Source of the DNA: Mobula birostris
Taxonomy: Eukaryota
Assembly (NCBI RefSeq): GCF_030028105.1
Contig: NC_092398.1
Coordinates: 28,800,424 to 28,864,423, forward strand
Length of the DNA: 64,000 bases
Reading direction: 5' to 3'
Within the stretch, counting starts at the first letter, position 1, and each line of letters opens with the position of its first letter. Positions 1 through 64,000 of the stretch are shown piece after piece. Both the position numbers and the translations under genes were made by a program. Below the pieces are notes generated by a model, which was not told the DNA's origin, did not search any database, and saw only the letters and a list, made by a program, of their open reading frames with translations.

Positions 1-119
1 TACAGTAGGAACTTTGGCTCGAACTCGGTATCTTTCTGAACGTAGTAATGCCCGTAGAAATGTTGGTAAAGGAGGTGTACGCCATCATTCCATTAATTGG
101 TCGTGTTTTAGGTGATGAG

Positions 120-640
120 TTCAGGAAGTTATGCAATAGCTCTGTGAATGATTGAACGTCGATATCTCCAACTTCCAGTTCATTCTCCCCCTCTATCCTC
201 TCCTCTTCTTTAATTCTCCACTCTTCCCCCACTTACTTCCTCTCTCTCCCCCACTACGCATGTCCTCCGACTCCTGCCCTTCCCTTTCTCCCGTAATCCA
301 TTCACTTTTCAGATCTAATACCTATCTATCTATTAGTACTATACAGATCTATTAGTCTTCCACTTAATCACCTCCTAACATTGGTTCGCACTGCCTCACC
401 TATTAACCTGACTTTAACTGCCGCGTTATAGCTTGTACACTTTCCCCTCTGCCCACTTTCTTATTCTGGCATCGTTCCCCTTCTTTTCCAGTTTTGATGA
501 AGGGTTCCGGAAACCTCGACTGTTTGTTCATTGATATAGATCCCGTCTGAGCTAATGAGTCCCTACAGGATTGTGTGTGCATTGCTGCGGATGCGTAGCA
601 TCTGCAGAAACTCCAGACTGCATCAATAATTGTTGTTGTC
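120..640 (+). mobile_element. Degenerate Penelope-like 3' end and terminal repeat tail
   Basis: tgattgaacgtcgatatctccaacttccag resembles the QPDGMNIDFSNF end of the element at 37.5 kb. A pyrimidine tract follows, then a decayed copy of the cagtcctgatgaagggtctcggcccgaaacgtcgactg tail at 488-522. Confidence 0.5.
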
Positions 641-1161
641 ATCGTTCATTTGCCCATCTAAGCATCACTTAGATGGAGTATTGATCAAGGAGACATTGAA
701 CACACAGACGCACACGAGCAGTTTAAATTAGCGTTATTGTTGGCATCCATATCATGGGCCGAACGGCCTGTTCCTGTGCAGCACTGATCTGTGTTCATTA
801 TTTTCAATCACTTATTTATAAAACTGATTTCGGTGCCGATTCTTTGATTCGATAACCTGGACCAGACAGCTTCGTTGGCCATGATTCTTGTGAGACAGGC
901 ACAATCATAGAACGCGAAGACAACTGCTAATAATATGCTCCGCGACATAGAAGCTTGCGTTTTATAATGGAGCGGGGAATTTACGGAGGGAGTTTCATTT
1001 TAACAGCATTGTATTTTTCTTATTTCCCGACACAGCAGGGCAGCAGGAGAACTACCAGAACGTTCACGTCTTTGGAATGTGAATGCATTTGGAAGAAACA
1101 CACACCGTCACTGATAGAATGTACAAAGTTCATAGGGACCGCTGCGGTTCTGAAACCGCTT

Positions 1162-1830
1162 TCAATTTCTTTCTCTATGCGGGCAGCGCCGGTTACTTAG
1201 CTGTTCATTCCGAATAGTTTCTCTCAAACTTCGAGTGAATGGAGATTTCACCACCTCCCGTATCTGCTCCCGGAACTTCCTCCGTGTCAAGGCGTAAGGA
1301 GCTGTGTTTGTGCAGCAGCTCAGCAGCTGCAGCATGTAACCCAACTCCCCGATGGTCAAAGGTGGGTACGGAGCACTAAAATAAAGCAAACGCATCCACA
1401 CAGTGTGCACAACAAAAACCATCCACAATACGATGAAATTCGCCGACACGACCAACAGTAAGATGAGTGAATTCCTGCGGTTCTCCGTTTCCGGGTCCTT
1501 GGAACTATCCCCACTATTACGACTCTGGAGTCTCCTCCGGGCTCTGCTCGCCACGAACACGTGCCTGATGGTCAAAACATTGAGCAGCAGAATGACCACA
1601 AAGGGGATGACGGGAGTCAGAAGGTAGCTGCCGAACTCGACTGCGGTCCAGAACACTGAAAGCAGGGCATCATAACTTATATTGCAAAACCAAGGTACGT
1701 TAACAAGCTGATAGTTTTCTGAGAGCATAAAATACCAGAAAATGTTCTTTAAACAGCTCAGCGCAGCCACAGTCCTCAGAACCACAGCCGCCGTTCTCTC
1801 CGTGCAGTATTCAGCTTTCAGATTCTGGCG
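1162..1830 (-). pseudogene. 5'-truncated class A GPCR, GPR139/142-like (intracellular loop 2 to C-terminus)
   Basis: Translates LKAEYCTERTAAVVLRTVAALSCLKNIFWYF...LTPVIPFVVILLLNVLT...DPETENRRNSLILL...GYMLQLLSCCTNTAPY. TM4-TM7 are present. Sequence upstream of ~1830 does not continue the receptor, so TM1-3 are absent. Confidence 0.8.
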
Positions 1831-2081
1831 GTTCCGTAAGTTCAGCTAAAATTCTGAGGCTTCTTCTGCAGGTGTCTTAAATTTATACAGTCTTCCTGAA
1901 AAGATAATTGGGAAGTCGTCCATTTTATACTACACTGCGACGTTGTGAACTCAATATATGAAACTTTAAGAGATACAGACTCAATTGAAACTTTTAAACG
2001 CCAGCTCAGAACCTATGTATTTAACCTTGCTTTTAACTAAAATCATTTTGTCTGTTCTTTTCGTGTTATGTCAGTGCGTAT

Positions 2082-2976
2082 TGTGACAAAACAGGGTTAC
2101 AAAAGTACACATAGACTAAGATGTTAACTGTCCTGTGCTATCACAAGTGGGATCATCAGTTGATCTGCCACCTGTCTTCAGGAGAGAGAGATAAGTAAGA
2201 CAATGGAGCAGCATTTGGAAATGTTAATGAAGAGACGAGAGAGTTTAACGGAAGGAGACACCGGTCTGAGTATTGTCAAGACCGGCTGCTTTGAACCCTG
2301 AACTGTTTGAAGTCTGATGGACAGGCGATACCCCAACAGGGGGGATAAAAAGGGACAGGTTCGCTAAGGCAACAGACACCACTCACGACACCACGAGGTA
2401 ACGAGACCCTGGAAGCGGTGCGCCCCCCACAAGTCGGTGGGTGTTTTGGAGGGCTGATCGCGGGACCAGCCATAGACGCACAGGGTGGAAAGATACGGTC
2501 AGCGGGAACCTGGTGTGTGTGTCCGCCCTTGCCTGGGTGCCGGGTTCACTGCCGAGGAGCGATCGTATCTGGAACGGAGGGGTCACAGTCGGTGACCTCA
2601 GAAGACATTACAAAGGGCTCGCCCGAAAGCTGACTGCGAGGAATATCGAAGGTCTGCTTGGAATCCGATCTGAATATTCATTCGTTCTCTTTCTCTCTCT
2701 CTCCAACGGCACAATAGTGATTACTGCGAACTGAACTCTGTCACTTGTGATTGATCATTTTACCCCTAGACTGCGATAGAGCTTGATTGACCTTATTATC
2801 CTAGTTCTGTGTACATGTGTGTTTATTCATTGCTAACCTGTTGCATTTATATCCTTACTATTAGAGTACTGTGTTGCTTATTTCTTTAATAAAACTTTCT
2901 TAGTTCCAGTCATCCAGACTCCAACTGAGCGGTCTATTTCTGCTGGTTTGGCAACCCAGTTACGGGGTACGTAACA
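2082..2976 (+). mobile_element. 5' LTR of a Gypsy (Gmr1-like) element
   Basis: TGTGAC...GTAACA termini, immediately followed by a PBS and gag. The left boundary is inferred from the TGT/ACA ends. Confidence 0.7.
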
Positions 2977-2980
2977 TAAG

Positions 2981-2999
2981 TGGGGATCTCGTCCGCGAT
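2981..2999 (+). promoter_or_regulatory. Primer-binding site, tRNA-Pro type
   Basis: tggggatctcgtccgcgat, 4 nt after the LTR end. It is a variant of the tRNA-Pro PBS TGGGGGCTCGTCCGGGAT. Confidence 0.7.
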
Positions 3000-3076
3000 T
3001 TCGAACGCTAAATTTGGGACGGGGTAAATTGATTGGGTTAAAAATTCCCGAAAGAAAGAAAAGGCAAACAGCAGAA

Positions 3077-6000
3077 ATGGAGATTGAGGAATTTCTAAAG
3101 GCGCCGACCTTGGAGGCATTAGAGGATGCCAGAAAAGCGGAATTGGCAGCTGTGGCCAAACGGTTGAATCTTGTTAAGGGGAAGTCGACAATGAGGAGAG
3201 AGGAGACACACAGAGCTATCGTAGAGCACTATGTATCTAAAGGTGTGTTTCCCCAAGGGGAGCTGGAGGTGATATCTATTGGAAAACCTGGTGGAGACGC
3301 AGTACAGGTGCAGCTTGAAAAACTGAGACTCGAGCACGAGTTCCGGGTACGGCAGCTAGAACACGAAGAGAAACAGTTAGAACGACAACGAGAAGAGAGG
3401 CAGTTGGAGCGAGAAGAGAAACAGAGGGAAAGGGAATTCGAGCTGGAGAAGTTAAAGATAAGGGCAGAGCAGGGGCCATGCCGAACCAAGGTGGAGGGTT
3501 CAGGGTGACCCAGGATGTTAGGCTGCTTCCCCCATTTGACGATACCGATGTGGATCGGTACTTTCTCCATTTCGAAAAAGTCGCTGCAAGTCAGGACTGG
3601 CCGAGGGATAAGTGGGCTGTTTTGCTTCAGAGTGTGCTTAAAGAGAAAGCCCAACAAGCTTACTCGGCTTTGTCTGCGGAAGATGCCCAGAGGTATGAGG
3701 TGGTGAAAGAGGCCATCCTCAAGATTTATGAGTTGGTCCCGGAGGCATACCGGCAGAGGTTCCGGAATTTAGAGTTTGCCCGTGAGATGCAGACATATTG
3801 TGAACGTTGGTGAGCCTCGAAGGGGGTAAATGGGGATTATGACAGACTGCTAAAGCTGCTCCTGATTGAGCAGTTTCAAGGTTGTGTCCCTGAAGGTATG
3901 AGACCCTACCTAGATAAGAGGCAGCCACGTTAGCCACAACTGCTAAGTTAGTGGATGAGTACGCGTTGGCGCATAAAATGAAGTTTTCCCCGAGTAAAGG
4001 CTACCAGAAGGGTAGTCAGGACGGCGGGGAGAGTCCGCGGGAAAAGTCCGTAAGTAAGCCGGGGACTAGTGAGAAGGATAAGGTAGACCAGGAGCAGTCT
4101 GGTAGGAATTGTCCTGGGGTCGTCTGTTATAATTGTGGGAAAGTCGGACACTTTGCGTCCAGGTGCTTTGCTCCAAAGGAGGAGACGGGGAAAGGAAAAA
4201 CGGCGATTTCGATTGGCTGTATCGAGCTGGTAAACGAACCGCTAGGAGAGGAAAGATCTGCCAAAGTTCAGGAAGGGCGCGAGAGGTTTATCTCGGCCTG
4301 ATTGGTGTCGGTGAAGAAGGGGTTAAACCCAGTTCCAGTGCGGATCTGGAGAGACACGGGAGCGTGTCAGTCATTGATATTAAAGGGTGTGTTAGACTTT
4401 AGTTCAGAGACCGAGACTGGGAAAGTCAGGGTCATAAAAGGCATTGGAAAAGGGACTGAGGTAGTCCCTTTGCACCAGATACACCTACAAAGCAATTTGG
4501 TCTCTGGACTAGTCACGATCGGGGTGAGGCCCGAATTACCGATGAAAGGCGTGGAAGTCTTGCTCGGTAATGACCTCGCCGGGGGAATTGTGTTCTTGGC
4601 AGTGAGATTGACAGGTCAGCCTGCCAGCATTGAGGCCCCGCCCATGGACTCACAGGTCCATCCCGATTGCGCAGTGACTCGGCCTGTGTCCAGAAAGACT
4701 GCCGAAGTAAATTTAACTGAGTCGTTTCTACCAGCCTTGTACCAAGAGGAGGTAGAAAGTGAAAAGAAGGAGTGTAGTGAAACAGAAGGAAGCTGAGGCA
4801 GACTTAGCATTAGCCAGGAAGAAATTTGTACAGACGCAGGAGCGAGACGAAGAGCTGAGGGTTTCGGCGGAGACAGCTCTCTCTGAAGCAGAATTAAAAA
4901 GTGAGCCAGTAGGCTATTGTGTGGAGGAGGGAGTGCTAAGGAAGAAACGGAAACCAAGTACCGTACCCGCAGATGAGGAATGGGGGATGGTGCCAAAAAT
5001 TTATGGGGATGAGATTCTTAACCTGGCCCACAAGATACCCCTCGGTGGAAATTTTGGAAGGAGGGAAACAGTCGGCGGAATCATGAAAGAGTTTTACTGG
5101 CTGCACAGGAGGAAGGATGTTATTGACTATTGCAGACGTGAGTTAACACAGTTAGAGGCTATTAACATGTTAAAAGCCCACCACGATCAGAGAACAGATC
5201 TAGCTGGTGATATCATGAAAATTAATAAGGCTAGGGTGCCACCTGAGAGGGGAGGGCCCATTTTGAAAAGATAAGTGTGATGCCGACCAGAAGGGAGATG
5301 TCTATTGTTTTGACCCGTTTTGCTGATAAGGTCTCTCACCTAACCCCCGAACAAAGCGGGCCATTGATAAAGCCAATTAACCGGCACGCGCACGTAGGTC
5401 TAGACGTCCTGAGGCGATGCAAAGAGCTGGGACATGGAGCTGTGGTCACATCAGGTCAGCCTAGTGAGCAACACCCCTATAGAATGATTAATTCAGTGAC
5501 AAACGGGCTAAGGAACACGGAAATGTATATTGGCGATGTAGTGGTCTGGAGTAACACATGGGAGGAGCTGTTCAAAAAGCTGTTTGAAGCCAGCCTGACA
5601 GTAAACCTCGCAAAGAGTGAATTCGGCCACGAAGAAGTCACTTATCTGGGATTTGCGGTAGGACAGGGGCAGCTGGCTCCGATGCAAGCTAAGGTGCGGG
5701 CTATCGCTGAAGTCCCCACCCCGACAGACAAGAGAGCCCTGAGAAGGTTCTTGGAGACGGCGGGGTACTATTGGAAGTTTTACAGAAAAAAAACAACTTT
5801 GCGGATAGTACCCACCCTCTTACAAAGTCCTTACCAAAGAATGCTAAGTTGGTATGGGACGACCCTTGTTATCTGTGTCCGGGGGGAAAACCACTGAAAA
5901 GTTACACTGAACACAATTCATTAGTGTTTTCGGCCACTATGAAGTCTGCTAAGTTGGAGCCTGGTTTGAGAGGATTATTAAAATAACACATATAAAAGGA

Positions 6001-6107
6001 ACAGAAAATGTGATTGCTGACTGTCTGTCAGGTGTTGACAACTTAAAATTCTCTGTATTAGCCAAATAGCTGATGAAGGTGTATATTTGTGTGTATCTAA
6101 TAATGTA
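3077..6107 (+). mobile_element. Decayed Gmr1-like Gypsy internal region: gag (SCAN-like, CCHC), protease, integrase Zn-finger, RT/RNase H fragments
   Basis: LLLIEQF (SCAN-like); CYNCGKVGHFASRC knuckle; DTGACQSL protease; AHKIPLGGNFG...FYW...DVIDYCRR integrase N-terminus placed before the RT motifs (YIGDVVVWS, LTVNLAKSEFG, VTYLG). Frameshifts, stops and a large deletion are present. No 3' LTR was seen. Confidence 0.85.
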
Positions 6108-9100
6108 TCCAAGTGTGGCCTAACCAGAGTTTTATAGAGTTGCAACATTAGATAGTGACTCTTAAACTCTATCCCTCGACTTATGAAAGCTAACACCCGA
6201 TAAGCTTTCTTAACTACCCTAACTACCTGTGAGGCAACTTTCAGGGATCTGTGGATGTGTACCCCACATCCCTCTGCTCCTCCACACTACCAATTATCCT
6301 GCCATTTACTTTGTACTCTGCCTTGGAGTTTGTCCTTCCAAAGTGTACCATCTCACACTTCTCTGGGTTGAACTCCTTCTGCCACTTCTCAGCCCACTCT
6401 GCATCCTATCAATGTCTTTCTGCAATCTTCGACAATCCTCCACACTATCTACAACACCACCAACCTTTGTGTCGTCTGCAAACTTACCAACTCAACCTTC
6501 TACCCCCACATCCAGGTCGTTAATAAAAATCACAAAAAGTAGAGGTCCCAGCACAGATCCTTCTGGGACACCAATCTGAATGTACTCCCTCCACCATGAC
6601 CCACTAACTTCTGCAGGCAAGCTAATTCTGAATCCACCTAGCCAAACTTCCCTCGATCCCATGCCTTCTGACTTTCTGAATAAGCCCACCGTGTGGAACC
6701 TTGTGAAATGCCTTACTAAAATCCATATAGATCACATCTACTGCACTACCCTCATCTATATGCCTGGTCATCTCCTCAAAGAACTCCATCAGGCTTGTTA
6801 GACACGATCTTCACAAAGCCATGCTGACAGTCCCTGATCAGACCATGATTCTCTAAATGCCCATAGATCCTATCCCTAAGAATCTTTTCCAACAGCTTTC
6901 CCACCACAGACGTAAGGCTCACTGGTCTATAATTACCCGGACAATCCCTACTACCTTTTTTGAACAAGGGGACAATATTCGCCTCCCTCCAATCCTCCGG
7001 TACCATTCCCGTGGACAACAAGGACATAAAGATCCTAACCAGAGGCTCAATAATCTCCTCCCTCACCTCGTGCAGCAGCCTGGGGAATATTCCATCAGGC
7101 CCCGGGGACTTATCCGTCCTAATGTATTTTAACAACTCCAACACCTCCTCTCCCTTAATATCAACATGCTCCAGAACATCAGCCTCACTCATATTGTCCT
7201 TACCATCATCAAGTTCCGTCTCATTGGTGAATACCGAAGAGAAGTATTCATTGAGGACCTCGCTCACTTCCACAGCCTCCAGGCACATCTTCCCATCTTT
7301 ATCTCTAATTGGTCGTACATTCACTCCTGTCATCCTTTTTTCTTCACATAATTGAAGAACGCCTTGGGGTTTTCCTTTACCCGACTAGCCAAGGCCTTCT
7401 CATGCCCCCTTCTTGCTCTTCTCAGGCACTTCTTAAGCTCCTTTCTTGCTTCCTTATATTCCTCAATAGTCCCAACTGACCTTTGCTTGCTAAACCCCAT
7501 GTATGCTGCCTTCTTCCACCTGACTAGATTCTCCACCTCACTTGTCACCCATGGTTCCTTCACCCTACCATTCTTTATCTTCCTCACCGGGACAAATATA
7601 TCTTCCTCACCGGACAAATATGAAACAACTTTCAAGAGATCTCCAAACATTGACCACATGTCCATAGTACGTTTCCCAGGAAAAACATCATCCTATTTCA
7701 CACCCGCAAGTTCTAGCCTTATAGCCTCATAATTTGCCCTTCCCCAATTAAAAATTTTCCTGTCCTCTCTGATTCTCTCCTTTTCCATGATAATGTTAAG
7801 GCCAGGGAGCGGTGGTCACTGTCCCCCAGATGCTCACCCATTGAGAGATCTGTGACCTGACCTGGTTCATTACCTAGTACTAGATCTAGTATGGCATTCC
7901 CCCTAGTCGGCCTGTCCACATACTGTGACAGGAATCAGTCCTGGACACAATTAACAAACTCTGCCCAAAACTAACCCCTTGGAACTAATCAGGTGCCCAT
8001 CAATATTAGGGAAGTTAAAGTCACACATGATAACAACCCTGTTATTTTTGTACTTTTCCAAAATTTGCCTCCCATTCTGATCCTCTGTATCTCTGCTGCT
8101 ACCAGGGGGCCTATAGAATACCCGCAATACAGTAACTGTTCCCTTTCTGTTCCTGACTTCAACCCATACTGACCCAAAAGAGGACCCTGCTACATTACCC
8201 ACCATTTCTATAGCTGTAATAGTATCCCTGACCAGTAATGCCAGCCCTCCTCCCCTTTCCCCCCCTTCTCTATCCCTCTTAAAACACTGAAATCCAGGAA
8301 TATTGAGAATCCAATCCTGCCCTAGTGCCAGCCAAGTCTCTGTAATGACCAGTACATCACAATTCCATGTATGTATCCAAGCTCTCAGTTCATCACTTTT
8401 GTTCCTGATACTTCTTGCATTGAGGTACACACATTTCGGCCCTTCTACCTTACTACCTTTACACCGTTTATTCTGCTTCTGTTTCCTCAAAGCCTCTCTG
8501 TATGTTAGATCTGGCTTTACTCCATGTACTTCTTTCACTGCTCTATCGCTCTGGGTCCCATCCCCCTTGCAAATTAGTTTAAACCCTCCAGAACCACGCT
8601 AGCAAACCTACCTGCAAGGATATTGCTCCCCCTCGAGTTCAGGTGCAACCCATCTAATCTGTAGAGGTCCCCCACCTTCCCCAGAAGAGATCCCAATGAT
8701 CGAAAAATCTAAAACCCTGCTTCCTGCACCAACTCCTCAGCCACGCATTCAACTGCCATCTCATCCAATTCTTACAATCACTGTCACGTAGCACTGGCAG
8801 CAATCCTGAGAACGTCACCCTTGAGGTCCTGTTCTTCAGTCTTCTGCCTAATTCCCGAAACTCACATCTCAGGACCTCATCCCTCTTCCTGCCTATGTCG
8901 TTGGCCCCAAGATGTATCACGACTTCTGGTTGCTTTCCCTCTCGTACCAGGATGTCGTGCACCCGGTCAGAGACATCCCGGACCCTGGCACCCGGGAGGC
9001 AACAAACCATGCGGGTGTCCTTCTCACGTCCACAAAATCTCCTGTCGACTCCCCTGACTATAGAGTCTCCAATGACCACAGCTCTCCTTTTCTCCGTCCC

Positions 9101-9230
9101 ACCCTTCTGCACCACCGGGTCAGACACAGTGCCGCAGGCCCCGCCACCGTGGCTCACACCTGGTCGGTCGTCCCCGCCAACAGTATCCAGGACGGTACAC
9201 TTATTATTCAGGGGAATGGCTAACGTCTGG
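6108..9230 (-). mobile_element. CR1 LINE (ORF1 SGNH esterase plus ORF2 APE-RT), frameshifted and internally deleted
   Basis: VIGDSIVRG...GANDIG esterase; YLNARSIRNK endonuclease; PGNYRPVSLTSVVGK, GVPEGSVLGP and MLQLYKTLVRPHL RT motifs. Confidence 0.9.
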
Positions 9231-9439
9231 AGTAGGCTGTTGCCCGGTTAATGTCTGGAGTTGGTTGCTGCATGGTTCATGTCTGGAGTAGGCTGTCATG
9301 ATTGATTATGCTTGCCAAATATAGCGAGCCGCTTTGTTTTTCTTGTTCGTGATCTCCTTATGAGAAGACTGCTCGCACGGTATATTTTATCAGTTAAAGA
9401 TGGTAGGTGTGTCGGATGTTTTTTTTTAATACAAAAGAA

Positions 9440-9570
9440 AGACCCATAGGAAACCCACTCATTCCAGGGGAAGAAGGTACGACTCGTTATAGAAGACGCC
9501 GGGATTGAACAGATAAATCCGGCGCCTTGAGCTGGAATAGCGTCGCTTTGACTGCTACGCTGTTGTTATC
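9440..9570 (-). mobile_element. tRNA-derived SINE head remnant
   Basis: The reverse complement agcgtagcagtca...ttcaatcccgg resembles the SINE at 25.0 kb. Confidence 0.45.
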
Positions 9571-9669
9571 TCATTGGTGAAGGCTTGTTGTAGATGGCGG
9601 TGTGGAATTAAGTAATTTTAAGTCATTTATCACTATTCAAATGCGCATTTACTTTATGAGCCCAGTAGG

Positions 9670-10330
9670 TAAGATCAATTATGAAGAAAGCACGACAGGC
9701 GCTTTACTTCCTTGGGAGTTTTCGAAGACACTGTATGACTTAACAAACTTCTGTAGATTATTTTTTTGCATGCATCACACCTTGATATGAAATTACCAGT
9801 ACCCTTGAATGGAGTATCCTACAGAAAGTAATGGGTATGGCCCAGTCCATCGGGGGTAAAGCCCTCCCGGCCCACTGGGCACATCTACAAAGAGCGCTGT
9901 TACAGAAAAGCAACATCCATGATCAATGACCATCCACACCCCCGCTCTCGCCCCCACACCACCATGATCTCTTTTCACTGCTACCATCAGGTAGAAGGTA
10001 CAAGAGCCTCAGGATTCGGACCAACATGTTCAAGATCAGGTTCTTGAACAAAAGGCAACAATTGCCCATCCATTGAGATGCGTCTACAACCAATAATCTC
10101 TGTTTAAGGACTCTTTATCTCGTTATCTCATATTCTGGTTATTTATCGTTATTTCTTTATACTTGCATTCAGTTTGTTGTCTTCTGCGTTTTGGCTGATC
10201 TTTCATTAATCCTGTTACAGTTACTATTCCATAGATTTGTTGAGTATGCCCTCAGGAAAATGAATCTGAGGGCTGCATGTAGTGACCTGTATGTACTTTG
10301 ATAATAAATTTACTTTGATCTTTGAACTTT
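9670..10330 (+). mobile_element. Rex1/Babar-clade LINE 3' fragment
   Basis: KKARQALYFL-type C-terminal motif, then ctgctaccatcaggtagaaggtacaagagcctcagg and a tail ending tttactttga. The same family recurs at 26.5, 33.7, 34.9, 42.2 and 63.1 kb. Confidence 0.6.
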
Positions 10331-10339
10331 AAACTTGAT

Positions 10340-11456
10340 CTTTGCTTTCAATTAAGTGTAGTACGGTGCACTTCTTACCAGAATTGCATATGTTCGCAAA
10401 GCGTGCTGAATCCTGTTTTCGTTGATGAAAATATATCCTTAGAAGTTTTATCTATGTTCTGTATGCTTTTATATATGTTGGTTACACCTTTTTCCTAGGC
10501 AATGTTAATCTAACTGCATTCGAGTAGTATATAGTGCTTTCTAAAATTTATCATTTCAGGACTTACTTTTCTTTGTAACAATTCCAGATTAGTTTCGGAC
10601 CAAGATATTATATCAAGAGGATACGTTAGTCTAGGTATAATTAAAGTGTTGATTGCCTTTGTTATATGTTTACATTGAGCTCTGTTTGGCAGATTTTCTT
10701 AAGGCTTGAAATAATTATTTACAAAGTTTTTTCTTCTTTTTTCACACTATGGTTTATTTTCTTTGCTTGTTGATATTCCAGATACTTACGTGTTTCATAT
10801 TGAAACGTCGTCTGTATTTTATTCTGTTGCTCTGTTTTATATTCTAGTGGGTCGGTTGCACATTCCTTTAGGTTTAATGTTCTGCACTATTCATGTCCTA
10901 AGCTCATGTTTGAATCTTTCGAAAATAGCTCAAAGGTGTATAGACGGTATGTCAATGAAGAATTCGTTTGGTTGTCTCTGATTTTATACCCTACTTTCGT
11001 CCAGTTGAATAAATCAATAAATTAGAGCGCGGGTTTGAGGCTCTAGTGGGCTTAGAGAATCGCCCTAGGGGAAAGGAAAAACGTCTCGGTCTAGTTTGTT
11101 ACTGGTGGATTTACTTTTTGTTGCTAATAGATAATGTGTTTATAGTACGTCAATACTTCATCAGATGTTGTCAGAATTTCACAAATATTCGCTGTATATG
11201 AAGAACTTCTATTATCCATGAATGTGGGACAGAACCAATAGTCAATATAACAACTTGAAAGATATCTGCTTTTTCTCCCTGCTTGAGTTAGAATTACAGA
11301 ATCTATTATCAGTTGTTCTTTACATCCTTTCACAGCCTTACCGCATCCTTTCTTCTCTTTTGTAAGTATATTGTGGGTATCTAACTGAGTGGTGATTGGT
11401 TGCAAGACGCATGATGTTACAATTTTATATATAGTTTGTAAACAAGTACTGTACCT
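10340..11456 (-). mobile_element. R4/Dong-like non-LTR retrotransposon RT remnant
   Basis: TCLQTIYKIVTS...KKGCGKAVKGCKEQLIIDSVILTQA...YIDY and, further on, KYLEYQQA. These are RT motifs typical of R4-clade elements. Heavily decayed. Confidence 0.65.
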
Positions 11457-11926
11457 TCTTATCTTCGCCACCAGGGGGCGCATTTGACTGGTTTGATCGC
11501 ATTTTAACCCCTTTCCTCCCGTTCTTTCTGATACTGCTGCTCAATGTTCTGACGGTCAGGCGGATTTTAGTGGCCAGTCTTGTCCGCAGGGGACTCCGCG
11601 GCCGTAAGGATGGAGAGAATGACAAAGCTCCGGAGATGGAAAACCGAAAAAAATCTATCGTTTTGCTCTTCAGTATAACCAGCAGTTTCATTTTGCTGTG
11701 GATGACGAAGGTTGTGTTCAACATTTACAGACGAGTGCCAGGCGTAATTTATTTATCTTATTCTGACCCAAATTATATTGCTGAAACAAGTGCATTTATG
11801 CTGCAAATTCTCAGTTCCTGCACCAACACGTGTATTTATATCCTAACACAGAGTAGATTCCGAGAGGAGCTGAAGAACGGTATAAATTATCCATTGAATA
11901 TATTTGTTCAATTAACTAAGTCTTAG
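11457..11926 (+). pseudogene. 5'-truncated GPR139/142-like GPCR (TM5 to C-terminus)
   Basis: AFDWFDRILTPFLPFFLILLLNVLTVRRILVAS...APEMENRKKSIVLLFSI...FMLQILSSCTNTCIYILTQSRFREEL, open to the TAG at 11926. It abuts the R4-like element upstream. Confidence 0.8.
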
Positions 11927-12429
11927 ATAGAGCAAAGTAGTTATGTTCAACTGTGTACAAGTCGTGCAATGACTTTACCTCTGAGAATGATGTGAGAATT
12001 CAAGATAACAGACCTGCGGTCTGTATTAAACAGAGCTGCTGAAAATAAACAGGATACCTTTTTGGTTCCTTGGCTCGAAACCTATCAGGCAGTATCTTTG
12101 ATCCTCGGCATTGCTGTGGGACCGTCTTTCTGTGGAAGTGTTCACACTAGGGGGAAAAGAACTGAGATGGGACGCAGAGTGGTGGAGTCAAGCGAGCTGC
12201 TGGATTCCTGCTCCCGAGTCGGGGACAGAGGCTTTACCAGTTTTCAATACCTCCGCTCCGTATCTTGTTTGAATGACTTATTTTTCCCCATGTATCATTC
12301 TTTCCGTCCTTTCTTTCCATCCTGAACATCCAACGCCGAAATCTTTTTCTGTGCCTCCGGCTTTAAGATTCTTTCCATCCATTTGGGTTATCGCCTCTGT
12401 CGCTGCCACTTGGCCTTTCTATATCCACG

Positions 12430-13250
12430 ATCTCCGCAGTGGAATTAGTTTGGAGACAGACACAGGGCTGTGGGGATGGTGTGGGGTAGTGGGATTAGTT
12501 TAGGGACTGACGCAAGGCTGTGGGGAGAGAGTGGGGCAATGGCTAAGTCTGGGGTCTGACGGGGTTGTGGGGAGAGAGCGGGTCAGTGGGATCAGCTTAG
12601 GGACAGACACGGGGTCGTGGGGAGGGGTGGGGCAGTGTTATTCGTCTGTGAAGTGACACGGGTCTGGGCAGACTGGGCAGGGAAGTGTGGTACGTTTGGA
12701 GAGTGGTACGGGGCTGTGGCAATAGTGGGGCAGTGGGGATTCGTTCAGGGACAGAAACGGGACTGTGGTTAGGGGGTGAAGCGGTGGGATGGGTAGATGG
12801 GCTGACACCAGGTTGTGGGAAGAGAGCAGGACAGAGTGGTCTGTTTGTGGGCTGACACAGGGCTGCGGCGAGAGAGTGGGGAAGTGGGTTTACTTGAAGA
12901 ACAAGCAGAGAGCTGTGGTAAAAGAGTTAGTATGGTTAGTTTGGAAACAGACAAAGGATTGTGGCGAGAGTGGGGCAGTGGGATTAGTTCAGGGTCTGAC
13001 ACATGGCTGTAGGTGAGAGTGGGACAGTGTAGTGCATTTGGGGACTAAGCCAGAGCTGTGTCGAGACAGTAGGTCGTGAGATTAGTTCAGAGACAGACAC
13101 AGCTGTGGGGAGAGAGTTGGGCTGTGGGATTAGTTCAAGGACTGATACAGGGCTGTCGGGAGAGTGTGGTGCGGTCGGAATATTTTGGGGCCTAACACAG
13201 ATCTGTGGGGGCAGTGGGATTGTGTCAGGAGACAGTTGCACCCATTAGAT
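12430..13250. repeat. Degenerate ~50-bp G-rich minisatellite
   Basis: Repeating unit of roughly gtgggattagtttagggacagacacagggctgtggggagagagtggggca. Confidence 0.8.
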
Positions 13251-13289
13251 TAAATACTTCATATTTGTTTATGTGGCGAGTGACACGAG

Positions 13290-14197
13290 GTTTAATTGTG
13301 AGTGAGGAATGTAAGTGGATCCAAAAGGTAGTGCAGGGGGAGTCTCAGCTCTTGAGCTTGCCAGCAGGTCTGAACTTCCTGCTCCTTGTAAAGATGGAAG
13401 GGGGGCCGTAGGGATGTATGCTCGGGATCCTCCCTGTCGCAAGCATTGAGAGCCCTGAAGGCTACGTTGTCTGCCTGGTGCCCGGGAACGCAACATCTCA
13501 TCTGACCTATGGAGTAATTTGGAGTGGAAGGGGAAAGATCTAGTGGTTGTCGTCCAGCTGGATAACTACAGCGCAGGACGAACAAGGACAGGGGTTCCGA
13601 TGGGTGAATTTGAGCAGCTTGGGACTAAATTAAAATGCAGAACCCAAAAGTTAATAAGCACTAGATTCTTCCCTGAGCCACTTACAAATTGGCACTGGGG
13701 TGATAAGATCAGAGAGTTCAATGTGTCGCTCTCAGCTGAATTCCTGGGGCACTGGAACCAGTATTGTGGAAGGTGGGGGCTGTGGAGATGGGACGGGCTT
13801 CCCCTGAATCATGCCGGGACCAGGGTCCTGGCAAATCACATAACTAGGGAAGTGGATAGGGTTATGAACTAAATAGTAGAGGGTTGCGTTAAACATCACG
13901 GAAACGTAAGAGTCAAGTAAAAGTGAAGGAGAGTGCAGGAGCGGTTACACAAGTCGTCAGCATACAGAAGACCAAACCATTTAGAAAGAGATAAGAATTT
14001 AACTTCTGGTAAGATTGAGTCAAAATTGATACGGGTGACCAATACAGGCCTGAATGTGTTATATCTGAATGCACGCAGTATACGTTATAAGGTCGATGAT
14101 CTTGTAGTGCAGTTAGAGATTCGCAGGTATGAAACTGTGGGCATCACGGAGTCGTGGCTGAAAGAAAATCAGAGCTGAGAGCTAAGCATCCAATGGT
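13290..14197 (+). mobile_element. CR1 LINE 5' portion (ORF1 remnant and ORF2 APE start)
   Basis: CCVPG...VVVVQLDN esterase remnant; TGLNVLYLNARSIRYKVDDL...VGITESWL. Confidence 0.8.
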
Positions 14198-14387
14198 ACA
14201 ATCAAAATTTGCAGATGCTGGAAATCCAAGCTACACACACAAAATGCTGAAGAAACTCAGCAGGGCAGGCAGCGTCAATGGAAAATAGTGCAGTCGACGT
14301 TTTGGTCCGAGACCCGAAACATCAACTGTACTTTTTATCCATAGGTGCTGCCTGGCCTGCTGAGTTCTTTCAGCATTTTGTGTGTGA
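14198..14387. repeat. Head-to-head inverted pair of Penelope-like tails fused within the hammerhead stem
   Basis: A minus arm (cacacacaaaatgctg...cagtcgacgtttt) joins at ggtccgagacc|cgaaac a plus arm (catcaactg...cagcattttgtgtgtg). Confidence 0.75.
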
Positions 14388-14879
14388 TCCAAGGGTGCAT
14401 ATTGTGTCGACAAAACAGCGAAATGGGCAGAGAGTGTGGGCAGACTCCAATGGTAAAAATGATAATAAATCTCTTGCAAGTTGTCCCCTCTCACTGTACA
14501 AGTTCTGCATTGGTTTGACTTTCCAGAATACATCATTTTGTCATCCACAACCTTGGTGATGAGGCCTGTTGCATTTGTAACCAACCCTGTGGCACACCAC
14601 TAGTCACTAGCCGTCATTCCCAGAGACAACTGTCAACCCCAACTCGCTATTTCGTATCTGCACTTATCTTGCACCTTATTGCGTACTTGCGCTGCGCATT
14701 CTCTGTTCCTATGGCATTTTGTTCTGAATTCCTTTATTGTTTTACCTTGTTGTACCTCAATGTATCATGTAATAATTTAATCTACACAAATGCTATGCAA
14801 GACGAGCTTGTTTTATACCGTGGTACATGTGACAATAGTAAAACAACTTATGAATGCTTTTATGCACCTCTACAAGGTT

Positions 14880-15290
14880 ACCCCATATTCTCCTCCGCCG
14901 CAAGAAGGAACGACCCCACCTGCGCAACTCCCTCTATAGCTCAGTCCCTCGAGTTCCGGCGACGCCCTCGGTTCGATCTGCTCTCTTCCCACCATAATGT
15001 CACGATGGGGTTGTATAGGGAACAATCAGCTGGTGACTCCCTGGTTCAGTCCCACCTCCCGCCGTCCTTCTTCCGACACTTTCCCTTCAAACACAATATC
15101 CTCCAAGGGATCATGAGACAGAGGAGCAGAATTCCGCCATTTCTCCAATCGAGTGTGCTGCGCCATTCCATGGTAACCCTCTCGGCGCCGTTGTCCGGAC
15201 TCCTCCCCATAACCTTTGATGACCTTACTTATGAAGAACCTCTCAGCATCCGCTCTAAATCCATCAATGACTTGACTCCACAGACCTAGT
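14880..15290 (+). mobile_element. Decayed Penelope-like RT/linker fragment
   Basis: GDSLVQSHLP and the adjacent sequence resemble the cgactccctt region of the 36-37.5 kb element. Confidence 0.4.
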
Positions 15291-15329
15291 GGCAATGATT
15301 TCCACACAGTCCTCACCCTCTGGAAATTC

Positions 15330-16190
15330 CTCCTCATCAAAGGGACGTCCGGCTATTCTGAAGCTGTGCCCTACGATTATAGACTCGCTCGCTACAGGAA
15401 AAATCCTTTCCACGTCCACTCCCTCTACGCCCTTTCAGTATTCGGTAAATTACAATGAGATTCACCTCTCATTCTTTTAATCTCCAGCGAATATGGACCC
15501 AGAGCCATTAAACGCTCCTCATTAATTAACCCTATCATTCTTGAAGAGGTTCGCTACCATTCTTGTGAACTTCTCCTGGGGCTTCTCTAATGCCAGCACA
15601 TTCTTTCTTTGAAAGGGGGCCCGAAACTGTTGACAATACTCCAAACTCCCTCCATTGCACAATCCAGGGACCTGAACCCTCCTTCCAGAATCAGAATCAA
15701 AATCAGGTTTAATATCGCCGGCGTATGTCGTGAACTCTGATAACTTTGAGGCAGCAGTACGATGCAATACAAAAATGAGCTGAGGTAGTGTTCATGGGTT
15801 CAATGTCCATTTAGAAATCGGATGGCAGTGGGGAAGAAGCTGCCCCGGAATCGCTGAGTACGTGCCTTCAGGCTCCTGTATCTCCTTCCTGACGGTAACA
15901 GTGAAAAGAGGGCGTGTCCTGGGTGGTGGGGGTCCTTGATGATAGAAGCCACTTTTTGAGGTACCGCTCCTTGACGATGCCTTGGATTCTACAGAGGCTG
16001 GTACACGTGATGGAGCTGACTAATTTTATAATCCTCTGCAGTTTACTTCAATCCTGTGCAGTAGCCCCCTTCTCCATATCAGACAGTAGTGCAGCCAGTC
16101 AGAAAGCTCTCCACGGTGCATCTGTAGAGGTTTCCGAGTGTTTTCGGTGACAGACCAAATGTCCTCAAACTTGTGATGAAATATAGCCGC
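15330..16190 (-). mobile_element. CR1 and Rex1-like 3' remnants
   Basis: ALEKPQEKFTRMV (CR1 C-terminus); aggagacaggagcctgaaggcac-type Rex1 segment in reverse. Confidence 0.55.
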
Positions 16191-16629
16191 TGATGAAATC
16201 AGATCCTGATGTGATATAGCTCCTGTTGAAATATAGCCCAGGTGAAGTAACTAGTCCATTGTATTCGGTGTTCACTCTGTGGTCTCCTCTGCGCTGGATG
16301 AACCAAACGCAGACTGTGATCAGTGGCTGCATTCAGTTGGCGGGAGTGACCAGAGACCTCGCGATGCCCATTCCTGTCAATGGGGCAGCCCCAAGTCTGC
16401 TGAAGGGAAGTCAGTGGCTTGAGTAGAAACGAGAGAGGGAGGACCAGTGACGGACGCTCTCATTTCTAGAGGACTAGAACATAAAATAAAGGGGTAATGC
16501 GGAGTTTGGGGCCATTTATCGAAGAAAGGATGGGTTGGAATCATAAATCCTGAACTGCATCCCAACTATATAACATAAACCCCAATCCCTAAACTAAATA
16601 CTGAACTGTGGTGTATGTGGTGTCTAGGG

Positions 16630-17130
16630 AGGGGTAGCAGCTCTGGTGGGGGGGGGGGGGGCTGCCGTGCCCTTTTTAGGACAGCTCGTCCACCTTTGGT
16701 CCCCACCTGGCGCTCAGCTCTCACCTGTGGCTCCAAGTAGTTGTAACACGCACAGCGGCAACACCCCGGTAAACCGTCTCGGCAGACGGGCCAAACCAGG
16801 TGACGGTAGCCGACGGGTCTTCGACCCTCGGTGAGGTAGGTGATCTGCCTGTCCCAGCGTGTGAAGTCTGGCCATGGCGGATTGAGCGGAAGAGACGAAT
16901 TAATAGTCCAACAGTCAAGAAAGCAGGCCAGCAGGCGTGGTGGAGCGGTAAGAGCACGACAAGGCACTTAGACGTCCTGGTCATCCACTGCAAGAGGTGG
17001 TGATCTCTTTAATCTCATCCGACAGAAGACAAAGGCAAACCATTGCAGTAACCTGCCACGAACATGATTTCAATATGTCAGAGCGGCGTAGAGGGAAATC
17101 ATTCGCCAACTGGAAGTTCCAGATGCGACC
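16630..17130. mobile_element. Unclassified interspersed repeat, possibly RTE-related
   Basis: The ggggtagcagctctggtggggg segment has a reverse counterpart near 45580-45600. No protein motif was recognised. Confidence 0.3.
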
Positions 17131-17139
17131 TAACGACGA

Positions 17140-17310
17140 AATCCTGAACTATACCCCAAATTTATAACACTAACCCCAATCCTGAAACTAAATCTTCAAA
17201 TATACCTCAAATTTGCAATACCAGCCCCAAACACTAAAGTAAATCCTGAACTATACCCTAAAGTTATAACACTAATCCTAATCCCTAAACTAATACCCCA
17301 AATTTATAAT
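17140..17310. repeat. Short tandem array, aaatcctgaactataccccaaatttataacactaacccc unit
   Basis: About three decayed units, with related units at 16545-16610 and 20700-20740. Confidence 0.65.
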
Positions 17311-18551
17311 AGATGTAAGGAGTAACATGACGACTGGACCACAGGTAAGATAAGGGTCCGGATCAGGGTCAGGAATTGAGCTTCTGGATCAGGGAACAAA
17401 GGCTTAGGGTTAGTGATGTGGGTTACTGTTAAACTGAGGTATGAGTAATGGTTTAGAGTTAGACATGAATTATTTCCACAGGTCAGGAACTGTTTAGTGT
17501 TAGGGATTATGGCTAGTTTTACAAGTCAGGCTTTAATGGAGAACAAGATTAGTGCTTAGGGATTGGTGTGACAGTTATGGGTTGAGACTTGTGTTTATGA
17601 GCAATTGATATTTAGGAATTACGGTTAATTAGGAATGGATTCAGCGTATTTAGGATTATGGTTTGTGTCAAGTACAGGGGTTGGGATTGAGACGATGTAC
17701 TCTCTCTCTCTCTCTCTCACGTTTTTATACAGAATTGACTCACTGTTACGGATATTGACCATTCGATAAACTATGTATGTTTGAACCCCCCTATGTGCAA
17801 GAACAATTGCTATTAACAATATAGGTGGTAAAAGTCATTAGAAACTACAATCTAGCAATAGATGATACTTTCAAGCTCGTAAACATTTGTCCCTTAGTTG
17901 GTGCGTGTCTTGGATCACTGATCACACCTCCAGACTCCTGGTTTTCAAAGGGAACTTTTCTTCAAATACCTTTTTTTATGTCTGGGCCGTCTGCACTCTA
18001 TTTGCAATCTAAACTTGCCTGCTTATTATGTTAACCCAGGTGGCAATGAATTTCACAGATGCACCAACAGCTGGCTAAAGAAATTAATCGTCATCTCTGT
18101 TCTACAGGGACATCCCTGTATTCTGAAGCTATACCCTTCGCCCCTAGACTCACAGGAAACATCACATCCAGGTTTTTCGTTAGCAGAGGAACTGGCAGTG
18201 ATATCCTGATATCACGGAGGATTGAAAATTCTACGTTTATAGTAAATGTACCCAATGCAAATATTGAATTAAACGCTGTTAAATCTTGAATTGAAACCTA
18301 CATCCACCATTTCCGCTGTCTGTTCGTTCCACACTGGCACCAGTCTCTGAGTGAAGAAATTCCCCTTAAATATTTCACCTTTCACCCCTCACTCATGACC
18401 CATGACCTCTAGTTTAAGTCTCACCCACCCTCAATGGGAAAAGGCTTGTATTTACCTTAAACATGCCACTCATAATTTATAAATCTATCAAATTTCCCCT
18501 CATGCTCCTGCACTTCACAGACTAAAGTCCTATCCTATACTGCCTTTCCCT

Positions 18552-20130
18552 TGTAGGTTTCTGCAAATACAACAAAGTGAGGAGTTTTAGATGCAACGAA
18601 ACCCGTAACATTTTTTTGAACTCCAAGACCTACACAATAAAACGGCACTAAAACCCTGTTACTTAACAGCGCCATCACGTCAGGCCAGCCTCTTAAAGTG
18701 AAACCTCAACTCACTGGGTATTTCTCCCAATCACAATACCCTGCACAGAAACTCCTCCCCGCAACCACCACCACCTCCAGTCCCCCAGTATTCGCTAAAA
18801 CCGGCATTGTAAACCTGTCTGGAGGTCAGACGAACCGCCCGGCTCAGGTCCTGCGTTCCATGGGTGGAGGAACAGCAGGTGCATCTGGCTTGTCCAGAAG
18901 TGTGTTGACACGCTCATGGTAATATTGCGATGCTTGGGGAATATTACAAACCTTGCTGGGCCGGTTTAAGTCCGAAAACTTTCAGGTTTACCTCTCTTAT
19001 CTATGATAAAAGTATATTCTTTCGGCTCCAAAACGTGGAAGAAGCCTTTGTAAGGGGCCTAAGGGGATGTTGGTGTGCGTCATGAGGGACGAAAACAAAC
19101 GAAGGGGAATGCAGGTCAACAGGTACCCAAGAGTGCTGTATGCCTTGATAGGAGTTAGGACAAGGTGAAAAGGAATTGAATTTATTGTTAAGGAGCCTTC
19201 CAGACGGTCATGCCGTGAGGAATGAAATCAGCTGGCACACTTAACATCTGGCCGTATACCAGCTCTGCCGCAGACGACCCCGGTTCCTCCTTTGGAGCAG
19301 ATTTGAGTCCCAGGAGGACCCATGAAAACCAATCATGCCAACAATCATCGGCCAGGGAAACCCTTAGAGCACCCTTTAAGGACGGTGAACCCACTCACAA
19401 AGGCCATTGGATTGTGGGTGATACGCCGTGGTATGATGTATCCTAAAGCCGATGTTTTGGGCCATCGCAGCTCTGAGCCCTGAAATGAAATGGGGATGGC
19501 GATCAAAGGAGATATCAGATGGGGTGCCAAACCAAGCAACCTAGGTGCTGATTAATGTCCGGGACACGTCCGAGGCAATTGTCGGTTCCAGAGGGACGAC
19601 CTCTGGCCACCTGGTGGTCCACCATGGTAAGAAGGTGCGTGAACCCGCAGGAGGGGGTAGATGACCAACAAAGTCCTCATTGACATGGTCACACCGTCGC
19701 TCAGGGACCTCAGAAGGTGTCAATCGCGCCTAAGCATGATGGTTAATTTTTCCCGCTGGCACTCCACACGAACTGCGGTCCTATCATACACGTCTTTTAT
19801 GAGGCGGTGCCAAACAAACTGTAGTGCAACCAATTTACAGGAGGCCTTCCGGTCCGGATGCGAGAGGCCATGTATGGAGTCAAAATCAGTCCGTGTTCAG
19901 TTTGTGGGCACAATGGAGCGAGGGCGACTGGTTAAGACATCACGCAGCAGAGAAACCCCATCCTTCCCGGACTTAATGTCAGCCACCGCAGGTCCATGAC
20001 TACTGTTCAGTAAGCCTGGTCAGTAACTTGGTCACACGCAGGCATGATCAACCCCGCTGTGTATGGCCTCAGTGGCTCGCCGTGAGAGACAATCGGGCAT
20101 GGCATTCTTTTCCCCTTGAAATGTTGTATA
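18552..20130 (-). mobile_element. Gypsy LTR retrotransposon 3' part: RNase H end, integrase, PPT and 3' LTR (18552-18747)
   Basis: KNAMPDCLSR (RNase H end); RRCDHVNEDFVGHLP and WVLLGLKSAPKEEPGSSAAELVYG (integrase). A G-rich tract is followed by a ~196-bp TGTG...CTACA LTR on the minus strand. Confidence 0.8.
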
Positions 20131-20849
20131 TATTTTCTGAACTCGTACATGTTTTTTGAACTCGGATATGTACAGGCCCAGAAAAATCAAACGCTCATCA
20201 TAAGTTAATTCTTTCATTCCAGCAATCAGTCTCATGAACGTCCGGCAGACTCCCTCCAATGCCAGCAAATCTTTTCTCAGGTAAAGGGCCCAAAACCGTT
20301 CACAATACTCTGACCTCTTCCCATCGCACCATCCTGGGTTCTGAATGCACCTTACAGGTCAAGAAAGTAATTCACTTCCATTTTTTCCAGTCTAGTCCAC
20401 AGCATTCAATATTCACACGGTGGTTTCTTCTACCAGAGGAACCAAACAAAGGCTTAGGTGAGTAGCAGAATTCAGTCAGTGGGGGTGAGCTCAGACCTCC
20501 CATTCCCTACTGGAGGGAAGTCAGTGGCTTGAGTAGAAATGTCAGGAGGTGAGGGAGATACAGCGAGGGAGACTCTCATTTCACAAGGACTAGAATATAA
20601 AAGCAACAATGTCATGCTGAGGCTTTTTAAGGCATTGGTGAGAGTATTGTGGGAACTTCTGGGCCCCTTATCGAAGAAAGGATGCACTGGAACTAACTCT
20701 AAGCCTCTAAACTAAATCCTGAACGTTACCAGAAATTTATAACATGTAAGGAGTAACATGACGACTGGAGATGAGGTAGGAGTTAGGAGTAGATCAGCAA
20801 CTAGGGGCTTAGAGTTAGTAATGGGGGTTAGGGTTTTAAATTGGGGTAT

Positions 20850-21130
20850 GGTCTTTGTCTCTCAGTCACTCTTTTTCTGTCTCCCCGCCTGCACCATCTC
20901 CCCCATCAACCCCCACTCTGTTTCCCTGAACCTTTCTATCTCTGCTTCTCCCGTCTCCTCCTATCCTCAACCTGCCTCTTCTCCTTCCCTCCTCTGTCTC
21001 CCCCCTTCTCTCTCTCCCTCTCTCTCTTTCACCCTTCGTCTCCCTTCCACTCTGTTTCTCTCTTTGTCTGTCTTTCTCTCTGTTACTGTCCCCTTCCCTG
21101 TCCTTCCATGTTTCTTCCTCATGCCTTTCT
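20850..21130. repeat. CT-rich low-complexity tract
   Basis: Degenerate (CT)n/(CTT)n sequence. Confidence 0.8.
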
Positions 21131-21469
21131 GTTACTACTGTCCTGGACAGCTTCTAACTTGTATCATAGAGTCTTGAAGAGTCAAAGAGCAATCCAGCAT
21201 GGCTACAGGCCTTTTGGCCCAGCCAATCCATGCAAACCATGGCGCCCTTTCAGCTTGTCCCAGTTTCCTGATTTTGCCACAGTCAGCTGTGGAGATCGAG
21301 AGAAGGGATGTCTTTAAAGTGGAGGTTGATAGATTCTTGGGTGGTAAGGATGTCAAAGGTTACAGGGCAAGACTAGAGAATGGAGCAGAGAGGGAAAATG
21401 TGACGATGGAAAGCCAGAACATAATAGATGGGTCGAAAGGCCTAACACTACTCCTGTGTTTTATGGTCT

Positions 21470-21604
21470 CTTCTGGCAACTATCATATGCCAAAAGAGAC
21501 CATAAACCATAAGAGTAGTGTTACGTTTTTCAGACAGTCGATTCTATTTTGCCATTCAGTCATGGTTAATCTATTTTCTTTCTCTACTCCATTCTCCACC
21601 CCTT
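21470..21604 (-). mobile_element. Polypurine tract (21592-21604) and truncated start of the 3' LTR of the env-bearing element
   Basis: The minus strand reads AAGGGGTGGAGAA then TG. It is cut off by a CR1 fragment below ~21470. Confidence 0.5.
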
Positions 21605-22577
21605 GTAATATTGATCAGTGAGGCACAGAGTACCTGTAATTACTGACAAGTAACCTTTAATGTCTCATCATAAAAGCACATGGATTCACAAACTAACTAC
21701 CTGTGTGGACCCCACTAGAATCCCTGATGCCCCCCCATGAACAGTACATGAAAAGAAAAGATATTACCCAGGGAAAGGGGGCTACACTGCCAAGGCGTTC
21801 TTCGTGGTTCCGATTTCCACGTGTCCATGGGATTCTCCTTATCCGTGATGGTTGGTGTCTGGTAGCTGGAGAGTTATTGCCCCGACATATTTAGAGCTCC
21901 TGGCTCTTATAGTGTTCCGCATCAATTGAACTGGTGGATCTCCATCCCATTGACTCAAGCTCACCTGACCTACCTGTGTCACTTTCATATTGGTTCTGGT
22001 CCAGGGCTACAACCAACATTGTTTCATGGTTCTGCCCACCTCACCCTTGTGTGTATGTGTCTTTCAACTCTGACTGGTCCAAACCAGTTTAATGAGGTGG
22101 CCCCCAGACAGAGATTACAGGTTGCTTCTTTGGTAGGTCTGGCACTTTCCATAATAAGTAGCTACTCGTCTGAGAATGGTCTCAGGTTTAGCAGGTTATC
22201 ACCCGAAGCTGCTTGTGTCCACTTTCAGTTGCTCTGATTACGGTATCCCGGAGCAAGAATCAGTTCAAAGTCTACAAAATTGAGAGAACCAAAGACTGTC
22301 TGCTTCCCCTGTCCTTGATTCATCAAATCCACTAATTGCAGATTGTAGTTTCTTCTGGCCAACATCTCTCTTCTCTTGATCCAGAAATATTTCTCAGAAT
22401 CATTATCCTCCTCTCATTCAGTTGACTGCCCATAGGACTGCCATGGAACCCCAATAGGTGTGCAATACTCACATTCTATAAATAATATTAGCAGTTCCTT
22501 ACTAACTTCACCCAGTTTATACTGACAATCATCTGTGCTGTTTCGTGAAAGTATTATCCTCTATTTTTTCGACTTTG

Positions 22578-23845
22578 TTACATTATTTCAGCCTTCCATC
22601 TTCTCAGTTGATATACATTGAGCAATACAATTATCAGGGTACATAAAATTAGTATTACAGCACCATGTGATACTACCCTCACCCACGGATGTGCTTGAAC
22701 ATTTGTTCCCCAATTGCAAAACTTACACTAAAAGTCTGGGTCACTCAATATTTCACATGCCTTACCAGCATGTGTTTTAATTACTTCAGTGAGCTCAGTC
22801 CATTGATGGATTATCTACTTTGCCTTCTCCACAACACATGTCCAGTCTGCAGTCAAGTGAGGAATAGGTGGCAGTTCACTAACAACTTAAATCATTCGTA
22901 TCAGAGCGTCGGATCTTGAAATTCTCTTTCATTACTGTGTCTCCTGCTGGCTGAGGCAAAGTTCATTCTCCAATGGCCTGATCTAAAGACACATTCCCTA
23001 TGGCGAAATTGTGACTTTCCAAAGGGTATTGTTTCCATCCCTTGGTATGACTTGTAGCCCCTGTTCCTCTATAGTATGTCTGTCCCACCAGTCATATTGT
23101 AAATAGACTGATTATTCACAGGCAAAATAAACAATGAACAATTTTCATAAGTACTGAAACCACAATTTGTAAGTTCTGCTTTGTAATTTCTTTTGAACAA
23201 GACCAGTGGGCCTGATGGCATCTTGATAATCTATCCCTTTCCCAGTTCTATTCATAATAATAGCATGTGTTGGTGGGTTAGTTGGGGATATCTTCTATTC
23301 TCATGATATTTACCAATATTGTGAACCCTTTTCAAAGGGTAGGGTGAATTATTTCCATGTCAGAGAATGTGGAATACTACTCTGATATAAAACCTTCCTC
23401 TACCATCATCACAGGTACCCAGTACTCTGTTGGGTATTGTATGACTCCGTATATGAGACAATGGCGCCCTTTCTCTGACCCATTCTTTTAGCTAATCATC
23501 TGAGACCCAATTAGGTACTTGATGTGCATAAAGTTGCGATAAATTAGTGCCAATCATGGTAAGCAAACAACTAGCAAATGTAGCACAGATCTCAGTTTTA
23601 TTCATTTCCTTAGACATGAGGTCGATGTGGTCAATAATCAGATGTATTGAAATTTAACCACATCCAGAGTTACCTGGGATGCACCTCGACCAATCTGATT
23701 AGTTTATACCTGATCTTGATAATTTTCTCCAGTAATATCTCTTGTTTTCTGCTGTATCTGGTTTTCTAATTCTGTTATATCTAGGGTGTTGACCCTGATA
23801 CATAACCTAACCCACTACCTGCAATTCCAATAGTTGCCTGACTTT
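22578..23845 (-). pseudogene. Decayed env-like class I fusion protein (F1/TM-like subunit)
   Basis: Across frameshifts and stops: ATIGIAGSGLGYVSGS (fusion-peptide-like), LDITELENQIQQKTRDIT (heptad), ICATFASCLLTMIGTNLSQLYAHQVPNWV, LKRVHNIGKY, CHQAHWSC, TNCGFSTYENC, then HPWVRVVSHGAVILILCTLIIVLLNVYQLRRWKAEIM* (TM anchor and short tail; stop at 22578-22580). Confidence 0.7.
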
Positions 23846-24816
23846 TAATAGGCATCAATTTCCCATCAGAGAGTTTAGCTGGTCTGCGTATCTTCCTTTC
23901 CCATGCTCTACTCATTTTCCTCAGTGCCCATGCCCCAGTATGTGTGGGTTTGGAAGGATCAAACATTTCCAGTGCCTTTTTAGATACATCAGTACTGTGA
24001 GACACTGGTGTTCTCAACCATCTATTTAAGGCCTCTGGTCCTAAATGCTGTTCCATACACCACCGGGAACACCGTCCACAAACGGGATGCAAATGCAGTG
24101 GGATATTCACCGCTCCTCTGGTAACATTTGTCTAGCCCGTCTGCTAGGTGCTCCCCCATAAGTAGGGTACGCGGCTATGATGCACCCACGGCGTAGATTC
24201 GACCTAGGAGTATAAACTGGCCTTAACAGTCAAAATTGTGTTCTTCAGTTCCACACTTGTTCCCTCACCATGCCATTTTATAGCTGGAAGAGTTTATATC
24301 TGGATGTAAACACATTATAATCAATTTCCTTTCCTCAGAATCATCTAGACCATGTATAACACCCTGATGACTAGTTGCTTGGAAAGGCTTTCAAGGATCG
24401 TTTCTGAGCACAAATGACCTGATATTCTTAGCAAAATCTCTAAAATGCCCGAAAAGTGTGGTGTATGTTATATTCTGATTTTGATTCTCTCCCCTTGCTC
24501 CCCCCTCTCCGATAGTAACTATCGATGCCAATCGTGCAGACAGTAGCACCAGCTCCCGCGGGCAGGGAGCTGGTGGCAGTTCCTCGGGAAGCGGTGCTTA
24601 GTAGTTATCGTAGCCGTACCTAGTAGCTTCATCTGCTAAATCATGCCAATCAATATCTCCATATTCACCTTCCTACCCTTGTTCAGAGGCAAAAGCACAT
24701 ATTATTCCTCGTTGTGCAGAAAGTTGGTCCTGCAGCTTTTGAATCTGCTTTAAACTCTTTGCATGATCACCAGTGTTACTCTTGCTTTCCTGTGCTGATT
24801 TCTGAATCACATTCAT
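23846..24816 (-). pseudogene. Decayed gag-like region of the same LTR element
   Basis: Coiled-coil SLKQIQKLQDQLSAQRG, proline-rich PLPEELPPAPCP, then a capsid-like segment HGLDDSEERKLIIMCL...GLDKCYQRSGEYPTAFASRLWTVF (CxQxxGExxxxFxxRL pattern). After a frameshift it continues HLGPEALNRWLRT...WALRKMSRAW. Confidence 0.6.
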
Positions 24817-25004
24817 CTATCTATGACACCTCCTTAAATGAATTATTCACATTTAAACTCATCAGGGCTCACTTTATTCATGGGAATAATTATTTCATTA
24901 TCATTCATACGTTAAAAATAAAACTGAGTAGGCAGGGGCGTTAAAAGACAACATCTAACAGCCTAGAAAATCAGCCAGTCTGGCACATCATTAGGATTTT
25001 GCAG

Positions 25005-25315
25005 CATTGTAGCGTAGCGGTTAGCAAAATGCCATTAAAGCGCCAGCAATCACCAATCGGTGTTCAATTCCTGCTGCTGTCTGTAAGGAGTTTGTACTTT
25101 CTCCCCATGACGGTGTGTGTTTCCTCCAGGAGCTCCCGTTTCCTCCCACGTACAGTTAGGGTTAGCAAGCTGTGGGCAGGCTATCCTGGTGCCAGAAGCA
25201 TGGTGACACTCGCAGCCTGCCCTTGGCACAATCTTCACTGATTGATTCGATGCAAACATCGCATTTCACTGTCTGTGTCAAGGTACATGTGACAAATAAA
25301 GCCAATCTTCACCTT
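25005..25315 (+). mobile_element. V-SINE-like (HE1-type) element
   Basis: tRNA-like head (agcgtagcggttagc...ggtgttcaattcc), V-domain gtttcctccaggagctcccgtttcctccca, and tail gtgacaaataaagc. A reverse copy lies near 32480-32615. Confidence 0.65.
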
Positions 25316-25832
25316 AATCTTTAAGAAGACAGATAGATTTCTGCAAGTAGAAGTCATCGAAGAGTGTGAGGAAAGAACAAAAGCATCACGCTTTGATGGG
25401 ATTCGACATTATCGTAATGAATGAGGCAAAAGACTTGAGGTGTAAGTGAAAAAAATACAGAAATGCTGGAAATCTTGGACAATTCCAATCAGGTATCTGC
25501 AGTGTTTTTTTTCCTGAGTTTCACAGACCTTCAAAGCCAACCACCTGTTCCAGCTTATATGAAGAGGGTTACCTTCAAGATGGACCAATATGCACTGACC
25601 CCCTGAATCTGCCCGGGTCTGTGGATTCACGTGGGCAGGAGGCATGAGGACAGGTGATCCCTTTAGTGCATGAGTTGGCAAGTCTGGAGTTCAAGGTCCT
25701 TTCACTGGCAGGTCCTGGGGTCAATAACAAATATCGAAGCCTGAAGGTCAAACGGAAGTCTGGAGGTTGATATCGCCAAGATCATCGGAGGTTGGATGCT
25801 CAAAGGCGGACTGTCCTGGGGTTGGAGGACCA

Positions 25833-25865
<33 letters not shown>

Positions 25866-26229
25866 TCGGGAGGAATAGAGCCTGCTTTGTTGTTGTTGAT
25901 TTATTGCTGTTCTGTTGTTGTTTTGTTGCTCATATTGTTCCGATAAACATTATGTTGGCGCCGGAATGTGTGGCGACCTTAAGTTGTGTTGGTTGTTCAT
26001 GCAAACGGCATATTACTCTGCATGTTTGCTTTCAATATACGTGTGACAAATTAATCTTTATCATTACCTTTAAGAAGAAAGATAGATTTCTGGATGTAGA
26101 AATTATCAAAATGAGTAAGTAAAGAGAAAGAATATGTTGAAATCAGAGTATCAGTCCCAATCATATCGAATGAAGCAAAAGACTTGAAGCATTGAAATAG
26201 GCAAGTGAAAAACACGGCATGGGTTTAGT

Positions 26230-27190
26230 GACCATCCGCTTGATATCATCTTGTAGACCTCCATGAAGTCATCTCTTGCCTTCCTTCGCTCCAAGGAGAA
26301 AAGCCTGAGCTCGCTCAGTCTTTTCTCATAAGACATGCTCACCACTCCAGGCAGAATCCTGGTAAATCACCTCTGCACCTTCTCTAAATCTTCCACGTCC
26401 TTCCGATGAGGTGACCAGAACTGAACACGATACTCCAAATAGGGTCAAACCAGAGTTTAATAGAGCTGCAACATTACCTCCTCACTCTTGAATTAAATTC
26501 CCTGACTAATTGAAGGCCAATACACCATACCCTTTCTTAAAGCATAACAGTGGAAAGGTGAACGGTTTCTCTTGGGTATTAACATCTCTGAAGCTCTAAC
26601 CTGGGTTCAACATATTGATGCAATTACAAAGAAGTCTCAATGGCGGCTGTATTTCATTGGGAGTTGGAAGAAAATTAGTATGTCACTACGGACACATGCC
26701 GATTTCTATAGATGTACTATGGGGAGCATTCAAACTGGTTGCATTGCAGTTTGTTATGGAGGGGCCATGACACGGGATCAGAAAACTCTGTAGAAAGTTG
26801 TAAACTCAGCCAGCTGCATCATGGGCACTAGCCTCCTCAACATCCAGGACATCTTCAAAAGGCAATACCTCAGGCAGGTAGCATTCATCACAAAGGACCC
26901 CATCACCTAGGACATGTCTTCTTTTTTGCTACCATCAAGGAGGAGGTATGGGAGCCTGAGGAGGCACATTCAATGTTTCAGGGACAGAATCTTCCCCTCT
27001 TCCATCAGATTTCTGAATGGACAATGAACCCATGAACACCACCTCAGAATTTTTCCCTCTCTTTTTGCAGTACTTATTTAATTCTATATGTCCTGCTTAT
27101 TGTGATTCATAGTTTATATGTCAATAATTGCCATAAGACAACAAATCAACAATTTACATGACATATGCCAGTGGTATTAAACCTGATCTG
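26230..27190. mobile_element. CR1 3' remnant (-) followed by a Rex1-like 3' fragment (+)
   Basis: MSYEKRLSELRLFSLERR; LGINISEALTW...KKSQWRLYF. Confidence 0.7.
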
Positions 27191-27516
27191 ATAACTTGTC
27201 CTACCAAACATTGAGCGATCTATGGATGTGAGCCCCAAGATCCCTTTGCTTCTCCCCACTATTCATTAGAGGCATGCCTAGTTCTGGTCTATCCAATACT
27301 CTCAGCCATTTCTGATAGTCACATGGTCAACGTAAGTGTGGTCTAACAAGTGTGTTGTCTAGCAAGGGAGCAAATGGATTGAAATTGTAACTTATAGTCA
27401 GATGGAACCTGCAACTCAGAAGATTGAAATCACCATGTTTCATGCAATTCATTCGCAACACACCCTACCCTTGAGACGGCTCTTCAACTATCCTTCTTCT
27501 CAATTGTGTTCATCAG

Positions 27517-27796
27517 GGAAGACAGTTGACTCCTACACAGCTCTGTGGTTCTCAGAAACAGGCCTGCGATTTGGTTACGTTGGCAAAGACATCACCTATT
27601 TTGATTTCTCTGTCAGGAAGTTTTTGGCCAGTATTCCACTGTTGAAAGACTTTATCAGTGGTCTGAACCACCTCAAACCCTGTCTTTGAAGTCAACCGTA
27701 CCAAGGAAGTTCTGATCCTGAATGCCAAACTGTCTACATCATAACATCATGGAAGTTATGTTGAACTTGGAACAGAGCCAACTCTACAAATGCAAG
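27517..27796 (+). pseudogene. Frameshifted MHC groove-domain exon (class II/W-type), paralogue of exon 2 at 41305
   Basis: Acceptor tgtgttcatcag. LRFGYVGKDITYFDFSVRKFLASIPLLKDFISGLN aligns ungapped with LQFAYNGETTVRFNYTTGKFVAINPIVKPYMDDLN (12/35 identical). There is a stop at 27687-27689, and a later frame gives NCLHHNIMEVMLNL. The likely donor reads GC. Confidence 0.7.
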
Positions 27797-28381
27797 GCAA
27801 ATTGCTGACAACAGCGCCCCCACCAGTTTATTTACAAAACTACATTTATTATAAATTCAAACCACTACAGTGCATTACAGACTGCATTACAAACAGAAAC
27901 AGGCAAATTATGACTAATACAGTTTAAGCTAACACATTCCTATCCTCATCGAGTATAGCATTTAGCCCCCTGCCACCCAGAGTGCCCAAAGGTCTCGAAG
28001 TACCTCTGTACTACCCATAGTCACTGTGCATGTTATTTTTCCACATCTGCCCAGGCACAGGCATCTCCCTCTCCCTCAAACATTGCCAGGTAATCAGCTT
28101 AGTCAGAACTCTCCACTACCCACCTCCAAAACCCACAGGTAATTATCTTACCCAGCTACCAGGAGCAGATTAACTGGGGCATCAGCCTTTCTCCCTGCCC
28201 CTCCGTACTGGATGACTAAGGATGAAGAGGGTGTGGCTGACAGTGTCCCCACCGTCTGTGCACTGACACAATAAGGTCAGTCAGCATAGGAGCAGGTCCT
28301 GTGGCCCATCATGACTGTGCTGTCCATCAGAGTCACACAGCTCGGGAACAGGCCTTGTTCCTGTCAGTAATCTTATGTGCA

Positions 28382-28984
28382 TGTAATGCCCTGGTTCATA
28401 TATTTTTTTACTGTTATGCTGTTTTGTATTTCATTTTGTGCTGTTCTGTATGAGCTGCTTGTTTTCAGCTTATGTTTGGGTTATTGTTGAAGATAAGAAA
28501 TAGGAGAATTGTGTGCCATCCAATTAGGATGGTCGGATTAGGGGAGGTTTCTCTGGTGAGGGATACTAAGGTTGGGCTTGGGGCTCTTGTCAGAGAGAGA
28601 TGAAGAGAGAACACGCGGGAGAGAAGAGGCTGTAGGATTGGACCCAGAGCAGGACCGTGATTCGACAAAGCCCGGGGTGATCGATGGAGGATCACCGATG
28701 GGGAAACCGAGAGTCCAACTTGTGCACATTAGACTGCTTCACAAAAATGGGCCCTTTTCTTTTTTTTTGTTCTTTCTTCACTAACCCTTTCGTCAAGTTA
28801 AGAATAGTAAAGCTAAATCTTTTAACTGAATGCATTGTACTGTCTGTAATTTCATGCACTCATTTGTAACAGGGTAACAAATTACACACGAACAGGGGAT
28901 TTCAGGGTGGGCTCGTGACTTAGTCTCACATGTTTGGCGGGGCTGGAGATTGTCTTCCCTGGATTTACGAAGCCGAGGATAACA
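28382..28984 (+). mobile_element. Putative solo LTR
   Basis: TGTAAT...ATAACA termini and LTR-like composition. No matching TSD was found. Confidence 0.45.
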
Positions 28985-29507
28985 GAATCCTGTACCTACT
29001 GTCACTTTGTGTACATACAATCAGTCCCTGTGTATAAGCTAATCTTGAGTATATATGGCTGCACTCAAACTCTCACTTGTACATTCTGTTTTATAGAATT
29101 GCTTTTATATTTACTGGTCTTCTAATTGTATTGTTTTGTGACGCTTTGGACTGGGAGTAACAATTATTTTGTTTGCCTTTACACTCCTGTACTGAAGAAT
29201 GACAATAAATAATTTTCGATCTTGAACTGAGTTAATCTGAGCGAGTAGCCTAACGAAGGTACAGTGCATGCCATCCATGCAGATCATTTCATTACAACTG
29301 TGCATTGAGGTAGTACGAGGATAAAACAATAACAGAATACAGAACAAAGAGATACAGTTTCAGAGTGTAAGTAGGTAGACAATAAGCTGTAAGGCCATGG
29401 AGAGGCACACGGTGTGATCCAGAGCCCATCTTGTCATACTAGAGAATGATTCAATGGTCTTCAAACAGCAGGACAGAAACCTGCATTTGGTCCATGTCCC
29501 TCTGTAC

Positions 29508-29588
29508 CAGGGGTTCTCAACATTGTTTTATGCCATGGACCCCGACCATTAACAGAGGCATCTCAGAACCCCAGGAAGGGAACCACTG
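29508..29588. mobile_element. hAT (Charlie-like) MITE
   Basis: Imperfect TIRs CAGGGGTTCTC / GGGAACCACTG. The flanks ctctgtac / ctctaaat resemble a decayed 8-bp TSD. Confidence 0.55.
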
Positions 29589-29697
29589 CTCTAAATCTTT
29601 CCTATCCATGTGGGAATGCTACGAAGGCTTCAAAAGCATGGCAAGGCCTGCAGCACAACACTTAGTCTCTGAGCGTAGCTCACACAAAGCGTTGCTC

Positions 29698-31069
29698 TGT
29701 CATAGTCCGGTCCGTGAATTCCGTGTTCTGGTTGACGGTCCGGCCCATGGTTCCTTGTTCTGGGGTTTCTGGTTTTCCCCAGTTTCTGTTGTCGGCACAT
29801 GTTTCTCGTTATGAGGCTGAGACATAAATACCTCTGCAAAGCAGGGATTCCCTGCTGGACTGTTCTGTTCCCCTCTCTGTCTTTTCCCCCCTCGCCTGAC
29901 TCTCTGCCTGGATACCTCACCTGACTCCTTGCCTGGATGCCTCGCCTGACTCTCTGCCTGGATGCCTCGCCTGACTCTCTGCCTGGATGCCTCGCCTGAC
30001 TCTCTGCCTGGATGCCTCGCCTGACTCTCTGCCTGCTCACCTAGCTTGGACACCCTGCCTGTATCACTGAAGTCTTACTGCTGGAGCAAGACCGGAGCCT
30101 TGTTAGGTCAAGGTAAGGAACTGCCTTTTATTGTGTGGAATTGTCTCTCTGCGTCCACGCCTTCGCTAGATAGGTCTGGCCGTTTGCCGCCACCTTGTGT
30201 TAAGATCTGTCTCCTCATGTTCAGTGTTCTGTGTATGAGTCCCAGCCCCACGTCCTGTTCCCAAGGAGGGGTCCCAGCTCTGTATTCCATGCTCCTGTCT
30301 CTTCTAGTCCAAGGCTCCGTGCTCCAGAAGGACCTCGTCCAGTCTCTGCCCAGTCCAGTCCTATCTGAGTCCTGTCCTTGTGTCTTGCCCTACCCAGGAG
30401 TTCCTCACCCAAGCCATGCCCAGTTCTGTAGCCTCCTCTTGTCCTCACCTAGTTCTGGAGTCCGAGCCCGAATCAAGTCCCAGTTTCTGGGTCCTTGCCC
30501 AGTCCAGTCCTATCGGAGTCCTGTCCATATGCCTTTACCTGTCCTTGTGTCTTACCCTACCCAGGAGTTCTCACCCAAGCCATGCCCAGTCCTGTAGCCT
30601 TCTCTTGTCCTCGCCTAGTTCTGGAGTCCGAGCCAGAGTCAAGTCCTGGTTTCTGGGTCCTTGCCCAGTCTCTGGCTTGGTGTCCATACCCAAGATTCCA
30701 AAACCAAAGACCCCAGCCTAAAGGCCTCAAGACCATAGACCTGAAGCCTGTCTCCAAGCTGAAGCCTCAAGACCTCAAGCCTGTCTCCAAACTCAAGCCT
30801 CGAAAACCCAAGCCTGTCTCCAAGCCCCCAGCCTCCAGTCCTGCAGTCATGTCATGTCCCTGCCTGGTTCTGGGGCCTGAGCCCGAGGCGAGATCCAGGT
30901 TCTGGGTCCTTGTCCGGTCTCTTGCTCGGGGTCCAAACCATAGTCTACGTTCTTGTCCCTGCTCCTTGTCTGTATCTTGTCATGTCCCTACTCTAGTCAA
31001 GTCCTGTTCTTTGTACTTTAGTGTCCGTGTCTTGCATTTTGATCCGCTACCAGCGCCTCCATTGTGACA
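29698..31069. mobile_element. Solo LTR with internal tandem repeats
   Basis: TGTCA...TGACA termini and a perfect 5-bp TSD TGCTC (29693-29697 and 31070-31074). Internal 24-bp gcctggatgcctcgcctgactctct array and larger duplications. Confidence 0.8.
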
Positions 31070-32629
31070 TGCTCTGAATTTCCAGCATCTAAAGAAGCTC
31101 TTGGGTTTATGATTCGATATATGTTTCGATGTACATGTGACAAGTGAGGCTAATCTTTAGATCATTTAATCTTTCATGGCCCAAACACCTTTTAAATGTC
31201 ATAACTATACCTGCTTCAAACATTCTTCTGCCAGCTCATTCCCCACAAGTACATGACTTCGTGTTGGATAAGTTTCTCCTCAGATCCTTTATAAGTCTTT
31301 CTTTCTCACTCTCTTTCTTCCACCCAACCTGGAGAAAAAGATTGTATGCACCTTCTCTCTGTCCCTCACGACTTCACAGAACATTACAGCACAGACGGGC
31401 CCTTTGGCGCAAGATGTTGTGCAGATCTTTAAACCTGCTCCTAGATCAATCTACATCTACACATGAAACACTGGGGCAGAAAGGTTCTTCAAAATGAAGT
31501 TCAGTAGATGTTCCTCCTACTTTATTTAAATCTGTTGCATTTCACCCTTCCTGTTATTCAGAAGATTCATGCATGAGTCATCTCATAATCTTTTCTCTGC
31601 TTAGTGTTTTACCCAGGACTTCAGACCAGAGTCACACTGAATCCTTTAGCCTGGCCAGAGGAAAATCCAGTATTTTCCACTTTTGAGTAACACACACGCA
31701 AAATTCCACAAGAACTCAGCGGCTACAGGAATAAGAGTTGATATTTTGGGCCAAGACCCTTCATAGGGCTCCCATTTTTCCAGTTTTGTAAACTGCTGGG
31801 GGTTAACCTCCCAAATGGACATTAAGTATGTGATGCTACTTTTCTACACTTAAATTGTGGACTCATGGGTTCTCAGAGAAGAATCCGGAACATTGGTGAC
31901 ACATTGGATTTACTATGTACGTATGCCCACAAGGAAATGAATCTCAGAGTTTTGTATGGTGACATATATGTACTTTAATAATACATTTACTTTGAACCTT
32001 GAACAAGGGACATATGATAGAAAAGAAACCAGATCTTATTCAGTAACTGCTGCTCTCTGCTCAAAAAAATATTGTTATGTGGATAATCCAGTGTAATTGA
32101 TTGTAAGGATATTTAAATGAGACCATTTCCTGGTTGAACAAAGGAACACAGCTTGAGAAATCCCCCAGTTCAAATTCAGTGCATTTCAGTGTGCTGCAGA
32201 ATATAATTTTGTGTCTTGGGCACAGAGCCAACACGGGACCTCCCATGTGAAACTTCCCCGAAGCTGAGTTAAGTTCCTCATCTCCCCAAAGAATGCACAG
32301 AATTTAAAATATGCAAATTTATGGAGGATGGAACTGGAAATTTATGTAATATATAGTGTGGCTTGCCGTCTTTCTTCCACTTTGAAATTGGTAAATTGGT
32401 TGATTATTGTTAAGTGTAGGTTTATTTAGTTATAAATATTTTAGGCCCTTCTCCTTTGAGCTGTGCCATCCAGAAACCCCATTTTAATGCTAGTCTAATC
32501 ACAGGACAATTTACAAAGACCAATTAACCTACCAACCAGTAGGTCTGGGGACTGTGGGAGGAAACCAGAGCACCCAGAGGAAACCCACATGGTCACAAGG
32601 AGAACGTACAAACTTCAAGGTGCACATGC

Positions 32630-33545
32630 TGTGCATTCAAGATGCTCGTTTGCACACTGCTGTTTTAATGTGTGGTTACTTGACTCACTGTTGTCTTCCT
32701 GTCAGTATGAACCAGTCTGGCCATTCTCCTCTGACCTCTGTCATTAACATCTTATGATTATGAGGACACACAGACCCCTTTTACTGTCATTTAGTAATGC
32801 ATGAATTAAGAAATGATAAAAATGTTTTTCCAGAAAGATATCACAAAAATACGTGACAAACCGACTTAAAAACTAACAAAAACCACATAATTATAACATA
32901 TAGTTACAACAGTGCAAAGCAATACCATAATTTGATAAGAACAGACCATGGCACAGTAAAAGTCACAAAGTCTCTCGAAAGTCCCATCGTCTCACGCAGA
33001 CGGTAAACCTCCAGCGCTGCCAACTTGCCGATGCAGCATCCCGGAAGCATCCGACCGCAGTCCGACTCTGAGTCCATCCGAACAACTCCGAGCCTCCGAC
33101 CACCTATTCGACACTGAGCACCATCTCTGCCGAGCATTTCGACCCCGGCCCCGGCAACAGGTGATATGCAAAGCCGAGGATTTGGGGCCTTCGTCTCCGG
33201 AGATTCTCGATCGCACAGTAGCAGCGGCAGCGAATCAGGCATTTCAGAAGTTAATCCAGATGTTCCTCTGCACTTTCACCTACAGAACTGCCTCTCCACT
33301 TCTGTTCCTTGGACCAGTTTTTGTAAACTCTAGAGACTTGTATGTGAAAATCCCAGGAGGTCAGCAGTTTCTGAGATACTCAAACCACCCCATCTGGCAC
33401 CAACAGTCAAAGTCACTTGGATCACATTTCTTCCCCCATTCTAATGTTTAGTCTGAACAAAAACACATGCATTGAGCTGCTGTCAAATGATGGGCTGATT
33501 AGATACTTGCATTAAAGTACCCAATAAAGTGGCCCCTGAGTGAAT
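32630..33545. mobile_element. Tc1-like internally deleted DNA transposon, interrupted by an unclassified repeat (~32820-33265)
   Basis: Shares the gaaccagtctggccattctcctctgacc body with the copies at 45.7-48.3, 53.8 and 62.6 kb. Ends with the TIR aataaagtggcccctgagtg. Confidence 0.7.
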
Positions 33546-33619
33546 ATCAAGCATTCACCGGAAATATGTGCAATATGTTGTGTGGCTTGTCCATGTTTCT
33601 CCCACACTGAAATTGTCAT

Positions 33620-35290
33620 GTGACCCCAAGCACAGAATCAGGTTTATTATCACTGACGTGTTGTGAAATCGATTGTTTTGCAACAGCAGAACATTGCAAT
33701 GCATACAAAATGCTATAATTTCAATATATAAATTACAATACATTAAAATAAATAAGTAGAGAGAAAAGAGAGCAAAATAGTATTCATGAGGAAATGGACC
33801 ATTTGGAAATGTGGTGGGCGGGGGGAGAAGAAGCTGTTTCTAAAACATTGAGTGTGTGCCTTCAGGTCCGTGTACCTCCTGTCCGATGGTAGCAATGAGA
33901 AGAGGGTACATCCTGGGTGATGGGGGTCCTTAATGACGGATGCCCCCCTTTTCAGGCATTGCCTTTTGAAGATGGCCTCAAACATCTTGAAAGCAGTAGG
34001 AAAATTTCATTTTGCCTGCCACACCAGCAAATCATTTATCGCATCAGCGCACTGAGATGGTACAAGGGGAAAGCAATCACACAATGAAGAGTAGGGTCTT
34101 CCAGTAACAGAGAAAGCACAGCACAAGCAACAACCAGAGAGATCATGAGGTCCAGGTTCCACCTCATCTGACTAGAGGGCCATTCACCGGCCTTATAACC
34201 AGAATGGAATCTGTCCGTGAGCCCGGTAGTGCATGCTTTCAGGCTTTTGCCCAATGCAGAGGGGAGAACAGAGAATGTCTGGGCTGGGTGGGGTCCTTGG
34301 TTATGTTGGCTGTTTTGCTGAAGCAGCGAGCAGTATATGGAGGAGAAGCCGGTTTCCGCGATGTGCTGAATTGTGTCCGCAGCTCTACAGTTTCATGCAG
34401 TCACGTGCAGAGCCGTTACCCCATCAAGCCATGATGGCATTCTCTGGTGCCGCTGCATATGAGGGTAGAACGGTCACTCGAGTCGGGTATGACACTCTCC
34501 AAAGGGGTTATTCCCTTAATGGAGAACAGCTATGCGTGGCATTGTTCGACGTGGAGATGCTGATGCACGGTCATTGACAGATTCAGGACAGGGTCTAGTG
34601 GCATGGAGTGCAAGGCAACTGGAGACCCGTCACTGCTACAGCCGTCCCCGGCCCTCACTGTCATTGTGATGTGTCATTATCTTCCGCCAGCCCTACAACT
34701 GAGGTCTTAGTTGCTTCGCTCTTTGTCTGGAACTTCTCCGTTAACCTTACCACCGTGGGTGACCCTATCAGGGCCTAAGCTCCAGGCGGCATTACTCTCA
34801 GGACCTCAGGAACTCACGAGCCTCCCCGCCATGATAAGGTGACGACCCTCGGAGAGGGTCAAAAGGGACATGCTAGATTTCTTTAGCCTCCTGAGGAAAC
34901 ACAGGCATTGGTGAGTGCTCTTGGCCTTGGCGTTTAGGTGGTTGGACAAGGATAGAACATTAGTGATGTTCACACCTAGGAATATGAAGCTCTTAACCCT
35001 CTGAGCCTCAGTACCAAAGATGGAAACAAGAACATGTGCCTCTTTCCTGATGTTACTGACAAAGCCTTTTGTTCTGCTGACAGTCAGGGAGAGGCTGTTG
35101 TCACGACTCCATGCCACTAGGCTCTCTTGTATCTTCCTCTCCTCCCCCTCATTGCTTTTTGAGGTTCTGCCCACTACAGTGGTGTCTCCCTCAAACCTGT
35201 AGATGGAGTAGCACAGACTGTGGCCGCACAGTTGTGAGTGTACAAGAAACAGAGAAGGAGGCTGAGGCCACAGCCTAGTGAGATTCCAGA
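33620..35290 (-). mobile_element. Rex1-like LINE remnants with an RTE-related short element at ~34420-34860
   Basis: KRGASVIKDPHHPG...LLPSDRRY; SRDNSLSLTVSRTK...FLGVNIT...CLCFLRRLKK. Confidence 0.6.
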
Positions 35291-35859
35291 GAAGGTAGTC
35301 ACCTCATCCCTGGTTTCTTACGCCACCCAGTACATTGTCGGCAGCTCTTAAGAATTATCACCTGTAATATCTGCACCTCTCTGCTCCTCTAAGTAGCTTA
35401 GTTACCTCTTCCTTCAAACATCTGTTGACCTTTGCAACTATTGCCATTGGCATCTCAACGTCACATTTTAAAGGTGCATTGAATGTCAGAGGAATGTATG
35501 CAATATACACCCTAAAACTCCCTTTCTTTGCAAACATCCATGAAAACAGAGGAGTGCCCCAAAAAATGAATGACGGTTAAATGTTAGAACCCCAAAGCCC
35601 ACCCCCCAGCTCACCCCTCCCACGCATAAGCAGCAGCAAGGCAACATCACCCCTCTCCCCCACCAGTAAAAAAGCATTACCACCCCCACGAAGAACTCAA
35701 GCATGCAGCAAAGCATCAATAAAGACACGGACTTGCAGTACCCCAAAGACTACTCATTCACCCCGTATTCGACATACCGCGGGCTCTCTCTCTCTCTCTC
35801 ATAAGGGGAAAAGAGGTATCCCTGTTTCACAGTGAGAGGAGAGGTATAATAAACAACAT

Positions 35860-38165
35860 ACTTAAAAGCCAGCTGCAACACACATAGGAGTTGCTGGTGA
35901 ACGCAGCAGGCCAGGCAGCATCTCCACGAAGAGGTACAGTCGACCTTTCAGGCCGAGACCATTCGTCAGGACTAAATGAAAGAAAAGCTAGTAAGAGATT
36001 TGAAAGTGAGAGGGGGAGGGGGAGATCCAATATGACAGAAGAAGACAGGAAGGGGAGGGATGGAGCCAAGAGCTAAAGTTGATTTTCAGAAGGGATATGA
36101 AAGGATCATGGGATAGGAGGCCTAGGGAGAAAGAAAACGGGAAGGGGTATGCCCAGAGGATGGGCAAGGGGTATAGTGAGAAGGACAGAGGGAGACTTTA
36201 CCGGCTCAGGGGATCTCCCATCAACTGCTACCAACCTTATAGTTCCCAAAACCACACACTTCCCGTTTCTACCTCCCACCCGAGATCCACAAACCTGCCT
36301 GTCCAGGTAGACCCATTGTCTCAGTTTGCTCCTTCCCCACCGAAATCATTTCTGCATACCTCGACACTGTTTTATCCCCCCTTGTTCAATCCCTTCCTAC
36401 CTATGTTCGTGACACTTCTCACGCTCTGAAACCTTTCAATGATTTTATGTTCCCTGGCCCCCACCACTTTATTCTCACCATGGATGTCCAGTCCCTATAT
36501 ACTTCCATCCCCAATCAGGAAGGTCTCAAAGCTCTCCGCTTTTTTTTTTTTTGGATTCCAGACCTAACCAGTTCCCCTCTATCACCACTCTGCTCCGTCT
36601 CGCAGAATTAGTCCTTACTCTTAATAATTTCTCCTTTGGCTCCTTCCACTTCCTCCAAACTAAAAGTGTAGCCATGGGCACCCGTATGGGTCCCAGCTAT
36701 GCCTGCCTTTTTGTTGGCTTTGTTGAACAATCTATGTCCCAAACCTATTCTGGTATCTGTCCTCCACTTTTCCTTCGCTACATCGACGACTGCATTGGCG
36801 CTGCTTCCTGCACGCATGCTGAGCTCGTTGACTTCATTAACTTTGCCTCCAACTTTCATCCTGCCCTCAGGTTTACCTGGTCCATTTCCTACACCTCCTT
36901 CTGCTTTCTATATCTTTCTGTCTTTATCTCTGGAGACAGCTTATCTACTGATGTCCACTATAAGCCTACTGACTCTCACAGCTATCTGGATTATTTCTCT
37001 TCTCACCCTGTCTCTTCCAAAAATGCCATCCCCTTGCAATTCCTCTGTCTCCGCCGCATCTGCTCTCAGGATGAGGCTTTTCATTTCAGGACCAAGGAGA
37101 TGTCCTCCTTTTTTTTTTAAAAGAAAAGGGCTTCCCTTCCTCGACCATCAACTCTGCTCTCAAATGCATCTCCCCCATTTCACGCATATCTGCTCTTTCT
37201 CCATCCTTCCGCCACCCAACTAGGAATAGCATTCACCTTGTCTTCACCTACCACCCCACTAGCCTCCGGGTCCAACATATAATTCCCCGTAACTTCTGCC
37301 ACCTCCAACGGGATCCCACCACTAAGCACATCTCCCGCCCCCCCACCCGGTTTCCACAGGGATCGCTCCCTACGCGACTCCCTTGTCGACTGGTCCTCCC
37401 CCCATCCCTCCCCACTGATCTCCCTCCTGGCACTTATCCTTGTAAGCAGTATCTCCCACTGGCCACACATTTTAATTCCACGTCCCATTCCCATTCTGAT
37501 GTGTCTATCCACGGCCTCCTCTATTGTAAAGATGAAGCCACACTCAGGTTGGAGGAACAACAGCTTATATTCCGTCTGGGCAGCCTCCAACCTGATGGCA
37601 TGAACATTGACTTCCCAAACTTTCTTTCTCCAGCTTTCTTTCTCCCTAGGCCTCCTGTCCCATCATTCTCTCATATCCCTTTTACGAATCAACTGTCCAG
37701 CTCTTCATTCCATCCCACCCCCTCCTGTCTTCTCCTATCATTTCGGATCTCCCCCTCGCCCTCCCACTTTCAAATCTCTTACTAGCTTTTTTTCAGTTAG
37801 TCCTGATGAAGGATCTCGGCCCGAAATGTCGAACGTACCTCTTCCTAGAGATGCTGCCTGGTCCGCTGCGTTCACCAGCAACTCTTATGTGTGTTGCTTG
37901 TGATGCACCATCAATAACTCCAAAAGACTGGAAGTAGAGTAAATACTGAAAGGCTTTTATTAGCAGTAAAGTGTGACCTCCACCATGCTGAGTATTTGCC
38001 CCTGGCCTGAGAGGAGGAGCAATGGTACAATCGCTTTTATTCAGGGGTCTCTGGGAGGAACCACAGGAGCAGTCAGCAGAGGGGCGTGTCCAGACAGGTA
38101 ACCCAGTTACAATATATATGGTTTACCACAGCTTGCTATTCCAGCATCTGCAGATTCTCTCGTGT
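35860..38165 (+). mobile_element. Penelope-like retroelement: inverted 5' tail, RT, GIY-YIG end remnant, 3' tail
   Basis: VAMGTRMGPSYACLF and FLRYIDDCIG RT motifs; RLEEQQLIFRLGSLQPDGMNIDF C-terminus. The tail is inverted at 35860-36200 and direct at 37610-38165. Confidence 0.9.
37901..38130 (-). mobile_element. 230-bp solo LTR inserted in the Penelope tail
   Basis: TG...CA ends, perfect 5-bp TSD GCTTG (37896-37900 and 38131-38135), and two AATAAAA motifs on the minus strand. Confidence 0.8.
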
Positions 38166-38869
38166 TTGCGTTTTTAAAAGTCTACTGTGTTGCTTTTTCC
38201 GTGCTCTGTGCCCTTTGGTCTCCCAGAACACACCAGGCACCAGCACTGACCTCGAGTCCGTCTGCCTCCAGAGCCACCGGAATCCAGCACACCAAAGGTG
38301 CGCGAGTCTTCCAGGACGCGTCCGTGGCAATGCGAAAAGCAGCCAGTCGTGAGACCCCGACAGCGGGTCCCATTCCTGCAAAGAACCGAAGTCAGCGTGT
38401 CACTCCAGGTCAGTATCTTCAAAAGAACCCTGAAAAGGGAAAAAAAAAGAAATAAATAGAGCTGTTTCCAAAGATGAAAGCAAAGGAATCGCCATTAGGT
38501 GCCATCGGCCTCCTGAGCATCTGATGACACATTAATTGACACAGAATGTCTTCAAAGATGCTACATAAATGTAAAACACACAAAATGCTGGAGGAACCCA
38601 TCAGGTCAGGCAATGTCTAGAGAGGGAAATGGACAATCAACGTCTCACACCGAGAACCTTCACCAGGACTGAAAGAAAGATGGGGGGTGGCGGAAGCCAG
38701 AATAAGAAGGTGGGAGGTGGGGAAGGTGTACATGCTTGCAGGTGATAGGTGAGACCAGGAAAGGGGGAAGGTGGGTGGGATGGGTTGAGGTTTTGAGATA
38801 AGAAGCTGGAAGGTGATTGGTGGAGAAGGTTAAGGCTGAAAAAGAAGGAATCTGATAGGAATAGAAAAT

Positions 38870-39780
38870 GGAGGAAACTCACACCTTCCCCTTCGTCTGG
38901 CATACCCCCATCTACTATCCACCTGTCTACCATCTAAACACCTGCTATCCCCTCTTACCTGGTAGCCCCCTTCCACACACCCCCCCCACACACACACAGA
39001 CACACACGCACACACACACAAACACTGTCCCTCTCACCTGGTATACTCCTTCTATCACCCACCTTATTGATGAACTGGTATCCCATCCACTCACCTTCCC
39101 CCTCACCTGGTATTACACCCACACACCTCTGTTCTCACCTGGCATCCCACCCACCCACCTCCCCCCAGTTGGTATCCCACCCAAACACCTACCTCCCCCC
39201 TCACCTGGTATCCCACCCACAAACCTACCTCCCTCTCATCTGGTATCCCACCCACACACCTATCTCCCCTTCACCTCGTGTCCCACTTACCTCCCCCTCA
39301 CCTGGTATCCCACCCACACACCTACCTCCCCCCTCAGCTGGTGTCCCACCCACACACCTACCTCTCCCCTCAGCTGGTGTCCCACCCACACACCTACCTC
39401 CCCCACACCTGGTATCCCACCCACACACCTACCTTCTCCACACCTGGTATCCCACCCACACACCTACCTCCCCCTCACCTAGTGTCCCACCCACCCAATT
39501 CCCCCTCACCTGGTATTCCACCTACCTCCCCCGGTATTCCACCTACCTCCCCCTCACCTGATATCTCACCCACACACCTACCTCCCCCTCACCTTGTATT
39601 CCACCCGCACACCTACCTCCCCCTCGCCTGGTATCTCACCCACACACTTACCACCCCTCACCTGGTGTCCCACCCACACACCTACTTCCCTTTCACCTGG
39701 TGTCCCACTCACACACCTACCTCCCCCTCACCTGTTATTACCCGACCCCATCCACGCTCCTCTCAGCTGGTATCCCAATC
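38870..39780. repeat. C-rich ~36-bp minisatellite upstream of the MHC-like gene
   Basis: Unit cacctggtatcccacccacacacctacctcccccct, roughly 20 decayed copies. Confidence 0.85.
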
Positions 39781-39799
39781 ACCTTTCGTCGTGTGTTGT

Positions 39800-40200
39800 T
39801 GAGTCTCATTGACAATAAAGCGCCAAGTTGAAACAAAAGGCGTTCCCTCCCGCCTCGCCCCGCCTGTCTGTGGCAGCGGCCGCCCACTCAGTCGGGGAAA
39901 CTTCGACATCGATCGCCTCCCGTTACGGGACCTGCCGGCTGGCGATCGGTTTCGCGCGTAGCGGCTGTGTGACAAGGTCCTCAGCCTTCGGCGGAAGGGA
40001 TGTGGGGAATGATGCCGTCTCCGCGAACCGTGAGCCAGCTGCTCCTCCCGCTGTCTCAGGAGCCGCCGGCCGGCGTGAGGCGACGCCGCTCTCCCTCTCT
40101 GCTCGCCGCCTTCCTCCTCCTCCTCCTCCACAACGGCTCCATTGCCCTGGGTGAGGAGCGCAGCGCCCCAGGGATGGGAGGCGCCGGGGGAGGGGGCACC
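39800..40200 (+). promoter_or_regulatory. CpG island / probable promoter and first exon
   Basis: Abrupt CpG density (cgcgcg, ccggccggcg) and GC-box-like ccccgcc motifs, overlapping the leader exon. Confidence 0.7.
40000..40150 (+). CDS. MHC-like gene exon 1: leader peptide
   Basis: MWGMMPSPRTVSQLLLPLSQEPPAGVRRRRSPSLLAAFLLLLLHNGSIAL, with donor G|gtgag in phase 1. The start could be the ATG at 40000 or the MM a few codons downstream. Confidence 0.7.
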
Positions 40201-41090
40201 GATGGAGCGTAGGGAGGTAGAGGGGGGTGGGGACACTGAGGGAGGGTGGGCAAGAGAGGGAAGAGGGCAACTAGGGAGGGAGGGGAGGGTAAAGGTCAGG
40301 AGGGAAAGGGAGACCTCGCTGAAGGAAGGTGGAGAGAGGAGCGGCACCAGGGGAGGGTGGGGAGGGGAACTGAGGAAGGGTTAAGAGGGGAGAGGAGGGG
40401 AATGAGTACCGATAAAGGGTGGGGAGGAGAGTGGAGTGACATTGAGGCAGGGTGGGGAGTGAGCACCAAAGGAGGGTGGGAAGGGGGTGCAAAGGGAAGG
40501 TGGGGAGGAGGGGGCGCCAATGGAGGGTAGTGGACTGGGCACAATGGGAGGGAAGGGCGTTCCAAAGGAGAGGGGAGAGGGCATCGAATGGGCATGGAAA
40601 GGGAAGGAGGCACTGAGAGAGAATAGGTAGGGAGGGAGTGGAGGTGAATTGAGTATTGTTGAGGGGGTGGCGGAAGGGGCGGGGATATTGGGGATGAGTG
40701 TGTGGGAGAGGATATAGTGTGCCAAAGGTGTGTGGGGAGGGAGAGGGGTGCTAAGTGTGGGACGGAAGGCTGAGGAGTGGAGTTGTGGGGTTGCAGAGAG
40801 TGGGGAGGATAGAGGACACGGAGACTGGGAGGGGAGGGGGCCATGTTTGAGCGGGTGGGGAGGGACTGCCAAGGATGTTTGGGGAGGGAGGGAAGTAGTC
40901 ACTGAGGGTGGGTGGGGAGAGAGGGAGTGAGTGGAGTGTTGGGTGTGGACGGTGAGGAGAGATGTCTGTGGGGAGAGGTGTTGAGGGAAGGGCACTTCAA
41001 TGGCGAGGAGGGGTTTGGGCAAAGAGGTGGGTGGGGACGTGGGCATCGAACTGAGGAAGAGGTGGGTGCAGAGAGTGAGGGTGAAGGGTC
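40200..41090. repeat. G/A-rich low-complexity tract in intron 1
   Basis: Dense gggag/ggggg runs on the + strand. Confidence 0.8.
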
Positions 41091-41304
41091 AGCAGCACCA
41101 CCACCAAATCCCAACTATTGGAGTTTTACTGTGGGAGGGAGAGGTGGCTCTGGAGAAGTGGCACCTTTTTGCTGTCAGAATGGTGTGGAATCCACAGAAG
41201 GGAGAGACAAATTTGTTGTTTCAGGTTGATTAATTTTAAGGTTTTAAAATGAGCCATTTCACTCTCACAATTGGTTAATGGATCGATTATTATCTGCTTG
41301 CCAG

Positions 41305-41562
41305 GAATGCACATCGGTCAAGTGACTTTCTCTGGTAAAGGTTCACAGTTTTCAATGGCTACCCTGCAGTTTGCTTACAATGGAGAAACGACCGTTCGCT
41401 TTAATTATACTACAGGAAAGTTTGTGGCCATCAATCCAATTGTAAAGCCTTACATGGACGATCTGAACCGCTATACGGAGGTTATGAAATATGTTACCTG
41501 CTGTGTTGAAAGCATGCCTGTTGCCATGGAGATCGTTCACCAGGCTGTTCAAACTCTGACGG
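41305..41562 (+). CDS. MHC-like gene exon 2: membrane-distal groove domain (beta1/class I alpha2-like)
   Basis: ccag| acceptor and |gtaag donor, phase 1-1, 258 nt. (G)MHIGQVTFSG...LQFAYNGETTVRFNYTTGKFVAINPIVKPYMDDLNRYTEVMKYVTCCVESMPVAMEIVHQAVQTLT. Confidence 0.85.
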
Positions 41563-41579
41563 GTAAGTTTATTTTCACA

Positions 41580-42090
41580 AAAAAATCTGCAGATGCTGGA
41601 AATCCAAGCAGCACCCACAAAGTGCTGGAGGAGCTCAGCAGGCCAGGCAGCATCTATGGAAAAGAGTACAGACGACGTTTCGGGCTGAGACCCTTCATCA
41701 GGACTGGAGAAACAAGTTGAGGAGTCAGAGTTAGGAGGTGGAGAGGGGTGAAGTAAGGAGCTGGGAAGTTGATTGGGAAAAGAGGTGCAGGCTGGAGGAG
41801 GACGAATCTGATAGGAGAGGACAGAAGGGCATGGAAGAAAGAAAGGGGGGAAGCACCAGAGGGAGGTGATGTGCAGGTAAGGTGAGAGAGGGAAAAGGGA
41901 ATGGGGAATGATGAAGTGGGGGGGGGGCATTACTGGAAGTTCGGGAAGTCGGTGGTCATGCAATCAGGTTGGAGGCTACCCAGGCGGAATATAAGATGTT
42001 ACTCCTCCAACCTGAGTGCGGCCTCATCCTGACAGAAGAGGAGGCCATGGCATGGGAGTGGGAAGTGGAATTAAAGTTTTGTTTTCAAAG
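41580..42090 (-). mobile_element. Penelope-like 3' end and tail in intron 2
   Basis: Reverse-strand RLGSLQPDCMTTDFPNF followed by the pyrimidine tract and the standard tail. Confidence 0.8.
41669..41706 (-). ncRNA. Minimal type I hammerhead ribozyme motif (best-preserved copy)
   Basis: The minus strand reads CAGTC-CTGATGA-A-GGGTCTCAGCCC-GAAAC-GTC-GTCTG: intact core, GGG/CCC stem II, palindromic ACGT stem III, GUC cleavage triplet, and one mismatch in stem I. Confidence 0.7.
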
Positions 42091-42889
42091 CGATGTTCAA
42101 GCAGGCTGTGTGGCAGAGGCTGACAGAGAGGGCAAAACAAGGGAACACATGCACCAGTCCTCAAAGAGGGATCAGAAGTGGAGGGAGTGAGCAATTTCAA
42201 GTTATTAGGCGTCAATGTCTCTATGGATCTATCCTGGGGCCTACATGTCAAGGCAGTTACAAAAAGGCACGACAGCGGCTATATTTCATTACGCGTTTGA
42301 GGAGATTTGGTATGTCAAATTTCTACAGATTTACCGTGGAGAGGTATAACTGGCTGCACATGGGGGGAGGGGGTGTAGATACTGCAAAGGGTTGAAAGAA
42401 GCTGCAGAAATTTGTGAACTCAATTAGTTCCATCATGGGCACGAGCCTCCTTAGCATTCAGGAATCTTCAATGAGTGATGCCTCAAAAAGGCATCATCCA
42501 TCATTAAAGACCCTCACCACTCAGGACATGCCTTTCAGTGCTCCCTTCAGGGAGGAGGTCCAGGAGCCTGAAGGCACACACTAAAGGATTCAGGAAAAGC
42601 TTCTTCCCTTCTCCCATCAGATTTATAAACAGTCCACAAAAAACCCATGAACATAACCTCACTATTTTTGCTCTCTATTTGAACTATTTATTTCATTTAA
42701 ATACGTTTGTTTTTGTAATTTATTCCTTTTATGTATTACACCATATTGCTGGCACAAGACAGCAAACTTGTCAGCAAAAAGACCTTATACTCAGTGACCA
42801 CTTTATTAGGTTTTTCCTGTAGCTAATAAAGTGGAAACTGAGTGTATGTTCGTGGTCTTCTGTTGCTGTAGCCTACTGTTTTTCAACTG

Positions 42890-45190
42890 TTTTTAGCCCA
42901 ACACCTCCCTAAAGCACTTTCATCCTTGCTAATGCTCTTCTAAGGCACAACGCACTTTCTGGCACCCCCATGGTGTGAAAACATGTCTACCATATGCTAA
43001 CACGAGAAAACTGATTCTGATTTAAATTGTTATTGGTCTTTAAAACTAGCTTACTAAGTACCTACACACTGTACAGCAGCTTTGACATGAATGTGATCCT
43101 TAAGCTTGAAGGTTTTTAGCAAGAGTTGAAATATCTGGTTCAAGTTGTGACAGCAAAAGCCTTAAGTCCCCACGCATGCCAATATCCAAGCAGTTTCTGT
43201 TTTTTGTGAGCTTGTGGTTCACTGCACTTTCAATAAGGTAGGAGGATAGAAATACAATGAAGAGCAGTTTGGCTCATCTTCAAAGACCAGGAAACTTCAT
43301 ATGACCCTCTAGCCACATAGCACAAAAGTCGATGTTTTTAAATAAGCATTTTTGCTTCTCCCTTATTCTGAATTTTGATAATTTTTTCTTGCAAGCTCTC
43401 TTCCTGTTCTTCCACCTTGCAAAGGATTAGGGTTATTACCCAGTCCGGAATTTCTGGAGCGTTCAAATCCTTGAATCAATTCTGAAAATCTTTTTTTGGT
43501 GACTGCAGGTGTAAGGAGCACTCTTGCAAATCACCATCTGTGAAAGAGAGTGCCATACTTTCCATGCAGGGAAACTGAGAACATTCTTCTCCCAATGTTT
43601 TGCTTACATATTTTCAATTTTCTGATAAAGGTGGGCATTGCACTTTTTGTCTGGATTAAATTTAAGTTTTCACCCAGCAGTTTCATATTTAGAATATTCA
43701 GTTTGTCATACAGATTGGCTTGGTTTGCCACATCTCCATATAGAAGTCCAATCTCATTGACTTCCACCAGTGCAAAAAGATCGAAAAGTGTTTTAAGGAG
43801 CAGCTTTTGACAGCCGACACACTTCAGTGTGAAGAAACAAGCATTCAATCTCTGCATTGATATTTTGGCAGAAATGGTGAAATATTCTGCTATTTAATGG
43901 ATGATCTTTAATTTTGTTGATAGCAGCTATTACAGGAGTCATGCTTGAAAAAAGTCACTAGCTGAGGTTTATGGCTGCGAGGTGTTGACGATGAATTACA
44001 CAATGGATGTAAACAAACTTGGAATTTATTTTTTCATTAATGCCACTAAACTAGCATGGCAACCTGTTATATAAGGTGCTCCATCTGTTGTACAAGAAAT
44101 CATGTTCCTAATTGAAATACTTTCATCCTCAATATACATTTTGAGGTCGTCATAGATTGATTCTCTGTTGATATGTTTTTAACTTCTTACAAAAGAGAAT
44201 CGCTTCCTAAACTTTTCCCTTTTAGATAAACCGTACATATGCCATTAGCAATGCTGCGTTGCCTTGCACAGTTGACTCATCCAGTTATATCCCAAATTCT
44301 GTTTTTTGTGGCTCTGTGCAAAGTTGATATTCCACCTCTTCACTCATTTCATCAATACGATGAGCTATTGCTCAGAGGAAATTATTTTAAAATACTGGTT
44401 TCCATTTTGAGAACAGTTGTGAGCACTTCTGATACAGCAGGCATTATTAATCTTTCACCAATTGTATGAGATTTTCCACACCTTGCTATCATTTTGGAAA
44501 TGATATAAGAAGCAACGAGACCACAAACAAGGTCATTTCTTGGCAAATGACTCGAATGTGCAATGGTTTTGCAATGCTTCTTTCATCTTCTGGAACCGAG
44601 TAATAGCATAAGTAGCCTTTTCAGGGTGTCTTTTGCAGAAGCATTCCTGCAATCTTGATGGTTTCATGGATTCATTAGACAGTACAGCATTACAAATAGG
44701 AAACATGGGGTGTTGCTGATCTAATGGGATGGAATAAAACCATATTTCAGGTATGTAACTTTGTATTGACACACTTTGTGTAATTTCTGTTTCTTAGCAG
44801 GATTAGAAAGCAAGGCTTCAATGCCTTCAAGCTTGTAGAGATCGCACCGTACATACTTACCCATTGTTAACGGGGCTAAATTAAAATAATAAATTAACAC
44901 CACTGGGAATGCCTATCGGATGTTGATGGCAGTGAGTTGACACGGATGGAACGATGGCAGTGGTACGCAAAGGAACAGCGAGGCAAAGGTGAAGATGATC
45001 ACAACTGCAAAAATTACATTGACAAGGATTCAGATTGGAATCGAATGTTAGTCGGGACAGAGCTTGCGTTTGGGAAGCTACCTTCTTACTATTCCAGTCA
45101 ACACGATTGACCAGTCACGTAAAGTTTCGTAATCCCCAAAGATGGTTCTTGACCGCACATATGAAGCCGAGGTCACTTTGAACACCTCAA
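42890..45190 (-). mobile_element. Fossil hAT (Charlie/ZBED-like) transposon
   Basis: CNAVLSNESMKPSRLQE..KRHP (BED-like zinc region) and LYDKLNILNMKLLGENLNLIQTKS...FIRKLKICKQNIGRR. Many stops; boundaries approximate. Confidence 0.75.
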
Positions 45191-45659
45191 GAGGATTCCT
45201 CAGTGTTGACGGGTTCACTGATTGACTCTATTTCATCATTTGGTTCCGGCCAGCGCTGTATCGTTGCGCGACCTGTTTTCCATAGATCTGTCATGAAGGT
45301 GGAGAGGGTGTACTTGACCTATCAACCATTAAATTGCACGAACTCGTTCCGTGCTGCCAGTCAAGGGTAATTGTTGGACACCCTGTTTGCTAATTTACGC
45401 ATCCCCAATAATGTCTGTTTGGTTGGTAAGGTTGGATGAGATTGTCGAATTTCAGACTTGTTGCGATGACGGGTGCTCACCGCCTGCTGAGCTGTGGTTC
45501 TTCCTGTGTTCCAGTGCCTCATCCTTTTTTTCAGAAGTGCCTAGTCTACTAATGGTCGGTCAGGTCTCGAGCCTCAAGTAGGGGTGTCACTCTTCCCCCA
45601 TGACATCATACAATACCGCACTCCCCTTGGGAATCACTGCTGCAGCTCAGTCACTTTGA

Positions 45660-46111
45660 GGTGTGACATGTTGTACGTTCAGAGATGCTCTTCTGCACAC
45701 CACTGCTGTAACACATGGTGATTTGAGTTACTGTCCCCGTCCTGTCAGATTGAACCAGTCTGGCCATCCTCCTCTGACCTCTCTCATTAACAAGGTGCTT
45801 TCACCCACAAAACTGCCGCTCACTGGACGTTTTTTCTTTGTCGCACCGTTCTCTGTGAACTCGAGAGACCGTTGTGTATGAAAATCCCAGGAGATCAGCA
45901 GTTTCTGAGATACTCAGACCACCCCATCTGGTCCATGGTCAAAGTTAATTAGATTGCATTTCTTCCCCATTCTGATGTTTGGTCTGAACATCAACTGAAC
46001 CTCTTGACAACGTCTGCATGCTTTTATGCATTGAGTTGCTGGAACATGATTGGCTGATTAGAAGTTTATATTAACGAGCAAGTGTACATAATAAAGTTGA
46101 CACTGAGTGTA
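45660..46111. mobile_element. Tc1-like deleted transposon, 3' portion
   Basis: Ends with the TIR taaagttgacactgagtg|ta. Confidence 0.75.
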
Positions 46112-46629
46112 TGTCAGTGATATTAAACCTGATTCTGATCTGCACTAACCTGCAGCTAATTAACTGCACCCTGCAAATTTTCATTTCTAAGTATTTCCAC
46201 CTTATGGAAACTTTGAGTTACCAACAGTTCTTGAAACTTTCATGTGACCTGGGAGTGACTGAAAGAACCCTACCCCTGGTCAGAGGCAGATGACCAAGGG
46301 ACAGTTTCTAAACACAGAAGATTCGGCAGATGGTGGCAATCCAAAGCAACATGTGCGTATGCACGTGCATGCACACACACGCGTGCGCACGCGCGCACAC
46401 AATTCAGCAGGCCAGGCAGCATCTAGGGAGGTGAATAAACATAGGAACAGAATTAGACCATTTGACCCATTGTGTCTGTTCCTCCATTCCGTCATGCTGT
46501 ATTCTCAAGATTGTATAATATACACATGCTTTAATAGTAAACATACTTTGAACTTTGAAGTTCTGTTAGTCTTTACTTTTTTTGATCCCGTAACCAAGTT
46601 CAGCTTCAATGTGTTTCTGTCCACTGCAG

Positions 46630-46911
46630 CGAAGCCGACTATCACAATAACCTCAAGACACATGAAGAACAGAGAGAATACCTTGGCCCTGACATGCCAA
46701 GTGCATGGATTTTATCCCAAGAAAATCCACGCAACGTGGCTGCGGAATGGTGTGGCGATCGATCGGGAAGTGCCAATGACAAGAATTTTACCCAACTGGG
46801 ATAGGACGTTCCAAGTCCGGCTACAGGTCGAAATTGACCCCGAGAAGGGTGACACTTACACTTGTGAAATCGAGCATCTGAGCGTCCCTGACAAGCTGCA
46901 TGCAGTTTGGG
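46630..46911 (+). CDS. MHC-like gene exon 3: Ig C1 domain
   Basis: ctgcag| acceptor and |gtaag donor, phase 1-1, 282 nt. (A)KPTITITSRH...LTCQVHGFYPKKIHATWLRNG...ILPNWDRTFQVRLQVEIDPEKGDTYTCEIEHLSVPDKLHAVW. Confidence 0.92.
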
Positions 46912-46992
46912 GTAAGGCTCAGAGTCTGAATAATTTGGGGTGCAGTGTACTGGTGATGATCTGGTTCACACTCTGTCCAACACTATATTATA

Positions 46993-48300
46993 CACTCAGT
47001 GGCCACTTTATCAGGCACCTCCTCTACATAATAAAGTGACCATTGAGTGTAAGGTCGTGGTCTTATGCTGCTGTAGCTCATCCGCTTCAAGGTTGGAAAT
47101 GTTTGCGTTCAGTGACGCTCTTCCGCACACCAACATTGTATCAGGCGGTTCTTTCAGTTACTGTCGTGTTCCTGTTAGCGTGAACCAGTCTGGCCATTCT
47201 CCTCTGAAATCTCACTAACAAGGCACTTTTGCCCACAACTGCCACTCAGTAGATGATTTTTTTTGTTTGTTTTTCACACTGTTCACTTTAAACTCTCGAG
47301 ACTTGTACCTGAAAATCCCGCGAGCTCAACAATTTCTGAGATACTCAAACCACCCCATCGTGCATCAGCATCGTTCAAAGGTACATTTATTATCAATCTA
47401 TGTATTCAGTATTCAACTCTGAGATTCATCTTCTCCAGATAGCCAGGAAAAAAAGAAATCCATGGAAGTCATTCAAAGATAAACATCAAACCCCCACCCC
47501 TCCACTGCACAAAAAAAACAAAACTGAACAGGAACATCAACCCCCCAAACCCCCACCCTGCACAAAAAAATCAAAATGCTACAAGAACATCAACCCATCT
47601 AAACCCCACTCCCTCACGTAAAAAAAAACTAACAAAACATGCTCTGCAATAACAAGGTGAAAGAACAGGGGAAAACATAGAATATAAAAATCATAAGACT
47701 GGAAGTCCATAGTCCAATCCATAAATTCAGAACCTGGTAATGTCCTCTGACCAACAGCGAGAGAGAGAGAGAGAGAGAACACTCAAACACAGAGGCCTGC
47801 CCTCCAACAACAAAGAGTGAAAGGCACCACACAGCAGAGAAATCCATCCCTGCAATCAAAAGGCAAGCAGTTGCCTCAGATTCAATCTTCCTCGACACTT
47901 TACTCAGCAAAATGGAGTCGATCATTGGCCCCTGCCTTATCTTTAAGCTGCTTCGCCTTGAGGCTGTTTGAGCTTCCTGGAATCTTCCCGGAGACAGCAA
48001 AGCACTAGATCACTCAATTGATCTCTAAACTGTAAATCACAGGCTCTTAACAGTTCCAGAAACACATTTCAGATGAAAAGCAGACGTAAAAGAAGTGAAA
48101 TAAACAGATTCGTTGACTATCTGATAGACGTTGACCAGTGGGACGTTGTACACAGGCACCATCTTGTCTAGATTCCATGGTGAAAGTCACTCAGATCACA
48201 TTTCTTCCCCAATCTGATGTTTGGTCTGAACAACAACTGAACCCCTTGGCCATGTCTGCATGCTTTGATGCATTGAGTTGCTGCCACATGATTGGGTGAT
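46993..48300. mobile_element. Tc1-like copy interrupted by an unclassified repeat (~47375-48180)
   Basis: 5' TIR ta|cactcagtggccactttatcagg. The body resumes at ~48185. Confidence 0.7.
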
Positions 48301-49798
48301 TTGGTTCACATTTTCAACCCATTCAGGTTACGATTGTTTCACAGGAACAGAATCCTGTTGTAGCCTGGTGAGAATCAGTATCTCCACTTTCTACATCAGT
48401 CATGGAGTAATACAGATATGTGCACTTCAGCCCAACTGGACCATGCTGATCACCATAAGATCATAAATTATAGGAGCAGAATTAGTCCATTTGGCCTATT
48501 GAACCTGCTTAGGCATTTCATGGCTAAATTATTATCCACTCAACCCCGTATTTCTGCCTTCTCCCCGTAACCTTTGACACCCTTAATAATCAAGAACCTT
48601 TCAACTTCATCTTTAAATCTACTCAGTGACGTGGCCTCCAGAGCAGTCTGTGGCAATGAATTCAGGGACTTACCTAAAGAAATTCCTTCTCATCTCTGTT
48701 CTAAAGGGATGTCCTTCTATTCTGAGGCTGTGTCCCCTGGTGCTCGACTCCCCCATTAGAGGAAACATCCTCTCCACGTCCACTCTGTCTAGGCTTTTCA
48801 GTATTTGATAGGATTGAATGACACATCCACCCCCATCATTCTGCTAAATTCCACTAAGTACAGGCCCAGAGCCATCAAATTCTCATCATATGTTAACCCG
48901 TGCATTGTCAGGATCATTCTCGTTAACCTCATTCGGACCCTCTCCAATACTCAAACTGCTTAAGACCAATTTCTTATGAAGCCTCAGCATAAAAGAGTGG
49001 TAACACTGCACTTGCCTTCCTTACTCCTGACTCAGCCTGCAAATTAACCTTTCGGGAATCCTGTTCGGGGACCTCCAATTCCCTTTGCACCTCGGATTTG
49101 TGTTTTCTCTTGGCTCGTACTTTCCTTCCTGGGATGATTCTCATGAACCTCCTCTGGGGCCTCTCTAATTCCGGTACATCCTTTCTGAGATAAGAGGCCC
49201 AAAACTACTCATAATACTTCAAGTGAGGATTTGATCAGTGCCTAATGAGGACCGGCAATAGATTCCTGCTTTTATACTCGAGTCCATAGGAAAGGAAAGC
49301 TGACATTGTATTTGCCTCTCTTACCATTGATTCAACCGATAAATTAACATTTAGGGAACCCTCCACGAGTTCTCCCAAGTACTTGCTTTTGAACTACCTT
49401 GTATATATGGAATGATGGTTTGGATATCAGGCTCACAAATACTTTTTACTCTACCTCGGTGTATCATAATAAGCCAATTAGCACACTTCTATCCTCAGTG
49501 GATACAAGCCCAGCATGTCTGACCCTTTCTCATAAGACAACCGGCACATTCCAGCAGTCTAACTGGCAGGTAACATAACACTTTAACTGCCAGTGACCTG
49601 GGTTCAAACCCAGCACATCCTTCTTCGATAAGGGGCCATTCTCTGCTGTTGTATTGGACCAAAACTAGAGAAGTCTGGTGAAGACAATAAAATGCAAACA
49701 ACTGTGGTCAAACTGCTCTCTGCTGTAATACCTTCTGAATGACAAGTGCAGCCAAACTGCTCTCTGCTGTAATATCTTCTGCCTAATTATGGCCGAAC

Positions 49799-52627
49799 CA
49801 TAGAACCATAGAAACTACAGCACAGAAACAGGCCTTTTGGCCCTTCTTGGCTGTGCCGAACCATTTTCTGCCTCGTCCCACTGACCTGCACACGGACCAT
49901 ATCCCCCCATACACCTCCCATCCATGTATCTGTCCAATTTATTCTTAAATGTTAAAAAAGAACCCGCATTTACCACCTCATCTGGCAGCTCATTCCATAC
50001 TCCCACCACTCTCTGTGTGAAGAAGCCCTCCCTAATGTTCCCTTTAAACTTTTCCCCCCTCACCCTTAACCAATGTCCTCTCGTTTTTTTCTCCCCTTGC
50101 CTCAGTGGAAAAAGCCTGCTTGCATTCACTCTATCTATACCCGTCATAATTTTATATACCTCTATCAAATCTCCCCTCATTCTTCTACGCTGCAGGGAAT
50201 AAAGTCCTAACCTATTCAACCTTTCTCTGTAACTGAGTTTCTTAAGTCCCGGCAACATCCTTGTAAAACCTTCTCTGCACTCTTTCAACCTTATTTATAT
50301 CCTTCCTGTAATTTGGTGACCAAAACTGAACACAATACTCCAGATTCGGCCTCACCAATGCCTTATACAACCTCATCATAACATTCCAGCTCTTATACTC
50401 AATACTTTGATTAATAAAGGCCAATGTACCAAAAGCTCTCTTTACGACCCTACCTACCTGTGACGCCACTTTTAGGGAATTTTGTATCTGTATTCCCAGA
50501 TCCCTCTGTTCCACTGCACTCCTCAGTGCCTTACCATTAACCCTGTATGTTCTACCTTGGTTTGTCCTTCCAACGTGCAATACCTTACATTTGTCTGCAT
50601 TAAACTCCATCTGCCATTTTTCAGCCCATTTTTCCAGCTGGTCCAAGTCCCTCTGCAGGCTCTGAAAACCTTCCTCGCTGTCTACTACACCTCCAATCTT
50701 TGTATCATCAGCAAATTTGCTGATCCAATTTACCACATTATCATCCAGATCATTGATATAGATGACAAATAACAATGGACCCAGCACTGATCCCTGTGGC
50801 ACACCACTAGTCACAGGCCTCCACTCAGAGAAGCAATTCTCTACTACCACTCTTTGGCTTCTTCCATTGAGCCAATGTCTGATCCAATTTACCATCTCTC
50901 CATGTATACCTAGCGACTGAATTTTCCTAACTAACCTCCCATGCGAGACCTTGTCAAAGGCCTTCCTGAAGTCCATGTAGACAATATCCACTGCCTTCCC
51001 TTCATCCACTTTCCTGGTAACCTCTCGAAAAACTCCAACAGATTGGTCAAGCATGACCTGCCACGCACAAAGCCATGTTGACTCTCATAGTAAGTCCCTG
51101 TCCATCCAAATGCTTGTAGATTCTGTCTCTTAGTACTCCCTCCAATAACATACCTACTACCGACGTTAAATTTACCGGCCTATAATTTCCCGGATTACTT
51201 TTCGATCCTTTTTTAAACAACGGAACAACATGAGCCCCTCTCCAATCCTCTGGCACCTCACCTGTAGACAGCGACATTTTAAATATTTCTGCCAGGGCCC
51301 CTGCAATTTCAACACTAGTCTCCTTCAAGGTCCGAGGGAACACCCTGTCAGGTCCCCGGGATTTATCCACTTTAATTTTCCTCAAGACAGCAAGGACTGC
51401 CTCCTTTTCGATCTGTACAGTTTCCATGATCTCACTACTTGTTTCCCCTAATTCCATAGACTTCATGCCAGTTTCCTTAGTAAATACAGACGCAAAAAAC
51501 CTATTTAAGATCTCCCCCATTTCCTTTGGTTCCGCACATAGGTGACCACTCTGACCTTCAAGAGGACCAATTTTATCCCTTACAATCCTTTTGCTCTTAA
51601 TATACCTGTAAAAGCTCTTTGGATTATCCTTCACTTTGACTGCCAATGCAACCTCATGTCTTCTTTTGGCACTCCTGATTTCTTTCTTAAGTATTTTCTT
51701 GCACTTCTTATACTCCTCAAGCACCTTATTTACTCCCTGCTTCCTATACTTGTCATACAACTCCCTCTTCTTCTTTATCAGAGTTGCAATATCCCTTGAG
51801 AACCAAAGTTCCTTATTCCTATTCACTTTGCCTTTAATCCTGACAGGAACATACAAATTCTGCACTCTCAAAATTTCTCCTTTGAAGGCTTCCCACCTAC
51901 CGATCACATCCTTGCCAGAGAACAACCTGTCCCAATCCACGCTTTTTAGATCCTTTCTCATTTCTTCAAATTTGGCCTTCTTCCAGTTAAGAACCTCAGC
52001 CCTAGGATCATATCTATCCTTGTCCATGATCAAGTTGAAACTAATGGTGTTATCATCACTGGAACCAAAGTGCTCCACTACACAGACTTCCGTCACTTGT
52101 CCTAACTCGTTTCCTAACAGGAGATCCAATATTGCATCCCCTCTAGTTGGTCCCTCTATATATTGATTTAGAAAACTTTCCTGAACACATTTTACAAACT
52201 CTAAACCATCTAGACTCCTAACAGTCCCAATCAATATATGGAAAATTAAAATCCCCTCCCACCACAACTTTATGTTTCCTGCAGTTGCTTGCTATTTCCC
52301 TGCAGATCTGCTCTTCCAATTCTCGTTGACTATTGGGTGGTCTGTAATACAATCCCACTAATGTGGCCATACCTTTCCTGTTTCTCAGCTCCACCCATAA
52401 GGACTCAGTAGACAAGCCCTCTAATCTGTCCTGCCTGAGCACTGCTGTAATATTTTCCCTAACAAGCAATGCAACTCCCCCACCTTTCATTCCTCTGCCT
52501 CGATCACATCTGAAACATCGGAACCCCGGAATATTAAGCTGCCAGTCCTGCCCCTCCTGTAGCCAAGTTTCACTAATTGCTATAACGTCATAATTCCACA
52601 TGTCAATCCACGCCCTCAACAGAGAAC
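49799..52627 (-). mobile_element. Young 5'-truncated CR1 LINE (ORF2 APE-RT)
   Basis: Long ORF pieces (VIAISETWL, PGNYRPVNLTSVVG, GVPQGSVLGP, KFADDTK), a (ttctatgg)n 3' tail, and a 7-bp TSD GCCGAAC (49792-49798 and 52628-52634). Confidence 0.92.
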
Positions 52628-52727
52628 GCCGAACTGTTCTCTGCTCTTGTATCTTCTGACCAACAGCTGTAGCCAAACTGCTCTCTGCCATAATACGTTC
52701 TGACCCCAGTTTTACTGATTTTCCTAG

Positions 52728-52829
52728 TTCCGAAGAATACCTATCCAGTCTATGGATATGTGATTGGAATAATCGCTGGAATAATTGGCATTCTGACTGC
52801 AGTGTCTGGAGGAATGATCAGGTGGAAAG
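52728..52829 (+). CDS. MHC-like gene exon 4: connecting peptide and transmembrane helix
   Basis: ttttcctag| acceptor and |gtagg donor, phase 1-1, 102 nt. (V)PKNTYPVYGYVIGIIAGIIGILTAVSGGMIRWK. Too short to appear in the supplied ORF track. Confidence 0.85.
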
Positions 52830-53774
52830 GTAGGAATATTTTTGTATGTAGTCATCAGTCCGGGGAACATTTTTTTCTTCATACCCTTCATTTTTAAAAA
52901 AGCCACAGATACCCAGTTGGCCAAATACCCAGTCTGGTCATCGGAGACCCAGTGATTCAGCATGGGTTATCACACCAAATTCTACACTAAGCGTGGTAGA
53001 ATATAAGGGCAGGCCAGAGAGCAAGAAAGAATTCAAGAGGGAAACAAACCACTGGTTTACACTGACCATCAAATATCCATTTAGATTTTTCCAACGTTGT
53101 TCTTCCAACATTCCCATTAGCCCAAATAAACTCCACCCACCCCCCCCCACACACACACCTACATGCTAGAGACATTCCCATCAGCTCCCAACACTCAACT
53201 AATCTAAAAGGAGAGGAGAGTGGATCTTGGGAGAAAGGGAAGGTGGAGGGACGCCATAGGGAGGCGCTGGGCAGTAAGGAGAAGTGAAGGGGTAATGGAT
53301 ATGCCGAATGGGGAATGGATAAAGATAAGATGGGAAGGGGAGAGAAATTACCAGAAGTTAGAGAAATCGATGCTACTCACTGTAATCTGCCAGCATGTAT
53401 TCCTTTCCCTCCTCACGCTTTACTCTTACTTCTGTCCCCTTCCAATCCAGTCTTGACGAAGATTCTTGACCTGAAACATTGACTGTTTATTCCCTTCCAT
53501 CTTTGCTGCCTCGCCTGCTAAGGTCCTCCTGCATTTTGTGTGTGTTGCTCTGGATTTTCCAGTATCTGCAGAACCCCTTGTGCTTATCAAATGTCCGATG
53601 GTGCAGATTCCAGGTGAGAGAGGAAAAGTGAACGGAGAGTTGTGAGGAGAACTGTTCTACACAGAGCGGTCAGCACCTGGGGTACCAGAGGAGGTGGTTG
53701 AACCAGATATGAAAGCAATGTTTAAGACCGTTTTGGCAGACGAGTGAACAGGCAAGAAGTGGAGCCATTATACC

Positions 53775-54265
53775 CTCAGTGGCCGCTTTATTAAGGGTGC
53801 ATGAGGAACATAATAAAGTTTATGTTCATGGTCTGTTACTACAGCCCATCAATTTCAAAGTTTGACATGTTGTGTGTTCAGAGATGCTCTTCTGCACACC
53901 ACGGTTATAACGTGTGGTTATTTGAGTTAGTGTCACCTTCCTGTCAGCTTGAACCAGTCTGGCTCTTCTCCTCTGACCCCACCCATTAACAAATTGTTTT
54001 CACCCTCAGAACTGCCCCACTGTTGTTCCTCGCACCATTGCCTGTAAACTCTAGAGACTGTTGTATGTGAAAATCCCTGGAGAGCAGCAGTTACTGTGAT
54101 AATCAAACCACCCCATCTGGCACCAACAATCATTCCACAGTCAAAGCCACTTAGATCGCCTTTCTTCCCCTCTCTGATGCTCGGTCTGAACAACAAATGT
54201 ACCTCTTGACTATGTCTGCATGCATTGAATTTCTGCCACATGATTGGCTGATTAGATGTTTCTAT
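53775..54265. mobile_element. Tc1-like deleted transposon
   Basis: The minus strand encodes a Tc1 transposase N-terminus remnant: GKKGDLSGFDCGMIVGAR...FSHTTVSRVYRQW. Confidence 0.8.
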
Positions 54266-54979
54266 TAATATCAAACCTGCTCCTGATCTGCACTAACCTG
54301 TAGCTAATTAACCTCACAATGTAACTTTTGATATTTCGGCCGTTGGTATTTCAATTTCACTGAAACTTTGGGTTACCAACTGCTTTTGGACCCCTCATAT
54401 GATTTGGGAGTGTCTGAAAGAACCGTTCCCCTGGTCAGTGGCGAATGACCAGAGGACAGTTTTGAAACACAGAAGATTCTGCAGTTGGTGGAAATCCAGA
54501 GCAACGCACACAGTCACATACACACAATGCTGCAAAAATTCGGTAGGTCAGGCAGCGTCTATGGAGGGGAATAAACAGTTGACATTTCGGGCCAAGACCA
54601 GTCATTAAGTCTAAAGGAGACATTTTGTGTAGTCAGCACCACTCAGGCCCCAAAGATGTGGATTAAAGAGTTTTAACCTTCAGAGATAGGATGTAAGACA
54701 TCGGAGTACAATTAGGCCACTCAGCCCATCAGATCTGCTCCACTGGATGTTATTTTTGTCCTTGCATCGCTCTCTGTAAACTCTAGGAACTGTTGTCCAT
54801 GAAAATCCCAGGAGATCAGCAGTTCATTCTCTATTCAAACCATCCTGTCTGGTCTGTGGTCAGAGTTACTTGGATCATATTTCTTCCCCATTCTGATGTT
54901 TGGACTGAACAACAACTGAACTTCTTGACCACGTTTGCATGCTTTTATGCTTTAAGTTGCCACATGATTAGCTGATTAA

Positions 54980-56827
54980 TAATCATAATACCTAAATATC
55001 TAAAGGAGTCTGAAACTTTAAAAGGAGTATAAAGGAAACAATTCACTTTTACTAAAATTAATATAAGGATCTTTATAAAGCTAATTTTGATCCCTTAGTA
55101 GACTCTATGAAGTATTTATTTAGTAGATGGAGTTGACTTACATTTTCACTTGTTGGTCGTATTCATATAGTTAAAATGATGATTCTACTGAGATTTTTAT
55201 ATTTATTTCAGAATATTCCTGTTTTTTTGACTAGGAAGTTTTTCGATCGGATTGATTCTATTATTTTATCTTTTATTTGGAATAATAAAAGACCAAGAAT
55301 TAGTAAATGTCATTTACAAAAATTGAAAAAGTATGGAGAGCTTGCTTTGCCTAATTTTAGAATGTATTATTGGGCTGTTAATCTCCGGTATATGTCTTTT
55401 TGGTTATATTGGGTTGATAAGAGTGATCGGTCAATTTGGGTAGACCTGGAACTAAAAGTTGTAAAACAGTTTTATTTAACCTCGTTATTGGGGGCTCCTT
55501 TACCTATGCAATTAGGTAAAGTTGTTAATTTAAACCTATATCCTGTGATTAAGTATTCTTTACAAATTTGGCGCCAGTTCCACAATTTTTTTAATCTTAA
55601 AAAATTTAAACTTTGTGGTTTAATTTACCAAAATTACTTTTTTAAGCCTTCTTTGAGTGATCCAATTTTTCTACTTTGGAAAATAAAGGTATTAATTCTT
55701 TTTTAGATTTATTTAAAGAAGATAGATTGACAATTAATTGATAAATATTCTCTTTCATACTCACACTTTCTGCAATACCTTCAAGTTAGACATTTTTTAC
55801 AAAAATATTTAAGTAATTTCCCTTACATATTGGAGGCTGACCTGTTAGATAATATTATGAGTATGAATCCTTTGATTAAGGGTTCTATTGGAAGAATTTA
55901 TAATTTACTATTACAATGGGATAAGCGTCCTTTGTCTGAGATCAAACAGGATTGGGAAAAGGAACTTAATTTGACTTTTATGACGGAGGATTGGATGCGG
56001 CTATTGAAGTCGGTTAACTTTTCTTCAATTTGTGCTAGCCATTCATTGATTCAATTTAAAATTGTACATCGTTATCATTTGACAAAGGAGAGACTTTGTA
56101 AAATCTTTTCTAATGTTGATAGTCATTGTGATAGATGTAAAACTGAGATAGCTACACTGACACATATCTTTTGGTCTTGTTCTATATTAGAACAGTTCTG
56201 GAAGTCGGTTTTCTCAACAATTACTAAAGCAATTAAAATTAATTTACAACCTAATAAATTAACTGTGCTTTTTAGAATAGATCCTCAAAATATTCATGGT
56301 ATTTCTGTGTCTGACCAACATGTTATTGCATTTGTTACATTGATAGCTAGGAGGGCCATTTTGTTGAAGTGGAAGGATACATCAGCTCCCACTTTGTCAC
56401 AATGGTTCTCTTAAGTGATGCTATGTCTTAGTTTGGAGAAAATTAGAAGTCGAACCTTTGAACCTTTATTTGATTTTGAGAAAAGATGGGGCTCATTTGC
56501 TCGTTATTATCATTTGAGTTAAGTGATATAATTTTTCCACGATCTAATTGTAATTTTTTTTAGTATATTTTCTTTTCTTGCTAACGGTTTGATGTTTATT
56601 TTAGAAGCTTTTTGTATGACGCGTGGCTCCAGGGTTGTACACTTAATGGGTTCTCTTTTTTTTCCTCACTTTTCTGCTCAGTAGGTTTTTTTTGTTATCA
56701 CAAAATTTTGTTTTCAATCTTTAAGATGATGGGTTTTTTTTCTGAGGCATTGTAAGTGTTGTTACTTCGATGTACTCATGTTATTTTTCCTATATATACA
56801 ATAAAAAGATTTGAAAGGAAAGAAAGA
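54980..56827 (+). mobile_element. 5'-truncated L1-clade LINE inserted in a Tc1-like copy
   Basis: RIHIVKMMIL.RFLYLFQ...LALPNF..YYWA and a C-terminal CDRC...THIFWSC knuckle, AATAAA and an A-rich tail. 16-bp TSD atgatt(a/g)gctgattaa (54964-54979 and 56828-56843). Confidence 0.9.
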
Positions 56828-57508
56828 ATGATTGGCTGATTAAATATTTGGATTAACAAGCAGGTGTACAGGTGTACCTAATAAAGTGACCAATGAGTGA
56901 AGACTAAAGGGAGATCGTGTAATTTGGTATCATGATTAGTACAAATGTGGGCGGAATGGCCTGTTTCTGAGCTGTACTTTTCTTTGTTTCTAAAACATAC
57001 CTTTATTCATTCAAATTATAGGCAGGAAATACGATATGATTGGTAGATGTCTCTTTCTAAATTGATTGTGTCATCAAATCAGTATCTTGATCGTGTCTTC
57101 CATGCTGTGCATACTATTTTCATGTGGCCTCTTCTGAGCAGTGTAACCACCAAAGTCAGAGTAAATTAGTAATTTTAATTACACCCTGTTAAAATTAAAG
57201 TTTAGTAAGGGCATCAAAGATCATGGGGAGAAGGCAGGAGAATGGGTTTGAGATGAATAATAAATCAGCTGCAATGAAATGGCCAGCACAGACTCAATAA
57301 GCCAAATGCCTTAATTCTGCTTCTATGCCTTGTGATTTAAATATAGCATCCAAGTACATATATGCCATCAAATATTGCCTTGAGATTCATCTTCTTCCGG
57401 GCATTTACAGGAAAATAATTACAATCAAATTTATGAAGACTATACATAATCAAAAACTGATCAACAACCAATGTGCAAAAGAAGACTAATTGTGCAAATA
57501 AAAACATA

Positions 57509-57875
57509 CAGAGGCATGCAAAAGTTTGGGCACCCCGGTCAAAATTTCTGTTACTGTGAATAGTTAAGTGAGTAGAAGATGAACTGATCTCCAAAAGTCA
57601 TAAAGTTAAAAATGAAACATTCTTTTCAACACTTTAAGCAAGATCAGTGTATTATTTTTGTTTTGTAGAATTTCAGAGTGGAGAAAAGGAAAGGAGCACC
57701 ATGCAAAAGTTTGGGCACCCCAAGAGATTTGAGCTCTCAGATAACTTTTGCCAAGGTCTCAGACCTTAATTAGCTTGTTAGGGCTATGGCTTGTTCACAA
57801 TCATCGTTAGGTAAGGCCAAGTGATACAAATTTCAAAGCTTTATAAATACCCTGACTCCTCAAACTTGTCCCAAA
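57509..57875. mobile_element. Left end of an IR/DR-type Tc1 transposon
   Basis: TA|CAGAGGCATGCAAAAG end, with the 22-bp direct repeat catgcaaaagtttgggcacccc at 57515-57536 and 57700-57721. Confidence 0.75.
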
Positions 57876-57879
57876 AAGT

Positions 57880-58765
57880 GTGAGAATGTTATGAGAAGTA
57901 TTGCTGGATGCGACTGTAGAGCAGGGCGGGAAACTATGTACTTAATATATCTAGCTATGATTCGATCAGTTATAGATTATGGTTGTATTGCATATGGTTC
58001 CCGCTGCTACGGCAGTGCTTGGAAAACTAGACAGTGTGCAGTCCAAAGCACTTAGACGCTGTTGTGGAGCCTTTAGAACAACATCAGTCCCGGCATTATG
58101 TGTGGAGATGGGAGAACTGCCTCTGCATTTAAGACAAATTCAGTTGGGCCTGAAGTATTGGGTAAAACTAAATGGATTCAATCACTGCTGTCCATCAAAG
58201 TGTCTTTTGCAGGGGAATTCAGAGCGCCAACGTAAAATTAAAAGATACCCATTTTTAGATTTGGTTACTAACTGGGCTGTGAAATTGAAACTGACTGAGG
58301 AAGACATAGCTGACCAAATTTTCTTGCCACCCGTCCCTTTTTGGCTCTATCCAGGACCAGAAGTAGACATAAATCTCCTTTTTCAGCTTCAAGGAAGCAG
58401 TGCAATTTGATCAGCGTTGATCACAAATGTATATTTAAATAATAAATGGGGATCTTATCTGAAGATTTTTACTGATGGCTCAGTGGACCCAGAGAGCAGT
58501 AGGGCAGATTTGGGATGTATGTGTCTCAACTTGGAGTTAAGATTGGTCACCGGGTTTCAGATGGTGTTTCTTGCTTTGCAACAGAATTATTAGCAATCCT
58601 CTGGGCCTTATGGTGTATAGAAGACTCTCGACCATGCAGGGTTATCATCTGTTCGGATTTTGCTGCTGCTTTATAGTCTATAAAAGGGAGTAAATCAAAA
58701 GCTCGATCTGATATAGTTATTGAGATTCTCTTAGTGCTGTTTAGAGTAGGGAAGATGGGTCGCAT
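57880..58765 (+). mobile_element. I/Nimb-clade LINE fragment with RNase H
   Basis: IRSVIDYGCI..., LDSVQSKALRRCCGAFRTT, then KIFTDGSV...TELLAILWAL...IICSD (RNase H). Confidence 0.75.
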
Positions 58766-59439
58766 TAGACATTACTGCCCTGGGAAAAAGTCCCTGGCTA
58801 TCCATTCAATCATTTCCTCTTATACACCTTTTCTCAAGTAGCCTCTCATCCTCCTTTGCTCTGACTTACTCAACCTATTCTCATAAGACATGCTCCCCAA
58901 TCTAGGCAGCATCCTGGTAAATCTGCTCTGCACTCTCTCTGAAGCTTCTTCATCGTTCCTATAATGAGGAGACCTGGGCTGAACAACCTGTTCCAAGTGT
59001 GGTATAATCAGGGTTTTGTAGAACTGCATCATTACCTGTCAGCTCTTGAACTCAATCCCTCGACTAATGAAGGCCAACATACCATATGCCTTCTTAACCA
59101 CAATTTCAACTTGCATAGCAACATTGAGGTGACTGGCAACATGGACCAAAGATCCCTCTGTCCTCCACACTGCTGAGAATATTGCCATTTAACCCTGCAC
59201 TCTGACTTCAAGCTCAACCTTCCAATGTGAATCATTTCAGTTTTCTGGGCCCAGCTCTGCATTCTGCCAATGTCCTGTTGTAACCTACAACAACCTACTG
59301 CGCTGTCGATAGCCATGTCATCAAGAGTAACAATTATTCCTGTCTGATATGGGGGAAATTGACATTAAGTCAGCATATTGGAGTCAGTGCAAATTCTTTG
59401 CTGTGCAATCACTTCACCGGTGTCAGTAATACCTTGTAT

Positions 59440-59705
59440 CTGGACAGCAGACACAAAATACTGGAGGAACTCAGCAGGACAGGCAGCGTCTATGGAAAAG
59501 AATCAACGTTTTGGGCTGAGACCCTTCAACAGGACCCCCCAGAACTCTACTCCTCATCTTTTTTTCTCCAGTCCTGCTGAAGGGTCTTGGCCCAAAACAT
59601 CAACTCTTTACTCTTTTCCATTGACACTGCCTGGCCTGCTGAGTTCCTTCAGCATTTTATATGTGTTGCCTGGACTTCCAGCATCTACAGATTTTCTCTT
59701 GTTTG
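59440..59705. repeat. Second inverted pair of Penelope-like tails
   Basis: Minus arm 59440-59535 and plus arm 59566-59705, each with a decayed hammerhead motif. Confidence 0.75.
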
Positions 59706-60691
59706 CCTTGTTTCTGGATGATTGATTGGATATCTGTCATATCTGACGATGAGTTTGAAACCAGTGCAGGAGAGTTTTTAAAGTGGAAAAACTGCTGCAC
59801 TGGGGCAGCTGCACTCTCTGAAATTTGAAGGTCCAGGACCAGTGGTATGAGTACTTGTCATAACTGACGTCTTCCTTCATTGCAGTAGACGACCATGACT
59901 TCTTCTGTACCTCTCAATGAAGTGTGGCTGTTGAATCTCACTGTTGACCTCATCCACTCATTCCGCATCTCTTCGCACGTTCGGATGGGCATGTTCCTAT
60001 CTCACTGTGGTATAAGGCCGCCGGCTACCCTCTCCTGGTTTAACCTGTCCATCGAAGCAATGTACTGGGGTGTGGCCGCTGTCACACCTATACAGCTACT
60101 TGGAGCTGCATGTGAAAGCTGAGTGTCAGGTGGGGACTAATGTGAGTGAGCTCCCCCAGAATGGACACGACAAGCTCCGTCACCAGCAGTGCTACCCCCC
60201 ACTGCACCCCGCCCCTGGACATCTCATACACCCATTTTATGTCTGGTAAACATCAAAAAAGTTAACTAGGGTGCACTATGCACACAGGAACCTGGGGTCA
60301 GGAGGACGTAACTATTAGACATAGGATCATAATTAGGCCATTCAGCCCATCATGTCTATTTCGCCATTCCATCATGGCTGATTTATCCTCCTTTCAACTT
60401 CATTCTTCTAACTTCTCCCCATAACCTTTGTCGCCCTTACTAATCAAGAAATCATCAAGTTCAGGAAGGAACGTCAACTTCCTTCCTTCCAAGCTCAACT
60501 TTAAATATACACAATGACTTCTCCTCCACAGCCACCTGTAGCAATGAATCCCACAGACTCACAACCTCCTGGCTAAAGAAATTCCTCCTCATCTCTGTTC
60601 TAAAGGGACATCCCTCCACTCGGATTCTGTGCCCTCTGGTCCCAGACTCCCCCACAATAGGAAACATCTTCTCCACATCCATTCTAACCAG

Positions 60692-60909
60692 AAGAAGAAA
60701 GAAGAAACCCCTTGACTCCGAGTGGAGTCATTGGGACTTAGTCATGATGGCGTTTTCTTAGCAGGCTTTCTCGTTTTTACGAGGCCGAGTTGCTAGCTCG
60801 ACGCTCAACCCAGCACGGATGGAAAGTGAGCAAGGGAGTCGGCTGGATTCGAACTCAGGAGCCTTCGCTCCGAAGTCCGGCGCTGATGCCACTACGCCAC
60901 CAGCTGGCG
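60692..60909 (-). mobile_element. Young tRNA-derived SINE (tRNA-Arg-like head)
   Basis: A box TGGCGTAGTGG, B box GAGTTCGAATCC, CTTCGGA loop, (TTC)n tail, and an 11-bp TSD attctaaccag (60681-60691 and 60910-60920). Confidence 0.85.
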
Positions 60910-61255
60910 ATTCTAACCAGGCCTTTCAATATTTAGTAGGTTTTGATGACATCCCACTCGCCATTGTTCTAAACTTCAGTGAGTATAGACCCAGAGCTGT
61001 CAACTGCTCATCATACTTTATCCCTTTCATTTCCAGGATCATTCTCGTGAACCTCCTCTGGAACCACTCCACTGTCAGTACATCCATTCTTAGCTTAGGT
61101 CCAAAACTGCTCGCGATGCTCCAAATGCAGATTGCCTAATCCATTATAAAGCAGCAGCATTATATCCTGAAATGTTACATACTGCTGTTGACTGGTGCTG
61201 TCTTAATTATTACACAGTCCATATCTTCATTATCCCTCTTCTCTTTTCTTCTCAG

Positions 61256-61344
61256 AACTCTGCTCACACGGTGAGGACGACCGTCTGTGTGAAGAACTTG
61301 GCCAGATGCCGAGGCCTGCCTCTGAATGCACGACAGAAGTTTGA
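61256..61344 (+). CDS. MHC-like gene exon 5 (putative): cytoplasmic tail and stop
   Basis: Long pyrimidine tract plus ctcag| acceptor in otherwise repeat-filled DNA. Phase 1 gives (E)LCSHGEDDRLCEELGQMPRPASECTTEV*. An unseen intervening micro-exon would change the frame. Confidence 0.6.
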
Positions 61345-61779
61345 AATCGAACTGTGAAATTCACAACTTGCCGGTACTTGGATACCTGGTGACTGCCGTC
61401 TCCGTTCTCGTTTGTCTGGCATGCATTGGAAATCACCTGCCTCACAATGCCGCTTTTTACTTTGTGTTTAACCCATTTCAGTTTGATTTCCTATTCACAT
61501 ACGTGACCAAAGGTGTAAGGTGCTCCTTCCCTCTGCTGGCAAGGTGTAGCACCTGCTTAGCCCCCTGTCAGATTCATGGGGCATAAATCGTGATTTTGTG
61601 GCCATTGACAATTGACAACAGCCTGGCAGACAACCTCTGGAGAGTATTGATAATGGGTGGAATCACTCATTTTGTAAAACAACTCCTCAGAAGAAAGCAA
61701 TAGCAAACTACTTCTGTAGAATTTGCCAAGAGCCTATGACCATGATCATCCGCATCCAACAACATGGCACATGATGATG

Positions 61780-62345
61780 ATCATGATTCCCACTCCCACA
61801 TGTCGGTCCACGACTTCCTCTACTCCCATGATGAGGTCAGACTCAGGCTGGAGAAGCAACACCTCATATTCTCTATGGGTTACCTCCAACCTGATACCAT
61901 AAATTTAGACTTTATACCTTCAGGAAATTGTTTCCCCAACCTTTTCCTCATATATTCCACAATCTGCCTCCCCTCTTACCTCTTCGCTTATCTTCACCTG
62001 CCCATCACCTCCCTCTGGTGCTCCTTCTTGTTGCCTTCCCTCCACGGTCAACTATTCTCTCCTATCAGATTCCTCCTTCTTTAGCTGTTTCCTCTTCCAC
62101 CTATCACCTCCCTGCTTCTCACTTCATCCAGCCTCCTCCACCCAACCACCTTTCTCCGACTTCACCTATGGCCTGGCAGCTTCTTCTTCTCCCCTCCTTA
62201 TTCTTTCCCTTTCCTTTCCAGTCCTGATGAAGGCTCTCAGCCTGAAACATCAACTGTTTATTTTCCTCCATAGATGTTACCTAACCTGCAGAATTTCTCC
62301 ACCATTTTGTGTGTGTCTGTTGTTCTGGATTTCCAGCATCTCGTT
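61780..62345 (+). mobile_element. Penelope-like 3' end and tail
   Basis: RLRLEKQHLIFSMGYLQPDTINLDF, with a hammerhead-like motif near 62219-62256. Confidence 0.8.
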
Positions 62346-62505
62346 GCCTATGTTTAACTGCAGTGCTGGAGACCAGTGTTGTCAGTGCCTGCAAAGCAGT
62401 TATCAAGAGGTGCCGAATCCTACATCCTAAGGTACAATTAACCTCTGAGCAAAATCTTTCTGTTGCCGCACCTGCTTGGAAGAATGAAGAATGTCTGTGG
62501 ATTCA

Positions 62506-62511
62506 AATAAA
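62506..62511 (+). promoter_or_regulatory. Candidate polyadenylation signal of the MHC-like gene
   Basis: First AATAAA I found after the stop codon, in a non-repeat patch. Confidence 0.3.
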
Positions 62512-62574
62512 ATCTGTACAACACACTTTGTCATCCAGCAGCATGATAATTCAAGTTCAGAAAACTAAAATACA

Positions 62575-63511
62575 CACATCGGCCGCTTTATTAGATATCG
62601 CTTGTATATTTCTGGTCTTCTGCTGCTGTAGACCATCCTCTTCAAGGTTCGACATGCTGTGTGTTCAGAGATGCTCTTCTGCACCCCACTGTTGTAATGC
62701 ATGGCTATTTGAATTACTGTCACCTTCCTGTCAGCCTGAAACAGTATGGTCATTCCCTTCTGAACTCTCTGATTGACAAGGCGCTCTCAGACACAGAACT
62801 GACACTCACTGGCTTTTTTTTCCTTTTTCACACCATTCTCTGTAAACTGCTGTGCATGAAAATCCAACAGAGATCAAATTTCAAAACAAATTTAGTACAT
62901 AGACGCCAAATGTCAACCCTGGGATATTTTCCTTTGCTGGCATACAATAACCATACAAGAATTAATGAATGACCGCACCAACTTGGGGGAACTTTGTGCA
63001 GAAGATGACAAACTCTGCAAATACTAAAATGAAGAAATGATCATAAATAAGCAATAAATACCAAGATCAAGAGATGAAGAAATCTTGAAAATGAGTCCAT
63101 TGGTTGTGTCAGCATTTACAATGATGGGGCAAGTGAAGTTATCCTGCGGCTCCTGTACCACCTTCATGATGGCAGCAGCGAGAAGAGAGCATGTCCTGGG
63201 TGGTGGGAGTCCCTAATCATGGATGCTGCTTTCCTACGACAGCATTTCAAGTAGATGTGCTCAATGGTGGGGAAAGCTTTTCTCAGCAGCTTCTGAGATA
63301 CTCGAATGATCCCAACTAGCTCCAGAATTCATTCCACCATCAAAGTCACTTGGATCACATTTCTTCCCCATTCTGAAGTTGTTCTGAAGAACAACTGAAC
63401 CTCTTGAACATGCCTGCATGCTCCTAAGCATTGAGTTGCTGTGACATGATTGGCTCATTAGATATTTGTATGAACGAGCAGGTGTACCTTATAAAGTGGC
63501 CACTGAATGTA
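62575..63511. mobile_element. Tc1-like copy interrupted by Rex1-like sequence
   Basis: Decayed 5' TIR ggccgctttattag and 3' TIR taaagtggccactgaatg|ta. Confidence 0.7.
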
Positions 63512-64000
63512 TATGGAGTGTGAGAAGTTGCAGCTCCTATTTGTATGCTCGAAGGAGCTGCTCCTCAAGGTCTGACTGCACCTCAACCCCATGCTCATCA
63601 ACCACAGTCCCACAGCGTGGGAGGGTGGGGGCTGTAACTCAGGGATCTCTTGGTAGGCTCGATCCTGGGCCTTGCCAAAATGGCCACGCGCAGTTCCAGG
63701 CAGCAGGCAGTCAAGGTCTCTGCTTGTGCCGACTGACTGTCCCTCTTCCAGTATTACATTCGAGCTGGAGTGTCCATGGAGAGGTTAACATGCAATCTCT
63801 ATGGCACAACGGGGAATTTCTGTGAATGGGGCACCACCAACTTCCCCACCCCAGCCCACCGCCCCCCAGGGAATCGAGTGATTTGTAGACAACAGCAATC
63901 CTATTTTAATTTGAAGTTGTTTAGACACTTTTGTAAATCTCTGACCATTGTGTGTCTCTTGTATGGTCTAAAAAACAAAGCACGATCATTTGGCAAAACT

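Follow-up and report, generated by a model that had tools for sequence, protein, structure and literature searches.

A dead provirus with a predicted F-type envelope in the Mobula birostris genome, and an intact, likely captured sister envelope gene

The stretch of Mobula birostris DNA analysed here (the window, 64,000 nt) carries a decayed provirus, for which we hold the following reading with high confidence: it is a dead, deleted member of the canonical SnRV-like/class III branch of retroviruses, its family encodes a predicted class Ib, F-type envelope, and a sister env elsewhere in the genome has likely been captured by the host. The window copy is an ordinary fossil with no present activity; what is new here, apparently, is the intact sister env and the F-type Env of the SnRV-like branch. 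An earlier note, made from the sequence alone, had described a decayed LTR retroelement with an envelope resembling the fusion (F) proteins of Mononegavirales, and had taken it for a member or relative of the lokiretroviruses in a cartilaginous fish. Of this, the retroelement, the envelope type and the host stand. The proposed kinship holds for Env, which is homologous to loki Env, and fails for the reverse transcriptase (RT), which lies within canonical Retroviridae.

The features of the window copy are collected in Table 1. The gag-like region named in the earlier note matches gag of full-length copies found in the same genome, and the block at the element's other end is an LTR that those copies carry at both ends. 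Missing from the window copy are the 5' LTR, the PBS and the gag N-terminus, lost in a deletion at 24816. A second, internal deletion is seen in the alignment to the copy on C8, where position 5240 corresponds to window 23925–23832 and the match from 11157 onwards to window 23834–22300. What remains of env runs in the order fusion peptide, heptad repeat, Cys-rich ectodomain, C-terminal heptad and transmembrane (TM) anchor, interrupted by stops and frameshifts. Compared by tblastn with an intact natural homologue, P0090 (733 aa), it is 41–45% identical (E 3e-36 and 3e-22), and each of the three minus frames gives a match to profile A1 (E 2e-37, 7e-24 and 2e-12). The heptad, the Cys-rich ectodomain and the anchor (hydropathy window from 22676, mean 2.8) had thus been recognized correctly, as had the absence of a gamma-type signature: the three minus frames contain no CX6-7CC or ISD-type motif. 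Judged by the hallmarks of gamma/epsilon-type Env, ISD and CX6-7CC in TM and CXXC in SU, the family Env does not belong to that type.

Three details of the first description need correction. The Gly-rich stretch IGIAGSGLGYVSG (23831–23793) does lie at the fusion-peptide site; as written it is a mixed-frame reading, and undamaged env copies have, in their stop-free frames, a furin-type cleavage site followed by the peptide, RKKR|GLLELLGAGYAS. The sequence AAGGGGTGGAGAA followed by TG, read earlier as a polypurine tract (PPT), is the tip of the 3' LTR fused to the flank. Intact LTRs, as the comparison of copies shows, start with TGTTGGCC and end in TGTAACA; a deletion of about 48 nt at the 3' end of the window LTR removed its last 10–12 nt and about 36 nt of flank. 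The real PPT, AAGAGAAGAGAGA, stands just ahead of the LTR; a purine run of this type precedes the 3' LTRs of other copies and is absent before their 5' LTRs. Finally, the element ends at 21597 and not at 21470.

Table 1. Features of the decayed provirus in the window, and its intact sister env (window positions unless stated)
Feature	Position	Strand	Basis or content
Decayed provirus	24816–21597	minus	gag remnant, env remnant and 3' LTR
gag remnant (part of capsid, preceded by the tail of the coiled-coil region)	23834–24816	minus	69–83% identity to gag of full-length copies
Internal-deletion junction	23832–23834	minus	about 5.9 kb gone: gag end, whole pol, N-terminal env half including furin site
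env remnant, F1/TM-like subunit	22578–23833	minus	tblastn to intact homologue P0090; profile A1 matches; Env tree
Fusion-peptide remnant	23793–23833	minus	nucleotide alignment to C8 copy; stop-free frames of other copies
Transmembrane anchor	22620–22676	minus	best 19-residue Kyte-Doolittle window, 2.79; aligns to P0090 TM
True polypurine tract AAGAGAAGAGAGA	22365–22377	minus	purine run immediately 5' of LTR start TGTTGGCC at 22364
3' LTR, about 780 bp, TG...CA	21597–22364	minus	block flanks full-length copies on either side; limits set by comparing 10 copies
AAGGGGTGGAGAA plus TG: LTR 3' tip joined to flank	21590–21604	minus	comparison with other copies, which run on to ...TGTAACA
Intact 733-codon F-type env	G000:C3:127239524–127241725 (L095:6525–8726)	minus	inside old decayed provirus

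Heavy decay by stops and frameshifts, as the earlier note had it, is evident in env: 7 stops in the segments aligned to the intact homologue over three frames, 15 frame-shifting indels over about 1.26 kb relative to one other decayed copy, and a dN/dS of 0.69. The 5' end, pol and the N-terminal half of env are gone from the window copy, and what is left is now decaying.

The provirus locus lies within segmental duplications, with five copies of the flank at 94–100% identity (window 19000–28500; C34 at 29.07, 28.70, 25.57 and 25.37 Mb). One duplicate, 97% identical, has the same deletions as the window copy; another duplicate of the same insertion retains the 5' LTR and carries a different internal deletion, and its 5' and 3' LTRs differ by K2P 0.224. 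Elsewhere in the window are MHC class II beta-1-like and Ig C1 exons (PF00969, PF07654) at 41253–41720 and 46263–47039 on the plus strand, which places the provirus within or close to an MHC class II region. Fragments of rhodopsin-family GPCRs (PF00001) occur at 1162–1845 (minus) and 11435–11926 (plus), and two unrelated decayed Gypsy-type elements, with RT and integrase, at about 2975–5900 (plus) and 19300–20100 (minus).

The family to which this copy belongs is numerous. In the 4.0-Gb genome we found at least 54 matches to the env part (from 40 of 459 candidates scored) and at least 71 to the gag part (from 40 of 432); dozens of copies are more than chance would give. The earlier note had proposed looking for full-length copies with pol, and these exist, with the order LTR-PBS-gag-PR-RT-tether-RNase H-IN-env-PPT-LTR. 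Their gag comprises an N-terminal coiled coil, CA and a CCHC box, and Pfam recognizes RVT_1 (4e-23), RT_RNaseH, RNase_H, Integrase_H2C2 and rve. No 3' accessory ORF was seen downstream of env in the full copies. A 4-bp TSD is exact in one copy (CAGT/CAGT) and has one mismatch in two others. LTR pairs of nine copies differ by K2P 0.03–0.20; absolute dating was rejected because a calibrated ray rate is lacking, and the two rates quoted in PMC4422223 are tenfold apart. The PBS is complementary to tRNA-Asn(GTT), and 7 of 10 loci with the PBS pattern are tRNA-Asn genes. On C33, some 90 matches to the tRNA-Asn 3' pattern recur at regular intervals between about 19.2 and 37.3 Mb; the two checked there are tRNA-Asn genes, which suggests a large repeated tRNA cluster.

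The F-type assignment comes from the intact homologue and from profiles. For the fold prediction, P0090 from residue 206 onwards and an alignment of 30 rows were used in place of rebuilt frames of the window copy; the resulting model is of middling quality (pLDDT 66, pTM 0.39). With it, the best 50 Foldseek rows are all paramyxovirus or pneumovirus F (RSV and hPIV3 F; best E 4e-9), and the top nine VIA-align matches are all F (Z 8.2–10.1, rmsd 6–50, 265–323 residues aligned). An Env profile matches hPIV3 F (E 0.002), and in the ESM atlas an Env homologue meets PF00523 clusters at 0.94 (206–215 of 256 features). In Pfam, PF00523 was not matched directly by the six window frames or by P0090, and a single-sequence PDB search with P0090 gave no match. 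The connection also runs through a loki-type Env, P0140 (571 aa), which P0090 finds with phmmer at E 1.3e-5 among 1.8 billion sequences and which itself matches PF00523 (E 4.7e-6); by eye, P0140 closely resembles the loki Envs given in the supplement of PMC7947760.

Homologues of this Env come from two frogs and, among sharks and skates, from seven named genera. Further full-length Envs of the same type are P0117 (Chiloscyllium punctatum, 739 aa) and P0118 (Pelodytes ibericus, 723 aa), each perhaps a young provirus or a further capture; their N-terminal domains differ and, by eye and from one UniRef label, are possibly Ig-like. SnRV Env, too, is apparently F-like: it aligns with the family profile in hhalign (86.6%, E 4.5e-6, 262 columns) and reaches F clusters in the ESM atlas at 0.91. 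In the Env tree long branches lead to the SnRV and loki rows, whose positions were therefore not used.

Class I fusion proteins such as F refold into a six-helix bundle. The ancestral Env of the family would have been a precursor of about 730 aa with a signal peptide, probably followed by an N-terminal domain of about 190 aa (pLDDT 39 in the predicted model) that likely served in receptor binding. Behind this domain would have come an F2-like strand-helix, the furin site, the fusion peptide, HRA, beta domains, HRB and the TM anchor, and the protein would have refolded into a six-helix bundle like F.

An F-like Env could mean that the element is a true lokiretrovirus, the first in a cartilaginous fish. 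Lokiretroviruses (PMC7947760, renamed lokiorterviruses in PMC9040795) have been reported from lampreys, ray- and lobe-finned fish, amphibians and reptiles; the row 'Chondrichthyes 3 0' of its supplement would make them absent from the chondrichthyan genomes screened, although the columns of that PDF may be off. As described there, they share with the present family an F-like Env with an RXKR site, a tether and RNase H, a related integrase (IN) and a coiled coil before the capsid, so that the homologous Env, the dual RNase H and the likeness of the coiled-coil gag N-terminus to the loki smc region all speak for this identification. The dual RNase H (tether plus RH) is common to all retroviruses and thus undiagnostic. 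Coiled-coil gag is also found in SnRV, and the coiled-coil Pfam matches for an smc-like gene are weak. An F-like Env cannot diagnose a lokiretrovirus because it is common to a deep canonical branch that includes SnRV.

The polymerase speaks against a loki identity. The family RT has the canonical motif LPQGFHNSP, different from every loki RT seen, for which the supplement of PMC7947760 gives CPFGY-NSPAEF. With a stop-free natural RT frame as query, the closest matches are coelacanth, frog and turtle elements (49–57%) and SnRV Pol (48%); among the matches listed, SnRV is the nearest named virus by RT (44–48%). Our SnRV Pol row, P0015, agrees with the SnRV row of the PMC7947760 supplement and, at 99%, with a 10,688-nt IMG/VR genome. 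RT trees were built under LG+G4 from 59, 24 and 35 rows, the 59-row set excluding RT hits below 40 bits or 120 residues and the later trees being subsets of 24–35 rows; loki RTs from lamprey, eel, coelacanth, frog and teleosts were gathered by motif and by protein search. In all three trees the family RT falls inside the canonical clade (support 98–100/98–99; 99/98 in the 35-row tree with 12 loki RTs), and the 12 loki RTs form a clade of their own (100/99). A clade of family plus loki RT is rejected (p-AU 0.003 with 3 loki RTs, 0.010 with 12), which answers the RT phylogeny check proposed at the outset.

The integrase tree, which omitted four family IN segments and has no CGIN1, likewise places family IN outside a nine-row loki IN clade (100/99). 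In that tree loki INs group with coelacanth and frog relatives of the family (99/90), on thin sampling, a placement that would favour a loki identity; IN and env are adjacent, and a single recombination could explain both the loki IN placement and the shared Env. The genome itself yielded no match to the loki RT motif at one mismatch or fewer, a weak test that decayed copies would escape, and a loki Pol protein search returned no chondrichthyan among the named entries of its 86 rows. We consider a true lokiretrovirus extremely improbable; judged by the family RT, the element is a canonical retrovirus.

Within canonical Retroviridae, the nearest neighbours of the family RT in the 59-row tree are elements from coelacanth and frog together with unnamed ones (93/88). 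Deep canonical nodes lack support, and the three trees do not resolve a clade with SnRV or ERV-L, so that the label 'SnRV-like' is based on motifs, identity and architecture. SnRV and the SnRV-like ERVs of clade Huo, including CmiERV lineage I of the elephant shark, have a canonical RT with LPQGFH-SP as in the family (PMC4422223, PMC6001957). SnRV further shares the coiled-coil gag with CCHC, the dual RNase H, the polybasic Env site and a homologous ectodomain. It differs in Env length (about 730 aa in the family, about 1,100 in the SnRV frame), and in the family no 3' accessory ORF was seen beside env. This deep SnRV-like/class III branch is already known from chondrichthyans, since SnRV-like ERVs are described from the elephant shark in PMC4422223. 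An F-type envelope has apparently not yet been described for it: in a literature search outside which most subscription papers fell, we found no report of an F-like Env in SnRV-type retroviruses or of an F-type captured env in rays.

Foamy viruses are the other canonical retroviruses to be weighed here. Foamy Env, according to PMC11468914, has a class Ib F-like fusion core, as the family Env appears to have, and foamy Env structures are among the VIA-align matches, ranked lower than F (Z 6.3–6.8). Membership in clade Tu, the foamy-like viruses of fish and sharks, would fit these matches, and a constrained family-plus-foamy RT clade has a p-AU of 0.077, above rejection. Against this, the three to six simian and other foamy RTs sampled, a set without fish foamy-like ERVs, never group with the family; the CCHC box, the ordinary signal peptide and the lack of a visible accessory ORF 3' of env are unlike foamy viruses; and in the PDB an MLV-type RT outscores foamy RT. 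The Envs, too, would differ in layout: in foamy Env a leader peptide is present and the receptor-binding domain (RBD) is inserted within the core, whereas sequence order puts the extra domain of the family Env ahead of the core, apparently as in coronavirus spike. Loki-type P0140 begins at the F2 strand, and the family Env has the domain of about 190 aa in excess of it. A foamy-like virus seems to us quite unlikely, and we retain the SnRV-like placement.

The sister env on C3 gives the family a present-day interest. The integrase upstream of it is broken up among three frames, and the provirus that holds it has lost gag-pol and has flanking LTRs that differ by K2P 0.225 over 504 sites. Its orthologues in Hypanus sabinus, a myliobatiform ray, and Hemitrygon akajei (XP_059838750.1 and XP_072911529.1) are 92–93% identical and gap-free over 733 aa, which also bears out the cartilaginous-fish host proposed from the window alone and points to a batoid, probably a myliobatiform. 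Hypanus carries in addition a truncated 319-aa env model (P0093), on a contig of equal length.

Could this gene be a young insertion that was never captured, or simply a lucky survivor? With the commonest codon among its paralogs as reference, the gene has dS 0.183, dN 0.039 and dN/dS 0.21, with no stops and no frameshifts, whereas all 20 paralogs examined are broken (dN/dS 0.47–1.04, with 1–14 stops and 2–26 frameshifts each). A low dN/dS on this yardstick can reflect subfamily divergence, and broken copies of a different subfamily give 0.20–0.30, so the value of 0.21 is by itself no proof of selection after insertion. The case for selection is made by dN, about one third of K/2 (0.11), together with the stops and indels. 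Neutral simulation at K/2 gave a mean of 9.7 stops and not one stop-free run in 2000. The LTR divergence, the fractured integrase and the gap-free stingray orthologues likewise speak against these alternatives. In contigs of other organisms that span the ORF and its flank, the indels in the 12 of 50 indel rows listed all fall outside the ORF; in one contig the 7 of 8 gap letters listed lie 3' of the stop, and in another all 38 lie 5' of the start. We judge an uncaptured insertion or chance survivor unlikely. The C3 env has likely been kept intact in several rays under purifying selection and thus captured by the host, and we regard it as a candidate captured F-type envelope gene.

Captured envs are known to serve in receptor blocking and in cell fusion, and by analogy the C3 gene may act as a receptor-blocking antiviral or in cell fusion. 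Wang and Han are said to have counted 177 co-opted retroviral genes in 2020. In being an intact env within a decayed provirus, conserved between species, the C3 gene resembles syncytins, percomORF and the chondrichthyan candidates of bioRxiv 10.64898/2026.05.06.723177. Those are gamma-type, whereas this one is F-type. The chondrichthyan screen took gamma-type env only and required ISD and CX6-7CC; it would exclude the C3 gene because the gene is F-type and has neither motif.

These observations bear on how retroviruses came by their envelopes. Wang and Han (PMC9040795) preferred independent acquisition of Env by lokiretroviruses and canonical retroviruses, since the two Envs were without detectable similarity. 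A canonical lineage with an Env detectably homologous to loki Env undercuts that premise, SnRV apparently behaving likewise and foamy Env being F-like, and an ancestral F-type retroviral Env becomes testable. Tentatively, and as a possibility a shade short of probable, we suggest that an F-type class Ib Env was ancestral to retroviruses and kept by lokiretroviruses, foamy viruses and the SnRV-like branch, with lokiretroviruses and the SnRV-like branch sharing an IN-env block, and that live-bearing rays domesticated one such Env for antiviral receptor blocking or cell fusion. The C3 env offers a natural full-length example of an F-type Env; as a candidate for host capture in viviparous rays, it would escape any screen that relies on gamma-type motifs.

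What the first reader, a model, noticed from the sequence alone, without database searches (positions are those of the whole stretch)
40000..61344. Intact 5-exon MHC chain with class II architecture and class I-type motifs (W-category or new lineage candidate)
Seen: five exons with GT-AG sites, all phase 1, join into an 882-nt ORF (293 aa) of leader, one groove domain, Ig-C1, TM and tail. The groove domain starts GMHIGQ, matching class I alpha2 GSHTLQ (H93, Q96), and has FAYNG, matching A117-Y-D-G120. The Ig domain has LPNWDRTFQ, with the class I alpha3-type Pro (P235) and without the Trp of class II beta NGDWTFQ. Established: W-category MHC molecules of cartilaginous fish combine class II-type chain organisation with class I interface motifs. 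Inference: this is a WB-like chain or an undescribed related lineage. The D122 and G239 equivalents are not conserved (T and R), so it is not a textbook WB.
Basis: partly seen in the sequence, partly recalled or inferred. Interest (0 to 1): 0.85.

Follow-up and report, generated by a model that had tools for sequence, protein, structure and literature searches.

The report
Manta ray W-category MHC beta gene
This is an intact, transcribed beta-chain gene of the "W-category" MHC family described in 2021 (WB_DS1-like subgroup) in a manta ray: a further member of a known family, not a new lineage.

Summary
Five exons (40000-40150, 41305-41562, 46630-46911, 52728-52829, 61256-61344, + strand) have GT-AG introns, all phase 1, and give an 882-nt ORF of 293 aa. 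That protein is 100% identical to RefSeq XP_072102409.1 of Mobula birostris, which is named "class II ... beta chain-like". An 1843-nt RNA contig without mismatches joins exon 1 directly to exon 2. It leaves exactly 384 nt (282+102) between exon 2 and exon 5.

The gene is not a new lineage. Its beta1, beta2 and transmembrane parts match the WB_DS1 rows of Okamura et al. 2021. In a maximum-likelihood tree it sits inside an 18-sequence elasmobranch WB_DS1-like clade (99/96). That clade includes the great white shark and cloudy catshark WB_DS1L named in the paper. Class II beta/DMB is separated (99/97), and an AU test rejects joining them (p 0.0013).

The deviations T37, W59 and R61 and the Cys-Cys pair are confined to Mobula copies within this clade. 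A WA partner gene is not in the window.

The scan had already found W-category clusters in this genome, 63 kb and 130 kb upstream (s1-145066, s1-145137).

Verdict: new member of a known kind, of modest interest.

The parts
39075..39738 (+). C-rich 35-bp minisatellite (about 19 copies) directly upstream of the apparent transcript start
   Evidence: Tandem Repeats Finder. Its position relative to the transcript is inferred from the RNA contig offset.
39720..39999 (+). 5' UTR (inferred extent)
   Evidence: X1 contig record 231 lies at 39950, so record 1 would lie at about 39720 if colinear.
40000..40150 (+). Exon 1: start codon and a 50-aa leader. It has a long N-region with RRRR, then a hydrophobic core. 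Phase-1 donor.
   Evidence: It is 98% identical to P0001 and 100% identical to P0022.
41305..41562 (+). Exon 2: beta1 (membrane-distal, groove-half) domain, 86 aa. It has an NYT glycosylation site and Cys116-Cys117 in the helix.
   Evidence: Pfam MHC_II_beta 26.2 bits; phmmer hits only WB_DS1-like proteins; the model gives 4 strands and a helix; the RNA contig covers it.
46630..46911 (+). Exon 3: beta2 Ig C1-set domain, with P57, W59 and R61 (LPNWDRTFQ)
   Evidence: Pfam C1-set E 3.3e-17. The best solved-structure sequence matches are class I alpha3/MR1, with class II beta a little lower.
52728..52829 (+). Exon 4: connecting peptide and transmembrane helix with a glycine motif (YGYVIGIIAGIIGILTAVSGG)
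   Evidence: It matches the WB_DS1 transmembrane rows of Dataset S3. Its length agrees with the 384-nt spacing in the RNA contig.
57668..57766 (+). Alternative last coding exon used by RefSeq isoform X1 (P0023, 297 aa), inside intron 4
   Evidence: tblastn gives 100% identity over P0023 residues 265-297. Not tested with RNA here.
61256..61344 (+). Exon 5, coding part: cytoplasmic tail ending ...ECTTEV and the stop codon
   Evidence: The RNA contig piece starts at 61254, where 2 letters fit either side of the junction.
61345..62025 (+). 3' UTR (681 nt, up to the end of the RNA contigs)
   Evidence: The X1 1843-nt contig and X2 contigs end at 62025 with 0 mismatches.

Best explanation
The locus is an intact, expressed gene for a W-category MHC beta chain of the WB_DS1-like subgroup, most probably from the giant manta ray Mobula birostris. 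The product is a type I membrane glycoprotein. It has a cleavable leader, one membrane-distal beta1 domain (four strands and a long helix, half of an MHC platform), an Ig C1 beta2 domain, a glycine-rich transmembrane helix and a 29-aa tail. By analogy with the tiger salamander WA/WB pair tested by Okamura et al. 2021, it should need a WA alpha chain to fold, be glycosylated and reach the cell surface as a class II-shaped heterodimer. In that heterodimer the interdomain contacts resemble class I, with the WA alpha2 domain playing the part of beta2-microglobulin. It is a nonclassical molecule whose ligand is unknown. Shown here: the gene structure, its transcription and splicing, its homology and tree position, and a class II beta-like fold in a predicted model. 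Inferred: pairing with WA, surface expression and any ligand binding.
For: The exon model is canonical, and its protein is 100% identical to RefSeq P0022. A spliced RNA contig without mismatches supports it. A phmmer search with the beta1 exon against 1.84 billion representative proteins found, as plausible homologues, only batoid paralogues and the shark proteins P0015/P0016. The other four hits (649-1812 aa) matched only through several short stretches. P0015 and P0016's cluster-mate P0020 are Carcharodon proteins. Their beta1 and beta2 strings equal the 'great white shark WB DS1L' rows of the paper's datasets. In the tree the gene lies in an 18-row WB_DS1-like clade (99/96*), class II beta/DMB is split off (99/97*), and the AU test rejects joining them (p 0.0013). 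The beta1-only tree keeps the WB_DS1-like clade (94/92), and the beta2-only tree keeps class II beta/DMB as a separate starred clade. The diagnostic residues Q6, A32, G35 and P57 are present and there is no W61. In the AlphaFold model the ectodomain blocks mostly have pLDDT 80-92, and the best Foldseek matches are HLA-DR beta chains (TM by target about 0.8 over 182 columns).
Against: No WA gene lies in the window, so pairing is untested. Position 37 is T rather than D, and position 61 is R rather than G. The beta1 domain lacks the canonical disulfide and carries two adjacent cysteines instead. These changes could alter or abolish normal interdomain packing. The tissue and level of expression are unknown. 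The exon 3-4 and 4-5 joints were confirmed only by length arithmetic and by the RefSeq model.
Confidence: 0.88

Rival explanations
1. It is a divergent nonclassical class II beta chain (DM/DO-like or a ray-specific class II lineage) and not W-category, as the RefSeq name 'class II histocompatibility antigen beta chain-like' suggests.
For: Pfam MHC_II_beta scores above its cut-off (26.2 against 20.9 bits). The best Foldseek matches are class II beta chains. The chain has the class II exon and domain organisation.
Against: W-category chains have the class II organisation by definition, so these points do not discriminate. The gene lacks the W61 that is invariant in class II beta and has the class I/W-type P57. 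The tree separates class II beta/DMB with 99/97*, and the AU test rejects the union (p 0.0013). The nearest non-batoid relatives are the sequences published as WB_DS1L.
Confidence: 0.04
2. It is an undescribed MHC lineage related to WB but separate from it.
For: Positions 37 and 61 deviate, there is a W at position 59, the helix carries a vicinal Cys-Cys, and the leader is unusually long.
Against: All these features are limited to Mobula copies or to batoids within the WB_DS1-like clade. The stingray orthologues P0008/P0010 have D37 and G61. The gene nests within, not beside, the clade that holds the named shark WB_DS1L sequences (99/96*). The partial little skate WB_DS1-like rows in the paper also match.
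Confidence: 0.03
3. The gene is transcribed but no longer functional: a recent duplicate drifting after loss of its partner WA, with its interface residues decaying.
For: There is a near-identical paralogue, P0001 (97.6%), on the same chromosome. A pseudo beta1 exon lies 12 kb upstream. The interface positions T37 and R61 are substituted. An earlier unverified note reports a frameshift in the neighbouring WA.
Against: The ORF is intact and has canonical splice sites. The contig depth of about 26 is similar in two RNA runs. The Ig, TM and leader parts are strongly conserved between Mobula and stingrays (80-86%), while beta1 diverges (59%), which is the pattern of a constrained MHC gene.
Confidence: 0.05

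Closest known systems
W-category beta chain, WB_DS1 subgroup (banded houndshark WB_DS1; great white shark, cloudy catshark and little skate WB_DS1-like; Okamura et al. 2021, PNAS, PMC8713811)
   Same: It has the same five-part class II-type chain and phase-1 exon layout. The beta1 pattern G-x-H-x-x-Q ... L-(R/Q)-F-A-Y-(D/N)-G ... F-N-Y-T-T is shared, as is the beta2 pattern AKP-x-I-T-I-T ... C-x-V-x-GFYP ... TWL-x-NG ... LPN-x-D-x-TFQ. The transmembrane pattern YGYV-x-GI-x-x-G-x-x-GI ... GG is shared. Most of the subgroup also lacks the beta1 disulfide. The gene lies in a starred clade with the named shark sequences.
   Different: It shares 36-37% identity with the shark proteins over its whole length (41% in aligned regions). 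T replaces D/E at position 37, R replaces G at 61, and there is a W at 59. A Cys-Cys pair lies in the beta1 helix. The leader is 50 aa with an RRRR stretch that is conserved among myliobatiform rays but absent in sharks. The tail is short and ends in T-E-V, and it lacks the long cytoplasmic exon of sharks. Several recent paralogues exist.
Classical and nonclassical MHC class II beta chains (DR/DQ/DP, B-L beta, DM beta, DO beta)
   Same: The overall chain organisation and predicted fold are the same (Foldseek TM by target about 0.8). Pfam MHC_II_beta scores above its cut-off. The transmembrane segment is rich in glycine.
   Different: It has no W61 and no C15-C79 disulfide, but it has P57. It is separated from these chains in the tree, and the AU test rejects a union.
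MHC class I heavy chain alpha2-alpha3 (for example MR1, H-2K)
   Same: The Ig domain scores best against class I alpha3 among solved structures (MR1 73 bits). H3/Q6, A-Y-x-G and P57 are class I-type motifs.
   Different: There is no alpha1 exon, because RNA joins the leader directly to the single groove-half exon. The transmembrane segment and the chain organisation are of the class II beta type.

Membership tests
W-category MHC, WB chain (Okamura et al. 2021) | Class II-type beta-chain organisation: leader, one membrane-distal domain, one Ig C1 domain, then CP/TM/CY, each on its own exons | tested here: met
   The five-exon model; RNA joins the leader directly to the beta1 exon, and the spacing fits exon 3 + exon 4; secondary structure of the model; Foldseek matches to class II beta chains.
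W-category MHC, WB chain (Okamura et al. 2021) | beta1 carries the class I alpha2-type residues A32 and G35 (with the shared Q6), and D37 | tested here: inconclusive
   Q6, A32 and G35 are present (GMHIGQ, FAYNG). Position 37 is T, not D. D37 is not invariant among published WB_DS1: it is E in houndshark and D in the stingray orthologues P0008/P0010.
W-category MHC, WB chain (Okamura et al. 2021) | beta2 has P57 and lacks the class II W61 (the paper says it is 'mostly' G61) | tested here: met
   In LPNWDRTFQ, P57 is present and position 61 is R, neither W nor G. G61 is kept in most batoid paralogues, and R61 is also found in the catshark WB_DS3-like protein P0033.
W-category MHC, WB chain (Okamura et al. 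2021) | Groups in a tree with named WB sequences and apart from class II beta | tested here: met
   WB_DS1-like clade of 18 rows, 99/96*, including great white shark and cloudy catshark WB_DS1L. Class II beta/DMB is split off at 99/97*. AU p 0.0013 against a union. Domain trees agree. Caveat: the sample holds no elasmobranch classical class II beta and only one class I sequence.
W-category MHC, WB chain (Okamura et al. 2021) | beta-chain-type transmembrane glycine motif | tested here: met
   YGYVIGIIAGIIGILTAVSGG aligns with the WB_DS1 rows of Dataset S3. A GxxxG in W-category beta chains is noted in PMC13399432.
W-category MHC, WB chain (Okamura et al. 2021) | Lies next to a WA gene as a pair | not testable with these tools
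   No second Ig C1 exon and no WA-like exon was found in the 64-kb window by motif scan or tblastn. Earlier unverified notes place a WA 5.7-7.6 kb beyond the window's end.
W-category MHC, WB chain (Okamura et al. 2021) | Forms a heterodimer with WA and reaches the cell surface only with it | not testable with these tools
   This needs co-expression experiments. It has been shown only for tiger salamander WA/WB, in the paper.
MHC class II beta (classical, DM, DO) | Invariant W61 in beta2 and the beta1 disulfide (C15-C79) | tested here: not met
   Position 61 is R. There is no Cys at the strand position, and the only beta1 cysteines are the adjacent C116-C117.
MHC class I heavy chain | Two membrane-distal domains (alpha1 and alpha2) on one chain | tested here: not met
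   The RNA contig splices the leader exon directly to the single groove-half exon. 384 nt then follow before the tail exon, which equals the Ig exon plus the TM exon.

The most novel reading that the evidence does not exclude
Within the WB_DS1 clade, the Mobula sublineage (this gene, P0001, P0003) has rebuilt the contact between platform and Ig domain (G61R, and W59 in M. birostris, T37). It has also gained an adjacent Cys-Cys pair on the beta1 helix in a domain that has no other cysteine. This might mark a functional shift, for example a redox-sensitive or covalent link to a ligand or to the WA chain. Together with a leader that is better conserved than the mature protein and a PDZ-ligand-like T-E-V C-terminus, it might also point to changed trafficking.
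Probability: 0.1. Interest if true: 0.5.

Novelty: new member of a known kind. Interest (0 to 1): 0.25.

Why it matters
The W-category is the proposed evolutionary intermediate between MHC class II and class I. The 2021 paper had only partial beta-chain sequence from one batoid, the little skate. This locus gives a complete, RNA-supported WB_DS1-like gene from a manta ray. It shows that RefSeq files such genes under 'class II beta chain-like'. It also shows that rays carry several WB_DS1 sublineages, with beta1 evolving fastest. That is useful for annotation and for choosing WA/WB pairs for expression or structural work, but it does not change the picture of the family.

Tried and rejected
1. 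I looked for a hidden alpha1-type exon, which would mean a class I build. This is rejected: the RNA contig joins the leader to the groove exon directly.

2. I looked for a WA partner or a second Ig C1 exon in the window, using a six-frame motif scan and tblastn with WB-like proteins. None was found. I had no WA protein to use as a query.

3. The look-up of encoding contigs for P0022, to read the genomic neighbourhood beyond the window, found nothing on record.

4. A search of the paper's supplements for the exact manta motifs gave no occurrence, so this sequence is not in the paper.

5. A phmmer search of the beta1 exon against solved structures was topped by designed beta-propeller proteins ('Cake'). 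These are repeat artefacts of a 25-residue stretch. The real class II beta hits were weak (E about 0.2).

6. A literature search for Mobula and MHC found nothing relevant.

7. Direct laying of the exon 2-3, 3-4 and 4-5 joints was not possible within two calls of 6 kb each. I used contig arithmetic instead.

8. Elasmobranch classical class I and class II beta sequences could not be retrieved. Bird class II beta, DM beta, an unnamed class II beta-like pair from Logan assemblies (it has the class II GDWTYQ motif) and one coelacanth class I protein served as outgroups.
Full report
**What is there**

Extending from them and searching for the flanking exons gives a five-exon model: 40000-40150, 41305-41562, 46630-46911, 52728-52829 and 61256-61344. 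Every intron is GT-AG and every junction is phase 1. The joined ORF is 882 nt / 293 aa.

Pfam calls exon 3 an Ig C1-set domain (E 3.3e-17). It calls exon 2 MHC_II_beta above its curated cut-off (26.2 against 20.9 bits), with a weak MHC_I alpha2 echo of 12.6 bits. Among solved structures the Ig exon scores best against class I alpha3 (MR1 about 73 bits, H-2K about 70). Class II beta follows a little lower, at 60-64 bits.

**Is it a real, spliced gene?**

A word-indexed search with the Ig exon found annotated ray proteins. One member of the best cluster is P0022 = XP_072102409.1, [quoted passage not shown] of Mobula birostris. It is 100% identical to the joined ORF. A paralogue on the same chromosome, P0001, is 97.6% identical.

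Public RNA runs hold the exons. In run X1 a contig of 1843 nt with no mismatches shows the following:
- It covers 39950-40098 (record 231-379) and 41304-41562 (record 431-689), so intron 1 is spliced out.
- The same contig covers 61254-62025 (record 1072-1843).
- One or two letters fit on either side of each junction. Allowing for them, exactly 384 nt lie between the end of exon 2 and the start of exon 5, which is exon 3 (282) plus exon 4 (102).
- Intron 1 has zero depth.

Runs X2 and X3 hold concordant shorter contigs. No extra membrane-distal exon exists in the transcript, so a class I build is excluded. The exon 2-3, 3-4 and 4-5 joints rest on this arithmetic and on the identical RefSeq model, not on a directly laid joint.

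**What family is it?**

Okamura et al. 2021 (PMC8713811) define the W-category by four properties:
- alpha and beta chains organised as in class II;
- class I-type interface residues (in WB: A32, G35 and D37 in beta1; P57 and mostly G61, never W61, in beta2);
- beta-chain-type transmembrane glycines;
- WA/WB gene pairs.

Elasmobranchs have three WB subgroups: WB_DS1, WB_DS3 and WB_Nds5L. The paper's alignment rows for WB_DS1 cover houndshark, dogfish, bullhead shark and a partial little skate sequence. They match the manta sequence closely in beta1, beta2 and the transmembrane segment.

A phmmer search with the beta1 exon against 1.84 billion representative proteins returned only eight hits. 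Two are batoid paralogues and two are the shark proteins P0015 and P0016. The other four are long proteins of 649-1812 aa that matched only through several short stretches, which I take to be repeat artefacts. No class I or class II protein was returned. P0015 and P0020 (a cluster-mate of P0016) are Carcharodon carcharias proteins. Their beta1 and beta2 strings equal the "great white shark WB DS1L" rows of the paper. P0024 equals the "cloudy catshark WB DS1L" row.

A profile search added WB_DS1-like proteins of Heptranchias, Heterodontus, Mustelus, Stegostoma, Scyliorhinus and Pristis. It also added:
- a catshark WB_DS3-like protein (P0033);
- a sawfish WB_Nds5L-like protein (P0050);
- cyprinid proteins named "zinc-alpha-2-glycoprotein" that match the teleost WB rows;
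- bird class II beta, DM beta, and a coelacanth class I protein.

**Trees**

A maximum-likelihood tree of 32 ectodomain-plus-TM sequences places the window's gene in a starred clade (99/96) of 18 elasmobranch WB_DS1-like sequences. Class II beta and DM beta lie on the other side of a 99/97 branch. Forcing the batoid clade together with class II beta/DMB costs 25 log-likelihood units, and the AU test rejects it (p 0.0013).

Separate domain trees agree. In the beta1 tree the WB_DS1-like clade is kept at 94/92. The beta2 tree is poorly resolved inside the group, but class II beta/DMB form their own starred clade without the manta gene. Equally, the gene is not a new lineage.

Caveat: I could not retrieve elasmobranch classical class I or class II beta sequences, so the outgroups are from birds, mammals, a lizard, a coelacanth and an unnamed Logan assembly.

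**Structure**

An AlphaFold2 model built on a 28-sequence alignment has mean pLDDT 72, and most ectodomain blocks score 80-92. It shows four strands and a long kinked helix for beta1, a seven-strand Ig domain and a transmembrane helix. Foldseek's best matches are HLA-DR, DQ, DP, DO and chicken B-L beta chains, with TM-score by target of about 0.8 over 182 columns at 22-26% identity. This fits a W-category beta chain, which is class II-shaped by definition.

**The deviations**

- Position 37 is T. It is E in houndshark WB_DS1, D in the stingray orthologues and V in another Mobula paralogue.
- Position 61 is R in this gene, P0001 and P0003, and in the fragment P0002. It is G in the other full-length batoid paralogues and in all the shark WB_DS1-like proteins. 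It is R again in the catshark WB_DS3-like protein.
- W59 occurs only in the two M. birostris copies.
- The adjacent Cys116-Cys117 occur only in this gene, P0001 and P0003.
- The canonical beta1 disulfide is absent from nearly the whole WB_DS1 group.

These are recent, lineage-specific substitutions inside the family. Their effect is unknown.

Between Mobula and dasyatid stingrays the beta1 domain is the least conserved part apart from the tail (59% identity). The beta2 domain is 80% identical, CP/TM 82-85% and the leader 86%. Fast change in the membrane-distal domain is the usual MHC pattern and argues for a constrained, working gene.

**How it most likely works**

By analogy with the salamander WA/WB experiments in the paper, the chain should pair with a WA alpha chain. 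Its beta1 would form half of the platform. Its beta2 would pack against the beta2-microglobulin-like WA alpha2. The glycine-rich TM helices would pack together, and the dimer would travel to the cell surface. The ligand is unknown, and W-category molecules lack the classical peptide-anchoring residue sets. All of this is inference.

The window holds no WA gene. Earlier unverified notes of this scan place one 5.7-7.6 kb beyond the window's end with a possible frameshift. They also report W-category clusters 63 kb and 130 kb upstream in the same genome.

**Verdict**

The "WB-like" reading is supported and can be sharpened to WB_DS1-like. The "new lineage" option is rejected. The gene is already in RefSeq under a class II name, and the family was published in 2021. 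What is new is a complete ray member and some lineage-specific substitutions.

Noticed in passing
window 27516-27680 (+): An orphan pseudo beta1 exon with an in-frame stop. It is 60% identical (E 3e-16) to the beta1 of the sawfish WB_DS1-like protein P0029 and much less like the intact gene 12 kb downstream. It looks like a relic of a third batoid WB_DS1 sublineage. No matching Ig exon was found nearby.
   Followed up: partly
window 57668-57766 (+): An alternative last coding exon inside intron 4, 100% identical to the C-terminus of RefSeq isoform X1 (P0023, 297 aa). It replaces the conserved ...ECTTEV tail. It lies next to a stretch with very high RNA-contig depth, probably repeats (about 57150-57950).
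   Followed up: partly
window 40000-40150 (+): The 50-aa leader has a 31-residue N-region with RRRR before the hydrophobic core. It is 86% identical between Mobula and dasyatid stingrays, which is better conserved than any mature domain, and it is absent from the shark WB_DS1-like proteins that have an ordinary N-terminus (P0016, P0020, P0024-P0027).
   Followed up: partly
window 61330-61344 (+): The C-terminus is T-E-V, and T-E-A or S-E-A in the paralogues and orthologues. This resembles a type I PDZ-binding motif. It is conserved in batoids and absent in sharks. Run X4 shows T>C at 61340, which would change V293 to A as in paralogue P0001.
   Followed up: no
window 39075-39738: A C-rich 35-bp minisatellite (about 19 copies, 75-83% matches) ends about where the RNA contig begins. 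A G-rich repeat (40186-40284) follows in intron 1, which gives the sharp GC-skew flip around 40000.
   Followed up: no
window 49815-52691 (-): A non-LTR retrotransposon on the minus strand in intron 3, with open reading frames holding an endonuclease domain (Exo_endo_phos) and a reverse transcriptase domain (RVT_1). Its 5' end lies only about 37 bp from the acceptor of exon 4. Another endonuclease fragment is at 7951-8538 (-), and a zf-RVT fragment is at 55830-56414 (+).
   Followed up: partly
window 1162-1785 (-): An open frame with a rhodopsin-family 7tm_1 match (E 3.5e-8, profile positions 115-256), that is, part of a GPCR gene or pseudogene at the start of the window.
   Followed up: no
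proteins P0093, P0094 (Garra rufa, Labeo rohita): Cyprinid proteins annotated 'zinc-alpha-2-glycoprotein' match the teleost WB rows of Okamura et al. and have a single groove-half domain plus an Ig domain. Automatic annotation therefore misnames W-category beta chains in teleosts as well.
   Followed up: partly
window 52830-52870 (+): Read-through past the exon 4 donor encodes ...GRNIFVCSHQSGE. tblastn aligned this with the tail residues that follow the TM-end W-K-E in P0001 and P0009. It may be a vestige of tail coding sequence that was once contiguous with the TM exon.
   Followed up: no
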